Assembly (NCBI RefSeq): GCF_016127575.1
Contig: NZ_CP066020.1
Coordinates: 330,001-362,000, forward strand
Source: Cupriavidus necator
Lineage (GTDB): Bacteria; Pseudomonadota; Gammaproteobacteria; Burkholderiales; Burkholderiaceae
DNA length: 32,000 bases
Reading direction: 5' to 3'
Shown here: one piece after another, positions 1 to 32,000 of the stretch
Numbering within the stretch: the stretch's first letter is position 1
Layout: the number at the start of each line of letters is the position of its first letter
Translations under genes and position numbers: made by a program
Notes under the pieces: generated by a model
What the model saw: the letters and a program-made list of their open reading frames with translations, nothing else
What the model was told of the DNA's origin: nothing
Databases searched by the model: none

Positions 1-959
1 CAGGCCGTGGCCAGCGCGAGCAAGGCGACTGCGCTGAAGAACAGCAGGCGGTAGGCGAAGGCGCGGTTCACCTGTGCGAACGCCACCGAGGTCGGGATGC
101 CGACCGCAAGATACCCCTGAGTGGTGATGACCACCCCGCGTGCGCTGCGCAGCGGCGCGAACGCGAACAGGCTGGTCACGCCCTCCAGGTTGGGGAGCTC
201 AACCGTGCCTTCCTCCTGGTGGGAGAGAATGGCTTCGACCAGCGGGTTACCCGCCGCGGCGACCCCCATCCAGCGTCGCCAATCTGGATGCTCGAAGAGC
301 ACGGTGCCGTGGCGGTCGAGCACGATGAGCACGGCATCGGGCGGCAGACGCGCCTCAACGGCCAACTGCTCGAGCCACCTCAGATCGAGTGCGGCGTATA
401 CCACCCCTTTGGGGGAGCCGGTCTCATCGAGGATCGGATAGCCGAAGTTCACACTAGCTTTGCCGGTGATGCGGCCGATCTGGTAATCTCCGATCGCCAG
501 GCCTTTGTACTGCAGCGCACGCTGGAAATAGCCACGATCGGCGAGATTCACCGGTTCGGCCAGGCGCAGCCCGCTGCAGTACACATTGCCTTCCAGGTCC
601 GCAGCGCCCAGATTGGCATAGAAGGGGTACTGCTTAAGGAAATTACCAAACAGAGTACTGCAGGCCGCCTCGGAGCGATCGTGCACCACCGGAATTTGGG
701 CCAGCGCGATGAGCAATTGTCGTGACCCCTCGATGAACCGCTCGTGCTGGCTGATCGTCAGGTGGAGCAGGCGTACGGTATCTTCCTGGACGCGCTTCTC
801 CGCAGCATGCCGCTCCTCAAGGTTCGTGGCAAGAATCAGCAGAAGCATTGGCAGAATGGCAAGCAGCACCAACAGCAGCACCCGCACCCGCAGGCTTCCG
901 GTTTTACCGCTAACGGCAGCCGATGGGCGGAAGGGCCTTTTGAGGCGAGGGACAGACAT
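1..959 (-). CDS. Membrane sensor protein, N-terminal part (Cache-like periplasmic domain between two TM segments); the 3' end lies beyond the left edge
   Basis: Absent from the ORF track because it runs off the edge. The reverse-strand ATG at 959 is preceded by GGAGGG, and the frame stays open to position 1. Translation: MSVPRLKRPF..., TM segment VRVLLLVLLAILPMLLLILA, then YFQRALQYKGLAIGDYQIGRITGKASVNFGYPILDETG (Cache-like), and a second hydrophobic stretch YRLLFFSAVALLALATA at the edge. GC3 bias is strong. Confidence 0.6.
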   Translation of the reverse strand, partial: MSVPRLKRPFRPSAAVSGKTGSLRVRVLLLVLLAILPMLLLILATNLEERHAAEKRVQEDTVRLLHLTISQHERFIEGSRQLLIALAQIPVVHDRSEAACSTLFGNFLKQYPFYANLGAADLEGNVYCSGLRLAEPVNLADRGYFQRALQYKGLAIGDYQIGRITGKASVNFGYPILDETGSPKGVVYAALDLRWLEQLAVEARLPPDAVLIVLDRHGTVLFEHPDWRRWMGVAAAGNPLVEAILSHQEEGTVELPNLEGVTSLFAFAPLRSARGVVITTQGYLAVGIPTSVAFAQVNRAFAYRLLFFSAVALLALATA

Positions 960-1670
960 GAGGTCATTCCCTCCGCGGTACTCGCCCGAGCGCGCTCAAT
1001 GGTCCGCCCTGACCTTCCGGGGGCTGACCCCGTAGGATCGGCTGGGTGGCGCTGACATTCGGCATTCCTCGCTCCGCTCATAGGAAGGTGTCGGTAATGT
1101 CTATCGACGAGCGTTGACCCGGCGCGTCGAAGCTTGCCGTCAGCCAGGCATCGGCACGCTCGCGTCCCAGACGTGCCAACTGCTATCAACTCAGTCCGAG
1201 GACTGGGAGGTCGGACGCTTCGCGTCGTGTCGCCCCGCCTCAGCCTCTCCAGGGCTCACGCGGCCGCGATGTCGCGACGCATCAAGAGCACAGCGCGCTC
1301 AATTCATCATAACCGGAAGGCTTATGGATAGCGGATTGTATCTTGGCCGGCACGCCGAACACCGTTGGCTCAACACTTGCAGCTCCCAATGGATTCGTAA
1401 ATCTTGCGCACCGAATTTTCAAGATATTATTCGAACTGCCCCCCGTTAAAGGCAACGCGGTGGGCGAATTGGTTGACTTGCCGGCGTCCTTAAGGCGTAT
1501 GCTGCTCATTACTTCTCTACGTTGAGATGCCGCGAGGGATCGCACGCCGGAGGTGCATGCGTTGCCAAGGGAGATCGCACGCCTTCAAAGCCCTCTGCTC
1601 GGCAGCACTCACGGCGAGTGCGGGCTTTGTGGCGGCGCCCCAGTGGGTGGGGTGAACTAAGTGGGTGTTG

Positions 1671-1718
1671 TTCCTGCATGCCTCCAGCCACGCCCCACTG
1701 GCTGGCGGCATGCAGGAA
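1671..1718. repeat. Large imperfect palindrome (20-nt arms, 1 mismatch, 8-nt loop), REP-like or cruciform element
   Basis: TTCCTGCATGCCTCCAGCCA (1671-1690) pairs with TGGCTGGCGGCATGCAGGAA (1699-1718). It lies in a 0.9-kb stretch with no convincing ORF. Confidence 0.6.
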
Positions 1719-1946
1719 GCAAAATTATGCAAACCGACGCCTGGCCTGGTCGATGTACGAATGAGGGGCGGCTCAGCGTATTTCATAGGGGCCCGCAGCG
1801 CGCGATACCGGCTGCGAGAAGGCGAATATAGAGCTGCAGCCCACGCTGTCAGTCTGAACACGCGAAAAACTGGCGCAACAGGGACGCGGCTTCAGCAGCG
1901 GTGAAGCCGCGCCCGAAGCGGAGCCACTCTGCTGCCGGTAGGCGGT

Positions 1947-1984
1947 GCCGCTGCTCACGACACGGGAAAAAATCGTAAGTTAAG
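1947..1984 (+). mobile_element. Tn3-family (Tn501/Tn1721-like) 38-bp terminal inverted repeat remnant; only the inner half is conserved
   Basis: GGAAAAAATCGTAAGTTAAG (1965-1984) matches my recollection of the inner 20 nt of the Tn501/Tn1721 IR (GGAAAAAATCGTACGCTAAG) at 18/20. The outer half (1947-1964) has no GGGG terminus. The stop codon of the adjacent recombinase-HTH fragment falls inside it. Confidence 0.35.
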
Positions 1985-2155
1985 CGTGCGCGGAGGCCGG
2001 CACGCAGCAGTAGAGCGTAGGAATGGACACGCCAGGTTCTTGGCCACGTCCTTGGGCGGGACGCCGCTGGCGAGCAGCGCCTTGGCCGACTCGATCTTGC
2101 TGTCCGTCATCTTGGGCTTGCGCCCGCCCTTGCGGCCGAGCCGGTTCTCGCTCAT
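1955..2155 (-). pseudogene. Serine-recombinase (resolvase) C-terminal HTH fragment, frameshifted
   Basis: GRKGGRKPKMTDSKIESAKALLASGVPPKDVAKNL is a typical resolvase/invertase HTH_7 tail. After KNL the frame is lost; restoring one G gives NLGVSIPTLYCCVPASAHA*. There is no catalytic domain. The ATG overlaps the stop of the upstream NTase (ATGA). Confidence 0.55.
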
Positions 2156-2442
2156 ACCGGCCGCGCCTCCGCGAGCACCTTCATCCGGAACTTCGGCGGC
2201 AGGTCGGCAGGCGTCAGCAGATCGACGTGGACGCCAAGCAGCGTTTCCAGCTCGTCTTGCAAGCCGCCCAGGTCGAACAGCGTCGCGCCGGGCAGCGCGT
2301 CGACCAGCAGGTCGAGGTCGCTGCCGTCCCGGTCGGTGCCGTGGAGCACCGAGCCGAACACGCGCAGGTTCGCCGTGCGAAAGCGGCTCGCCGCCTCGCG
2401 GATGGCGCTGCGCTTGAGGTCAAGCACAACGGACGGTCGCAT
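2152..2442 (-). CDS. Nucleotidyltransferase-domain protein (MNT-type antitoxin-like), with no HEPN partner
   Basis: LRVFGSVLHGTDRDGSDLDLLVD is the GS-x(n)-D-x-D minimal NTase motif. AAGGAAAG lies upstream of the ATGs at 2448 and 2442. The track ORF 2152..2499 was trimmed to this start. Confidence 0.8.
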   Translation of the reverse strand: MRPSVVLDLKRSAIREAASRFRTANLRVFGSVLHGTDRDGSDLDLLVDALPGATLFDLGGLQDELETLLGVHVDLLTPADLPPKFRMKVLAEARPV

Positions 2443-2470
2443 GGGCATCTTTCCTTTGAAATTCGGGGAA

Positions 2471-2499
2471 ATGGTATGTAGTTGAGAATAGCATTTCAA
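2471..2499 (-). promoter_or_regulatory. Possible sigma70-type promoter for the NTase gene
   Basis: The minus strand reads TTGAAA, a 17-nt spacer, then TACCAT, about 25 nt upstream of the SD. Sequence resemblance only. Confidence 0.25.
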
Positions 2500-2614
2500 G
2501 AACTATTTTTGAGAAGCTGGGGTATTCCGATCCAACCCAAATGCTGCACGTTCGGAAGGTACTCAGGGGCATCGCCGCGGTCCGTCCCGACGCGGCGTTA
2601 CGAGCCCTAGACTA

Positions 2615-3324
2615 GTGCGCACGCTCGAGGACCCTACGTCAACGCGCTTTGCCGACCACGACACGCTGCGATGTGCGCGTGGCGAAATAGCCGATGAGGT
2701 CGAACCGGCCGCCCGGCGTGTGTTCGGCGCTCAGGGCAGCGCATGGCTCGCGCCCATTTGGCGAACCCTGGCGCGCGCGGCAGAACACCTGCCGTTGTGC
2801 CGGGACGAGGACGAGACCCATGCTGCGCCGCTGTGGCTCAAGGCCGGAGACTGGGTCGCGACCCAGGACGCTGTCGCGCGCATCGAATCGCGGCGCCGGA
2901 TTCCTCCTGCGCTCAGCTGGATGGCCGAGGCACAATATCACCAGCAGGGACTGGAAGCCGTCTGGCCGCTGTTGTCCGAACTCGCATGGCTGTCGCCGCG
3001 CCGCCTTGATGCGCTGATCCGGCGCTTGGTGGATCCTTTGCTGAGGACGTTGCGCAAGACCTTCGACGCCCGTTTCGATGGCGACGGGACGATCGAGGAT
3101 CTGATTTGGTTCCCGGCGGGGTGTTGATCGAAAAGCCGGGCCTAGCCAGCCTGCTGGGCAGGACGCAGCCGTCAACTCACCGCCCGCCAGAGCGGGTCAT
3201 GCGCCTGGTGCTGGAACTGCTGAACCTGGAGCGAAAGGGCCGCCACCACGACCTGGTCGAACGGTGCAAGGCGCTCCAGAGTCTGCATCCGTCGCTCTTC
3301 GCCAAGTACATGAGCAGCCGGTGA
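2615..3324 (+). pseudogene. Hypothetical protein gene interrupted by a -1 frameshift in a G-run
   Basis: ORFs 2615..3127 and 3106..3324 both have coding-like GC3 bias and overlap at GCGGGGTG (G-run 3117-3120). Adding one G gives a continuous ...DLIWFPAGVLIEKPGLASLL...KYMSSR. The first ORF begins with GTG directly after a stop, so the 5' end may also be truncated. Confidence 0.45.
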
Positions 3325-3340
3325 TCTGGACAAGGCGGCT

Positions 3341-3583
3341 TCAAAGCACCGCTTCGAGGCCCTTGCGCTCGATGAGGTTGAGCAGCTTCACAGAGGGGCC
3401 ACTCGGCTTCTTGTCGCCAACCTCCCATTTGCGAACGGTTGACAGGCTGGTGTTCAACACCGAAGCGAGCACCGCTTGGCTCAAGTGCAGATGCTCACGC
3501 AACGCCCGGCGTTCGCGGGATCGGCGAACTGCCCAGGTCGGCAAGGTGTTGCTGGCCGGCGGCAAGCAGTACCGCCGTGTCAT
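3341..3583 (-). CDS. XRE-family HTH protein (antitoxin-like); N-terminus uncertain or possibly truncated
   Basis: The C-terminal LREHLHLSQAVLASVLNTSLSTVRKWEVGDKKPSGPSVKLLNLIERKG resembles the HTH of HigA/YiaG-type regulators. The upstream part of track ORF 3341..3706 looks non-native. The start at 3583 is a guess. Confidence 0.5.
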   Translation of the reverse strand: MTRRYCLPPASNTLPTWAVRRSRERRALREHLHLSQAVLASVLNTSLSTVRKWEVGDKKPSGPSVKLLNLIERKGLEAVL

Positions 3584-3965
3584 GCGCGCCGCGCTCGCTC
3601 GCCAGTACAACACCACCCTGCCTGCCGTACAGGAAACGACCGGCGGCATCGGCATGCAACGCTCGCAACTCGGCGCATTTCTCGACGGTCTCGCGCCGAT
3701 GTTCAACGAACCGATGGGCCATCACCCCAATGGCACGCCGCTCTACCGGCGCTACGGCTGGATCGAAGCCGGTGCCGTGACCCACCTGATCTACCGGGCG
3801 GCCCCTTACCTGCCTACGCTCCAGGCCCGCGTGCTTGCTTTGTTCCAAGGCCCATCCGGACCGACCGCCGATGTTGAGGTCGAGGAACGCTTCCGCGGCG
3901 GTACCAGAATTGGCTCTCGCTGGGTCGGCGTGGCTGATCTCCACCCGCTGCAGGAGGCCGCATGA
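3582..3965 (+). CDS. Hypothetical protein
   Basis: Strong GC3 bias from about 3582 onward (MRAALARQYNTT...LHPLQEAA). The stop overlaps the next ATG (ATGA at 3962-3965). The start is uncertain because the frame is open from 3264. Confidence 0.5.
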   Translation: MRAALARQYNTTLPAVQETTGGIGMQRSQLGAFLDGLAPMFNEPMGHHPNGTPLYRRYGWIEAGAVTHLIYRAAPYLPTLQARVLALFQGPSGPTADVEVEERFRGGTRIGSRWVGVADLHPLQEAA

Positions 3966-4348
3966 GCGAATTCGACAAGGCGTTGCACCAGGAAGCGAAG
4001 GCACTCAGCGTGAACCTCGATGGCACGCCCGAGGCGCTCCTGACCGTGGCGCACGCCGGCTACAAGGCTTGGGCCAAGGAAGGCAACCTGCATTTCCCAG
4101 ACGAAACGCGCTACGCCCTGCTCCATGAGATCCTGCGTTACTGCGCCGACGAGTGTTTGCTTGAGTGCTATCCGTCGCAGGAGCGCCGCCTGCGCGAGAT
4201 TGCCGAGATGCTAGATCAGCGCTATCCGCGCTATGCCTGTACGCGAGCGCGTCTGCGTGCGCGCCGCAATCGCTACGGCAGGATCTGCGACGATGCACGC
4301 CGTGCCCCCCCTGCGTCTGCCAGCAATGATGTCACGTCTCAAAGTTGA
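3962..4348 (+). CDS. Hypothetical protein; the 3' end reads into the inverted repeat of the downstream element
   Basis: Translationally coupled to the upstream ORF, with coding-like codon usage. The last codons (NDVTSQS*) lie within the 17-bp repeat at 4331-4347. Confidence 0.6.
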   Translation: MSEFDKALHQEAKALSVNLDGTPEALLTVAHAGYKAWAKEGNLHFPDETRYALLHEILRYCADECLLECYPSQERRLREIAEMLDQRYPRYACTRARLRARRNRYGRICDDARRAPPASASNDVTSQS

Positions 4349-4940
4349 TGGGAGACCGATCGCAAACAAATCAATGGGTTACAAGGCACCGCCTCAAGTT
4401 AACTGAGCCAAATTCTCACAGAAACTGGTTAAAAGACGCAGCTTGTCTCACAGTAAGTGGGTACACGGAGACGACGGAGTGGAAAGAACCGCGTCGCTCC
4501 ACCTCCCTATCACATGGCCATGTGAAATCGCATACGCGCATGAGCGCGGAGAAAGTGTCCCGGCGAACGGTCGCCACGTGCTTATCCAGTGCGGCTGCGC
4601 GCGCGAGGGCGGCGCCAGAAGAAAATCGCTCGATACGCGAGACAGTCCTCCACGGTCAGCGATGACACCGCACGCCGACGCTCACACACGGCCCAGAGCA
4701 GCATGCGTCCCGCCTCCTTGCCCGGCTTCCCCTGTGGTCTTCAGTGCGCGATCTCACGAGTCCGCACAGGCAGATTCACCGACGACGCTCCAGTCGAAAC
4801 GCTTGTAACCTCACCGACATAGTAGATGCAGACTCCAGCGCGGCGCCCCCCTTCTGACATCATCAGCGCCTTTTACCCATTAACTTTGAGAATCCAACCC
4901 ACTAACTGTGAGACAAAACTCAACAACTTTGAGACGTGAC
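4331..4940. mobile_element. 610-bp module bounded by perfect 17-bp inverted repeats with nested subterminal repeats (MITE-like, or a recombinase/transposase binding-site array)
   Basis: GTCACGTCTCAAAGTTG (4331-4347) is the exact reverse complement of 4924-4940. An inner pair, 4444-4462 and 4897-4915, matches 18/19. Additional CTCAAAGTT / CTCACAG type repeats sit in opposite orientation at the two ends. The interior has visibly lower GC and no convincing ORF. Confidence 0.45.
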
Positions 4941-4942
4941 AG

Positions 4943-5041
4943 CGGATCGCGGGCATGCTCGATGCCGCCTACCCCCGCTACGCCTGTACCCGCGCAAAGC
5001 TCGCCGCGCGCCGCAACCATTATGGGCGGCCGCGATTCTGA
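4943..5041 (+). pseudogene. Diverged orphan copy of the 3' end of the 3962..4348 gene
   Basis: It translates to RIAGMLDAAYPRYACTRAKLAARRNHYGRPRF*, compared with REIAEMLDQRYPRYACTRARLRARRNRYGR in the intact gene (nt 4196-4284). A hairpin CCGCCGC-ATA-GCGGCGG follows it. Confidence 0.5.
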
Positions 5042-5122
5042 ACTCTCGCCTGCAAGCCATATCCGCCGCATAGCGGCGGCAGGGGTGTGGGATGGGTTCA
5101 AATTCAGTATATAACAGCGGGT

Positions 5123-6055
5123 ATGGCAAAAATGGACTCCCTCTGGCTCAGCAATCCCAGCCTGGCCTACCGTGACTGGCAGGCGCGTGAGGCGGCTGGC
5201 TCTGATCGCCGCCCTTTCTCCGCGCGCTCGATCGTCCAGCACCAGGCGATGTTCGAGAACTTCCGACGACACTTGCTGGCGAGGAGCGCGACCGTTGCCT
5301 CATTTGGCACCGCCGATATTGAGTCGTTTTTGCAGACGCCCGACGCTAGGTCATACTCTCCGGCCACACGCATGCGGTACGTGAAGCTGCTGGACCGCCT
5401 GTGCCGGCATCTGGTCTTCGCCGGTGTGCGCCTGGACAACCCAGCCGCCCTGATGCTTTCCGCCGAGCGCTGGCCAGACCAAGAGCCCACACCCCAGTTC
5501 CTTGACGAGGCCGAGGACGGGCGGCTGCAAGCCTATCTTCAATCCCCTGCCGACGATCTGTCCGGCTTGCGTAGCCGGGCGATCGTCGCGATGTTTCTCG
5601 CAACGGGGATTACCGCGGCGGAAGCGCGAGCCGCGCGTTTGGGGGACCTAGTGCCGGATACAAACCCGCCCTATCTCTTCGTGACGGGACATGGGGCGCG
5701 GGACGCGCGCACTGTTCACGTGGCCGAATTCGCTGTATCGCTACTTCAGGCCTGGCATGCCCGCCGCTCAACGCTTCCCGTCCACGGCGACCTGCTTTTT
5801 ACCCTTACCCCGGATGGCCGCCCCATCACCGACATGAGCTTTGGCCGGATCGTGGCCGCCGCGCTGGAAGCGATAGAATTCTCCGGCGTCGAGCCAAGTC
5901 CCCGCACGCTGCGCAATACTTTTTGCCGGCGTCAGCTGCTCGCTGGCTGTACGCACGACGACGTGACCCGGATCTTAGGACTTGCCAGCAATCGCACTTG
6001 CGACCGCATTGCCGCTACCATTTCGGCTGCCCGACGGCGAAAAATCCTGAAATGA
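5123..6055 (+). CDS. Tyrosine-recombinase (XerC/XerD/phage-integrase)-like protein with degenerate catalytic residues
   Basis: Overall XerD-like layout: ...FLATGITAAEA..., ...GHGARDARTVHV..., ...SPRTLRNTFCRRQLL..., ...ILGLASNRTCDRIA.... Start taken at MAKMDS (5123). The track ORF begins at a GTG at 5087. Confidence 0.7.
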   Translation: MAKMDSLWLSNPSLAYRDWQAREAAGSDRRPFSARSIVQHQAMFENFRRHLLARSATVASFGTADIESFLQTPDARSYSPATRMRYVKLLDRLCRHLVFAGVRLDNPAALMLSAERWPDQEPTPQFLDEAEDGRLQAYLQSPADDLSGLRSRAIVAMFLATGITAAEARAARLGDLVPDTNPPYLFVTGHGARDARTVHVAEFAVSLLQAWHARRSTLPVHGDLLFTLTPDGRPITDMSFGRIVAAALEAIEFSGVEPSPRTLRNTFCRRQLLAGCTHDDVTRILGLASNRTCDRIAATISAARRRKILK

Positions 6056-6165
6056 TCGGGGTTTCAGCGCATCTCACTATTGCACTCGCGCTTGCATTTG
6101 CTATTCTTCGCGGATGCGATGTACGCGATATCCCGCGCGCACGCATTTCTTAATCAGGTACGACT

Positions 6166-6609
6166 ATGGCCACGAAAGCATCCGCGAAGACTGCAACGAA
6201 GACCGCCGCAAAGAAGGCTGCCCCCGCAAAGAAGGCTGCCCCGGCGAAGAAAGCCGCTCCGGCTAAGAAGGCTGCCGCAGCCTCCCCGGTTGCCAAGCCG
6301 CTGAAGGACACCTTCAACAAGTCGAGCCTCCTCGCCCATCTGGTCGCCCAGACCGAACTGGACAAGAAGACTGTCCAAACCGTTCTGACTCACCTGGAAA
6401 ACACCATGGTGAGCGCGATCCACAAGAAAGGCGCAGGCGAGTTCACCTTCCCCGGCCTGTTCAAGGTCTCGGCCATCCAGGTTCCGGCCACGAAAAAGCG
6501 CTTCGGCAAGAATCCGTTCACGGGCCAAGAGCAGTGGTTCGCCGCCAAGCCGGCCAGCGTGAAGGTGAAGGTTCGCGCGATGAAGAAGCTGAAGGACGCC
6601 GCGATGTAA
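6166..6609 (+). CDS. HU/IHF-family DNA-binding protein with an N-terminal Lys/Ala-rich histone-H1-like tail
   Basis: The N-terminal KKAAPAKKAAPAKKAAPAKKAAAA repeats are followed by an HU fold signature: ...GEFTFPGLFKVSAIQVPATKKRFGKNPFTGQEQWFAAKPASVKVKVRAMKKLKDA. Confidence 0.85.
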   Translation: MATKASAKTATKTAAKKAAPAKKAAPAKKAAPAKKAAAASPVAKPLKDTFNKSSLLAHLVAQTELDKKTVQTVLTHLENTMVSAIHKKGAGEFTFPGLFKVSAIQVPATKKRFGKNPFTGQEQWFAAKPASVKVKVRAMKKLKDAAM

Positions 6610-6638
6610 TCGCTACGGTTCCCGCGAACCAAAGGAAA

Positions 6639-6675
6639 AGCCCCGAGATTTTGCTGATCTCGGGGCTTTTTTTTC
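6639..6675. terminator. Bidirectional rho-independent terminator between convergent genes
   Basis: AGCCCCGAGAT (6639-6649) pairs with ATCTCGGGGCT (6657-6667). It is followed by T8 on the plus strand and preceded by an A-rich run that serves the minus strand. Confidence 0.7.
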
Positions 6676-6740
6676 GTAGGCTCTCTGAGAAGAGAGAGTG
6701 CTGAGGCGTAGCAAATTACCACCACGCCAACTTGGAAGTG

Positions 6741-6938
6741 CTACAGATCGGCGAGATAGGCGATTGCGCATCCGCCGTCCGTGCCGGCCAGGCGTTGGCC
6801 CTCACGACAGACGGAGAAATCAACTACCTTGCGTTCGATCTCGCTGGCCAACTCGCGCAATTGCTGCGCGGCTTCGGCGGGACCGGCCGTCCCCTGAAAC
6901 GTTGGGCCACCAATATCAATGTCGACAATGAGGTGCAT
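6741..6938 (-). CDS. Small hypothetical protein (65 aa)
   Basis: ATG at 6938 with GAGG 7 nt upstream. MHLIVDIDIGGPTFQGTAGPAEAAQQLRELASEIERKVV.... The opposite-strand ORF 6732..7043 looks less protein-like. Confidence 0.45.
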   Translation of the reverse strand: MHLIVDIDIGGPTFQGTAGPAEAAQQLRELASEIERKVVDFSVCREGQRLAGTDGGCAIAYLADL

Positions 6939-6947
6939 GATCTGACC

Positions 6948-7064
6948 TCACGCGGTAATCCGGCCGGCAGCAATTTCTCGTTGGATCTGTTGCATGCCAA
7001 GCTCGATGGAAGCAGCCACAAGCCGCTCCTGTTCCTCACTTAGAATATGGTTGTTCGAAGTCAT
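6948..7064 (-). CDS. Possible 38-aa micro-ORF upstream of the 65-aa ORF
   Basis: MTSNNHILSEEQERLVAASIELGMQQIQREIAAGRITA*. It ends 10 nt before the next ATG and is below the track length cutoff. No clear SD. Confidence 0.25.
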   Translation of the reverse strand: MTSNNHILSEEQERLVAASIELGMQQIQREIAAGRITA

Positions 7065-7075
7065 AGTTGGAGCCA

Positions 7076-7112
7076 GAAAAGAAAAGCCCGCTCCCCTTTC
7101 GGAGATGCGGGC
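7076..7112 (-). terminator. Rho-independent terminator after the SbcC-like gene
   Basis: The minus strand reads GCCCG(cat)CTCC-GAAAG-GGAGCGGGC followed by TTTTCTTTTC, 21 nt after the stop at 7133. Confidence 0.55.
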
Positions 7113-7132
7113 GTGTTGGATGATGGGCAGCC

Positions 7133-9457
7133 TTACTGCGCCGCCAAGGCAAGTACATCGATGACACCGTCAGCCTCGTCGACGAGATCCGGCGTTTGCG
7201 AGATGAAGAACTCCCGTTCGTAGCCACCGATACGCAGCACTTCGCGCTTCATTTTCATGAAGGCGCGCTTGCGCTCAGGATCCAAGGGGCCATCGGCCTC
7301 ATCGGTAAAGAGGGTCTGGAACGGTTGCTGCGCGTCCTGCGCCCGGTAAAGGGCGATTCCACGCGTCAGACACTCGTTGATCCATACCTTCTGTCCCCCT
7401 GACATCACGGAGAAATCCTTCGTGCTGTCGTTGTCGGCGTCGATCACGTCGATGGCAAAGCCTTCCCGCTTCTCGCCGTTGGCCAGCTCGGTCTGCGTCT
7501 GAATCGCGATGGTGAATCGCGGTCCGTAGCAGGCAAGCAACAGGTCATTGACGATCTGCGTGATGGCCGGGCCCGCGTCATCGATAGACAACGCAATGAC
7601 GCCATCATTGCCCAGGCCCTTTGCCAACAGCTTCCACTGCGCGATCTGGTCGGACAGCGCTTGCGTCTTGGCCTCTGCCGCCGGCAAACCTGCAAGCTCG
7701 GCATCCAGGCGCTCGCGCTCGGCCACCAGCGTGCCCTCCTGCCGAATCAGTGCTTCGATCCGGCCGGCGATGGCAGCGCCACCCTCCCGGCTGGCAGCGA
7801 TCTGGCGGTCCATCTGTCCCAGCATGCCGGTCACATCCTCTGTGGCCAGTGCTGCCAGTTCCCTGCGCACCGCTTCAAGCTGGGCTTGCACGTCCGCAGC
7901 ATCCCGCTTGTGGCGGTCTACGCGCGCCGCTTCTTCCTCAGTCAGTGCCGTCAGATCACGATCAGCCTGCACCAGCCCTTCGCGCGCGGCGTCGAGCATT
8001 GGCTTCCTGGCCGCCAGCGCCGTGAGACGCTGCAGCGACTGCTGATCACGCTCCAGGTCGGCCCGCAGTGCCGCGAAGGCGCTCCGCGCCTGGGCGCGCG
8101 CCGCAAGCGAGTCCTGCATCGACTGCGCCTGTGCCAGCTTCTTGCGATAGCTGTCGCGAAGCGCCTCGACCGTCACTGCCTGCTCACTGAGACCGGCTTT
8201 GGCATTGCGCGCCTGTGCCAACAACGGGCAGGCGGCGTGCATCGGGTCGTCCCAGCAAGGAACCGTCTCGATGACGTCGGCCTGCAGCTTCAGCGACTTG
8301 ACCAATTGCGCCGCCGAGGCACCGCGTTGTTCCAGGCCCTTGAGCTCGGAACTGAGCGCCGCGTGCTCGACCTGCACGGCATCGAGCTTTTCAACAGTCG
8401 CCTGCTGGCTGGCCAGCTCCGCCTGCTTCCGGCCGATGGCCAGTTGCAAGGCATCCCGCTCGCCGGCGGCCGATTCGATGGCCGAGGCCTCCGCCAGCAC
8501 TGCGCGGTGGCTTGCCGCATTTCGGTCCAGATCGCGTCGGCGCACCGCAGCACGGCCGGCAGCCGCCTGCTCGTCGCTGCCCAGCAATACCGCACGCTGC
8601 TCCAACTCACCCTTGCGCTGGTTCAATTCCCGCAACCGCGCTTCGGTACCGGCATTGGCCTCCTGCTTCGCAGCCAGCGTCGCGCGTTCCTGCATCAGCT
8701 TGGCGCCCGTGGCCGTCTCCACGTCCCGGGCCTCGCGCTGGGCATCCAGGCTTTCGCCTACCTGCCAGATCTCCTTGGCAACCACCGCGGCGCGGTCGCG
8801 CTTTCCGGAGAGAGTCAATACGTCGCGCTGCAGGGTATCCAGCGAGCGGGTGAGCAGTTTGGCAACCTCGCCCGCTTTCGCCGACAAGTCGCGCAGGTGC
8901 TCGATCCCGAGCAGTTCGGCAAGCAGCTTCTTGATCTCGCCGGCCTGGTAACTGGCGAGCGGTCGGCGGTTCTGGGCAGAAAACACGCTGGTGAAGAACG
9001 CCTCGGGCGACCCGAGCACGGCCTCCAGACACCGGTTGTAGGTGTCCGCCTTACCGTCCGACAGCGTCCCGTCAGCCAACTGCAGCGGCTTCCAGTCACC
9101 TCCCGCGTCCTTCTCGAACAGGTAGTACTCGGCCTTGCGGCTCTTGCCAGGATTGCGGAACGCGAACGCTGAGCGATACGTCTTGCCGCCGTGCTCCCAC
9201 TCCAGATCCTTCTCCGCGCGCGGGGCGCAGAGATGGTCCCAGTACGAGAACGCGTCGACTGACATCTTGCTTGCGTGGCTCGGCATGATGGGAAACGGGT
9301 GCAGGTTGTCCATGATCGTGGTCTTGCCAGCCCCGTTGGGGCCGACCAGGGCGATCAGGCCACCCGGCAGCGTCGTCAGGTCCACCGTGACGCTATCGCG
9401 CTTCATGCCGTCGCGGATCCCGTAGAATCCCGTGAGCATCAGTTTCAGTGGACGCAT
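7133..9457 (-). CDS. SbcC/Rad50-like SMC-family ATPase (774 aa)
   Basis: Walker A GPNGAGKTT, Q-loop region FSAQN, a long Ala/Glu/Arg/Leu-rich coiled coil, ABC signature MSGGQK, and Walker B/D-loop LFTDEADGPLD. Confidence 0.85.
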   Translation of the reverse strand: MRPLKLMLTGFYGIRDGMKRDSVTVDLTTLPGGLIALVGPNGAGKTTIMDNLHPFPIMPSHASKMSVDAFSYWDHLCAPRAEKDLEWEHGGKTYRSAFAFRNPGKSRKAEYYLFEKDAGGDWKPLQLADGTLSDGKADTYNRCLEAVLGSPEAFFTSVFSAQNRRPLASYQAGEIKKLLAELLGIEHLRDLSAKAGEVAKLLTRSLDTLQRDVLTLSGKRDRAAVVAKEIWQVGESLDAQREARDVETATGAKLMQERATLAAKQEANAGTEARLRELNQRKGELEQRAVLLGSDEQAAAGRAAVRRRDLDRNAASHRAVLAEASAIESAAGERDALQLAIGRKQAELASQQATVEKLDAVQVEHAALSSELKGLEQRGASAAQLVKSLKLQADVIETVPCWDDPMHAACPLLAQARNAKAGLSEQAVTVEALRDSYRKKLAQAQSMQDSLAARAQARSAFAALRADLERDQQSLQRLTALAARKPMLDAAREGLVQADRDLTALTEEEAARVDRHKRDAADVQAQLEAVRRELAALATEDVTGMLGQMDRQIAASREGGAAIAGRIEALIRQEGTLVAERERLDAELAGLPAAEAKTQALSDQIAQWKLLAKGLGNDGVIALSIDDAGPAITQIVNDLLLACYGPRFTIAIQTQTELANGEKREGFAIDVIDADNDSTKDFSVMSGGQKVWINECLTRGIALYRAQDAQQPFQTLFTDEADGPLDPERKRAFMKMKREVLRIGGYEREFFISQTPDLVDEADGVIDVLALAAQ

Positions 9458-9960
9458 TCGGACACCTCCGTACCATTGAAGGAGTGAAGGTATTCCGGCG
9501 GCATTTCCATGACGTTGTCGTCAAACACTGGCAGCTCGGCAACGACAGGAGCATCGCGTTCCGGCTTGCCAGCGATTGCGCGCTCCAGGGAGCGACGCGC
9601 TGCGGCAAACTCGCCGGCGGCCATCTTGATCACGGCCGGCCAATCCTCAAGGCCAGTGATGGCCCTGAGTTCGAGTTGGCTCCACTGGGAAGCCAAGCCG
9701 TTGGACGCCGACCAGATCAGGTCCTGCAGCTCCTTGGAAGGTGCCACGGCAAGGAAGGTATTTCGGCCGACTTCACCAAGGGCCAAAACCAGCATGTGAC
9801 CGCGCTTGGCGATCACCGTACCGCGGCCCTTGCCGAACGGCTCGTACAGCATGCACTGCGTAAATTCATGGGCGTCGGCCAGGCGCTTGGCCATCACCGA
9901 GCGGTCCATGCACGCTTCTTCAACGAAGAGCCAGTCGGGACCGGCGTGGTACAAGATCAT
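9445..9960 (-). CDS. Hypothetical protein (171 aa) between the SbcD-like and SbcC-like genes
   Basis: AGGAG lies 8 nt upstream of the ATG at 9960. The gene overlaps the SbcC-like start by 13 nt. No motif recognised. Confidence 0.65.
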   Translation of the reverse strand: MILYHAGPDWLFVEEACMDRSVMAKRLADAHEFTQCMLYEPFGKGRGTVIAKRGHMLVLALGEVGRNTFLAVAPSKELQDLIWSASNGLASQWSQLELRAITGLEDWPAVIKMAAGEFAAARRSLERAIAGKPERDAPVVAELPVFDDNVMEMPPEYLHSFNGTEVSECVH

Positions 9961-10041
9961 TTTTGCACTCCTGGAAAAGGACGGAGTGCGCCCCAGACGG
10001 GAAGCACCCGTCTGGGTAGAAAGAAAGAAAATGGATACTGC

Positions 10042-10065
10042 GGGGTCGATGCGTCAAGGACGCGG
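10042..10065 (-). promoter_or_regulatory. Copy a of the conserved island motif GGGTCGATGCGTC-N4-GACGCGG (written as on the plus strand)
   Basis: GGGGTCGATGCGTCAAGGACGCGG, 82 nt upstream of the minus-strand start at 9960. Confidence 0.5.
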
Positions 10066-10137
10066 AGAAAACCGGGTTTCGGCAGCCTCTAGGGCTGTCG
10101 GAACATGGCTCACATGTTCTAAGGTGTGGGCGTATCG

Positions 10138-11598
10138 CTACGCAAACAGATCATCGGTCAGCCAGTCCATCGCTGGGGCAGTTAGCGATGACGACGGCAA
10201 CGCCGGCTTGGCGTCCGTTTCCTTCGAGCCTGGCGGCACCGGAGGCGCACCGACATCGTCTTCCAGCTCCATGCCAACCAGCGCCGTTAAGACATGTGGC
10301 AACACAGGCTCGGGTGGGGATGCATCGGATGCTGCCGCTACCGGATCAGCCACAAGATCCGCCAGCACGCGATCGGCAATCGACTGCGCATCGTTCGTCT
10401 CAAGCATCGAGAGGCAGTCCATGAGCGGATTGGCCTCAACACCCGTCAACTCACACCAGCGTCCCAGCTTCTCGGGCAATGTTGCGGCCCGGCTGATGCC
10501 TTCGGCCCGGCTACGAACTGCCGGTAGCACCCGGGCTTCGAGCTTCACCTCGGCACTGGCGCCAAAGAGAGCCGTGATGGCCTCCCGGTCCACAAGCTGG
10601 CGGTGCTCCTCGTTGACCGTCCAACGGATGCGCACGAACTTGTCGGCAGCATCGGTGGCCATCTCGGTCAGCTGCGCCATATCCGGCGGGCCGTCGAAGT
10701 CAATGCAGACGGACTGGCGCGCCGGTGTCGCCACCAGCGAGGCCTCGGTCCGGCGGGGAGCAATCTGCCAGCGCAGGTAGCCCTTTTCCCCAATCTCACC
10801 ATAGTGGAAGCGCCCGATGGAGCCCGGATAGGCCACCACCCTGCCCTCCTGTGCCCATTGCTGGGCGCGGTGAATGTGCCCGAGCATGAAGGCATCGCAA
10901 TCGGCATCGAACAGCGCGCCAATGGTGAATTCGTAGTCGAATCCGGCCATCGGCACCCCGTGCTCGGTCTGGCACCCGTTGACCGTACCGTGGGACACGC
11001 CGATCGTGCGCGCGCCCCTCGATCGCCATTGGTGATTGACGGTACCCGCAGCCCTCAGATAGTCGGCCAGGTGATCGCCGACTGCCGTGGCAGCACTTGC
11101 AACGCCAGCCGCGGCCGCCAGCACAGCCTTATTGACCGTCGGCACACAGGTGAACACCACTTCCGGTATGCCGTGCTGTGCTAGCAGCACGTCGATCTCC
11201 GCGGTGTCGAAGACGGGCCCCACCGACGGCACAAAGTGCCCTGCGCATAGTGCAACCTGATGGATGCGATCCGCGACATAGACGGGATACTGTGCGCCGA
11301 TGAGGCGAAACAGGTCCAGCGTGCCCGGGGGCTCGTGGCTATATGTGCCTTGCAGCATCAAAACGGGCATGCGTGCTGTCAGCTGGTGAACTCGGCGTGC
11401 CAGCGCCGAGAGCGCCGGTGTGTGCGCGTCCAGGCGGTGGTCGGTGGAATCCCCAGACACCACGCCAACTTGGCACCCGCCGGCAATCGCGTCATCGACC
11501 GCAAAGCCGAAGCAGCGGTCGGCCTCTGCCAGGTGGCCAGGGGAATAGTGCAGATCCGAGAAGTGCGCGACAAGCAGGCTATCGCCTTCATTGTGCAT
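10138..11598 (-). CDS. SbcD/Mre11-like calcineurin-type metallophosphoesterase with a long C-terminal extension
   Basis: LVAHFSDLHYSP (DxH), VVSGDSTDH (GD), ...GHIH... phosphoesterase motifs. Start taken at MHNEGD (11598) with GGAGG 8 nt upstream. The track ORF start at 11673 was rejected. Confidence 0.8.
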   Translation of the reverse strand: MHNEGDSLLVAHFSDLHYSPGHLAEADRCFGFAVDDAIAGGCQVGVVSGDSTDHRLDAHTPALSALARRVHQLTARMPVLMLQGTYSHEPPGTLDLFRLIGAQYPVYVADRIHQVALCAGHFVPSVGPVFDTAEIDVLLAQHGIPEVVFTCVPTVNKAVLAAAAGVASAATAVGDHLADYLRAAGTVNHQWRSRGARTIGVSHGTVNGCQTEHGVPMAGFDYEFTIGALFDADCDAFMLGHIHRAQQWAQEGRVVAYPGSIGRFHYGEIGEKGYLRWQIAPRRTEASLVATPARQSVCIDFDGPPDMAQLTEMATDAADKFVRIRWTVNEEHRQLVDREAITALFGASAEVKLEARVLPAVRSRAEGISRAATLPEKLGRWCELTGVEANPLMDCLSMLETNDAQSIADRVLADLVADPVAAASDASPPEPVLPHVLTALVGMELEDDVGAPPVPPGSKETDAKPALPSSSLTAPAMDWLTDDLFA

Positions 11599-11694
11599 GG
11601 TATGACCTCCAAAGAAATGTGCCGGCGTGCGGCAGGAAAAGAGAAAGGGAAGCCATATGGCTTCCCCTGACATGCCGGCACGAGGCTGGCGAAA

Positions 11695-12984
11695 CTACGG
11701 TGCGACTTCGGCAGCGATCGCGGCTATCTGTTCGCGGAACGCAAGCGGATTGGTCAGCGCTGTGCGCATTTCGCCAAGCAGTTGGCGAACGTCCTGGTCA
11801 CGCTTGGTCCAGCCGCGCCCAAATGTGGCAGATGCGTAGATGCGGAACTGTGCCCGGCCTTCCTGATTGGCCAGGCCCAGACGCACCATCAGATCCTCGA
11901 ACTGGCTTTCCAGGTCGTCGCCGTCGACGGGCACTTGATGCGCTGCAGTGGCATCAACAACCTGCGACAGCTTCGTCGCTTCATCGCCCTGCAGAGGCGT
12001 CTGCTCCGTTGGCTGGACCTCGTCTTCCAACGCAGCAACTGCCTGCGTCGCCATCTCGAGTGCCGGCGCACGACGGTCCGACCCGTCCAGCAGGGCAGCG
12101 ATATCGATCTCCGCGTCCAACGTGATGAGCCATTGCATCTGGCGCACCGCCCTTCCGCTATCATCGATGCGGCTGATCTCCACCTCCTGCTTGGACATCC
12201 AGAACTTGACGCCCACCAGCCTGCCGCGCGCCAACGCCACGGTCTGCATGGCGGCGTGAGCCTTCTGCAGGACGTAAATCGAGGTTGTCGGCATTTCGAT
12301 GAGGCCAAGGCCGGAAATGGCCGGCAGCGCGAAGTAGAAACTGGCCGACAGGTTGCAATTCCCATCCTGGTATTGCGGGCACATGTGTGGGTCGCAGATA
12401 CCGTCAGGGATATCGTCGTCCTGTCGCAGGATGATGGTGCGGCCGCCCCAGGTTCGCTTCGCGCGATTGGCGCGAGCATCGCGCACTGGGGGCGCGTACA
12501 TCTTGCAGTAACGCCTGCCGTCCGGCCCGTACTCCGAGAAGAACTGGCGACCGCTCTGCGTCCATGCAACGAGCTGATTGGGCATATTGCTCAACCAGTC
12601 GTCGAACGCGAAGATGACCGGGAATCGCCAGAGACGGAAGCCGTTGCCGTCGCCACGATCCTCACCGTAGCGCTGCACGATCTCTTCAGCCACTGCGGGG
12701 TTGGCAAAGTCCGAGCCGCGGCAGGTGAACCACGGCACGTTCTTCGGAACAAGAGGCGTTTTAATTCCGGTTGCCCGGGATATCTCCAACCCCATACGCT
12801 CGAAGCTCTGACCCTGGGCCAACATCCGGTCATGGATCTTGACGGCTTCAGGCTTCTCACGTGCAGCCTTGGTCAGAACCTTGATGCCGGGCCGGATCTT
12901 GCCAATGATCGGTGGCCGCGTGGGCCGCTCCTCTAGCAGGCTCCGGCGTCCGCCAGGTTCGCTGTAGGTGATGGGTGCATGCAT
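11695..12984 (-). CDS. Hypothetical protein (429 aa), first gene of the SbcCD-like module
   Basis: Long ORF with GC3 bias, ending 97 nt upstream of the SbcD-like start. It contains a Cys cluster ICDPHMCPQYQDGNC and an acidic C-terminal third. No family recognised. Confidence 0.75.
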   Translation of the reverse strand: MHAPITYSEPGGRRSLLEERPTRPPIIGKIRPGIKVLTKAAREKPEAVKIHDRMLAQGQSFERMGLEISRATGIKTPLVPKNVPWFTCRGSDFANPAVAEEIVQRYGEDRGDGNGFRLWRFPVIFAFDDWLSNMPNQLVAWTQSGRQFFSEYGPDGRRYCKMYAPPVRDARANRAKRTWGGRTIILRQDDDIPDGICDPHMCPQYQDGNCNLSASFYFALPAISGLGLIEMPTTSIYVLQKAHAAMQTVALARGRLVGVKFWMSKQEVEISRIDDSGRAVRQMQWLITLDAEIDIAALLDGSDRRAPALEMATQAVAALEDEVQPTEQTPLQGDEATKLSQVVDATAAHQVPVDGDDLESQFEDLMVRLGLANQEGRAQFRIYASATFGRGWTKRDQDVRQLLGEMRTALTNPLAFREQIAAIAAEVAP

Positions 12985-13150
12985 GGTACGTCCTTTCTCC
13001 TGTCAGGAAAGCGAACGACGTCGGCCCGGATGGACGCAGCATGCTCCCGAAGGCGCTGGGCTGTGTCGGCCCCGCGCTGGGTCGTTGCGGCGATGGGAAA
13101 GCCTGACGCGCAGGCTTCCGAAAAGACTGGCGGCGCCATTGGCGCGCCAG

Positions 13151-13190
13151 AAACGAAAAAAGCCCGCTCCGGATTGCGCCGGCAGCGAGC
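13151..13190 (-). terminator. Rho-independent terminator or attenuator inside the long leader upstream of the 429-aa gene
   Basis: The minus strand reads GCTCGCTGCCGG-CGCAAT-CCGGAGCGGGC followed by TTTTTT. The stem has one bulge and one G-U pair. Confidence 0.5.
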
Positions 13191-13609
13191 TTTGCTATTC
13201 AGAACCTGCAATGCCACGCCCCTTCCGGGGGCGTGGCACTCAGGGAGCGGCGCACAATTGCGCGCTGCTCGATGCTGAGGACGTAAAGTCGTCCTCGTGC
13301 AGCATGGTCACGCTGCACAGCAACCCATTTCGCGAACCCACAGGTTCGGCCGCAGGTTCACGGATCGGCTCGACGGCTGCCGTTCTGCCCGGGAGGGGCC
13401 TTTGAGAGAGAGCTCCACATGATCCCGGGCTCGAACGGTGTCAGTCGCGTGCGCTCACAAGGAGGCACCGCGAGAACGCGTATTACGAGCTGATGAGGGA
13501 AGTGTTCGGCGAAAACACTTAGCACAAGAAATATCCACACTGGTAGCCAACCAGTCGGCGCGTGCGCATATGCACGACTTGAAGCAGAAGATGGACTCGC
13601 CAGGAGTCA

Positions 13610-13631
13610 GGGTCGATGCGTCAGTGACGCG
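13610..13631 (-). promoter_or_regulatory. Copy b of the conserved island motif
   Basis: GGGTCGATGCGTCAGTGACGCG. It lies in the 0.8-kb divergent intergenic region, in the same orientation as all other copies. Confidence 0.45.
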
Positions 13632-13773
13632 AGGTGTGAATGCATTGTGGCACAGAAAATCCGTCGCAAAGAATGCGAAAGCTCGCCAATTTGCCATAGC
13701 TTTCAAAGTCATCGAGTGCCCGGTTGTGTCCGACAATTTCACCCTGAGAGAGCGCTTCCGAGAACATGAAAAA

Positions 13774-14340
13774 ATGGCCGAACAGGATCCACCCAAGGTA
13801 TCAGCCAGTGGGCTCAGACCCATTGAGCGACACAACAGCGAAGAACGGCTAAGCCGCCTCACGCCGACGACGGCTTCAGCTACCCTCCACGCCTACTGCT
13901 CAAAGTTCGCGCGCGACTTCCTGGATGCACATTTCTACTACGCTTCATCCAAGTTCGTCGTGGCGCGTGGCGGCAAGGTCAAGGCGCTGGATGAAGCGTT
14001 TCGCGACGCGGAGGATTGGTATGGCAGTGCACTGAGCTGGCTTTCGAAGACCGATCAGGTCGAGATTCCCCTCTTCTACGAGGAGAAAGAGGTCAAGGTC
14101 TCCCATTCCTTCGCCGGCCGGCTGCTCAGACTGCTGATGCAGTTCGACCGGATTTTTGTTGAGACGCTCTACAGCCAGGAATGCGGGTCCATCTCTGCGG
14201 ACCAACGCACCACGACAATCCAGATCGCCGCAAAGCGGATCACCGCGATTCACCAACTCTGCATCCCGGACACAGACAAGTTCGGACCCGACGGCACACT
14301 GATTTCATCTCACCGGAGCTCCCCCGATGGACATGCGTGA
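13774..14340 (+). CDS. Hypothetical protein (188 aa); start uncertain
   Basis: Frame open from 13438, but the upstream part contains motif copy b and is AT-richer. MAEQDPPKVS... (13774) was chosen. No domain recognised with confidence. Confidence 0.5.
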   Translation: MAEQDPPKVSASGLRPIERHNSEERLSRLTPTTASATLHAYCSKFARDFLDAHFYYASSKFVVARGGKVKALDEAFRDAEDWYGSALSWLSKTDQVEIPLFYEEKEVKVSHSFAGRLLRLLMQFDRIFVETLYSQECGSISADQRTTTIQIAAKRITAIHQLCIPDTDKFGPDGTLISSHRSSPDGHA

Positions 14341-15010
14341 CATCGAGCAGCTGCATGCTCAATACGCCCAACCACCCCTTACGATCGACATCTCTCCGGC
14401 GGGTGCAGCGACGGCGCCGCATCTTGGCTATGGCGGCACTTCCACCGCACCAGCAAGGGCCTCCACCTCCCCGTTCCCGTTCGCGTTGCGCGGCAATCCC
14501 CGGCTGCTGTGGGGGCTTGGCTTCGTTTCCGCCGCAGCGCTCATGTTCATCATTGGCACATCTATTGGGAAGCGGGAATCGCGTGCCGGCACCGAGCAGG
14601 TGCAGCCGGTTCACTCCGCTCCCGAAGCTTCCGCGCGTGTTCCGGCGGCCGACGGCCATGAATGGCCGCGCAAGACCAACAGCGTCCCCGCATCGGAAGT
14701 AGCTCAGAGCACTGTATTGCCGGTATCTGGCGAGGCCGCAGTGGCGTCGACGTCCGCAGCATCCGCTGCCGCCGTGCCCGCGGAGCAAACGCGGGAGCGA
14801 TCACCAGCGGAGCCGAAGGCGGAGACAGTGAAGCGATCTGCGGCCCCGGCTGCGCCTGCCCCTGCGCTTGCCCCTGCACCAGCACCGGCGAGGGCCGCGA
14901 CCGTACTGGCCCCGGCCAAGACTGCACAGCAGCTGCCGACTAGTGCCGCGCCGGCGCGAAACACAGCGGCGCAGCATGCCAACTCCCCCACCGACATCAA
15001 GATGTTCTGA
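14327..15010 (+). CDS. Single-pass membrane protein with an Ala/Pro-rich C-terminal region
   Basis: GGAG lies 9 nt upstream and the gene overlaps the previous one by 14 nt. TM segment LLWGLGFVSAAALMFIIGTSI, then AAPAAPAPALAPAPAPARA low complexity. Confidence 0.65.
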   Translation: MDMRDIEQLHAQYAQPPLTIDISPAGAATAPHLGYGGTSTAPARASTSPFPFALRGNPRLLWGLGFVSAAALMFIIGTSIGKRESRAGTEQVQPVHSAPEASARVPAADGHEWPRKTNSVPASEVAQSTVLPVSGEAAVASTSAASAAAVPAEQTRERSPAEPKAETVKRSAAPAAPAPALAPAPAPARAATVLAPAKTAQQLPTSAAPARNTAAQHANSPTDIKMF

Positions 15011-15015
15011 GCGCC

Positions 15016-15426
15016 ATGGAAAATCCTCCCATCTTCAGCGTGCTGCGTGCCGGCATGAGCATCCACGGCGACATTGTTTCGGACCATGGCTTCACTTGCC
15101 TGGCGCTGGTCACCGGCAACATTGGCGCTTCCCGGGGCCTATTGCATATCGCGGCAGGCGGTGTAGTGCACGGCAACGTCGATGGCGAGCACGTCATTGT
15201 GGACGGTGTGGTCGAAGGCGATGTCGTCGGTCGGACCTCTTTGCTGATCAACGGCCGAGTGAAGGGCCGGATCATCTACGCGGGCACTATCCGGCTGGGA
15301 CCGAATGCCGCCCTGGACGGCACCATCACACGCATTCAGGCGGTCGGCTATGCACCATCCCCACAAAAGGAGGGGGTGGCCGTCACTGACTCTGCTACCG
15401 AAGCGGTGGAGCCTGCGAGCAGTTGA
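15016..15426 (+). CDS. Bactofilin-family (polymer-forming, beta-helical) protein
   Basis: Repetitive G-x-[IV]-x-G-x-[IV] windings: SIHGDIVSDHG...VTGNIGASRGLLHIAAGGVVHGNVDGEHVIVDGVVEGDVVGRTSLLINGRVKGRIIY. Confidence 0.75.
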   Translation: MENPPIFSVLRAGMSIHGDIVSDHGFTCLALVTGNIGASRGLLHIAAGGVVHGNVDGEHVIVDGVVEGDVVGRTSLLINGRVKGRIIYAGTIRLGPNAALDGTITRIQAVGYAPSPQKEGVAVTDSATEAVEPASS

Positions 15427-15485
15427 GGAACATGTTCCTTCCAACAAATCGAAAAGCTCAGTTCCACACCCTCTCTTTCGAGAGC

Positions 15486-15523
15486 AAAAAGGCCCGGCAG
15501 AAATTTTCGCCGGGCTTTCTCTT
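15486..15523. terminator. Bidirectional rho-independent terminator
   Basis: GCCCGGC (15492-15498) pairs with GCCGGGC (15509-15515). It is flanked by A5 upstream and TTTCTCTTTT downstream, and sits between convergent genes. Confidence 0.65.
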
Positions 15524-16036
15524 TTAGTACATGCGTCGCAACGTCATCAACTCCGCCTGTGTAGAAACGTCAGGGAATGCGACCCACGGAAAGTCCACGC
15601 CGCTGGCGGGATCTCGAAACGACACATACGGAAAGTCATTGGCCAACTGCACTCTGAAGATGCGCCCGCTTCCGTCCTTGCCGCGCACTTCGTACATGGC
15701 CCCATGTACTAGATCGAATACAACCCTTCCCCGCTTTAGCGTCACTGAGAATGCGGGTCCTTGCACATATCGCTGGTCCATCCAAGCGTCATACTCCACC
15801 TGGATTGCGTGCTGCCTGACCAGGCTCTGCCACTCATCGAAGAGTGTATGAAAGCGCTCCTTGTGGAAATGCGCCACAATGATTGGCTGCCGTTGCATAA
15901 GTCGCCCCGCGACTCGTTGCCCGTCACTCCCGATCGTGGTACGACAGGCATTGCGGCCAGGAAACGCAGGTCGCTTCGCATCAGAGGTCCGGAACAGCCA
16001 TCGAGGGTATCGAGAATAGAAATCAGTCAGAATCAT
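15524..16036 (-). CDS. Hypothetical protein in a lower-GC patch; start uncertain (alternative ATG at 15898)
   Basis: The track ORF 15524..16120 begins upstream of the DUF932 terminator, so it was trimmed to the first ATG after it. No SD and no recognisable domain. Confidence 0.45.
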   Translation of the reverse strand: MILTDFYSRYPRWLFRTSDAKRPAFPGRNACRTTIGSDGQRVAGRLMQRQPIIVAHFHKERFHTLFDEWQSLVRQHAIQVEYDAWMDQRYVQGPAFSVTLKRGRVVFDLVHGAMYEVRGKDGSGRIFRVQLANDFPYVSFRDPASGVDFPWVAFPDVSTQAELMTLRRMY

Positions 16037-16049
16037 TGGCAACGAGAGA

Positions 16050-16077
16050 AGAAAAAGGCCCCGGCACTGCCGGGGCT
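16050..16077 (-). terminator. Rho-independent terminator after the DUF932-like gene
   Basis: GCCCCGGC-ACT-GCCGGGGC is an 8-bp stem. On the minus strand it is followed by CTTTTTC. Confidence 0.65.
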
Positions 16078-16160
16078 TGGTGGACCTAAAAGCGACTACT
16101 TCCATGCCAAACATCGGCATGGAGCGTCGTTCGCTTTAGGGCTGAACAATTACGATCTCG

Positions 16161-17129
16161 TCATGCAATGAGCTCGATCGCAGCGTCCCAAGCGCGCTGC
16201 TTGAGTGCCGCGCCGGCACCGAACCACGCCGAATCCAGCCGATTGCCCGCATTGCGCGCTCGCTGCTGGTGATCGACGTACTCGGTGACGCTGTTCACCA
16301 GCCCCCAGGCAGTCCCGGCCGCCGATTCCAGCGTGGCACCACGACCGTTGCCCTCGAAGAGATTGAGCACAGCCTTCAGGCCGCGCTCGTTCACCTTGTC
16401 GGGACCGTTCGAATCCGGCTTCGTCCACGGGTACGTGAACAGGCGCTGGAAGAAGCGTTCCGATTCGACCTGACTCACCTTGCGGTCGGCCAGTTCATGC
16501 ATGCGGACCATGAAGCCATCCCACGACGAGATGGCGATGCCCAACTCTTCCTTGACAGCGCGCGGGTCGAACTGGCTGCGGTGCGGCACCTTGACGGCGC
16601 CGCGACTGCGGCCAAGCGCAATCTGCAGCGTGTTGTTGCAAACCACCCGCACCGACGTGAACTGGGCGGTGGTGGCCAAGGTGCCATCACAGGCCGTGGC
16701 CAGCAGCAGGTAGCCGCGCACCTCGTCGACGCCGGCGATCTTGGTCGACTGTCCCGTACGCGCGAGCGCCCAGAGCTTGCGACCTTCCTTGAGCACACCT
16801 GCCGTTTCAAGCTGGTAGCCACCGACCTCCGTCAGATCACGATAGAAGTCCAGGATCTCCGAGGGCTGGACGACCTGGTACCGCTTGGACACTGTTGCAA
16901 GCGGCTTCTTGGTATCCGAGCGAAACAGCACCTTCTGCTGGGGGAACGAATGAAGCGGATCGAGATCGTGGGAGCCGGCGCGATACATCACGTCGGTTTC
17001 CTCGATTCGCCAGTTCATGCCAGCAGCGTCCGCCCACACTTCGAGCGGCTGATTGCTTTCGAGCTGGTTGCCCAGGCCGTGCCACGGGGTAGCGCCGACA
17101 TAAGCCATGGTTTGAACGAGATGAGACAT
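16161..17129 (-). CDS. DUF932/DUF945-like phage/plasmid-associated protein
   Basis: MSHLVQTMAYVGATPWHGLGNQL... with the central ...GRKLWALA...GYLLLATACDGTLATTAQFTSVRVVCNNTL..., typical of this family. AGGAG lies 8 nt upstream of the ATG at 17129. The track ORF start at 17588 was rejected. Confidence 0.85.
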   Translation of the reverse strand: MSHLVQTMAYVGATPWHGLGNQLESNQPLEVWADAAGMNWRIEETDVMYRAGSHDLDPLHSFPQQKVLFRSDTKKPLATVSKRYQVVQPSEILDFYRDLTEVGGYQLETAGVLKEGRKLWALARTGQSTKIAGVDEVRGYLLLATACDGTLATTAQFTSVRVVCNNTLQIALGRSRGAVKVPHRSQFDPRAVKEELGIAISSWDGFMVRMHELADRKVSQVESERFFQRLFTYPWTKPDSNGPDKVNERGLKAVLNLFEGNGRGATLESAAGTAWGLVNSVTEYVDHQQRARNAGNRLDSAWFGAGAALKQRAWDAAIELIA

Positions 17130-17405
17130 GGGATTGCTCCTGAGAATGGGATAGCGCGAGCACGGCCCCAAGGCCGGTCGCAGGAAAGAAATGGGAAGAT
17201 CAGAATTCGCAGCGAGCAGGACTGCACGCGTGCGGGGCAAGACATGGCGCTTTCCGTGGCCGCACTCAGCGGGTCCAGGGCAACACGCCATCACGGCTAC
17301 AGCAAGAATTGGAGGTGCATGTGGGCAAGGGATAATGCCCACAGAGACGTCCCCACAGGGTTCGTCCCTGTGGGAAGTTGCAGAGGATGGCCGGCATGCC
17401 GGCTT

Positions 17406-17428
17406 GGTCGATGCGTCGTAGACGCGGG
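17406..17428 (-). promoter_or_regulatory. Copy c of the conserved island motif
   Basis: GGTCGATGCGTCGTAGACGCGGG, preceded by the palindrome CCGGCATGCCGG. It lies 277 nt upstream of the DUF932-like start. Confidence 0.5.
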
Positions 17429-17588
17429 TAAAACTCGGTTCGGACTGAACGTCCTTCAGTGCGAACAGAGCTTTGTGTGTAGTGCAAAGGCTAACGCAAG
17501 CGTCGCGTCCGGACGAACCCGAATGCTCAGGATATCCACGCGTGATTTGAAGAAGACGCCCCCAGCCAGTGGCCGGGGGAAAATGCAA

Positions 17589-19145
17589 TCATGCGGCGAG
17601 CGCCACGGGCACGGCGACATGCGCCAGGCGAGCGCGCGCATAGTCCAGCGTGCCGTCCTTGGCGCGCAGCGGTCGGGAAGCCCGCTTTACTGGATCGTGG
17701 ATCAGGTAACGTCTGGCACTACCGCGGGGCTCGTCGATGAGCTGCGAGAAGCCAGCGTCAATGCAAAAGTCGACGTACTCGCGTCCGCTCATCACCTGGC
17801 CGGTCTCGAGACGGTACTTGACCGCCTCGGCCTGGCGCATTGCATCAGCCAGTTCACGCTCGGCGCGCTTCTGCGCTTTCTCGATGACCTCGTGGGCCTC
17901 CCATTCGGCCTGTTCGGCTTCCGAGAATCCACACAGTTCAAACAGCCGGCGTCGGCGAGTCATCGCTGAACATTGGAGAACGTCGACACCGATCTCTTCA
18001 CGCAGGGCGCGCTTCGAATCCGTGTTCCAGTCCTTCGGGCCGTCAAAGATCTGCAGGACCGCCGCCACATTGCGCTGCATGACTGCGAGCGCAACGCGGT
18101 TCGGCCACTCATAGCCATAGGCTGCGCGGTAAGCTGCAGCGGCACAGGCCTGGCGATCGAACTCTCGCTGGCTGATTCTCCGCGATTCCCGCTCGGCCTT
18201 GGCCTTGTCCATGCTCTCCTGGAACTGCCGTTGGCTGATCAACGCGTGAATCCGCGCAGCCAGGTTCGTCACCGGCTGCGCGTTCTCCGCCGTCGGCGGC
18301 TTGGGCGTCGGGATCGTCCGCGGTGGCAGGATGCCAGCCACAAACAGAGCGTCGTCGACCTCCACGTCACAGCCGTCGTGCGGCACATGGCGGAGTGCGG
18401 CGAGCAGCTTGCCGACATTGCGCGTCGTGATCGTGAGCTTCTCGGCACGCGTGGTCCGGCAAAGCGCTTGCAACACGCTGGCCGACAATGCCCCCCGTAG
18501 CGCGGGTACCTCGATCAGGGGTTGCATCCAGAGGTCATGGCGGCCGTGGTGCGGGTTGTCGCGGTAGGTATTGACGATGCAGTTTCGAACCTTCTCGCCA
18601 CGCATCAGCGCATAGGCAACGTGCACCTCATGGCGGGCATTGGGGCTCGCATCCGGTGCATACAACGGCCCGTTGATGCCGTAGCCGAATCTGCGCACGA
18701 ACTCACCACAAACAAACTCAGCGATGTCGAACGCTCCCTTCTCCTCAAAAAGGTCTGCTGTCTGGAAGAGCGGTCCCGCATCGCCTTGAGACATGTCGAT
18801 GGCTTCCGCGGGGAAGTACGCCAGGCGGCCGGCAGCGACCACGGCGCCCCAGGAGGCGCGGCTCATCTCGTGCGGGCGCAGGACTTTTCCACCCACGCGC
18901 ACAATGAACCGATCCACTTCGTCGAGGATCATGGTCAGGATCGCGCGCCGGGTGCCCGTCGGGCGCACCGCAAAATTGCCGGACGCAAGGCGCACGACCG
19001 GGATCGCCCCGCGCTCGATGTGCCGAACGGAGATGTCTTCGACACGCGGCAGCGCGCGGCCGTCACGGTCATCGTTCAAAAGCTGCAGCACGCCGGCGAG
19101 CGACGTGCGATTCTCGGCCTGTTGGCCGATGTGGACAACGTACAT
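17589..19145 (-). CDS. Hypothetical protein (518 aa)
   Basis: AGGAG lies 6 nt upstream of ATG 19145 (MYVVHIGQQ...). GC3 bias throughout. No motif recognised. Confidence 0.7.
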   Translation of the reverse strand: MYVVHIGQQAENRTSLAGVLQLLNDDRDGRALPRVEDISVRHIERGAIPVVRLASGNFAVRPTGTRRAILTMILDEVDRFIVRVGGKVLRPHEMSRASWGAVVAAGRLAYFPAEAIDMSQGDAGPLFQTADLFEEKGAFDIAEFVCGEFVRRFGYGINGPLYAPDASPNARHEVHVAYALMRGEKVRNCIVNTYRDNPHHGRHDLWMQPLIEVPALRGALSASVLQALCRTTRAEKLTITTRNVGKLLAALRHVPHDGCDVEVDDALFVAGILPPRTIPTPKPPTAENAQPVTNLAARIHALISQRQFQESMDKAKAERESRRISQREFDRQACAAAAYRAAYGYEWPNRVALAVMQRNVAAVLQIFDGPKDWNTDSKRALREEIGVDVLQCSAMTRRRRLFELCGFSEAEQAEWEAHEVIEKAQKRAERELADAMRQAEAVKYRLETGQVMSGREYVDFCIDAGFSQLIDEPRGSARRYLIHDPVKRASRPLRAKDGTLDYARARLAHVAVPVALAA

Positions 19146-19209
19146 GGTGGCTCCTGGGGCGGAGCACGCCCCTTCGGGGACATGCCCCGAAAGGGTTGAA
19201 AGGATCGGA

Positions 19210-19599
19210 TCAGGCGAGCGCAGCTGCGCGGCGTACCGGGCGGCTTCGGCGAGCGACCACGCGTGCGGCAGCAACCTGCGACAACAAGTCAGGATCCGCA
19301 ATACGCCAAATTTCGCCGCGGCCAAGGCCGACCTGGTTCGACCGGCCAGTTTGGACGAACTTGCCGGTGCCCAGCAGCACAGTCTTCAGATCGGCCGGCA
19401 GGTTCCAGGCAGCCGACGCGAGAATCTCGTCCTCGGCAAGGTCGGCGTCTGGCACGTTCACCGACAGCGCGCCGTAGGGCATGCCATCGTCGGCACAGAC
19501 GAGTGAGAACGCCGCGCGCAGGTTGGTGGAATAGACACTGGCGCGCAGCAGCACGCCGGCGGGGTAGCTGGCCAGGCCAGCGCCATAGATACGGTCCAT
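19210..19599 (-). CDS. Hypothetical protein (129 aa)
   Basis: ACGGAG lies upstream of ATG 19599. The ORF is coding-like and ends 65 nt before the next start. Confidence 0.6.
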   Translation of the reverse strand: MDRIYGAGLASYPAGVLLRASVYSTNLRAAFSLVCADDGMPYGALSVNVPDADLAEDEILASAAWNLPADLKTVLLGTGKFVQTGRSNQVGLGRGEIWRIADPDLLSQVAAARVVARRSRPVRRAAALA

Positions 19600-19668
19600 C
19601 GGGAAACTCCGTTAGATGGGGAGCCGGCCCGACGGGACGACGCCCGCGTGGGTGGTTTGAAAAACAAA

Positions 19669-19700
19669 AAGCGCACCCCAAGGGATGCGCTGATGTCGGA
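19669..19700 (-). terminator. Rho-independent terminator
   Basis: The minus strand reads GCGCATCCC-TTG-GGGTGCGC (one bulged T) followed by TTTTTGTTTTT. Confidence 0.65.
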
Positions 19701-19800
19701 GCCGACGAATCGGCTCGTAGGAGAAGGGAGGCGTTCAGGCGTCGCGGTCAAGTTCCGCGATGCACGATGAAAGGCCGAATACAAATGGCCCAAACATCAC

Positions 19801-19896
19801 TTAGTCCTTGTGGACACGTCGTCCATTGCGGTCCGCCCAGAGCAGGAAAGCCGCAATGGCCCCGCCAAGAATCAGTACAAACAGGCCGAGAGTCAT
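19801..19896 (-). CDS. 31-aa single-TM micro-protein
   Basis: MTLGLFVLILGGAIAAFLLWADRNGRRVHKD*. AAGGAG lies inside the end of the upstream gene, whose stop is 2 nt before this ATG. Below the track cutoff. Confidence 0.4.
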   Translation of the reverse strand: MTLGLFVLILGGAIAAFLLWADRNGRRVHKD

Positions 19897-19898
19897 TC

Positions 19899-20369
19899 TC
19901 AGTCTCCTTTAGAAAGCACTGCGCCTACGAAGAATAGTACAACACCGATGCCGACCAGGCTCAAGACGTCCGTCACCGCGCTGAGGGTCCAAACGCGGCC
20001 CGAACCGACATAGCCCGCAGCGCCAATCACGGCTGCAGCAGAAAGCGTGTGAGCAAATCGGCCTGATTGCTGCCGCTGGTCCTTGGTCGGCGCGATGACC
20101 GCCTTCCACGCTTGCAGAAGAAACGCCTTGCGTTGGCGCCGTGCCCGATCGACGCGATAGCTACCGTTTTCCACGTGCAGTAATGGAATTCGATATCCGT
20201 CTTCGTGAGCCACGATGGCATAGCCTTCGCCTGCCCCCGTTGCGCGATTGACAAGCTCCAGCAAGCGCGCCGGCAATGTCACCATGCCGGCCGCTGGATC
20301 GTACTGGGCATGCCCATTCACCTCCTCACCAGACGTCGATGTGAAGGTCACCTTGATAAGGCTGGTCAT
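19899..20369 (-). CDS. Hypothetical membrane protein (156 aa, two C-terminal TM segments)
   Basis: Soluble N-terminal domain followed by HTLSAAAVIGAAGYVGSG and VLSLVGIGVVLFFVGAVL hydrophobic segments. Confidence 0.65.
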   Translation of the reverse strand: MTSLIKVTFTSTSGEEVNGHAQYDPAAGMVTLPARLLELVNRATGAGEGYAIVAHEDGYRIPLLHVENGSYRVDRARRQRKAFLLQAWKAVIAPTKDQRQQSGRFAHTLSAAAVIGAAGYVGSGRVWTLSAVTDVLSLVGIGVVLFFVGAVLSKGD

Positions 20370-20380
20370 GGCTTGCCCCC

Positions 20381-20764
20381 TCAGCTACGCCGCCCGGCCA
20401 CCACGCGAAGCGTGGAAACCAGATTGGCATAGCCATGGTCGGTGGCCAGCGACTCCACATTGACGGTATTGTCGCGCCCCCCGGTCAAGTCATGGCGACC
20501 GCGACAGGTTCTGTAGGACATGCGCACTCCGCCTTCCTGGCCCGGGCCGTGCTGGATCTCGACAAGCAGCGAGTCCGTATGCAAGGCGAACACGTCGACG
20601 TCGCGACGGCGCTGGCGATGCTCGCGAATTGTGTAGTCCCGCGGGCTAAGTGCCATGTCGCCGGCGAAGCGGCGCAGCACACGGCATGCGTCACGGCGAA
20701 CCGCTTGGCAGGCAGAAGAATTGGTCGACGGGTGCCGACTGAAGAATGATTTAGGAAGCTTCAT
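20381..20764 (-). CDS. Hypothetical protein (127 aa)
   Basis: Start MKLPKSFF at 20764 with TTGAGGACATC upstream, the same SD context as the lipoprotein gene. The track ORF start at 21103 was rejected because it overlaps the upstream gene and motif d. Confidence 0.6.
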   Translation of the reverse strand: MKLPKSFFSRHPSTNSSACQAVRRDACRVLRRFAGDMALSPRDYTIREHRQRRRDVDVFALHTDSLLVEIQHGPGQEGGVRMSYRTCRGRHDLTGGRDNTVNVESLATDHGYANLVSTLRVVAGRRS

Positions 20765-20846
20765 GATGTCCTCAAGAATGCGCGGGACACCCCTTCCCAA
20801 CGGGACGAGTGTCCCGCAATGGGTTGGTCCGGCTATGCCGGACAGT

Positions 20847-20870
20847 GGGTCGATGCGTCGATGACGCGGG
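20847..20870 (-). promoter_or_regulatory. Copy d of the conserved island motif
   Basis: GGGTCGATGCGTCGATGACGCGGG, preceded by CCGGCTATGCCGG. It lies 83 nt upstream of the start at 20764. Confidence 0.5.
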
Positions 20871-20940
20871 TGAAAGCGCTTGCCGAAGCCTGAAAGCTTC
20901 GGCAAGCCCTCTCGGGCTTGCGATTGGGATGGGCCTGAGG

Positions 20941-21345
20941 TCAGGCGAGATCGAAAATCTTGCTGATGGCTCGGACGGTGTCCCAAGCTTGGCGCTCGGA
21001 CAGCACCTTGCCAACAAGCAACTTCTGGGCAGTGGTGACCAGGTTGGGGGCCTCGCCGGCGTAGCCGATCCGGTCGACAAAGACCGCCCAGCCTTCCGAC
21101 CAACCGCGATGCACGGAGACGGTGAGTCGTTCACGCGCACCCAACTGTGGCCACTGGCGTGACGACTTCGGGCCGTACATGGCCTCATTGTCGTCATCCA
21201 TGAAATTGGCAGCATTGAGCCATTCCGGCTCCAGGCTTGCACTGCGCAGTTGACGACGGACGTCATCGGCGACTTCGAAGATGTACCTGCCCTTCGTTTC
21301 GATCGGATTGATGGTCAGGGGAGATGTTTCTGCAGTGTCGAACAT
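20941..21345 (-). CDS. Hypothetical protein (134 aa)
   Basis: Clean ORF with GC3 bias and an acidic patch FMDDDNEAMY. It lies 86 nt downstream of the lipoprotein gene. Confidence 0.65.
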   Translation of the reverse strand: MFDTAETSPLTINPIETKGRYIFEVADDVRRQLRSASLEPEWLNAANFMDDDNEAMYGPKSSRQWPQLGARERLTVSVHRGWSEGWAVFVDRIGYAGEAPNLVTTAQKLLVGKVLSERQAWDTVRAISKIFDLA

Positions 21346-21431
21346 GGCTGGTTGCAGTTCGCGACAGAGCCCCCACGCGGGAGGGTCCGCGCGGGGAGAA
21401 TGAAGGGAATGGGACTCCGAACCGGAGGCCG

Positions 21432-21905
21432 TTAGTGAGTGAGGCGATAGCCGCCGGCACCCGAGACGAGAAACAGCTGCTCGCCAGAGACGAACTGCTG
21501 ATCCGCATCCTGGGTCACGACGACCTGGCGGCCACTGTCCGTGCGGACAATGACTTCCACGCCATCGCGGCGGCTCAACTGGTTCGCCGCCGTCTGCGCG
21601 ATGACCGCCGAGACGGTGCCCGACAGGGCGCCGGCCAGGTAACGGCCATTGCCGTCGCCGATGATGCGCGCACCAAGCACCGCACCAACGACGGCACCGA
21701 GAACACCGGGTACGCCGGTGTGGGCCGACATAATGCCGTCCCTGTCGACAATCGTGACGGGGCGAACCCTGACGACTGTGACAGCTTCAGCGTTACTTGT
21801 GCGCAGCGCTTCCGTCGCCCGGTAGGTATTGGGCGAAGTCGGCTGAGCAGCGCAGCCAGTGAAAACGGCGCAGCAAAGGAAAAGCAGGAAGAATCGCTTG
21901 ATCAT
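21432..21905 (-). CDS. Lipoprotein with a glycine-zipper (SlyB / 17-kDa-antigen-like) domain
   Basis: MIKRFFLLFLCCAVFTGC contains a lipobox. GVPGVLGAVVGAVLGARIIGDGNGRYLAGALSG is a glycine zipper. GAGG lies 7 nt upstream of ATG 21905. Confidence 0.75.
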   Translation of the reverse strand: MIKRFFLLFLCCAVFTGCAAQPTSPNTYRATEALRTSNAEAVTVVRVRPVTIVDRDGIMSAHTGVPGVLGAVVGAVLGARIIGDGNGRYLAGALSGTVSAVIAQTAANQLSRRDGVEVIVRTDSGRQVVVTQDADQQFVSGEQLFLVSGAGGYRLTH

Positions 21906-21995
21906 GATGGCCTCAACGAAAATGGGGCCAACATGCCCACGGGCAGGAAGGCCCGTAGGTGGGGAAAAAAGAGATGTCCGGCTATACAACCGGAA

Positions 21996-22018
21996 GTGTC
22001 GATGCGTCGGAGACGCGG
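21996..22018 (-). promoter_or_regulatory. Copy e of the conserved island motif
   Basis: GTGTCGATGCGTCGGAGACGCGG, preceded by CCGGCTATACAACCGG. It lies 91 nt upstream of the start at 21905. Confidence 0.5.
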
Positions 22019-22110
22019 TAGGTGCACCTATGTTAGCAGTGTCGAGCGCGTTTGTGGAGTCGTTCAATCCGGCGCAGCCTACTTACCGAAGCGCCGAATG
22101 CGGCTTCCGG

Positions 22111-22437
22111 TCAGCCGCATTCGGCGAGACGCCAACACCAACTGTCGCCGATCGCATAAAGAATCAGCAATGCCTCGCCAACGCGATACGGCCGTCCCTG
22201 GATGGTTACCGCACCGTGCTCTTCGGAAAGCAGGAATGACGAATCACTCGCTACAAACTCAAGGGTTGGCATCGATTTGCATAGTTGCTGCGCTGATGCC
22301 AGCGTAAACAATGGCACCACGAAGCCGTTCCAACTGACACCGTTCCAGAAGGCATCGATTGCGAAGTCGTCGGGTAGCCAGTCGCCGGCTACCCTAACGG
22401 GTCGGTATTTAGAGGCAAAGGCATGAGGATCTTGCAT
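22111..22437 (-). CDS. Hypothetical protein (108 aa)
   Basis: TGGAG lies upstream of ATG 22437. The ORF is coding-like. Its stop lies in the loop of a 12-bp hairpin. Confidence 0.6.
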   Translation of the reverse strand: MQDPHAFASKYRPVRVAGDWLPDDFAIDAFWNGVSWNGFVVPLFTLASAQQLCKSMPTLEFVASDSSFLLSEEHGAVTIQGRPYRVGEALLILYAIGDSWCWRLAECG

Positions 22438-22488
22438 AGTGTGTACTCCAATTCTTCCGGAAGGCAGCTACCTGGGCTGTGTTCCGGC

Positions 22489-22508
22489 GGGTCGATGATA
22501 GGTGCGGG
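22489..22508 (-). promoter_or_regulatory. Degenerate copy of the island motif (left part only)
   Basis: GGGTCGATGATAGGTGCGGG keeps GGGTCGATG and the terminal CGGG but lacks the GCGTC/GACGC dyad. It lies 52 nt upstream of the start at 22437. Confidence 0.25.
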
Positions 22509-22542
22509 CCGAACGCCACGTGGGGCGCCGCTGCAATGAATC

Positions 22543-22578
22543 CAAAAAAAATGCCATCCCCAAAACTTCGGGGACGGC
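22543..22578 (-). terminator. Rho-independent terminator after the ThiF-like gene
   Basis: The minus strand reads GCCGTCCCC-GAAGTTTT-GGGGATGGC (one G-U pair) followed by ATTTTTTTT. Confidence 0.6.
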
Positions 22579-22582
22579 GGGT

Positions 22583-23386
22583 TCAAGCGGCATGGCGAGA
22601 GGCGCGGCTCGCGCGCTGCTTCGGTTCGGGCAGGTGATACCCGAATCGCGCCCAGGCCTGCGGGTCAACCGGCAGTGGATTCGTACGCCCCACTGCCAAA
22701 TTCACGAACGCGCCGCAGTACTTCAGCGTCCCCGTGCGAAACAGCGTCCAAAGCAAGTTGTAGGCCTGCACCGCGATCGCCTGGTTGATCACCAGCGACT
22801 GCTTCTGCAGCGCCTCTGCCATCGAACACGACGGCGCAGTGTCGGCCTTGTCCCCTTTCGGGTCCAGCAGCTCGGGGAAAAGGTCGCCGACATGGGGCAA
22901 GCGCTGCGCCGCCTTGCCGCGCACTTGGCCGAGAATCACCTGACCACTGTCCGACTCGTTGCCGCAGTCAAGATAGTAGCCACCTGTGCCACGCTTCATC
23001 GCTCCAAGGATCGCCTTGCGGGCAGCCCGCGTGTCAACACAGCCAATTGCCATGTCGCAGACGAAGCGATCGCCGCTCGCAACCCGACGCGTGTGCGCTT
23101 CCCAGCGCGTCCCCATCAGGTTGTTCAGTCGGTTCACGATCAGCGTGGCCTTGTGCTGGCCCACATCGACGGGATAGAAGCCCTGACGACCGATATTGGT
23201 CTCGCTGACGGTATCGTCATCGTAGACCGTGCAATCGATGCCGCCCGGGTGGCCCAGCTCCAGCATGGCGTGATGCAGCCGCGCCAGATTGGGTAGCAAG
23301 GCGCTGCCGGTGCCGCCGGCACCTACCACTACCACCTTCCAGGCACGCGTCGTCATGTTCGCGGGAATGCGATGCTCGAAGGTCAT
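22583..23386 (-). CDS. PRTRC system ThiF-family (E1-like adenylyltransferase) protein
   Basis: VVVVGAGGTGS (GxGxxG), YDDDTVSETNIGRQ, CVDTRAARK. The ATG at 23386 overlaps the stop of the JAB gene (ATGA). Confidence 0.9.
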   Translation of the reverse strand: MTFEHRIPANMTTRAWKVVVVGAGGTGSALLPNLARLHHAMLELGHPGGIDCTVYDDDTVSETNIGRQGFYPVDVGQHKATLIVNRLNNLMGTRWEAHTRRVASGDRFVCDMAIGCVDTRAARKAILGAMKRGTGGYYLDCGNESDSGQVILGQVRGKAAQRLPHVGDLFPELLDPKGDKADTAPSCSMAEALQKQSLVINQAIAVQAYNLLWTLFRTGTLKYCGAFVNLAVGRTNPLPVDPQAWARFGYHLPEPKQRASRASRHAA

Positions 23387-24024
23387 GCCAGCACCTCCTC
23401 GCGCGCCGCGGCGTACCAGTCGGCTGGAACCTTCTCCACGTTCTCGAAAATGCCCTTGGCGCACAGCCGCAGTGCCATCGAAGGCGTTGCCGCGTCGCAG
23501 TTGCCCATCACGAACGCAAACTTCACGTCGTGGCAGTCGTCGTCATCGTCGGTAGACGAGAAGAACGCCGGGTGACGCCCATGCGAGTGGCAGTCGACCA
23601 CCAGCACATCGTCTGCAGCCAGTGGGGGACGCTCGTACTTCAGGTGCCCGCCGCTGTGCTCCAGGATCTGCACTGGCACCAGCCGGAACGAAGCGCTATC
23701 GGCATTCCAGACCACCCACCCACCAGTTTCCTTGGGATGCGCGGCACGCGCCATCGCGGCGAACTCCCCGATCAACTGAGCCGGGATGCGCCCGCAGCGC
23801 AGATCGGTTGTCTCTGCCGCCTCGCCGTATGGAATGGCCGTGCGATGCTGGAAAGCGCCGAGGTGGCGGACGACGCTCAGCCAGGGCCGGACGATCTCAA
23901 GGAACACGCCGTTAGCCGCAATGAGCAGGCGCTCGCCGGACCGTTCCATGGGCGCGAGCGCTCCGAAGCGCGGCACCATCACAGAAGGAAAGGATTGCTG
24001 CAGGGCAGCGTCAGCAGGATTCAT
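23383..24024 (-). CDS. PRTRC system protein A (JAB/MPN metalloprotease-like)
   Basis: DCHSHGRHPAFFSSTDDDD fits the JAMM motif H-x-H-x7-S-x2-D. ATGA overlaps occur at both ends. Confidence 0.85.
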   Translation of the reverse strand: MNPADAALQQSFPSVMVPRFGALAPMERSGERLLIAANGVFLEIVRPWLSVVRHLGAFQHRTAIPYGEAAETTDLRCGRIPAQLIGEFAAMARAAHPKETGGWVVWNADSASFRLVPVQILEHSGGHLKYERPPLAADDVLVVDCHSHGRHPAFFSSTDDDDDCHDVKFAFVMGNCDAATPSMALRLCAKGIFENVEKVPADWYAAAREEVLA

Positions 24025-24746
24025 GATGACTTTTCCAGTTTGCCGGCGATCAGATCCGCCAGCTTGAGTTTCATGGGAACGAGGACTTGCTTGGGGTAGT
24101 CGGGAAACTGCCCGTCAAGCATGTCCTTCCAGAAGGCATAGGCGCCGCGCTCGTACGTCACGCGCTTGCTGCCATGGTTGGGATGGGTAAATGCCGAGTT
24201 GAAGAATCCGGCTTCCCAACCTGCGATTGATGCCACGTCGATCTGCTTGGGCACATGGGCTGAGCCGATGCAGATCTTCCCGTGGTCCCAGGTATTGAAG
24301 TAAGGCGGCTCGCAAAGCTCGCTGGCCGGTACGGGGCGCTCGTCCCCTCTCAGGGCGAAGACCCGGAACCCGGACTGCGATGCCTGGAACACAAGCGCGG
24401 GGTGTGGCACAACCGCACTGCGCTTCCCGAACTCCTTGCAGTCGAAGAAAACGCGACGCTGCGCCGCGGGACACCACCATGTCACCGCGGTGGGGCTGAT
24501 CGACAGCACGTTGGGTGTGAGGAACTCGCCGTTGGGGAGCGAGGCCTCCGCCACTTCACGGACTGCGTGGATCAACGCCATACGGTTCAGCGGTGTGCCG
24601 GCACCAATGACGGGGCGACCCGAGCCATCCGGCTCGATGCGATGGGCCGTGGCGTAGGAGAACTGCCCTGGCCCTTGCCCATAAAGCAAAATGGCCCCTT
24701 GCAGGGCCACGTCGTGCGACCGCGTAGCGGTCAGGATTTCGGCCAT
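24021..24746 (-). CDS. PRTRC system protein B (prokaryotic E2/UBC-like)
   Basis: EPPYFNTWDHGKICIGS resembles the E2 HPN...C active-site region. AGGAGGG SD. Position between F and A as in the PRTRC cassette. Confidence 0.8.
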   Translation of the reverse strand: MAEILTATRSHDVALQGAILLYGQGPGQFSYATAHRIEPDGSGRPVIGAGTPLNRMALIHAVREVAEASLPNGEFLTPNVLSISPTAVTWWCPAAQRRVFFDCKEFGKRSAVVPHPALVFQASQSGFRVFALRGDERPVPASELCEPPYFNTWDHGKICIGSAHVPKQIDVASIAGWEAGFFNSAFTHPNHGSKRVTYERGAYAFWKDMLDGQFPDYPKQVLVPMKLKLADLIAGKLEKSS

Positions 24747-24755
24747 ATGGCCCTC

Positions 24756-25895
24756 CTAGTCAGAAATGAGTGTGAGAACGCGATCGAGCGCCGCGATGGT
24801 CTTCAGCATGCCGTCCAGATCCCTGAACTGCTGCCGGATCGCCTTTGGCTCGCCCGCAATGGGTATGAAGCATTGGAACAGCGTTGCATCGCCGCTGCAG
24901 TTGAGCCCGTCATACAGATCGTCGAGTACCTGCGTGACGTAGTCGGACTGCCTATAGGCGAGCGTGGCCGCGGAGTATGCCGGCTCGGCCCACTGGGATC
25001 CTGCAACGGCCGACCTATCGCCCTGCCTCTTAAGGGTCAGGTTCAGTTCGGCCAGCGCGACACATAGATCCTTGACCCAGCCATTGTTGGCGCGAGACAG
25101 CTCATAGAGCTTCCTGCTACCGAATGCTCGCAGCTTGCTCGACGCCGGATAGCCGTGGCAGGCCGGTGGCAGTACGTCATCCGGTGCGAGTTCCGGCCTA
25201 ACGACAGACGGCAGGTATCGCTCGATGTCGCCTTCATCCATGTCACAACTCTCGGCAAGGAATTCCCTCGCGTTCTTGTCGTCGGCAAGGGTACTGTCGT
25301 ACTCCCAGTGCCACCGCGCAAACAGGTCAAGCAGGGCTTCAGGGGTGCGCAGGAAGAGCGACTTCGCGCTAGCCGTATTGATCAGCGACATCGCGGTGTA
25401 GAGAAGGTGCGGGTGCACCGCTCGCAGCGCGCTCGCGCGCGCTTCACCAATGAAGTAGACGTCGTCGCCGGGCATGTCGATGGCGAGATACAGCGGCGCC
25501 TCGATCTCGTCCTCCCAGCCGAATTGCATCAACTGGTCCTTTGCAGCGCCTATGTCGATCAGCGAGAAGCCGAAACTCAGGCGCTTGCACTCAGGTGTGC
25601 GGGCGCGCAGCCACGCAAACATGGCCTGGGCGAATGCATCGCCCGCACCCGTTGGAGTCGAAACATCGTTCGCACGCAGCACACCGGTGGCAAACTGTGC
25701 ACGGACAAGGCCCAAAACATCGACCTCATCCCCGAAGGTAAGCAGCCCGCTATTCGGAACCCCAGCAGGGATGGCCGGCAGCGTCAGAAAATCATGGGCA
25801 GGTCGACGTCGGGCAATGGGATGCTGTCGCGCAGGCGTCCATGCGGGTTGTCCTGCATCGACCTCTGGAACAAACGACCGAGGATCGAACAGCAT
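24756..25895 (-). CDS. PRTRC system protein F-like (379 aa, unknown function)
   Basis: Assigned by position and size in the cassette. GAGGAG SD upstream of ATG 25895. No catalytic motif recognised. Confidence 0.65.
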   Translation of the reverse strand: MLFDPRSFVPEVDAGQPAWTPARQHPIARRRPAHDFLTLPAIPAGVPNSGLLTFGDEVDVLGLVRAQFATGVLRANDVSTPTGAGDAFAQAMFAWLRARTPECKRLSFGFSLIDIGAAKDQLMQFGWEDEIEAPLYLAIDMPGDDVYFIGEARASALRAVHPHLLYTAMSLINTASAKSLFLRTPEALLDLFARWHWEYDSTLADDKNAREFLAESCDMDEGDIERYLPSVVRPELAPDDVLPPACHGYPASSKLRAFGSRKLYELSRANNGWVKDLCVALAELNLTLKRQGDRSAVAGSQWAEPAYSAATLAYRQSDYVTQVLDDLYDGLNCSGDATLFQCFIPIAGEPKAIRQQFRDLDGMLKTIAALDRVLTLISD

Positions 25896-25915
25896 TGTTG
25901 AGTCTCCTCAGAATG

Positions 25916-25942
25916 TGAAAAAACCGCCCTTTCGGGCGGTTT
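25916..25942 (-). terminator. Intra-operon rho-independent terminator or attenuator between the Ubl gene and protein F
   Basis: The minus strand reads AACCGCCC-GAAA-GGGCGGTT followed by TTTTT. It lies in the 90-nt gap between 25986 and 25895. Confidence 0.55.
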
Positions 25943-25985
25943 CATGGTGGTAGCGAACTGGCCGGTTGCCAGTGCTTTCATCAGG

Positions 25986-26210
25986 TCAGATTCGCGCATG
26001 CGCGCCCTTGGCGCCGGCGGCGCGAACGAAGGTGAAGCTCGCAACCTCGCCCTTGACCTCCGGACCATCCACCGAGGCGGTGGTCAGCTCGGGATACTGA
26101 GCCGAATAGATGTCGCGCACCTGCTCTGGCGTGAACGCCGGACCAGGGTCCACAAAGGACATGCCGTTGTAGGAGAACTGACGCAGCAACTTCTTGATTT
26201 CGAGTGCCAT
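25986..26210 (-). CDS. PRTRC system protein C (74 aa, ubiquitin-like size)
   Basis: AAGGAGA SD, start MALEIKK at 26210. The track ORF start at 26264 was rejected because it overlaps protein E. Sequence ...YPELTTASVDGPEVKGEVASFTFVRAAGAKGAHARI. Confidence 0.75.
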   Translation of the reverse strand: MALEIKKLLRQFSYNGMSFVDPGPAFTPEQVRDIYSAQYPELTTASVDGPEVKGEVASFTFVRAAGAKGAHARI

Positions 26211-26220
26211 GTCGGTCTCC

Positions 26221-26661
26221 TTAGAGCAGGGATGCCAGATCAGTACCGACCGAGGACGGCGCACTCACCTTCGCGTCCGCTTCGGTCTGCGCGGCATCAT
26301 CGGCATCCGCATCATCATCCGAAGCGCTTTCGCTTTCCGACGCCGATGGCGATGCGGCCTTAGCCAGCGCCTTCGTCGCATTGGACGATTGCGTGGACTT
26401 GGCGGCATCGAGAATCGACTTCGTTGCCTCGGCCTGCTCGGCCAGCGAGCGATGCGATTCGCTCACACTCGTGACGGCCGCCGCGAACTCGGCATCCAGG
26501 TCCGCAGGCGTTGCCGACAGCACCAGAGGCGACGTGAGCGCGGCATCCGCGGCATTCTTGATGACTGGCAGCACGACAACGGACATGACATCGCCATGCA
26601 TGGACAGCGTAACAACAACCTTGTCGCTCGCGCGGACGAGCGGGACCAATTCAGTGAACAT
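26221..26661 (-). CDS. PRTRC system protein E-like (146 aa, acidic Ser/Asp/Ala-rich tail)
   Basis: Assigned by position between the ParB-like and Ubl genes. N-terminal globular part, then ...SPSASESESASDDDADADDAAQTEADA. Confidence 0.65.
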   Translation of the reverse strand: MFTELVPLVRASDKVVVTLSMHGDVMSVVVLPVIKNAADAALTSPLVLSATPADLDAEFAAAVTSVSESHRSLAEQAEATKSILDAAKSTQSSNATKALAKAASPSASESESASDDDADADDAAQTEADAKVSAPSSVGTDLASLL

Positions 26662-26735
26662 GGTGAATCCTTTTGGGGAAATGGGGTGAGGCAGGGCGCC
26701 GGATGGCGCCCTGCGTTAAGGCAGAGTGAAAGTGA

Positions 26736-28418
26736 TCAGAAGCCCAGGACCTTGGGCACCTTGCCGGTGTAGTCAAAGCCATCGACAGCCAGCAGGCCGG
26801 CAATGACTTCGGGTTTCGGCTTGTTGAACAGCTTGGCAAAGCTATCGCCCAGCGCCTTGCGAATGCCCAGTTCGTCCGCGAGAACCTTCATCTCGGACTT
26901 GGTGAGCATCTCCAGGAAGTATTGCGACTTCTGCAGGCTCCAGTGCGCGCGCAGATCGAGCTTGTGGAAGCGGCACAGTTCCTTGAGGTTCGGCACCTCC
27001 ATGCCGTCAATTGCCGCGACAGTCAACGCCACGGTCAGTTGCTGGCGCTTGCCAGCGTCCAGTGCATGCACCGCCGTCAGGCAGCCTTGCAGCGTCGATG
27101 ACGCCTTCTGCTCCGTCAGCTTCTCGAAGAACTTGCTCATCTTGTCGCCGCCGATGTTGCGTGCGAGGCCATTGAGGGCGATCGAGATCAGGTAGGCATT
27201 GGCCTGGTCCGCGTTCTGCGCGACTTCCTTGCGCAGCGCCTTGCGCCAGAGATCGGTCCGGTAGTTCTTGACCTTCTCCGACTCGCTGATCGAGGTGACA
27301 GGCTTCTCGGCTGACGCCGAAGACTTGTCCCCGCCCTTCGCAGCCGCGGGCTTGCCGGAACCGGCCGGGCCCCCTGCAGGCTTTTGCGCCGCCGCTTTCG
27401 CGTCGCGCTCCGCCTTCAGGCGTGCCGCCACCTTCCGCTGGTTGCAGACGGTGTCGAAGCACTGACCACTGTAGACCTTACCCAGTGAATCGGGCAGTCC
27501 GCTGACGGCGGCACCGAAGTTCTCGCAACCGTGGCACGCCTTGGCTTGCTCCTCCCCCACCCCAGTCGAGCCATCGACCTGAAGCTGGATGCGGGTGTGG
27601 TTGTCGCCGGGGCGTACGATGCGAATGACCTGGTACTCGTCCTTGAGCCCGTAGCTGATGCTGTCGAGCTTGCGGTCGGTCTTCTCGGTATAGCAGGCGC
27701 GGTTGGTGCAGTTGCCCGTGGCAATTGCCTCGCCGAACATCTCCGTCTGCAACGAAGAGTTGTGCTGGCAGCTTGCGCATTCCGTCTTGTCGAAGATGGC
27801 TTTCTCCAGGCTGCACGCGGCAGCCTCGATGGTCTTCTTCAACTCGGATACGGACTTCTTCTCGCTCACGATGACCGGCAGGAGCTTGTCCTGCGTGGCC
27901 TTGGCGAGCGTCGCCAGCAATTCAGCGTGGCCGAGCTGGATGACACGCGTGTTGAGCGCATTCAGGACCGATTCGCTGCAGTTCATGAGAGCCAGGCGCT
28001 TGTCCAGCGTCGAGCGCGACCAGCCAAGGAGGCGGGCCGCTTCGTCGCGGTCGCCCTGCAACTGGCCTGCGATCCTCGATGCTGCCACGGCCTCCTCGGA
28101 AGGCGCCATGTCCGCACGCTGCACGTTTTCAATCAACGCCATGCGGTCGGCCTCGGCGTCGGTGATCACCTTGAGCGTGACGGGGATATGGTATCCCTCG
28201 CCATGCGCGGCCAGTGCGGCGCGATAGCGGCGTTCACCGGCAACGACTTCATACTCATGCCCATTTTCATCGCCCTCAACGGGACGGATAAGAATCGGCT
28301 GAAGGATACCGTCCACGCGAATGGATTCGGTCAGTTCAGCCATTTGGACAGGATCAAAGTACTTGCGCGGGTTACGGCCAGGACGGATCTTGCCAATGAC
28401 AACGGTGGGGTTTTGCAT
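26736..28418 (-). CDS. PRTRC system ParB-family protein (560 aa)
   Basis: ParB/Srx N-terminal domain: GKIRPGRNPRKYFDP, ILQPILIRP, VVAGERRYRAALAA. GGAGAA SD before ATG 28418. The track ORF start at 28520 was rejected. Confidence 0.9.
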   Translation of the reverse strand: MQNPTVVIGKIRPGRNPRKYFDPVQMAELTESIRVDGILQPILIRPVEGDENGHEYEVVAGERRYRAALAAHGEGYHIPVTLKVITDAEADRMALIENVQRADMAPSEEAVAASRIAGQLQGDRDEAARLLGWSRSTLDKRLALMNCSESVLNALNTRVIQLGHAELLATLAKATQDKLLPVIVSEKKSVSELKKTIEAAACSLEKAIFDKTECASCQHNSSLQTEMFGEAIATGNCTNRACYTEKTDRKLDSISYGLKDEYQVIRIVRPGDNHTRIQLQVDGSTGVGEEQAKACHGCENFGAAVSGLPDSLGKVYSGQCFDTVCNQRKVAARLKAERDAKAAAQKPAGGPAGSGKPAAAKGGDKSSASAEKPVTSISESEKVKNYRTDLWRKALRKEVAQNADQANAYLISIALNGLARNIGGDKMSKFFEKLTEQKASSTLQGCLTAVHALDAGKRQQLTVALTVAAIDGMEVPNLKELCRFHKLDLRAHWSLQKSQYFLEMLTKSEMKVLADELGIRKALGDSFAKLFNKPKPEVIAGLLAVDGFDYTGKVPKVLGF

Positions 28419-28547
28419 TTTGGGTTCTCCGAGACGGAATGGGAACCCGTTGCCGCACCGGGAACGTGGTTCCCGATGGGGTGGAAGGATGGACTGCCAG
28501 GCTATGCCGGCGACCACCATACTGCAGAAGCTGGCACCAAAAGGTGC

Positions 28548-28570
28548 GGGGTCGATGCGTCTGGGACGCG
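28548..28570 (-). promoter_or_regulatory. Copy f of the conserved island motif
   Basis: GGGGTCGATGCGTCTGGGACGCG, 130 nt upstream of the ParB-like start. It lies downstream (in the minus sense) of the 28742-28772 terminator. Confidence 0.5.
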
Positions 28571-28741
28571 AAGTGTGGTGTGAGGATACTCGAATTTCGT
28601 CTCGACGAGCAAGATTTGATGGCCAAGATGGCTGCGCATCCGATGCGGCGATGTGGTGCTAAGCCTGGAGCGTGCCCCGGACACCGCCTCAATCCAATCT
28701 GATGCGGCCCAGCACGCTACGGCCACAGGCTTCGCGTGCAT

Positions 28742-28772
28742 AAAAAAAAATGGCCCCCAACGAGTGGGGGCC
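28742..28772 (-). terminator. Rho-independent terminator after the helicase / 83-aa operon
   Basis: The minus strand reads GGCCCCCA-CTCGT-TGGGGGCC followed by ATTTTTTTTT. A further 9-bp hairpin lies at 28802-28826. Confidence 0.65.
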
Positions 28773-28871
28773 TGAGGGAACGGGTACAACTTGAGAGGCA
28801 ATTCCGTAGCGGGGCGCGCTACGGAACTGATCTTAAAGTGATTTAAGCCAGAGGCATCCCCCGAAAGTTGG

Positions 28872-29123
28872 TCAATTTCGACTGCTTTTCGCTGGAATGG
28901 GTCCAATCGGCCTGGCCAGCACGCTGGTCACCGCGCCAATAACCTGCCAGCCGTCCATCTCGCTCTCGGCGATGCCATGAACGAGACGGTCCAGGCAGAC
29001 GACTTCCAACCCGTCCGCCTCGATCGTGCCGAGAATGTGGGCAACGGTCGTGCCACGCGTGCCGCGTCGCTTGATCGTTGCCAGCCCCTCGCCAATGGCG
29101 ATGCTGCACTCGTTTGCTTTCAT
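28872..29123 (-). CDS. Hypothetical protein (83 aa), translationally coupled to the helicase gene
   Basis: The ATG at 29123 overlaps the helicase stop (ATGA). The ORF is coding-like. Confidence 0.55.
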   Translation of the reverse strand: MKANECSIAIGEGLATIKRRGTRGTTVAHILGTIEADGLEVVCLDRLVHGIAESEMDGWQVIGAVTSVLARPIGPIPAKSSRN

Positions 29124-32000
29124 GCTGCCTCCTTGAGCAGTTCACGTTGATCCCGGGCCTTGCGACCGTGCAGCTTCGCGAGATCGTCGACAAATTCGTC
29201 CAACAGCGTGTCCATGTGCAGGAACGCCTCGTCTTCCAGTTCCGGTGTCGCCCAGTCCAGGCCCGCCTCCATGGCATCCCGTTTGTGCGCCACCATCTGG
29301 TCCTGGTAGATATCTAGACTCCCGGGCAGATGGAAATAGACCACCTTTAACTGCCCCTTCCGGTTCCAGCGCAGCGCGCGCCGCATCGCCTGGTACTCGA
29401 TGCGCCACGTCCACGAACGGTCGTAGAAGAGCACGTAATCGGCATTGGGCAGGTTGTAGCCCGCCCGGCCCGACGCCTTGGTGCACAACAGGCCCGTGGC
29501 AGTGCCGCCGACGAAACGCTTGTCCTTGTCGGCCACGCGCTTCGCAATCGGAATGCCGCCGTGAAACGGCACCGTCTCTACCCCCTTCGCCTTCAACTGG
29601 CTGGCGATGAGGTTAATGACGCCCGGATTCTCGGCAAACAGGATGGCCTGCTTGCCCTCCCCGGCGATGGCTTCCAGCCGCTCGATCACCGCGCGCTGCT
29701 TGCTGGTCAGCTGCCCCAGCGCTCCGACACCATCCACCCCATGCTGCGGGTAGTTGGCGGCGAAGTGCACGGCACGGATGCGGGCCAGAATCGCGATCAG
29801 GTTGTTGGACTTCCCTTCCACCTTTCGCACGTCCCGGTACCACTGGGCGAACTCGTCGGCCGTCCGCAGATAGAACGACAAGTGCGCAGGATCCCAGTCC
29901 GTCTCGACCACCTCGACCGCGGGCGGCGCAATGCGGATAAAGCGGGCTACATCGGGCTCGCACACCAACCGGCGCTTCACGTGCGGCGCCAGCATCTGCC
30001 GGTACCGCGGCAGGTTGCCGATCTTGGGCACTTCGCGCTTGGCCCCATCCTGCAGGCTTTCGGCAAATTCCCACGTCACCCATTCCAGCACCACAAAGTC
30101 GCTGCGGAAACGGTCAATGCCGCGCTCGGCATGCTGCACTGAAGCAAGCCAGTTCGCTTCCAGGTAGCCACGCCGGTAGCCATATGGCTGGGCCGCCGTG
30201 CCGTCACCGCCCGTGAACGCGATCAGTCCGAAGATATCGCGCGGATAGCTGGCAATCGGGCTGCCGGTCAGGATATAGCGCCGCTTCGCCGACAGCTGCC
30301 AGAGCGCGCGGCTCTGGTCGCTGGCAGGGTTGGACAGGCGCTCACCCTCATCGGCCACCAGCAGGCCGATGCGACGGCGCAGCCGGTGCGCGTACGTGAC
30401 GCGGCGCGAGGCCTGCCGGTCGACGGGCATGCGCAAGCGCTCATAGGCGATCAGATTGAGGCGGCCCAGATGCACCAGATCCTCAGGCGACTGAATTACG
30501 TGGACGTCCGATGCTGGCATGACTTGCTCCAGTTCGGCACGCATCTCGGCGATCAGGCGTGCCTCGACAACGATGAGGCCGTGCTTCACGCCGGACAGCA
30601 GGATCAGGCCCGCCGCGAGACGCGACTTGCCGCAGCCCTGCTCCCACGCGGCCACAGCACCGTTGGGCTTGAGCAGCAGCTCAACCAGGTCTTCCTGTTG
30701 GAATTGCCAGTCCAGCCACCGGTCAATGCCCAGCGCCAGCAGCCGCTTGCGCAGCCGCTCGGCCTGCCCGGGATAGCGCACGGCCATCCCCTCGTGCACG
30801 ATCTCCCACGCCTGCGCCGATTTCTCGACGCTGTAGCGGGTGGTGATCTCGTCCAACGAGACGACATAACACTTGTCCCGCACCGTGTACTGGTAGCGGC
30901 CGTCGGGCTGCCGATCGAAGCGCACCGTCTGGCCGGCCTTGATAACCGGGCCGCCCCAAACCGACGAGTCGACCAGATGCGTCTTCGTGGCCGTACCGAC
31001 GATGGTATCGGCGGCGCCTACGCCGGTCGTCCAGACCGCATGGCGCAAGGGCAACGCCTGACGCATGCTGCGACGCAGACGCTGGCGGAAGTGCTCGAGA
31101 AAGCCCGGTGCAAACTCCGGCTCACCGCCGGCAGACTTCACCATGGCAACGAGCGTCCCCAATGCCCCGATCGGATCAGGCTGCACCAGATAGGCCTCCA
31201 GATCCAGCCGGCCCGTGCCTGCGTAGCGAAAGCCACGGGGCAGGCGCTGGCCCTCCAGCGACACGATGCGGCGCTCCAGCACACGATTGAGCACCATCGC
31301 CTCGACGAACCCGCACTCGAATCCGAGCACGATGCGGCGCCCGTCATGCGAGATGCGTACCCGTTTCTGCGAGGTCACCGGACGCGTGATAGCGGGCCCT
31401 TCGTCATCCAGCAGCTGGTGGCCAAGCCGCGGTTCGCCATAGAGACGATCCTCGGCCTGCAGTTCCAGCGCAGGCAGCGGCTCGGCCAAATCCGACACGG
31501 CTTGCCGCACGAAATCGCGGGCGCGCATGCGGTAGCGCGCGAATACCGCAATGGAGGTGCGCACCTCCGCCCCTTCCTCCCGGAAGGCGCTCGTTGGCAG
31601 GTCGAACACGCCGACCACACGCCTTGCCGCATCGGCGAAGGGTTCGCCGTGGCCGATCACCAGGCCGGCGAACTTGTCGACGAAGGTTGTGGGCAGCAGT
31701 GCCACCACGATCTGCGCCGCGTCGAGTGCCTGGTACAGCCCATATTCATGACTCAGGGCGCTGGTGTTGGCCCCAAATCGGCCCCAGGTAGTGCAGTCGT
31801 AGGGCTTCAGGTGCGGCGACTCCAGATGGATGGAGAACGGCGGGTTAATGAGGGCAACATCGAAGCGCGTCGGATGGATTTCCTCCATGCCGGCGTGCCG
31901 AAAGCTGCCGTCAAAGCCAGCAGCCTCGATGGCATGCTGCACCGCCTCGATCGTTGGTTGGTGCACGTCTACGCCATAGAGGCTGTGCGTGCCCGGGTCC
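29120..32000 (-). CDS. N6-adenine DNA methyltransferase / SNF2-family helicase fusion protein; the 5' end lies beyond the right edge
   Basis: NPPF methyltransferase motif IV near the N-terminus. The frame remains open upstream of the track start, which is an internal GTG. Helicase motifs: EQGCGKSRLAAGL (I), LVADEGERL (II), ILTGSPI (III), and a C-terminal YNLPNADYVLFYDRSW...QAMRRALR. Confidence 0.9.
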   Translation of the reverse strand, partial: DPGTHSLYGVDVHQPTIEAVQHAIEAAGFDGSFRHAGMEEIHPTRFDVALINPPFSIHLESPHLKPYDCTTWGRFGANTSALSHEYGLYQALDAAQIVVALLPTTFVDKFAGLVIGHGEPFADAARRVVGVFDLPTSAFREEGAEVRTSIAVFARYRMRARDFVRQAVSDLAEPLPALELQAEDRLYGEPRLGHQLLDDEGPAITRPVTSQKRVRISHDGRRIVLGFECGFVEAMVLNRVLERRIVSLEGQRLPRGFRYAGTGRLDLEAYLVQPDPIGALGTLVAMVKSAGGEPEFAPGFLEHFRQRLRRSMRQALPLRHAVWTTGVGAADTIVGTATKTHLVDSSVWGGPVIKAGQTVRFDRQPDGRYQYTVRDKCYVVSLDEITTRYSVEKSAQAWEIVHEGMAVRYPGQAERLRKRLLALGIDRWLDWQFQQEDLVELLLKPNGAVAAWEQGCGKSRLAAGLILLSGVKHGLIVVEARLIAEMRAELEQVMPASDVHVIQSPEDLVHLGRLNLIAYERLRMPVDRQASRRVTYAHRLRRRIGLLVADEGERLSNPASDQSRALWQLSAKRRYILTGSPIASYPRDIFGLIAFTGGDGTAAQPYGYRRGYLEANWLASVQHAERGIDRFRSDFVVLEWVTWEFAESLQDGAKREVPKIGNLPRYRQMLAPHVKRRLVCEPDVARFIRIAPPAVEVVETDWDPAHLSFYLRTADEFAQWYRDVRKVEGKSNNLIAILARIRAVHFAANYPQHGVDGVGALGQLTSKQRAVIERLEAIAGEGKQAILFAENPGVINLIASQLKAKGVETVPFHGGIPIAKRVADKDKRFVGGTATGLLCTKASGRAGYNLPNADYVLFYDRSWTWRIEYQAMRRALRWNRKGQLKVVYFHLPGSLDIYQDQMVAHKRDAMEAGLDWATPELEDEAFLHMDTLLDEFVDDLAKLHGRKARDQRELLKEAA

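Follow-up and report, generated by a model that had tools for sequence, protein, structure and literature searches.

A plasmid-borne protein of Cupriavidus necator with a predicted tyrosine recombinase fold and a replaced catalytic set: a candidate non-catalytic DNA-binding clamp

Megaplasmid pHG1 of Cupriavidus necator H16, an experimentally tractable and non-pathogenic strain used for production, carries a gene whose product has the predicted fold of a tyrosine recombinase and in which five of the six catalytic residues are replaced, only Arg II being kept. We consider it moderately probable that this protein is unable to cut and rejoin DNA and has been retained as a non-catalytic DNA-binding clamp. 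Judging from comparisons with homologues, the gene is kept by purifying selection, and the non-canonical residues are themselves conserved. The gene was found in a stretch of 32,000 nucleotides, hereafter called the window, and the features discussed below are located as follows:

3962-4348, forward strand: gene of the 'p110' family (110 aa), whose 3' end runs into a 610-bp module
5063-5079, forward strand: hairpin (inverted repeat) with a 7-bp stem and a 3-nt loop, approximately 24 nt upstream of a TATA-like box
5103-5114, forward strand: the TATA-like box, TTCAGTATATAA, probably a -10 promoter element, with 8 nt separating it from the ATG at 5123
5123-6055, forward strand: open reading frame for the tyrosine-less protein with the predicted recombinase fold (310 aa)
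6166-6609, forward strand: HU-fold gene with an N-terminal Lys/Ala/Pro tail (Pfam Bac_DNA_binding, E 1.3e-11)
6636-6670, no strand assigned: strong terminator-like hairpin with a 14-bp stem, after the HU gene

Catalytic positions and predicted structure

Positions 3900-6700 of the window are 100% identical to positions 302756-305556 of NC_005241.1 (pHG1 of C. necator H16), where the open reading frame corresponds to WP_041688722.1 (303979-304911) and is annotated as "tyrosine-type recombinase/integrase". The GC content at its first, second and third codon positions (0.66, 0.52 and 0.72) is the typical coding pattern for this replicon, so the frame appears to be truly coding. The protein consists of an N-terminal extension of approximately 30 residues with a W-P-[YF]-W motif, followed by a core-binding domain and a domain with the catalytic fold. 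It is matched by the Pfam profile PF00589 (Phage_integrase) with 37.3 bits (gathering score 27.1; E 2.9e-9), which places it in the superfamily. The matched part runs from profile position 10 to 161, out of 172, and therefore leaves the position of the tyrosine outside. When all PDB sequences were searched with phmmer, XerD (1a0p) came first (E 4.5e-7), and a profile built from 20 diverse homologues matched XerD with an E value of 6.8e-15; XerH and XerA were also matched, with an identical mapping of residues. The catalytic positions read as follows in the phmmer and profile alignments, each with its composition in 84 aligned homologues:

Arg I: T164 (ATGIT, ATGLR in XerD); T 81, S 2, A 1
Lys: H190 (GHG, GKG in XerD); H 38, R 36, K 4, others 6 (among them G, L and T)
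His I: R261 (SPRTLRN, SPHVLRH in XerD); R 83, Q 1
Arg II: R264, kept (same motif); R 84
His II: L287 (LGL, LGH in XerD); L 84
Tyr nucleophile: A297; A 36, R 33, L 5, F 3, others; Y never

The sole residue of the R-K-H-R-H/W pentad that is present is thus R264, and the C-terminal helix that should bear the nucleophile has an alanine in its place. An earlier note on this DNA, made by eye, had described a recombinase-like protein stripped of its catalytic set, with the motifs ATGIT, GHG, RTLRN and LGL and no nucleophile. Both kinds of alignment bear this description out in every detail, and mapping of the catalytic sites placed no catalytic residue elsewhere in the protein, whether it was aligned to XerD, XerH or XerA. 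The same note's statement that the last 55 or so residues contain no tyrosine proved conservative. The tyrosines of the protein are residues 16, 78, 86, 138 and 184 only, so its final 126 residues are free of them. Y86 was considered as a substitute nucleophile, as it is invariant; it lies in the core-binding domain, aligned to a leucine of XerD in a helix of the other domain, which makes such a role unlikely.

A model was obtained with AlphaFold2 from the family alignment (mean pLDDT 88.1). Foldseek aligned approximately 300 of its columns to full-length tyrosine recombinases with a probability of 1.00, the matches being XerA (E 4.6e-11), XerH bound to difH (TM 0.68), Cre-lox (TM 0.67), lambda Int, and Tn1549 Int on DNA (TM 0.70). 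Complexes of mutants of Tn1549 Int, namely R225K (6en2, 6emz) and Y379F (6emy), were also among them. With high confidence, the modelled protein adopts the two-domain tyrosine recombinase fold, in the open C-shaped clamp form seen in DNA complexes; the superposition that the earlier note had proposed as a check thus agrees with its assignment of the fold.

As the defining catalytic features are absent, the protein is not filed here as a recombinase or integrase; it is recombinase-like in shape only. The database label and the GO terms for DNA integration are misleading, and mobile-element finders that take genes of this kind as markers would miscall these loci. The XerC and XerD equivalog models TIGR02224 and TIGR02225, whose cut-offs are 335 and 330 bits, give the protein only 59.8 and 56.2 bits. 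NCBIfam has no model specific to this group, giving only weak Xer matches. No PADLOC family matches either the recombinase-like protein or its HU neighbour, and a role in a defence system is therefore unsupported.

A conserved family and its relatives on secondary replicons

A word-indexed search returned 152 full-length homologues at 46-95% identity, mainly from Cupriavidus, Ralstonia and Burkholderia, and a homologue is present in 105 plasmid records of PLSDB; 80 further loci were taken from species-representative genomes. The genomes behind these homologue and locus counts are related and do not constitute independent samples. The tblastn match runs unbroken over approximately residues 1-294 at 83 of 86 loci, the exceptions being a truncated copy on pMOL30, a copy that starts at residue 32 and a locus with two copies. 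The 84 intact full-length homologues that were aligned all read through, at 44-94% identity.

Conservation extends to the replaced positions and their surroundings, with T292 and T299 invariant (84 of 84) and R295 present as arginine in 82 of 84 sequences. Medians of dN/dS by the Nei-Gojobori method are 0.16-0.22 for pairs at dS 0.05-1.0 and 0.30 when every usable pair is taken, and no pair is higher than 0.56; the window gene compared with its relatives gives 0.12-0.28. Values of approximately 0.15-0.3, the 84 intact homologues and the near-invariant replacement residues together point to purifying selection. This settles the choice between retention and decay that the earlier note had left to a comparison of homologues. 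The family is basic (median pI 9.4), and 12 of its 65 columns conserved in at least 95% of sequences are arginines. Its most conserved segment is the N-terminal extension, with a mean column identity of 0.73 (0.64-0.67 elsewhere), and the C-terminus past the helix that normally bears the tyrosine is variable, with a median length of 8 residues.

An exhaustive HMMER search over 1.84 billion cluster representatives gave 213 proteins at E <= 1e-10. Nearly all of the 88 full-length representatives contain the N-terminal motif W-x3-P-x3-[FY]-x2-W, which XerD does not have, and nearly all share R150, Arg II and the subsequent asparagine; in these proteins, the Arg I column is mainly threonine and the His II column mainly leucine. 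A FastTree tree was computed for 85 representatives of 50%-identity clusters, midpoint-rooted for drawing only and with weak deep branches. In the half that contains the window protein, none of the 47 representatives has the tyrosine; in the other half, 24 of 38 keep it, usually having lost other pentad residues. Only one representative in the whole tree is fully canonical.

Relatives also occur on chromosomes of C. necator. A fragment on chromosome 1 (G000:C1:3666278-3666814, locus L089) covers residues 122-303 at 69% identity with two TGA stops and is a genuine pseudogene copy of the plasmid-type gene. Chromosome 2 carries an intact paralogue of 340 aa at 32% identity (G000:C2:176502-177416; L096:6440-7462). 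Further loci of such distant paralogues are L092:4485-5498 (reverse strand) and L095:6582-7595. In a sample of 300 Burkholderiaceae species, a tally that includes the unpublished genome G217 and is unchanged by it, a match was found in 158. The close plasmid type is patchy in its distribution; the type with 31-37% identity is near-universal in five large genera, each sampled with 27-29 species of which 23-28 have it, and its usual location is the second chromosome. A Rep3-type initiator gene and a KfrA-like gene adjoin the paralogue in one complete genome, where it is no more than 5.5 kb from the start of chromosome 2, and in four other complete genomes it is within approximately 6 kb of a contig end. 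Its catalytic columns are degenerate as well, with lysine in place of Arg I, glutamine in place of His I and phenylalanine or methionine in place of His II, which widens the finding to secondary replicons in general.

It is possible, though we hold this only tentatively, that the pHG1 protein belongs to a large and old clade of tyrosine-less clamps that serve as dedicated maintenance or architecture factors of Burkholderiaceae secondary replicons. If so, the recombinase fold would have been repurposed as a replicon-specific chromatin or origin-region protein, a class undescribed so far. Several genomes (G179, G187, G299 and G063) have three to seven matches each, plasmid and distant types together, and at one locus (L017) two plasmid-type copies lie approximately 6 kb apart; such multiple matches are consistent with one copy per plasmid or island.

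Neighbouring genes and the upstream element

The surrounding region is a plasmid establishment and maintenance backbone of Burkholderiaceae megaplasmids. In the window, it comprises an SbcCD-like pair, a phiC31-gp3-like gene, genes for a bactofilin, a DUF932 protein, a large ParB and an SNF2 helicase, and an E2/JAB/ThiF/alpha-helical cluster which RefSeq names PRTRC on related plasmids. An sbcD RNA (Rfam RF01757, 161.9 bits) is located at 13202-13356 on the reverse strand, upstream of the operon with the gp3-like and SbcCD-like genes. A motif of approximately 29 nt containing a GCGTC-NNN-GACGC hairpin recurs in the backbone genes, at 10043, 13610, 17406, 20847, 21996 and 28549.

Neighbouring genes were surveyed by tblastn of representative neighbours over 85 loci. 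In the Cupriavidus clade, the HU gene lies downstream of the recombinase-like gene and in the same orientation at 31 loci, and its adjacency, pointed out in the earlier note for this one locus, is hence a real conserved linkage. In the clade of Burkholderia and Paraburkholderia, an H-NS gene is found instead at 20 loci, approximately 650 nt upstream and likewise co-oriented. A gene for either nucleoid protein lies within 6 kb at 48 of the 85 loci, mostly adjacent and co-oriented, which agrees with a family encoded together with nucleoid-protein genes on large plasmids; it is absent from that distance at 37. With HU in one lineage and H-NS in the other, two unrelated histone-like families adjoin the same protein, and this is the strongest hint of its function. 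At 21 loci of the Burkholderia and Paraburkholderia clade, the slot of the Cupriavidus HU gene is occupied by an unannotated gene for a protein of approximately 159 aa with no Pfam or PADLOC match, 72 nt after the recombinase-like gene (for example at L002:8004-8483 and L003:8026-8481).

The recombinase-like gene forms a unit of one gene, preceded by a conserved element of its own. From 6055 to 6166, no site resembling a terminator was called, and the hairpin at 6636-6670 could possibly be the end of a two-gene transcription unit formed with the HU gene, as far as the sequence indicates. The upstream element consists of the hairpin at 5063-5079, approximately 20 G-rich bases and the TTCAGTATATAA box, in this order, and ranges from Cupriavidus to Pararobbsia and Caballeronia. 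The box is present at 72 of 85 loci; its CAGTATA core is invariant in 49 aligned loci, and at 52 of the 72 the first in-frame start codon lies 6-8 nt past it. Because of this short distance, the box is suggested to be a -10 element for a leaderless or nearly leaderless mRNA; a simple and strict sigma-70 scan did not call it. The 7.4-Mb genome contains one exact copy of the box and two one-mismatch copies, on chromosome 1, with no excess over a control pattern, so a regulon defined by it is ruled out.

Across the 49 loci, 93.9% of the cells of the hairpin are paired, compensatory changes occur in five of its seven pairs, and none of the shuffled or slid controls matches the observed pairing or covariation score. 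It occurs once in the window and is not a copy of the motif repeated between 10043 and 28577, from which it differs in sequence and orientation. The hairpin may serve as a terminator or insulator for upstream DNA, or as an operator. Together with the TATA-like box, it is the only conserved DNA element near the gene, and the two may be only a terminator plus a promoter.

The DNA between the p110 gene and this element behaves differently. The 610-bp module at 4331-4940 is single-copy in the genome, and it is missing from the closest homologous locus (94% protein identity). The match to a 1.19-Mb C. necator plasmid begins exactly at position 4941, the right edge of the module. Among the 84 other loci, three have the module's right end directly upstream of the hairpin (L024:5842-5926, L026:5728-5927 and L019:3783-4030). 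One of these shows 100% identity over 85 bases next to a gene with only 71% identity, suggesting recent and repeated insertion near the gene. Ends of the module also occur on other plasmids, far from the gene. The module thus looks like a small mobile element that, on these sequence matches, would have landed near the gene more than once. As it is not a conserved partner, the conserved function of the protein cannot depend on it, and the tie between the two that the earlier note had drawn does not hold in general, nor does a role of the module as binding partner of the protein.

The 3' end of p110 is present a second time, at 4943-5041. At 21 loci of the Cupriavidus clade, the p110 gene ends approximately 84 nt upstream of the recombinase-like gene, and at 24 it is preceded by a DUF6884 gene. 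In the window, as on a second Cupriavidus plasmid (L008:4112-4444 and 5759-5974), a full copy of p110 and a partial 3' copy stand on either side of inserted DNA. On that second plasmid, the inserted genes would be of the DUF2188 and HTH kinds, going by how the related P-10 and C. basilensis plasmids are annotated and not by an annotation of the plasmid itself. This site acts like a hot spot for insertions. A small antitoxin-type frame (HTH_3, MqsA-like; 3341-3706, reverse strand) overlaps the region of a truncated DUF6884 gene.

A non-catalytic clamp, alternative explanations and known systems

In the proposed mechanism, the protein would wrap DNA in the manner of Xer or Cre, with Arg II and the conserved basic residues H/R190, R261 and R295 gripping the backbone where the scissile phosphate would lie. 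Strand exchange would not take place; instead, together with the HU or H-NS protein of the plasmid, the clamp would organise, silence or regulate plasmid DNA. We infer DNA clamping because of the high isoelectric point, the conserved arginine columns, the basic character of the former active site and the clamp shape of the model. As the C-terminus is short and variable, the contacts that join active recombinases into cyclic tetramers are probably absent. Several observations weigh against this reading. No candidate binding site was found in the DNA near the gene, including any core site with inverted arms; a classical recombinase core site has two arms of 11-13 bp, and the conserved 7-3-7 hairpin, only 17 bp long, is together with the TATA-like box too small to be one. 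The 37 loci with no nucleoid-protein gene nearby also count against it, and the retained basic pocket would fit a residual chemical role equally well.

Such a chemical role would mean that the protein is still an enzyme, one with non-canonical chemistry that uses another nucleophile or acts on another substrate in a remodelled pocket. The near-invariance of T164, R261, N265, L287, T292, R295 and T299 goes beyond what maintenance of the fold needs and is in line with this idea. We judge it very improbable all the same, as the catalytic domain has no conserved tyrosine, and none at all past residue 184, Arg I and both histidines are lost, and the lysine position varies between H, R, K, G, L and T; to our knowledge, no tyrosine recombinase or type IB topoisomerase works on Arg II alone. 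The protein could also pair with or regulate an active tyrosine recombinase, such as the host XerC/XerD or one of the many mobile-element recombinases of pHG1, without cleaving DNA itself. It would then sit on a half-site or take the place of a protomer, and so direct, limit or block strand exchange. XerD plays a structural role in XerC-only reactions, and the complete fold with its core-binding domain, the retention of Arg II and of the basic pocket, and the fact that the nearest sequence relatives are simple recombinases of the Xer type would all suit a partner of this kind. Both the role and this mode of action seem unlikely to us, since at the surveyed loci an active recombinase gene is not consistently adjacent, a conserved dif-like or cer-like site was not seen beside the gene, and the segment that makes protomer contacts in Cre and Xer is the one that is poorly conserved here.

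A protein that has lost DNA binding altogether and works as a protein-protein scaffold or regulator would explain why the family-specific N-terminal extension, which has no counterpart in XerD, is conserved best of all. It would leave unexplained the basic pI, the many invariant arginines in both DNA-facing domains and a model that takes the DNA-bound clamp shape of the Cre and XerH complexes, and we therefore consider it improbable. As for a decaying remnant of a former integrase, which the missing catalytic residues, the truncated copy on pMOL30 and the two-stop fragment on chromosome 1 might bring to mind, the family data (intact homologues, low dN/dS and invariant replacement residues), along with the conserved promoter-like element, make it scarcely credible, and it was rejected.

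Among known systems, the protein shares the two-domain architecture and the length of XerD/XerC, XerH and XerA, simple recombinases with no arm-binding domain. The Xer proteins are its best sequence, profile and structural matches, and the LR motif of box II with Arg II is common to both. Unlike them, the pHG1 protein has Arg I, Lys, His I, His II and Tyr all replaced, carries the conserved N-terminal extension of approximately 30 residues, has no conserved C-terminal tail, and is encoded by an accessory, plasmid-borne gene.

In its setting, on a large plasmid beside HU or H-NS homologues, the gene resembles those for Pmr, Pnd and Phu of pCAR1 and for Sfh of R27. On pCAR1, the plasmid-encoded homologues of H-NS, NdpA and HU act jointly on host transcription and on the stability and transfer of the plasmid, and such nucleoid proteins, borne on large conjugative plasmids and binding DNA with no catalysis, are a well-established category (PMC6606824). 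These plasmid nucleoid proteins have H-NS, HU or NdpA folds, whereas the pHG1 protein has a recombinase fold. If the clamp does act together with plasmid-encoded HU and H-NS, it would add a new fold to the plasmid-borne chromatin proteins, which govern the establishment of megaplasmids and second chromosomes and their coexistence with the host. A recombinase fold in the role of a plasmid nucleoid protein is not described in the openly searchable literature, nor did we find there a description of a natural bacterial family of tyrosine-less proteins with this fold; searches for pHG1 integrases, PRTRC, Burkholderia origin regions and the protein and locus accessions returned nothing on it, be it expression, ChIP or phenotype data.

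The nearest conceptual precedents would be the Crypton-derived domains of animals and the Y-to-F or R-to-K recombinase mutants made in the laboratory. The former, reportedly described by Kojima and Jurka in 2011 as animal DUF3504 genes, are said to have retained the recombinase domain under selection, presumably for DNA binding or regulation; unlike the pHG1 protein, they are reportedly eukaryotic, transposon-derived and part of multidomain proteins. Inactive point mutants of Cre, lambda Int and Tn1549 Int demonstrate that the fold can bind and bend its DNA site with no nucleophile. Such mutants carry a single change, whereas in the pHG1 family five of the six residues have been replaced naturally, and the replacements are fixed.

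Follow-up and report, generated by a model that had tools for sequence, protein, structure and literature searches.

SbcCD of Escherichia coli and the SbcCD-like or Mre11-Rad50 pairs of phages T4 (gp46/gp47) and T5 (D12/D13) combine a metallophosphoesterase nuclease bearing Mre11 motifs with an ABC/SMC-type ATPase, in which the two halves of the head are split by a long coiled coil that carries a cysteine motif about halfway along. In the Lamassu (LmuABC/DdmABC) systems, too, mobile elements combine an SMC-like ATPase with a nuclease and small accessory proteins, while the conjugative IncC plasmids and SXT/R391 elements carry recombination and repair genes (Bet/Exo) in a conserved part of the element that is accompanied by an FlhC-family regulator. 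One report (PMC7498323) describes the repair by IncC and SXT elements of double-strand breaks made by CRISPR-Cas during conjugation. In phage phiC31, the recombination directionality factor (RDF) gp3 takes the form of a clamp with three prongs, which holds the integrase coiled coil at its base (bioRxiv 10.1101/2025.05.02.651858). Finally, the sbcD RNA motif was published in 2010 as a structured element upstream of a syntenic operon, mostly on plasmids of Burkholderiales (PMC2864571).

The stretch analysed here, a 32,000-nucleotide window of the megaplasmid pHG1 of Cupriavidus necator H16, contains features that invite comparison with these systems. Four minus-strand ORFs at 7133-12984, all at the coordinates that the original prediction had given, are conserved as proteins across dozens of plasmids and genomes, and are therefore genes rather than chance reading frames (Table 1). 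The idea that a mobile element here carries an SbcCD-like module of non-canonical form, accompanied by accessory genes, is supported. In the comparison of loci, the module belongs to the conserved backbone of the pMOL28/pHG1-type megaplasmids, where its pHG1 neighbours include ssb, primase, Lar, methylase, DUF1173, an FlhC-family regulator and a T4SS.

Table 1. Features of the pHG1 module and its surroundings (window coordinates)
Feature	Position	Strand	Basis or remark
Backbone motif copy 1	13612..13631	-	CGCGTC-N3-GACGCATCGAC in gene direction
sbcD RNA motif (Rfam RF01757), five hairpins	13202..13356	-	161.9 bits vs gathering score 40; model 1-155/155
Terminator-like hairpin and T run	13151..13193	-	AAAGCTCGCTGCCGG..CCGGAGCGGGC TTTTTTCGTTT; directly 3' of sbcD RNA; in sequence and folds
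Gp3-like protein, 429 aa	11695..12984	-	PF18897 match, E 1.5e-33
Hairpin and T-rich tract, terminator or attenuator	11635..11668	-	Terminator scan; between Gp3-like stop and nuclease start
Mre11/SbcD-like metallophosphoesterase, 486 aa	10138..11598 (ORF open to 11673)	-	Mre11/SbcD profile matches and motifs
Backbone motif copy 2	10045..10064	-	In 177-bp gap from nuclease stop to 171-aa start
Orphan 171-aa protein	9445..9960	-	AF2 model; conserved ORF
SbcC/Rad50-like ATPase, 774 aa	7133..9457	-	phrog_77 match and motifs
Strong hairpin terminator	6636..6670	-	14-bp stem; ~460 bp downstream of ATPase stop; terminator scan

The nuclease-ATPase pair

The nuclease start given by RefSeq and by homologue alignments yields a protein of 486 aa, as opposed to the 511-aa ORF. 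Alignment shows that this protein keeps the Mre11 phosphoesterase motifs (SDLHY, SGDSTDH, SHGTV, LGHIH and YPGS, with QGT[FY]SHE in place of GNHD as motif III), which are invariant among its homologues. Its profile matches include the Mre11 proteins of T. maritima and P. furiosus and E. coli SbcD (best E 5e-7); against TIGR00619 and Pfam, it stays under the curated cut-offs. Conservation extends to about residue 407, and the deposited E. coli SbcD chains have 407 residues, so that the C-terminal extension, for which a length of about 190 aa had been proposed, is really only about 80 residues long. This tail is acidic and variable and ends in a conserved WLxDDLFA peptide (DWLTDDLFA in pHG1), which is found only where the 171-aa gene is present; judged by its distribution, this association is confined to a single lineage and counts as one evolutionary event.

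The 774-aa ATPase matches the SbcC-like family phrog_77 (1.8e-28), which together with phrog_100 represents the best phage families for the core pair, and more weakly TIGR00618 (2.1e-8, well under its cut-off). Both core proteins lie far under the curated SbcD and SbcC family cut-offs. Its alignments show that the Rad50/SbcC head motifs are kept: Walker A (position 39), the Q-loop (160), the signature SGGQ (685) and Walker B (716) are conserved, with the motifs of the two head halves about 400 residues apart and separated by a presumed coiled coil. Close to the midpoint lies a conserved two-cysteine motif, VPC-x8-C-P-LL (Cys401/Cys410), in place of the CxxC of SbcCD, and its VPC-x8-C core is kept in distant homologues too. 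The H-loop His is replaced by Gln in pHG1, the residue otherwise being Q or H. With no canonical Asn in motif III, a hook other than CxxC and, in pHG1, Gln as the H-loop residue, the pair could differ from SbcCD in its activity. The module differs from SbcCD further in its short ATPase, in its obligate Gp3-like partner and, in the Burkholderiaceae lineage, in the splitting of the core genes by the 171-aa gene, which has its own upstream motif.

The accessory genes and their co-conservation

The 429-aa protein, which was originally thought to belong to no recognisable family, clearly belongs to Pfam PF18897 (Gp3-like; 116.7 bits vs a cut-off of 23.6). It consists of an N-terminal Gp3-like domain (about 25-290), an acidic linker (294-357; 14 D/E vs 3 K/R) and a C-terminal helical domain (358-427), so that the acidic stretch first described as a tail is internal. 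In the AF2 model (pLDDT 66), the linker has low confidence and the C-terminal helices are modelled confidently. When this model was searched against the PDB, the best and only significant match was 9teh_I (E 3.6e-5), gp3 in the excisive synapse of a phiC31 integrase-RDF fusion. The predicted Cys cluster is present (CDPHMCPQYQDGNC at residues 197-210), and alignments of homologues reveal conserved cysteines at 160, 197, 202 and 210, in the region corresponding to the HHC..PCGC segment of gp3. In contrast to gp3 (244 aa), the pHG1 protein is 185 residues longer, owing to the linker and the helical domain, and its gene is tied to the nuclease-ATPase pair, with no serine integrase close by. Its homologues are found on plasmids and at chromosomal loci, and none was found in phage records or viral contigs.

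As predicted, the 171-aa ORF runs 13 nt into the start of the ATPase gene. Its product matched nothing in Pfam, NCBIfam, PADLOC or PHROGs, and its predicted fold, a confident alpha/beta domain (1-130) followed by a variable acidic tail (pLDDT 82), matched nothing in structure searches of PDB and BFVD. It has only 28 representatives among 1.84 billion proteins and is the most divergent of the four across loci, with a median identity of 38% vs 53-58% for the other three.

The accessory genes and the core pair are conserved together: the four genes occurred in the same order in 67/67 Burkholderiaceae loci, a count that takes in only those loci with enough DNA, and common descent accounts for part of the conservation within this single plasmid family. 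Distant plasmids and other betaproteobacterial loci likewise have the Gp3-like gene together with the pair. A plasmid of Piscinibacter carries this trio without the 171-aa gene or the sbcD RNA, as do four further betaproteobacterial loci (37-51% identity), two of which are chromosomal (Oxalobacteraceae). Across plasmids and other loci, the adjacency of the Gp3-like and nuclease genes holds from 95% down to 27% identity. In the B. contaminans trio, further genes lie between those for the nuclease and the ATPase. At the level of gene neighbourhood, these comparisons show the Gp3-like protein to be an obligate genomic partner of the pair on plasmids and in the other betaproteobacterial loci. The converse does not hold: it occurs alone in Janthinobacterium, with toprim and helicase genes in Manganitrophus, and 10 kb away from the pair in Polaromonas, and is therefore not exclusively an SbcCD cofactor. 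By the same kind of evidence, the 171-aa gene is confined to the megaplasmid lineage of Burkholderiaceae, and because trio loci elsewhere lack it, a general partnership of its product with the pair was rejected. In 36 loci the module is interrupted by a NADAR gene.

Leader RNA, backbone motif and hairpins

The long structured leader that had been proposed for the module is real (z = -5.8 to -8), and it is the sbcD RNA itself, matched at full length and without difference. To the published record of this RNA we can add that the gene directly downstream is the Gp3-like gene, that the RNA is flanked by a conserved motif on its upstream side and by a terminator-like hairpin downstream, and that the RNA is restricted to the four-gene lineage; of the four-gene loci tested, 5/5 have it ahead of the Gp3-like gene, and it is missing from the trio-only and distant loci. 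Judging by the hairpin that follows, the sbcD RNA may act as an attenuator or be a small transcript of its own. Since the trio occurs without it, the element is not required for core function.

The module's own motif copy was likewise borne out. The motif, GTCGATGCGTC-N3-GACGCG, has six exact copies in the window vs 0.04 expected, is shared by backbone genes that include ParB/PRTRC and DUF932, and persists across genera. Copy 1 precedes the Gp3-like gene by ~630 bp and the sbcD RNA by ~255 bp, the same relative position that it occupies in most Burkholderiaceae loci, and most related loci keep copy 2 shortly before the 171-aa gene. This second copy before gene 3, together with the terminator-like hairpin after gene 1, speaks against a single simple operon. 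At the latter position, 11/11 related loci examined had a hairpin and then a T-rich tract, though the hairpin sequence differed. The strong terminator beyond the ATPase also serves a convergent HU-like gene.

Possible roles of the module

We propose, with a likelihood that we would place a little short of even, that the module is a divergent Mre11-Rad50/SbcCD-type ATP-dependent processor of DNA ends and hairpins, with its own cofactors, serving the element itself; the complex, its activity and its substrate are what we infer from the features above. By analogy with SbcCD, the nuclease and ATPase would form a heterotetramer in which the C-x8-C motif serves as a zinc hook of variant type. The Gp3-like protein would be a dedicated cofactor of the pair, either adaptor or regulator, and the 171-aa protein, which may bind the WLxDDLFA tail, would be a regulator or adaptor added later in the Burkholderiaceae lineage. 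Such a complex could repair or process DNA ends and secondary structures of the element during replication, transfer and establishment, in parallel with Bet/Exo of IncC plasmids and SXT elements, although those lambda Red-type proteins are unrelated to the Mre11-Rad50-type proteins of pHG1. Expression would be tied to the backbone regulon via the shared motif, and two elements would grade it: the sbcD RNA together with its terminator, and the hairpin downstream of the Gp3-like gene. The FlhC-family protein may also regulate the module. The evidence as a whole leans towards a function for the element itself.

Alternatively, the module may be a defence or competition system, in which the ATPase would sense the ends of foreign DNA, replication intermediates or hairpins on single-stranded DNA as it comes in, the nuclease would destroy them, and the Gp3-like and 171-aa proteins would be sensor, adaptor or immunity components. 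We regard this as the less likely of the two. In its favour, the gene content resembles Lamassu-type systems, Hachiman defence genes lie near the trio in one locus, PADLOC gave weak matches to LmuB and mad3 (2e-8 and 4e-11), the 171-aa protein evolves fast, and host sbcD transposon insertions were among the changes that restored conjugation in resistant strains in a 2026 preprint (10.64898/2026.07.06.735840). However, the PADLOC matches cover only the P-loop or coiled coil, no partner gene matches any of its defence-system models, and no equivalent of LmuA or LmuC was detected, the pHG1 nuclease being a separate Mre11-type phosphoesterase. The Hachiman genes are a variable insertion adjoining the trio rather than a part of it. 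Unlike variable island gene sets, the module is a fixed backbone component throughout its plasmid family, with a motif common to partition and transfer-associated genes, and searches of phage records and viral contigs found no relatives. Backbone location is itself compatible with defence, because mobile elements also carry defence systems stably.

Another reading, which we consider improbable, treats the sbcD element as a DNA structure that would signal initiation or offer a hairpin as substrate or decoy, with the module acting on single-stranded or structured plasmid DNA in transfer or replication and trimming or resolving structures to allow complementary-strand synthesis or replication restart. 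Weinberg et al. considered both single-stranded DNA-structure and DNA-mimic ideas (PMC2864571 supplement), folding of the region as DNA works equally well for either strand (z = -6.7 and -8.0), remote versions of the module adjoin dnaN, ssb, toprim primase and helicase genes, and ssb and primase share its backbone block in pHG1. Against this, the trio exists without the element, and the directional terminator-like hairpin and the place downstream of the motif are as expected for an RNA. That the Gp3-like protein is merely an RDF for a serine integrase elsewhere on the element, its position beside the SbcCD-like genes being without functional meaning, seems very improbable to us. The only characterised relative is an RDF, many homologues are now named 'recombination directionality factor' by NCBI, and a large serine recombinase lies ~3 kb upstream in one locus (L089); but no serine integrase was found in the window, within 10 kb of the gene in 80 Burkholderiaceae loci, or in L088, L090 and L094. 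The retained adjacency to the nuclease and the linker and C-terminal domain missing from gp3 also argue against it, and gp3 is not the best-scoring member of PF18897, since the pHG1 protein outscores it (116.7 vs 64.4 bits).

Layout and punctuation of the module

The window sequence is identical to the Cupriavidus necator H16 megaplasmid pHG1 (NC_005241.1), whose coordinates are converted to those of the window by subtracting 298,856. The original prediction of a four-gene module holds; all four genes are on the minus strand, and their positions, together with those of the associated signals and neighbouring genes, are collected in the table.

Features of the module and its neighbourhood, in window coordinates
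Feature	Position	Strand	RefSeq name or remark
Motif copies, 20 nt each	starts 10045, 13612, 17407, 20849, 21998, 28551		genes behind them: 171-aa/ATPase, sbcD RNA/Gp3-like, DUF932, two hypothetical or glycine-zipper genes, PRTRC ParB
sbcD RNA	13356..13202	minus	RF01757
Terminator-like hairpin and T run	13193..13151		directly after sbcD RNA
Gp3-like gene, 429 aa	12984..11695	minus	hypothetical protein
Nuclease gene, 486 aa	start 11598 (RefSeq and homologue alignments); ORF start 11673	minus	DNA repair exonuclease
171-aa gene	9960..9445	minus	hypothetical protein
ATPase gene, 774 aa	9457..7133	minus	nuclease SbcCD subunit C; 13-nt overlap with 171-aa gene
Strong terminator	6670..6636		module end
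HU-family DNA-binding protein gene	6166-6609	plus	18-nt tandem repeats at 6203-6274
Hypothetical CDS	13579-14340	plus	diverges from module
Bactofilin-domain gene	15016-15426	plus	PF04519, 2e-13

In the direction of the genes, the module runs from a copy of the plasmid backbone motif through the sbcD RNA, a terminator-like hairpin, the Gp3-like gene, a further hairpin, the nuclease gene, another motif copy and the overlapping 171-aa and ATPase genes to the terminator. The long structured leader that had been predicted ahead of the genes is real but was already catalogued: it is a full-length match to the Rfam sbcD RNA (161.9 bits against a gathering score of 40), above threshold upstream of an sbcD-containing cluster here and likewise in five related loci. 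In the supplement to Weinberg et al. (PMC2864571), the gene directly downstream of this RNA is stated not to be sbcD. A hairpin with a T-rich tract directly follows the stop of the Gp3-like gene, and a hairpin of different sequence occupies the same place in 11 related loci.

The window has six exact copies of the motif, GTCGATGCGTC-N3-GACGCG, which includes the inverted repeat GCGTC-N3-GACGC, where 0.04 would be expected. All six point the same way, and every one stands upstream of a backbone gene encoded on the minus strand. The module had been credited with a motif copy of its own, and it has two, one upstream of the sbcD RNA and one in the gap between the nuclease and 171-aa genes, both positions being kept across genera. 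The motif looks like the operator, or a promoter element, of a regulon of the plasmid backbone, and the FlhC-family regulator of pHG1 is a candidate for the factor that binds it. Because of the internal hairpins and the second motif copy, the module is not a plain operon; the single transcription unit previously supposed is punctuated by the hairpin after the Gp3-like gene and by the motif before the 171-aa gene. The hypothetical CDS annotated by RefSeq on the opposite strand has no Pfam match; since it starts at 13579, it contains the first motif copy (13612-13631), and either its start or its reality is doubtful.

Identity of the four proteins

Its motifs and profile matches place the nuclease in the Mre11/SbcD group, as a divergent member. 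Five motifs, I (SDLHY), II (SGDSTDH), IV (SHGTV), V (LGHIH) and VI (YPGS), show no or almost no variation across 13-14 homologues. Motif III departs from the usual form but is itself conserved, reading QGT[FY]SH[ED] and pairing with GN-HD of Thermotoga maritima Mre11 in the alignment; the phosphoesterase motifs I-VI of Mre11 in SbcCD and Mre11-Rad50 are thus all present, motif III in variant form. A profile built from 13 homologues matches T. maritima Mre11, P. furiosus Mre11 and E. coli SbcD (best E 5e-7), and the protein falls below the cut-offs of TIGR00619 sbcD (19.7 vs 77.65 bits) and Pfam Metallophos_2 (21.4 vs 27). A specific relation of the nuclease to the other large recombination directionality factor (RDF), Bxb1 gp47, which is likewise a metallophosphoesterase, was rejected because hhalign with the nuclease profile gave a probability of 0.2%.

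The ATPase matches the phage SbcC-like family phrog_77 (1.8e-28) and carries the head motifs of SbcC/Rad50, namely Walker A GPNGAGKTT (39), Q-loop SAQNRR (160), signature MSGGQ (685), Walker B/D-loop LFTDEADGPLD (716) and an H-loop position occupied by Q in pHG1 and by H in some homologues, the two halves of the head lying about 400 residues apart with a presumed coiled coil between them. No CxxC zinc hook is present in the protein. Near its midpoint, where that hook would be, residues 399-413 read VPC-x8-C-[PEK]-LL (Cys401, Cys410), and an invariant VPC-x8-C-x-LL extends to homologues at 34-37% identity; this C-x8-C may be a variant hook, with zinc binding only putative. The ATPase falls below the TIGR00618 sbcC cut-off (32.6 vs 478.5 bits). 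Taken together, these sequence comparisons support homology of the pair to SbcCD at the superfamily level only, and in view of the motif, profile and cut-off results we treat it as SbcCD-like in its working and not as a standard member of the family.

The 429-aa protein, which the original prediction had left without a recognisable family, matches PF18897 ('Gp3-like, recombination directionality factor-like') at E 1.5e-33 over profile positions 1-180 of 191; its 116.7 bits exceed both the gathering score of 23.6 and the 64 bits of phiC31 gp3 itself, and PF18897 is carried by all 240 homologues among the matches listed. Its AlphaFold2 model (57 homologues) has a mean pLDDT of 66, with low confidence at residues 135-212. 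The structure search that had been recommended returned, by Foldseek, a sole significant PDB match, 9teh_I (E 3.6e-5, probability 1.00, target TM-score 0.50), which is the phiC31 integrase-RDF fusion in the excisive synapse. On this model, the 429-aa protein is predicted to share the three-pronged clamp fold of gp3. A direct sequence relation of the family to gp3 was detected neither by hhalign nor by a PDB profile search, the two being connected only through the Pfam HMM and the fold comparison. Cysteines 197, 202 and 210 are invariant in the eight most diverse homologues and C160 is kept in seven of them; a segment with Cys residues is also present at the equivalent place in phiC31 gp3. Behind the Gp3-like domain, residues 294-357 form an acidic linker and residues 358-427 a helical domain that is modelled with confidence; gp3, with 244 aa, is too short to hold either addition.

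The 171-aa protein is a real, lineage-restricted orphan. The family and structure searches that had been suggested for it matched no known family or fold: there was no hit in Pfam, NCBIfam, PADLOC or PHROGs, and its confident model (pLDDT 82, with an alpha/beta domain at 1-130) has no significant neighbour in the PDB or BFVD. A profile search run exhaustively over 1.84 billion representative proteins found only 28 relatives, and it is the fastest evolving of the four, with a median identity of 38% compared with 53-58% for the others. A CesT or type III secretion chaperone identity, the name given in one NCBI record, was rejected, there being no Pfam match at E<=1 and no fold match in the PDB or BFVD. 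A weak STY4665 match (E 0.78) was taken as noise.

The conserved trio and its spread

The four proteins are found on plasmids in 65-83 records, nearly all from Cupriavidus, Ralstonia, Burkholderia, Paraburkholderia, Caballeronia or Robbsia. Gp3-like relatives are encoded in 264 stretches (one genome per species), and among the best 80 of these, all four genes occur in the same order in each of the 67 loci with at least 6.3 kb of downstream DNA. The neighbourhood survey that the original prediction had called for thus finds the accessory genes co-conserved with the pair throughout the informative Burkholderiaceae loci. All loci from the genome scan belong to this family, because the most diverse Gp3-like alignment varied too much to serve for pattern scanning and a narrower one was used. 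In 36 of the 80 Burkholderiaceae loci the Gp3-like and nuclease genes have a NADAR-domain gene (PF08719, E 6e-46) inserted between them, mainly in Caballeronia and Paraburkholderia (for example at 11460-11942 of locus L044).

More distant loci have a simpler arrangement. A Piscinibacter plasmid carries DinG followed by the Gp3-like, nuclease and ATPase genes, with the 171-aa gene absent, and the trio recurs at 37-51% identity in four other loci, one of them on a Herbaspirillum chromosome, one Massilia-related and two on metagenome contigs; three of these last four loci have an AlpA gene nearby, three an integrase or integrase-like gene and two DUF1173. Because the trio occurs outside the Burkholderiaceae lineage without the 171-aa gene, the conserved unit is the trio, and the 171-aa gene is a later addition. 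Nucleases of the four-gene lineage have a longer tail ending in WLxDDLFA, while those of trio-only loci, at 431-436 aa, lack this peptide; similarly, the sbcD RNA is found in all five four-gene loci tested and is absent from trio-only and distant loci. The nuclease tail and the RNA arose together with the 171-aa gene, and since this is a single lineage, a functional link among the three is suggested but not proven.

The Gp3-like family more widely accompanies DNA replication and repair genes. In Burkholderia contaminans its gene adjoins that of the nuclease, with a PLD-family gene and several small genes ahead of the ATPase gene; in Polaromonas pPNAP01 it stands 10 kb from the pair amid dnaN, ssb, toprim and helicase genes; and in Manganitrophus it lies beside toprim and UvrD-like genes. 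On a Janthinobacterium plasmid it has no adjoining nuclease or ATPase gene. In phiC31, gp3 itself is encoded two genes away from an exonuclease gene, and the primase and polymerase genes of the phage lie downstream of it. A phage origin of the module was rejected: 50,697 phage records gave no match at either the nucleotide or the protein level, and IMG/VR gave none either. In metagenome locus L094, a Hachiman-type pair (a HamA gene and a DEAD/ResIII helicase gene, 3323-7586) lies between DUF1173 and the HU-like and Gp3-like genes; it looks like an insertion because the Gp3-like gene directly follows DUF1173 in locus L090.

Possible role and plasmid surroundings

We tentatively favour, at somewhat less than an even chance, the reading that the module encodes a mobile-element processor of DNA ends and hairpins of the Mre11-Rad50 type, in which the Gp3-like protein would be a dedicated cofactor of the nuclease-ATPase complex, joined in Burkholderiaceae by the 171-aa protein as a small added regulator or adaptor, and which would work on the DNA of the element itself as this replicates, transfers and becomes established. 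What kind of enzyme the pair is has good support; complex formation, the cofactor roles and the biological purpose are inferred. A role in defence or competition seems distinctly less probable. Comparison with PADLOC-DB v2 (Lamassu, MADS, Gabija, PARIS, Septu and others) matched no full gene set, and a known defence system was rejected on the restriction of matches to the P-loop (mad3, residues 30-53) or coiled coil (LmuB) of the ATPase, the other three proteins having none.

The module might instead have plasmid DNA in structured, single-stranded form as its target, the sbcD element then functioning as DNA; this we consider improbable, although Weinberg et al. speculate, in their supplement (PMC2864571), that the element could be a DNA mimic or a single-stranded DNA structure. 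That the Gp3-like protein is a plain RDF is very improbable indeed: tblastn with phiC31 Int and a Massilia serine recombinase found no cognate serine integrase in the window or within 10 kb of the Gp3-like gene in 80 Burkholderiaceae loci. By analogy, Gp3-like proteins might be ancestral cofactors of mobile-element Mre11-Rad50 machines, clamping the base or apex of the SbcC-like coiled coil, which we also regard as unlikely. gp3 is described as a three-pronged clamp on the tip of the integrase zinc domain, with a coiled-coil hinge running between two hairpins (bioRxiv 10.1101/2025.05.02.651858). Were this ancestry true, the phage excision factor would be an exapted DNA-repair cofactor, and the trio an unrecognised three-component end-processing system of plasmids and integrated elements.

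If, within the favoured end-processing complex, the Gp3-like protein is a true subunit or regulator, it would exemplify a dedicated bacterial partner of a Mre11-Rad50-type enzyme, such as Nbs1 and CtIP are in eukaryotes; no such partner is known to be needed by SbcCD of E. coli. A serine-integrase directionality factor in wide use in synthetic biology, phiC31 gp3, would then also have a cellular origin. A precise and testable genetic context is now available for the sbcD RNA, until now an orphan motif. The megaplasmids pMOL28, pHG1 and pRALTA carry genes for metal resistance, hydrogen-based autotrophy and symbiosis, and since the module is fixed in their backbone it may affect how replicons of this large size come through transfer and replication. 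Previous knowledge extended to the sbcD RNA, the Pfam family and generic SbcC/SbcD annotations. In the literature searched, which covered few subscription journals, we found no description of the trio as a unit or its spread beyond plasmids, of the variant motif III and variant hook, of the lineage package of 171-aa protein, nuclease tail peptide and RNA, or of the internal punctuation of the 'operon'.

A common backbone of pMOL28, pHG1 and pRALTA has been described (PMC2864759). Around the module, pHG1 carries the HU-like gene, a tyrosine recombinase, DUF932, a PRTRC cassette with its ParB, a large helicase-related gene, DUF1173, a methyltransferase, a Lar-family restriction-alleviation gene, ssb, a primase-like gene, the FlhC-family regulator, pil genes, a type IV secretion system and a TraI-domain gene; its relaxases are typed MOBH and MOBP (PLSDB). 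These surroundings look like a part devoted to plasmid maintenance, transfer and establishment and not like a variable island.

Several neighbours deserve mention in their own right. The FlhC-family regulator gene is preceded by a 388-aa hypothetical gene outside the window (pHG1 record 351909-354250, which is L095 20910-23251); the regulator recalls the FlhDC-like proteins that activate transfer of IncC plasmids and SXT elements, and a similar FlhC-family gene is present on Polaromonas pPNAP01 (L087 14733-15275). On that conjugative plasmid, an annotated gene for the RNA-guided endonuclease IscB directly follows traD (L087 20316-21710). The HU-family protein has an Ala/Lys/Pro-rich N-terminal tail encoded by the tandem repeats (AAKKAAP units), and an HU-like gene adjoins the trio in L094 too. 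The bactofilin-domain gene, here part of a plasmid backbone, belongs to the divergent group adjoining the module.

Follow-up and report, generated by a model that had tools for sequence, protein, structure and literature searches.

A repeated 5′ leader module of the pHG1/pMOL28 megaplasmid family that looks like an undescribed RNA-level control tag

The short motif that recurs six times in the window (the whole 32,000-nucleotide stretch analysed, part of megaplasmid pHG1 of Cupriavidus necator H16) looks like the near-invariant core of a repeated 5′ leader module of the pHG1/pMOL28 family of conjugative megaplasmids (Burkholderiaceae). The tagged mRNAs are those of maintenance and establishment genes, and the tag stands either at the 5′ start of the mRNA or at internal operon segments. 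In appearance the motif is closer to an RNA-level control tag, as yet undescribed, than to a classical promoter or operator, and our best reading, offered tentatively, is a sense-strand leader tag read by a putative factor. What an earlier note on this sequence called an island is the backbone of a conjugative megaplasmid. Its remark that the motif is not a described site holds, as no Rfam model matches the six-copy motif, the CH34 transcription start site (TSS) papers do not discuss it, and no description was found in the literature checked.

With the 4-nt spacer first reported, the pattern has no match in the window even at three mismatches, and the copies themselves show a 3-nt spacer. Once corrected to GTCGATGCGTC-N3-GACGCG, the pattern matches exactly at six places, each on the + strand, with a chance expectation of 0.42 when three mismatches are allowed; none of 100 shuffles reached six matches. 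Because these matches fall at 10045, 13612, 17407, 20849, 21998 and 28551, the start coordinates originally given for copies a to f are correct to within 1-3 nt. The pattern search also bears out the single orientation of all copies and their absence from the left 10 kb of the window, and the distances from the noted motif starts to the next minus-strand start codon stand at 82 (a), 626 (b), 277 (c), 83 (d), 91 (e) and 130 nt (f). The + strand consensus is GTCGAT-GCGTC-N3-GACGC: the dyad with its variable spacer and the invariant GTCGAT flank were described correctly, but the outer Gs (GGG.../...GG) are not invariant. The proposed intergenic location of all copies conflicts with RefSeq coding sequences drawn over copies b and d, whose starts look mis-called. 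The supposed half copy at 22489 shares only GGGTCGAT with the motif; it is the decayed ortholog (unit h) of a complete and transcriptionally active unit on pMOL28. As the earlier note proposed, the ParB/PRTRC, lipoprotein, membrane-protein, DUF932 and SbcCD-like units have this cis element in common. It is specific to the plasmid backbone, is retained at orthologous positions in related plasmids of only ~78% identity, and is not a generic genomic repeat. pMOL28 carries ten full units, all on one strand.

The conserved unit is much larger than the ~23 nt first assigned to it, with a 7-nt pyrimidine tail, hairpins P1-P3 and a CU-rich linker. Read in the direction of the genes, the motif becomes a 5-bp hairpin, P0 (GCGUC-NNN-GACGC, 3-nt loop), followed by AUCGAC(C). 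The complete module would run from a 7-nt pyrimidine-rich tail through P0, the AUCGAC(C) linker, which would be single-stranded, P1 of arbitrary sequence and a CU-rich linker to P2 and P3. Hairpins P1-P3 covary, and the ribosome-binding site and start codon lie within P3. RNAalifold recovers P0-P1-P2-P3 in two ortholog groups, with ~26 G.U cells on the sense strand vs ~4 broken ones, and P1 is found in 85% of units vs 27% of shuffles, in the form of 32 distinct stems. The sense-strand structure of P1-P3 is strongly supported, and the C. pauculus ortholog of the unit f P1 (GCGCC/GGUGC) has a G.U pair on the sense strand. Total folding energy does not differ between sense and antisense.

Strand-specific signatures extend to P0 and the linker. 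Pyrimidines make up 80% of the sense-strand P0 loop and G 4%, vs 26% G in the background (p ~ 3e-13), and only 4 of 26 loop types also occur as their own reverse complement. Downstream, pentamers complementary to the linker are scarcer than expected (7 vs 16.2 ± 3.5). Pairing is kept in the P0 variants: T:A has become C:G by a double change twice independently, one variant has a U.G pair and one a re-registered stem (GCGC-UACU-GCGC), and no C.A pair occurs among the P0 variants of genuine units; the pMOL28 ortholog of unit a has a compensated stem (GCGCC/GGCGC). Such variants are only a handful, so that covariation in P0 itself is thin. The near-invariance of the stem (83 of 91 units) is unusual for an RNA helix, matches the look of a DNA-binding site and counts against an RNA tag.

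We located the module relative to transcription starts using published Cappable-seq data for CH34 (5,763 starts), which cover the sister plasmid pMOL28 rather than pHG1. From sequence, the start was predicted at an A 7 nt 5′ of GCGTC, that is, 7 nt before P0. Six of the ten pMOL28 units have a listed start at exactly that nucleotide (90669, 84558, 83384, 75119, 137004 and 130858), and a seventh, a variant, starts 1 nt off (93740) with its linker still at +21; the last three of these sites were predicted before look-up. Five of the unit TSSs rank 28, 34, 39, 47 and 102 among the CH34 starts. By orthology, a sigma-70-type start is strongly supported as the beginning of the module in units b, e and f, and because the module begins there, P0 occupies +8 to +20 of their mRNAs. 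In the pMOL28 ortholog of unit f the core starts 7 nt after TSS_90669-5 (rank 34), from which the unit f start in Table 1 is inferred; the orthologs of units e, b and h correspond to TSS_83384-5 (rank 39), TSS_75119-5 and TSS_84558-5 (rank 102), the last belonging to an intact unit to which the decayed unit h aligns.

These positions do not fit the promoter element suggested in the earlier note, as the motif sits at +8 to +26, downstream of the start. The -35/-10 regions that precede it are heterogeneous: the -10 hexamer takes 21 different forms and is missing from whole classes of units, and the promoters vary between units while +1 to +27 is nearly invariant. Both the position relative to mapped starts, by orthology, and the promoter heterogeneity are strongly supported. 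Units a, c and d lack a promoter altogether and lie inside operons, where the module directly follows a 12-bp hairpin and short U run; no TSS is listed in the CH34 Cappable-seq data for their pMOL28 orthologs, and their core is nevertheless unchanged. From the sequential operon numbering in the CH34 study we infer that a single RNA-seq-defined operon may extend from parB to the gene following DUF932. The coordinates of all units are collected in Table 1; P1 of unit e, together with the tail that follows it, was also flagged as terminator-like.

Table 1. Units of the leader module and neighbouring elements, in window coordinates
Feature	Position	Strand	Details
Unit f core	28551..28569	-	P0 GCGTC-CCA-GACGC 28557-28569; linker ATCGAC 28551-28556; exact motif match; leader of PRTRC parB operon, start codon 28418
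Unit f promoter-proximal	28576..28588	-	-10 TATCCT 28583-28588; predicted start A 28576; -10-like hexamer a fixed 12 nt from CGCGTC
Unit f -35-like TTGCTC	28607-28612	-	Part of unit f promoter
Unit f P1	28534..28547	-	GCACC-UUUU-GGUGC, then CU-rich linker CCAGCUUCUGCAG 28522-28534
Unit e	21998..22035	-	-10 TAACAT 22030-22035; predicted TSS 22023; P0 22004-22016; linker 21998-22003; leader of glycine-zipper lipoprotein gene
Unit e downstream leader	21903..21994	-	P1 21977-21994, U-rich linker, P2, P3; P3 encloses SD GAGG and AUG (21903-21914); compensatory and G.U changes (RNAalifold, 9 orthologs)
Unit d, promoter-less	20849..20906	-	12-bp covarying hairpin 20879-20906, then CGCTTTCACCC; P0 20855-20867; linker 20849-20854
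Unit d downstream leader	20762..20843	-	P1 20827-20843, P2, P3 around SD GAGGA and ATG 20764 (RNAalifold, 8 orthologs)
Unit c, promoter-less	17407..17466	-	12-bp hairpin 17438-17466, then CGAG-TTTT-ACCC; P0 17413-17425; linker 17407-17412; 277 nt upstream of DUF932
Unit c P1	17390-17403	-	Part of unit c
Unit b	13612..13649	-	-10 CACAAT 13644-13649; predicted TSS 13637; P0 13618-13630; linker 13612-13617
Unit b P1	13594-13608	-	Part of unit b
Unit a, without promoter or P1	10045..10104	-	12-bp hairpin 10076-10104, then CCGG-TTTT-CTCC; P0 10051-10063; linker 10045-10050; leader of 171-aa ORF and SbcC-like gene
Decayed unit h	22489..22536	-	-35-like TTGCAG, tail CACCTATC, linker ATCGACCC; P0 hairpin and -10 lost
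Intrinsic terminator	28752..28772	-	Closes helicase operon, just upstream of unit f promoter
Similar intrinsic terminator	22553-22578		Before unit h
Similar intrinsic terminator	17559-17579		Before unit c
sbcD RNA (Rfam RF01757)	13202..13356	-	161.9 bits; inside long 5′ UTR begun by unit b, upstream of Gp3-like, SbcD-like and SbcC-like genes

The sbcD RNA is, like the module, a structured non-coding element of this plasmid backbone; it is confined to Burkholderiales and lies in the unit b transcript, an arrangement that is identical on pMOL28. It differs in being a structure of its own, 155 nt in length and 256 nt further downstream, with a single occurrence per plasmid.

The almost invariant dyad and its fixed distance to the -10 and TSS would also be expected of a double-stranded DNA operator. 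A plasmid repressor bound to the 21-bp site spanning +8 to +26 would then block or roadblock RNA polymerase, and expression would be transient after conjugative entry; we consider this unlikely. Candidates for the repressor would be the PRTRC ParB-family protein, in the manner of KorB, or an unrecognised small protein, and one copy does precede parB, which alone among the genes immediately downstream of a unit encodes a recognisable HTH protein. There are precedents for operators repeated across the promoters of establishment genes. However, the site is asymmetric and always runs along transcription, its spacer is strongly strand-biased, bare P0 palindromes are at chance level in pMOL28 as a whole (4 vs ~5 expected), and compensatory and wobble substitutions are seen in the stem. 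Nor is there any promoter to control at three of the six copies in the window, and the promoters that bear the site are among the strongest steady-state 5′ ends in CH34, the opposite of a tightly repressed establishment promoter.

The KorB operator (OB) of IncP-1 plasmids is a 13-bp palindrome scattered over the backbone, with some sites far from promoters; it is fully symmetric, works in either orientation and lies at variable positions. Here too a 13-bp palindrome is dispersed, with some copies remote from promoters, and a ParB-family gene adjoins one copy, but the site is asymmetric, has a strand-biased spacer and is fixed at +8. The CUP sequences of IncN plasmids such as pKM101, described in passages of PMC6289460 that cite Delver & Belogurov 1997, are double-stranded sites for the ArdK repressor that overlap promoters. 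They likewise form a regulon on a conjugative plasmid, a short element repeated in one orientation before several leading- or establishment-region genes, whereas the present tag is transcribed, has hairpin and strand-specific signatures, occurs without a promoter as well, marks very active starts and has no sequence similarity to CUP. In the Reg576 system of Bacillus pumilus plasmid p576, dual TTATCCC heptamers on promoter DNA are bound by a ribbon-helix-helix repressor (PMC6294495). Several establishment-gene promoters share one repeated motif there too, in a model of coordinated expression after transfer; the present element is instead a hairpin and linker placed after the transcription start, and has no known repressor.

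The order of a promoter-proximal hairpin, a conserved single-stranded box and additional internal copies recalls the lambda nut and rrn boxB-boxA sites, in which a transcribed promoter-proximal hairpin accompanies a linear box and the boxB loop is conserved. Processive antitermination of this kind, in which the nascent hairpin and box would load a factor onto RNA polymerase for reading through terminators in long operons and internal copies would reload it as in rRNA operons, seems rather improbable. Terminators at 19691-19670 and 17579-17559 do lie between the nearest promoter, that of unit e, and DUF932, with no promoter between, and the CH34 numbering hints at a single operon across this region. 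Against it, the tag has no boxA-like sequence, its stem rather than its loop is conserved, the window has no annotated or detected paralog of N, Q or NusG, and the spacing of the units, one every 1-7 genes and typically 83-130 nt ahead of a start codon, suggests a function at the level of the gene.

It is very unlikely that the module has no dedicated function, being the residue of a duplicated promoter-leader cassette or an intrinsic leader hairpin without a partner. The units are clearly of common modular ancestry, and a 5′ hairpin can stabilise an mRNA without a trans factor. Across six genera, however, the 16 core positions (P0 stem and linker) hold ~1.95 bits per position and the flanks have diverged to ~0.2 upstream and ~0.3 downstream; P1-P3 covary freely and P0 does not, covariation would be tolerated in an intrinsic hairpin, and P0, preceded by 7 unpaired nt, is a poor protector of the 5′ end.

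Frpo is an imperfect hairpin of ~300 nt that rebuilds -35 and -10 elements in single-stranded DNA and works only until the second strand is synthesised. The units resemble the hairpins recognised by primases and relaxases, in which the stem is invariant, the loop free and the single-stranded flank conserved. Homologous non-coding Frpo/ssi repeats lie upstream of establishment genes in the leading regions of F and ColIb-P9 (PMC11541004, PMC9849209), and the present units share their single orientation, scattered on one strand through an establishment-type region with ssb, primase, anti-restriction and ParB-like genes. A signal on the transferred single strand, either an ssi priming site or an Frpo-like promoter active in the recipient, nevertheless has the slightest chance of being right, as the units lie within 1 nt of ordinary duplex sigma-70-type starts in vegetative cells, their -35/-10 elements are outside any hairpin and the hairpins downstream of the start, the G.U pairs are on the mRNA-sense strand although an ssDNA promoter needs a template-strand fold, and no oriT or transfer polarity is known for the pHG1/pMOL28 family.

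A function as an RNA tag remains a tentative proposal overall. An interaction with RNA polymerase on DNA could account equally well for the constant spacing between the -10 and P0, and no candidate RNA-binding protein was found among the backbone ORFs. In units b and c, where 277-626 nt separate the tag from the start codon, direct translational control is a poor fit. The idea of a single dedicated trans-acting factor, raised in the earlier note, is still reasonable, although the factor probably reads RNA. In the RNA-tag reading, P0 and the linker would form a sequence-specific recognition tag for this putative factor, plasmid-encoded or host-family-specific, and the internal copies (a, c and d) would be exposed in the same form through read-through or processing at the U run. 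The factor would then set the stability and/or translation of establishment and maintenance transcripts whose ribosome-binding site is otherwise sequestered.

The pattern GTCGATGCGTC-N3-GACGCG matches the window exactly six times, always on the + strand (units a to f in the table), which bears out the number and the single orientation of the copies reported in the earlier note. The consensus proposed there contains a 4-nt spacer and matches nowhere in the window, not even at three mismatches, because the true spacer, read at each copy, is 3 nt; its outer Gs are not invariant among the copies either. For the corrected pattern the chance expectation is 0.42 with three mismatches allowed, and six matches were reached in 0 of 100 shuffles. 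A relaxed structural search of the window, for any hairpin followed by ATCGA, yielded no further convincing copy, its two extra matches both lying within the PRTRC-F coding sequence. The distances to the next minus-strand start codon are as had been described, and orthologous units are present at the same intergenic positions in pMOL28, the sister plasmid of Cupriavidus metallidurans CH34. The supposed half copy at 22489 is a decayed site (unit h), and its equivalent position in pMOL28 carries a mapped transcription start. Spacer length apart, the original observation was essentially right, and its interpretation was right in part.

The claim that all copies are intergenic meets two RefSeq CDSs that span copies b and d, of which the latter also covers the hairpin upstream, but both annotated starts look mis-called; for the gene overlapping unit d, the ATG at 20764 with the Shine-Dalgarno sequence GAGGA is the more likely start. 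The conserved cores thereby expose likely start-codon mis-annotations. The original pMOL28 start of Rmet_6222 would also overlap the sbcD RNA. Several copies are preceded on the + strand by a Shine-Dalgarno-like sequence and an ATG; by inspection, a small + strand ORF through the motif was rejected, as its frame is not the same from copy to copy and CTG stands in one of them.

The window is 100% identical to the pHG1 megaplasmid of C. necator H16 (NC_005241.1; record coordinate = window + 298856). Its backbone also occurs in pMOL28, in plasmids of C. taiwanensis, C. oxalaticus and C. pauculus, and in others; PMC2864759, too, states that the backbone is shared. These plasmids are typed as conjugative (MOBH relaxase, MPF_T); the literature defines no oriT for the family. 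From high to low coordinates, the minus-strand genes encode an SNF2 helicase, PRTRC ParB, the PRTRC ubiquitin-like cassette, a glycine-zipper lipoprotein, small ORFs without known function, DUF932, and Gp3-like, SbcD-like and SbcC-like proteins, and genes for Lar, an orphan methyltransferase and an exonuclease lie to their right. Gene content and the backbone match therefore assign the copies to a backbone region for plasmid establishment and maintenance, not to an island as had been supposed. The PRTRC cassette (ThiF/E1-like, E2-like, JAB and ubiquitin-like protein C), together with its neighbours Lar, the orphan methyltransferase, Gp37/68, a 3'-5' exonuclease and DUF1173, looks like an anti-defence and establishment region.

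When 185,579 species genomes were scanned, at least 120 loci matched 16 specified bases. Among the matches listed, about 43 loci show the complete layout, several of them often on the same contig; they belong to Cupriavidus, Paraburkholderia, Caballeronia, Burkholderia, Ralstonia and Pararobbsia. Lone matches in GC-rich phyla unrelated to these fall within ordinary sequence, as would be predicted by chance in 596 Gb. Members of the family are pHG1 (hydrogen autotrophy), pMOL28 (metal resistance), the symbiosis plasmids of C. taiwanensis and Paraburkholderia, and Burkholderia plasmids. In B. gladioli, a MOBH plasmid with a ParB of only 54% identity has the element before parB. The element is absent at the distant PRTRC parB loci of Ralstonia insidiosa, Undibacterium and P. 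aeruginosa megaplasmids, so that these offer no diverged versions with which to widen the covariation test.

Coordinates of the copies (pattern search), mapped starts and neighbouring features; positions refer to the window unless a plasmid or compared locus is named, and ranks are by mean score
Feature	Position	Strand	Detail
Unit a	10045	+	82 nt to next minus-strand start codon
Unit b	13612	+	626 nt to start codon; start predicted by orthology at 13637
Unit c	17407	+	277 nt to start codon
Unit d	20849	+	83 nt to start codon
Unit e	21998	+	91 nt to start codon; start predicted by orthology at 22023
Unit f	28551	+	130 nt to start codon; start predicted by orthology at 28576
12-bp hairpin before unit a	10076-10104	-	covaries between plasmids
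12-bp hairpin before unit c	17438-17466	-	covaries between plasmids
12-bp hairpin before unit d	20879-20906	-	covaries between plasmids
Variant unit	L121 (pHG1) ~39690-39720		~2.8 kb right of window end
Duplication at unit h	L125 (C. taiwanensis) ~24170-24200		cgcgtcacacctc twice
RefSeq CDS start over core of unit b	13579-14340	+	
RefSeq CDS start over core of unit d	20381-20905	-	
sbcD RNA (Rfam RF01757)	13202-13356; L122 16343-16497	-	161.9 bits
Canonical terminators inside operons	19691-19670; 17579-17559		
Bare palindrome GCGTCGATGACGC	27092-27104		inside parB CDS; no ATCGAC flank
Bare palindrome GCGTCGATGACGC	pMOL28 91069-91081		intergenic; no ATCGAC flank
Unit c-DUF932 leader	17129-17406	-	277 nt
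Box ~GCTnnnnGAAATTnGnGAGCTTTC, unit b	~13675-13700		
parB leader hairpins	~28420-28520	-	
parB leader hairpins, compared loci	L130 ~8900-8985; L131 ~8830-8930; L132 ~8800-8885		
PRTRC region, window part	22583-28418	-	
PRTRC region, further part	L121 (pHG1) 40465-47732		
FlhC-family activator gene	pMOL28 139730-140908		
TSS_90669-5	pMOL28		parB2; rank 34; exactly the predicted nucleotide
TSS_83384-5	pMOL28		slyB; rank 39; exactly the predicted nucleotide
TSS_75119-5	pMOL28		rank 1119; exactly the predicted nucleotide
TSS_84558-5	pMOL28		position equivalent to unit h; rank 102
TSS_137004-5	pMOL28		rank 28; predicted 137004
TSS_130858-5	pMOL28		rank 899; predicted 130858
TSS_93740-5	pMOL28		variant unit; rank 47; predicted ~93739, 1 nt off

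Read in the direction of the genes, each copy consists of a 7-nt pyrimidine-rich tail, the hairpin P0 (GCGTC-NNN-GACGC), the linker ATCGAC(C), a second hairpin P1, a CU-rich linker with the consensus CCATCTTCTGC, and more hairpins; P1 changes in sequence from copy to copy, and unit a is without it. The P0 stem and linker hold about 1.95 bits per position, compared with about 0.2 bits for -60 to -20, 0.94 bits for the -10 hexamer of promoter-type units (21 different hexamers) and about 0.3 bits for the leader beyond the linker. Units a, c and d have no -10, and directly before P0 they carry a 12-bp covarying hairpin, 4 nt, TTTT and ACCC. These hairpins, which a terminator scan did not call as canonical terminators, may act in weak attenuation, in 3' stabilisation or in processing. 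Since the core is constant and the region upstream is not, the conserved entity is the transcribed part, however transcription arrives. The operon numbering of CH34 (Op1899r, Op1900f, Op1901r, Op1902f) suggests that units f, h, e, d and c belong to one RNA-seq-defined operon and units b and a to another.

Other features were seen around individual units. In C. taiwanensis unit h, the tail and first half of the stem are tandemly duplicated just before P0. The leader between unit c and the DUF932 start codon, present in both pHG1 and pMOL28, contains further hairpins, and some plasmids add a short ORF with a Shine-Dalgarno sequence. A second conserved box precedes P0 of unit b by about 45-70 nt and recurs upstream of weaker b-type promoters at many Paraburkholderia and Caballeronia loci (e.g. 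the compared loci L116, L105, L049 and L100); it may bind an FlhC-family activator related to AcaCD, SetCD and BisDC, because the plasmids encode one. The hairpins of the parB leader (CCC..GGGAACC ... GGTTCCC) enclose the Shine-Dalgarno sequence and are recognisable even in the R. insidiosa and Undibacterium plasmids that lack P0; they may be a separate, older leader structure.

In 54 family units a -10-like hexamer, TAnnnT, ends 12 nt before CGCGTC and an A stands at -7 relative to GCGTC, and a start was therefore predicted 7 nt before P0. We compared this prediction with the Cappable-seq table of CH34 and its plasmid pMOL28 (Große et al. 2022, PMC9045368, Table S1). The complete assembly of pMOL28 contains ten units, two of them new and one a variant, which share one strand and lie within 71-137 kb, and the starts at 137004, 130858 and ~93739 were predicted before the table was consulted; the first stands at the head of the operon with ssb and primase. 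At seven of the ten units transcripts start where predicted, exactly at six and 1 nt off at the variant. All seven starts were scored RpoD-type, and five fall within the top 102 of 5,763 genome TSSs in growing CH34 cells, which puts several tagged transcripts among the cell's most abundant primary 5' ends. The variant unit, with P0 changed to GCGC-UACU-GCGC followed by AUCGACC and P1, has an ortholog in pHG1 and keeps its linker at +21 despite the changed hairpin. For units a, c and d, a TSS is listed neither at the pMOL28 units nor for the genes after them. Papers on CH34 TSSs list the starts without discussion, and the main text of a 2026 study omits these promoters.

The position of the motif relative to transcription starts is thus anchored experimentally in pMOL28, where it occupies +8 to +26, with P0 at +8 to +20 and the linker from +21. 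By orthology, and on strong support, P0 of window units b, e and f lies at +8 to +20 too, the motif beginning 7 nt after a sigma-70-type start, and the other three units are operon-internal; the pHG1 positions are drawn from pMOL28 because a literature search found no paper with TSS data for H16. The motif is therefore not the promoter element that had been suggested, since mapped starts lie 7 nt upstream of it, the -10 hexamers are separate and diverse, and a, c and d have none. What stands of the regulon-wide element is a cis element shared by a plasmid regulon, which is probably not a classical operator either. By inspection, a sigma-54 or ECF promoter in the flanks was rejected for inconsistent spacings; TCGACC-N16-21-CATCTT as a -35/-10 pair was rejected because its spacer varies from 16 to 21 nt and includes a hairpin that covaries, and because transcription was mapped to start upstream of the pair. 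The start of unit b begins a long 5' UTR that contains the sbcD RNA, upstream of the Gp3-like/SbcD-like/SbcC-like operon; in pMOL28 the mapped TSS_75119 lies 278 nt before the first nucleotide of this RNA, so that a promoter is now defined for the orphan motif. A search of Rfam 15 gave no match at any of the six copies (E <= 5), and only the sbcD RNA passed the threshold.

The evidence for a single-stranded, sense-strand element comes from several independent observations. The site is asymmetric by nature and co-oriented with transcription in every unit. On the sense strand the 3-nt P0 loop is 80% pyrimidine and 4% G against a background of 26% G (chi-square p ~ 3e-13, n = 72), and only 4 of 26 loop types are also present as their own reverse complement. 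An exact P0 is found in 83 of 91 units, and the few genuine variants all remain compatible with a paired stem: pMOL28 units a and h carry the compensated stem GCGCC/GGCGC, as independent events because their closest orthologs keep GCGTC/GACGC and the loops differ; GCGUU/GACGC forms a U.G pair; and the GCGC-UACU-GCGC form is shared by pHG1 and pMOL28. No C.A pair in P0 was found among genuine units.

Hairpins were assessed by direct calls and by RNAalifold for each ortholog group. P1 is present in 85% of units versus 27% of shuffles, with 32 distinct stems, and RNAalifold gives P0-P1-P2-P3 alike for nine orthologs of unit e and eight of unit d, with compensatory pairs and about 26 sense-strand G.U cells versus about 4 broken cells; these G.U pairs would become C.A mismatches if the opposite strand folded. 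In both groups, and likewise in unit a, the Shine-Dalgarno sequence and start codon lie inside P3. The data strongly support folding of P1-P3 in the sense RNA and sequestration of the ribosome-binding site. The leader downstream is depleted of 5-mers that are complementary to the linker (7 observed versus 16.2 +/- 3.5 expected), as if the linker were kept unpaired, and no long-range pairing (pseudoknot) with it was found in the downstream leaders. The leaders are clearly structured (mean z = -2.95; P0 alone, -5.0 kcal/mol). An intrinsic terminator was rejected, as AUCGACC follows P0 and the terminator scan does not list P0; the scan flags only P1 of unit e, with a U-rich tail.

There is strong support for the motif as the first part of a structured 5' leader that is repeated as a module. 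Sense transcription ahead of the coding region, mapped in pMOL28 and carried over to the window by orthology, and sense-strand structure with covariation in P1-P3 mark it as a candidate RNA leader tag, with a putative cis-regulatory function, on the MOBH megaplasmids of Burkholderiaceae. The reading that we favour, though tentatively, is that P0 and AUCGAC(C) are a recognition tag for a trans-acting factor that would read them sequence-specifically and set the stability and/or translation of the mRNA of each unit. Read-through would expose the internal copies, or else cleavage in the U run immediately before them; such cleavage would fit the loose RNase E preference RN|WUU and create the same tail-P0 5' end as in primary transcripts. 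The TSS score counts 5'-triphosphate ends, so control after initiation is compatible with the high ranks. Against an RNA tag stand the few P0 variants, a total folding energy without strand preference (sense -31.6 versus antisense -31.8 kcal/mol) and the failure of domain searches on small backbone ORFs to match an RNA-binding candidate. A more specific proposal, possible but less secure, is that the 21-nt hairpin and linker form an RNA 'address tag' through which a putative dedicated factor, either a protein that binds RNA or one that loads onto the nascent transcript for antitermination, would control a plasmid-wide post-initiation regulon of parB/PRTRC, ssb-primase, DUF932, SbcCD-like and lipoprotein genes on these megaplasmids.

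The near-invariance of the stem also speaks against an RNA tag, being what would be expected of a protein-bound DNA site. A rival reading is a duplex operator for a plasmid repressor, e.g. a ParB-family protein. The site occurs at the promoters of b, e and f and at seven in pMOL28, and also at the promoter-less units a, c and d; directly downstream of a unit, only ParB is recognisable as an HTH protein, and the small backbone ORFs gave no domain matches in the search for a binding partner. We consider an operator unlikely, as the site is found on one strand only and with an asymmetric flank, its loop is biased on the sense strand, and its stem has compensatory and G.U variants. Stand-alone P0 palindromes were rejected as operators, being at chance level in the whole of pMOL28 (4 seen versus ~5 expected). 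Nor are the promoters held repressed in growing CH34 cells: their very abundant steady-state 5' ends are hard to reconcile with a repressor at +8 to +26.

A serious variant, though one we rate as rather improbable, is an antitermination site of the nut or rrn kind: a transcribed promoter-proximal hairpin adjoins a conserved linear box, internal copies exist too, canonical terminators lie inside the operons and DUF932 has no promoter before it, but a boxA-like sequence was not seen in the units. That the element has no dedicated function is very unlikely. A single-stranded DNA role in transfer, as in Frpo/ssi promoters, is very unlikely too, given that -35 and -10 lie outside the hairpins, the starts were mapped in vegetative cells and the G.U pairs sit on the mRNA-sense strand.

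Conjugative plasmids need a fast, coordinated switch-on of establishment and anti-defence genes; the ways in which they are known to achieve it are repressor-operator circuits (KorB, ArdK/CUP, Reg576) on the one hand and single-stranded promoters (Frpo) on the other. KorB/OB of IncP-1 is a repeated cis element coordinating plasmid genes, and Frpo/ssi are single-stranded promoters whose hairpin carries -35 and -10. Repeated cis elements that coordinate plasmid establishment genes are the closest known kinds, among them CUP/ArdK of IncN plasmids (PMC6289460) and the Reg576 operators of plasmid p576 (PMC6294495). With all of these the present element shares the logic of one motif for many establishment operons in one orientation. 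However, CUP/ArdK, Reg576 and KorB/OB are duplex repressor sites, whereas this element is not symmetric and is probably neither a duplex nor a repressing site, and its hairpins contain neither the -35 nor the -10 found in those of Frpo/ssi. The nut and rrn leaders have a similar layout, but no boxA was seen in the element, and it matches no Rfam family.

The plasmid family appears to tag the 5' end of every establishment transcript, and internal operon segments as well, with one invariant hairpin-linker. If the address tag is real, it would be a new class of cis-regulatory RNA, and the control of establishment genes would be distinct from the repressor-operator and single-stranded DNA promoter modes known so far. 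The sbcD RNA, an orphan Rfam motif, gains a promoter and a transcript context. If a factor does read the tag, it would make plasmid establishment accessible in Burkholderiaceae that matter for the environment and for biotechnology, and would offer a compact, portable leader for strain engineering of C. necator.

Follow-up and report, generated by a model that had tools for sequence, protein, structure and literature searches.

A PRTRC cassette on megaplasmid pHG1 of Cupriavidus necator and the ubiquitin-like tagging pathway that it may provide for a mobile element

What does a plasmid gain from genes that resemble an E1, an E2, a JAB peptidase and a small ubiquitin-like protein (Ubl), encoded next to a ParB-family protein? 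This question is raised by positions 22583-28418 of a 32,000-nucleotide stretch of Cupriavidus necator DNA (the window), which is 100% identical to pHG1, the conjugative megaplasmid of C. necator H16. An initial annotation made from the sequence had described seven co-directional genes in the order ParB-E-C-F-B-A-ThiF, and seven ORFs on the minus strand follow exactly this order. The features of the locus, in the direction of transcription, are:

28752..28772, minus strand: terminator-like hairpin of 8 pairs (7 G-C), then a T8-T9 run (sequence)
28419..28751, minus strand: leader/promoter region of the PRTRC cassette (sequence)
26736..28418, minus strand: PRTRC ParB-family protein, 560 aa (TIGR03734; Pfam; alignment of 17 diverse members)
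26221..26661, minus strand: PRTRC protein E, 146 aa (TIGR03741; alignments and conservation profile)
25986..26210, minus strand: PRTRC protein C, 74 aa, small Ubl candidate (TIGR03738; PF14454, Prok_Ub)
24756..25895, minus strand: PRTRC protein F, 379 aa (NCBIfam; Pfam alpha-hel2; model)
24021..24746, minus strand: PRTRC protein B, 241 aa, E2-like (Pfam Prok-E2_D; alignments)
23383..24024, minus strand: PRTRC protein A, 213 aa (JAB-N, DUF2016, and JAMM metallopeptidase, E..HSH..S..D)
22583..23386, minus strand: PRTRC ThiF-family E1-like adenylyltransferase, 267 aa (GAGGTGS, DDDTVSETNIGRQ, invariant Ser186-Cys187)
22553..22578, minus strand: terminator-like hairpin of 11 pairs, then T8, beginning 5 nt past the ThiF stop codon

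Because terminator-like hairpins lie on both sides, the seven PRTRC genes form one probable transcription unit. The upstream hairpin marks the predicted end of the preceding unit and the 5' boundary of the cassette's own, and the downstream hairpin marks its putative 3' boundary. A GGAGAA ribosome-binding site (28430-28425) is located 6 nt ahead of the ParB ATG (28418), and no sigma-70 consensus was found in the leader. The start of A overlaps the stop codon of B, and the start of ThiF that of A; both ATGA overlaps were read in the DNA.

The identification as a PRTRC cassette, for which the initial annotation had proposed a profile search as a check, was borne out by that search. All seven proteins gave significant matches, far above the curated cut-offs of their own NCBIfam PRTRC models: 802 bits for ParB (cut-off 279), 110 for E (38), 118 for C (46), 363 for F (58), 296 for B (131), 248 for A (102) and 356 for ThiF (145). 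The Pfam domains are ParB_N and HTH_ParB in ParB, PRTRC_E in E, Prok_Ub in C, alpha-hel2 in F, Prok-E2_D in B, DUF2016 and Prok-JAB in A, and ThiF in the ThiF protein. The E1, JAMM and E2-like motifs listed earlier, together with the two overlaps, are also present, the translations containing GAGGTGS, DDDTVSETNIGRQ, HSHGRHPAFFSSTD and YFN..GKICIG, and the size reported for C agrees with its ORF. The cassette itself is already known: RefSeq gives the name PRTRC to the pHG1 copy of these genes, and PRTRC (ParB-Related, ThiF-Related Cassette; TIGR03734-03742) corresponds to type 6d among the operons described in 2006 by Iyer, Burroughs and Aravind. The locus in the window is a member, with all seven families in canonical order and no difference in features, and it fits the E1/E2-like/JAB/small-Ubl operon that those authors predicted. 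It shares with the published type a JAB that has a JAB-N domain, an E2-like protein whose Cys is conserved and which has a His downstream of it, a small protein in which the C-terminal Gly is conserved, and an alpha-helical protein. The gene order recurs in about 74 of the 80 related loci. The earlier statement that the cassette is complete stands for these seven families; it does not extend to protein D (TIGR03739), an actin-like or ParM-like protein, which is unlinked on pHG1: its gene, at 345557-346555, is separated from the cassette by ~18 kb and falls beyond the window. Since D was found within 10 kb of the cassette in none of the 80 related loci, it is a loosely linked accessory. A May 2026 paper still says that the cassette "has not been studied", and our full-text literature searches found no functional study, in line with the earlier remark that no target or phenotype of PRTRC had been defined.

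We lean, with slightly more belief than doubt, towards reading the PRTRC cassette of pHG1 as a self-contained pathway for ubiquitin-like tagging, at the service of the mobile element and not of host housekeeping. Published papers call PRTRC a partitioning cassette; as a partition or segregation module, it would use ParB, perhaps together with the actin-like D, to segregate the element, the Ubl machinery being merely regulatory. The ParB protein does have a ParB_N domain with the GERRYRA motif and an HTH_ParB domain. After these, four conserved Cys residues form a cluster (CxxC...CxxxxC), and a second group of Cys residues, less well conserved, precedes the C-terminal domain. It resembles the CTP-dependent ParB clamps of ParABS systems in its N-terminal ParB/Srx domain with a GxxR motif and in its HTH, but differs from them in lacking a ParA partner, in the conserved Zn-ribbon-like Cys clusters and in a long unrelated C-terminal half. 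No ParA was found in the cassette or its flanks, and no parS-like repeat family upstream of it. The plasmid's real parAB is located elsewhere (391-393 kb), within a separate canonical repA-parA-parB set 65 kb from the cassette. Furthermore, the link to ParB, previously called obligate, fails in at least one phage, Ralstonia phage Dina, which keeps E-C-F-B-A-ThiF without ParB. With D as remote as it is, these observations make a partition role unlikely.

The C-terminus of protein C is consistent with a Ubl that requires processing. The core sequence closes with ...RAAGAKG, its last residue being Gly69, and five further residues, AHARI, make up the tail; among 12 diverse members, R10 and G69 are the sole invariant residues. 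The protein matches Pfam Prok_Ub at 1.6e-27, and threading reported in Iyer 2006 bears on the predicted beta-grasp fold; hhalign of C against ubiquitin and ThiS gave no informative match. Protein A contains the JAMM motif E...HxH...S..D. A JAB is not universal in PRTRC cassettes, its gene being absent from six of them: four in Pseudomonas, one in Alteromonas and one in Deinococcus. In all six, C terminates exactly at the invariant Gly, whereas in 80 of 82 JAB-containing cassettes it has a tail of 3 to about 70 aa beyond this residue (Fisher p = 5e-8, without phylogenetic correction). This pattern suggests that protein A probably matures pro-C. It also bears on a speculation of Iyer et al. 2006, namely an addiction module that pits the ligase (E1 and E2) against the protease (JAB). 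Toxin-antitoxin genes do adjoin the cassette on some plasmids; however, the six JAB-less cassettes belong to at least three lineages and have a pre-matured C that compensates, so that JAB fits a maturase better than an antidote, and interrupted cassettes persist. An addiction module is thus highly improbable.

The E1-like component is the best anchored in known structures, as no PRTRC component except this generic E1 adenylation domain was found to have a sequence relative of solved structure. The ThiF protein has the nucleotide-binding and Arg-finger motifs of an E1 adenylation domain, and its profile matched the adenylation domains of UBA3 (1.4e-9), Uba1 (2.5e-9), ThiF (1.9e-7), UBA5 (6.7e-7), MoeB (6.9e-7) and, weakly, Cap2 (1.2e-5). 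Across 12-20 diverse members, no variation was seen in the nucleotide-binding residues or in Ser186-Cys187. Cys187 lies beyond the part that aligns with solved E1 structures; from its position only, it may be the counterpart of the crossover-loop cysteine of E1 enzymes.

Protein B matches Pfam Prok-E2_D at 2.9e-59. Its Cys159, in EPPYFNTWDxGxICIGS, is present without exception in 45 close and in 21 diverse sequences, from Deinococcus to Burkholderia, and His188, in SAFTHPNHG, is invariant among Burkholderiaceae. The spacing N-x4-G-x-I-C is that of the canonical E2 active site; hhalign of B against UbcH5B paired only the 12-residue active-site segment (E = 0.13). In the AF2 model of B (pLDDT 77.8), the active-site loop is poorly modelled (pLDDT <50), and with this model Foldseek found no significant match in the PDB (best E-value 0.33), a few E2s (UBE2S, UbcH7) being among the non-significant ones.

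The presence of such a protein is relevant to the possibility that C, instead of tagging proteins, carries sulfur or serves as a precursor when small molecules or peptides are modified, in the manner of ThiS/MoaD or MccB. As in ThiF-ThiS and MoeB-MoaD, a small E1 of homodimer size occurs with a small Gly-ended carrier; the E1 also matches ThiF, MoeB and MccB structures, and C has a single terminal Gly, not Gly-Gly. PRTRC differs from these pairs in having a JAB and a distinct E2-like protein, which is always present and whose Cys is invariant, and in its mobile-element context, a plasmid or phage location being ill-suited to cofactor synthesis. Sulfur-transfer partners are missing, with no rhodanese, sulfurtransferase or biosynthetic genes linked in the loci examined. 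We therefore consider a carrier role very unlikely. Two other conjugation systems are instructive. Type II CBASS Cap2/Cap3 shares with PRTRC the E1 adenylation chemistry (predicted for PRTRC), the E2 Cys and the JAB peptidase, but in Cap2 the E2 and E1 are fused and what is conjugated is the CD-NTase itself, whereas PRTRC has a separate E1 and E2 and a small, dedicated Ubl. Bub (6E / DUF6527) operons are likewise sporadic E1/E2/Ubl sets on mobile elements; they form Ser/Tyr oxyesters without a catalytic Cys and include the DUF6527 protease, whereas PRTRC lacks this protease and keeps an invariant Cys in both B and ThiF.

E and F are the fastest-evolving cassette proteins: at a B identity of about 57%, C reaches 67% and ThiF 70%, compared to about 42% for E and about 35% for F. 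Protein E consists of a ~100-aa globular part, a hypervariable acidic Ala/Ser/Asp linker and a conserved C-terminal tip, GTDLASLL. In F, a disordered N-terminal stretch of 55 residues contains MLFD and FLTLP motifs, and a confident model shows residues 60-379 as an alpha/beta domain for which no structural relative was found. The alignment contains no residue of F that is invariant across lineages, so the role of F is guesswork.

Another close analogue in composition is Bil (BilABCD). Like PRTRC, it combines E1 and E2 components with a JAB/JAMM peptidase and a Ubl whose precursor probably requires C-terminal processing, and it has no recognisable E3. By analogy, the cassette could be an anti-phage or anti-plasmid defence, in which the Ubl would be conjugated to invader proteins and disable them, E and F serving in sensing or specificity. 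Defence is the function of the bacterial E1/E2/Ubl/JAB sets that have been characterised (Bil, CBASS Cap2/Cap3), the quick divergence of E and F is expected of an arms race, and on some plasmids the cassette has defence genes as neighbours, such as those for a CRISPR RAMP protein and a TIR protein. Its distribution is sporadic, and it is located on mobile elements (homologues of B occur on 341 plasmids and in 4 phage records); defence systems are also carried by such elements, so this context is compatible with a defence role. Other observations point away from it. BilD has tandem domains and a Cys domain, whereas the PRTRC E1 consists of one adenylation domain (267 aa); E, F and ParB are additional in PRTRC, and the core of C has one terminal Gly. 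The PADLOC defence models gave no match for six of the proteins and only weak E1-E2 matches for the ThiF protein (best 4.4e-6). The steady partners of the cassette on plasmids are genes of DNA metabolism and anti-restriction (methylase-SNF2 helicase, ssb, dnaN, primase, recA, Lar), not defence islands, and in phage Dina the core belongs to an uninterrupted, leftward string of early genes, with the immunity region on one side and the integrase on the other, and does not occupy a moron or cargo site. A defence function is possible but, in our estimate, doubtful.

For the tagging pathway, we infer the chemical steps, the targets and the biological role from what was observed directly: identity, motifs, residue invariance, the covariation of JAB with the C tail, synteny and genomic context. 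The JAMM peptidase A would remove the variable tail of pro-C (here AHARI) and expose Gly69, which would be adenylated by the ThiF-like E1, C perhaps also being carried on Cys187. C would then be handed to Cys159 of the E2-like B, from which targets would receive it. E, with its acidic tail and conserved C-terminal tip, and F, a putative new-fold protein with a disordered N-terminal motif, may be target choosers or the targets themselves, and ParB, where present, may bring the reaction to element DNA. The role probably lies in early establishment, in DNA metabolism or in the element's conflicts with host defences or with rivals. A more specific version, which we offer tentatively and hold to be improbable as it stands, is an "establishment" Ubl system of plasmids, ICEs and temperate phages. 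Soon after DNA entry or induction, C would be conjugated to DNA-associated host or rival proteins (replisome, SSB, clamp, defence factors), with specificity supplied by the rapidly evolving new-fold F and by E, through its acidic tail and conserved short docking motif, and with ParB as the tether to element DNA. If true, this would be the first bacterial Ubl pathway of a mobile element for offence or establishment, not host defence. It should be noted that in some relatives the cassette is interrupted by mobile elements and is, therefore, dispensable at least there.

The cassette lies in a 5.9-kb stretch that is 100% identical to the C. necator H16 megaplasmid pHG1 (NC_005241.1, 321439-327376; window position 1 corresponds to pHG1 298857), and in the RefSeq annotation of pHG1 all seven genes already carry 'PRTRC system' names. 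The seven minus-strand ORFs reported in the initial annotation were all found at their coordinates, the motifs quoted there are present in the translations, and both ATGA start/stop overlaps were confirmed in the DNA. Every protein matches its own NCBIfam PRTRC model far over the curated cut-off, with Pfam matches to ParB_N and HTH_ParB, PRTRC_E, Prok_Ub, alpha-hel2, Prok-E2_D, DUF2016 and Prok-JAB, and ThiF. The earlier observation is correct, and the assignment to the PRTRC (ParB-Related ThiF-Related Cassette) family is certain. At 77-93% DNA identity, related cassettes are carried by the C. metallidurans plasmid pMOL28 and by megaplasmids of C. taiwanensis and C. oxalaticus; according to PMC2864759, these plasmids have one backbone in common. 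The features that delimit the cassette are as follows (window coordinates).

29120-32000, past the window edge (26538-29651 in L001, the pHG1 locus): 1037-aa fusion protein, N6 DNA methylase joined to SNF2 helicase, directly upstream of the cassette
28772-28752: terminator-like hairpin with a T8-T9 run, one of two bracketing the cassette
22583-28418, minus strand: PRTRC cassette, in the order ParB-E-C-F-B-A-ThiF
22578-22553: terminator-like hairpin with a T8-T9 run, the other of the two

Because the two hairpins enclose exactly the seven PRTRC genes, the cassette looks like one transcription unit. Ahead of the ParB start codon, an ATG at 28418, there is a GGAGAA site; a sigma-70 scan did not find a promoter, and no RNA family was found by Rfam in window 20000-32000. 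The base composition is unremarkable. The many plus-strand ORFs overlapping the cassette are those expected by chance at 62% G+C and are without family support. The repeat search 5' of ParB did not find a parS-like family; it returned only a 13-nt inverted repeat (window 28799-28829, CAATTCCGTAGCG / CGCTACGGAACTG, 92% complementary), with the upstream 83-aa ORF on one side of it and the terminator-like hairpin at 28772-28752 on the other.

An operon type corresponding to PRTRC was described by Iyer, Burroughs and Aravind in 2006 (section 14, row 6d): an E1-like protein, a JAB protein with an extra N-terminal domain, an alpha-helical protein, a small protein whose C-terminal glycine is conserved and whose fold was predicted to be a beta-grasp, and an E2-like protein in which a Cys and, further downstream, a His are conserved. 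In full-text literature, PRTRC turned up only in genome-annotation contexts, and it is not treated in the papers on Bil, Bub and CBASS. The name is expanded as 'Pilus Retraction/Contraction system' in a 2025 preprint (10.64898/2025.12.11.693706), and other papers term it a partitioning cassette; neither label is based on experiments. Sequence relatives of solved structure exist only for the generic E1 adenylation domain; therefore, the cassette, which is already known and annotated, is a known unknown with respect to function. CBASS Cap2/3, Bil and Bub, three families of bacterial E1/E2/Ubl operons, have recently been shown to perform real protein conjugation; PRTRC (type 6d) is a remaining, experimentally unworked family. 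The cassette, present in the genetically tractable C. necator H16, is no discovery but a tractable entry point to an uncharacterised bacterial ubiquitin-like system. To this, our analysis adds a defined core, evidence for maturation of pro-C (C with its tail after Gly69) by A, candidate catalytic residues, a predicted new fold of F and a conserved terminal motif of E.

Scanning Burkholderiaceae with one genome per species, we obtained 80 loci, about 74 of which retain the order ParB-E-C-F-B-A-ThiF. At a B identity of ~57% in these loci, the identities of the other proteins are 70% for ThiF, ~67% for C, 61% for A, 56% for ParB, ~42% for E and ~35% for F, so that E and F are the fastest diverging. 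Homologues of B occur in 341 PLSDB plasmid records, 141 of them from Pseudomonas, including several from clinical P. aeruginosa isolates, and in four phage records. We also inspected 13 distant loci. The link to ParB, which had been considered obligate, does not hold: Ralstonia phage Dina carries E-C-F-B-A-ThiF without ParB, and phage BgVeeders33 has the same core (its flanking ORFs lie outside the ParB screen). The JAB gene is absent from six plasmids among the distant loci (four from Pseudomonas, one each from Alteromonas and Deinococcus). Nor is the cassette 'complete' in the sense first proposed, given that protein D, an actin-like protein of the ALP_N/ParM type, is encoded outside the window, 18 kb off (pHG1 345557-346555; L001 44119-45117), adjoining primase and ssb genes; in none of the 80 related loci did D lie closer than 10 kb to the cassette. 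As judged from this comparison, E, C, F, B and ThiF make up the core that recurs, with ParB, A and D as accessory members.

The variable presence of the JAB gene allows the relationship between A and C to be assessed. Among 12 diverse C proteins, R10 and Gly69 are the sole invariant residues. In 76 Burkholderiaceae loci, the core of C ends with ...RAAGAKG, followed by a variable tail of 3-13 aa in 75 loci and of zero length in one; in distant JAB-containing cassettes, the tail comprises 13 to ~70 aa in 5 of 6. In all six JAB-less cassettes, C stops exactly at the Gly (ends DKG, DRG, SNG, TKG, DRG, AKG). Altogether, there are 80 tailed and 2 tailless C proteins where JAB is present, compared to 0 tailed and 6 tailless where it is absent (Fisher p = 5e-8, relatedness ignored), and at least three independent lineages are represented among the cassettes without JAB. 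This covariation fits a scheme in which C would be a precursor that needs its Gly exposed and A would be the maturing peptidase. An older proposal, in which 'opposed activities' within the cassette produce addiction, fits less well. It should be noted that the tails of ~60-70 aa after the conserved Gly, found in two phages and in Xanthomonas and Hydrogenophaga plasmids (loci L084, L086, L087 and L093), are long enough for a separate released polypeptide. Alignment of the C profile by hhalign to ubiquitin and ThiS was not informative, and phmmer of C against PDB sequences gave no meaningful match.

With respect to the enzymes, a ThiF profile built from 12 diverse members matches the E1 adenylation domains of UBA3 (1.4e-9), Uba1 (2.5e-9), ThiF (1.9e-7), UBA5 (6.7e-7), MoeB (6.9e-7) and Cap2 (1.2e-5). 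Its nucleotide-binding residues are invariant, as are Ser186 and Cys187, and we infer that Cys187 is the probable catalytic cysteine, the PDB alignments stopping N-terminal of it. The JAMM signature (Glu, HSH, S..D) is retained in A; phmmer of A against PDB sequences returned no meaningful match, and the same search with B was likewise negative. In B, none of the lineages compared departs from Cys159, and His188 is invariant within Burkholderiaceae; the spacing N151-x4-G-x-I-C159 equals N77-x4-G-x-I-C85 of UbcH5B; hhalign of B against UbcH5B paired the N151-C159 segment alone, at a non-significant E = 0.13. The AlphaFold2 model of B (pLDDT 77.8, pTM 0.62) comprises a helix, a beta-meander and two C-terminal helices, with the loop after Cys159 at pLDDT <50. 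Foldseek of this model against PDB gave no significant match, and scattered E2 matches were not counted as confirmation. Because of this result and the poorly modelled Cys159 loop, the UBC fold of B is a prediction based on the Pfam family assignment.

The predicted structure of F (pLDDT 85.9, pTM 0.81) is disordered at residues 1-55 and well defined at 60-379. Foldseek of the model against PDB and BFVD found no structural relative, and neither the F profile nor phmmer of F gave anything meaningful against PDB sequences; the model thus presents F as a predicted new fold. The family is sparsely represented, by 209 clusters (50% identity) in a set of 1.84 billion representatives; nearly all members are standalone proteins, 350-390 aa long. 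MLFD and FLTLP are conserved at the N-terminus of F in Burkholderiaceae, and the sole invariant feature across lineages is an xLP motif in the N-terminal tail, which argues for an adaptor or target over an enzyme. The enzyme suggested by Iyer et al. (2006) was rejected as the default, no residue being invariant among 20 diverse members. In E, a ~100-aa domain is followed by an acidic linker that is hypervariable (mean column identity 0.36-0.53) and by a C-terminal tip, [TS][DN]LxxL[LF], with a conservation of 0.79 in 71 distinct sequences; distant members have similar hydrophobic tips at the C-terminal end. The tip looks like a candidate short docking motif. The comparison provides experimental handles: C Gly69, B Cys159, ThiF Cys187, the A JAMM active site, the E tip and the F N-terminal motif. 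Speculatively, the E tip bears a loose likeness to clamp- or SSB-type docking motifs.

In every lineage, ParB retains both its ParB/Srx domain and a cluster of four Cys, and it is the only cassette protein with a match in PHROGs. Since pHG1 has a canonical repA-parA-parB elsewhere (388-393 kb; T4SS/MOBH genes at 367-382 kb), the PRTRC ParB is not the main partition protein of the plasmid. Neighbours on pHG1 and other plasmids include the methylase-SNF2 helicase, ssb, primase, Lar, exonuclease, SbcCD-like proteins and DUF932. In phage Dina, the core (gp07-gp02) lies within a contiguous leftward gene string running from the immunity region to the integrase; judging from lambda, this would be the place of early recombination and anti-host genes in lambdoid phages. 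The cassette is interrupted between F and B by a tyrosine-recombinase element in Ralstonia pickettii (L004 4600-10000), which clips the B N-terminus, and, independently, by an IS21 element in P. rhodesiae (L095 3497-5787); thus, its loss is possible without killing the element. In a third locus, L049, B and A are separated by an insertion. The evidence favours a function that benefits the element, be it in establishment, DNA metabolism or conflict. A Bil-like defence role is the less probable alternative; PADLOC has no model for the PRTRC system. PRTRC is common on large plasmids and present in temperate phages, and if it aids establishment or competition of the element, it is relevant to plasmid spread.

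Plasmid-borne dnaN (beta sliding clamp) lies a few kb from PRTRC in three lineages, Pseudomonas, Xanthomonas and Aeromonas (L085, L095, L087, L090); dnaN and recA are neighbours on gammaproteobacterial plasmids only. No dnaN was found beside Burkholderiaceae cassettes, where it was looked for as a beta-clamp link, and this link was rejected as a general trait. SNF2 or helicase genes similar to that upstream of the pHG1 cassette flank PRTRC on Xanthomonas, Rhodanobacter, Aeromonas and Sphingopyxis plasmids. An uncharacterised block of small genes (window 16161-17129 and 17589-21905), which encodes a glycine-zipper lipoprotein and proteins of 174, 156, 134 and 518 aa and in many cases includes DUF932, accompanies the cassette in 56-64 of the 80 Burkholderiaceae loci. 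The slot between the block and ThiF is always present and variable (1-6 kb), holding in other loci, for example, a PAPS-reductase-like or SPFH-domain gene. Also on this backbone segment (window 7133-11598, 15016-15426 and 5123-6609) are genes for an SbcC/SbcD-like pair of nucleases, a bactofilin-like protein, a tyrosine recombinase and HU; outside the window there is a second integrase-HU pair.
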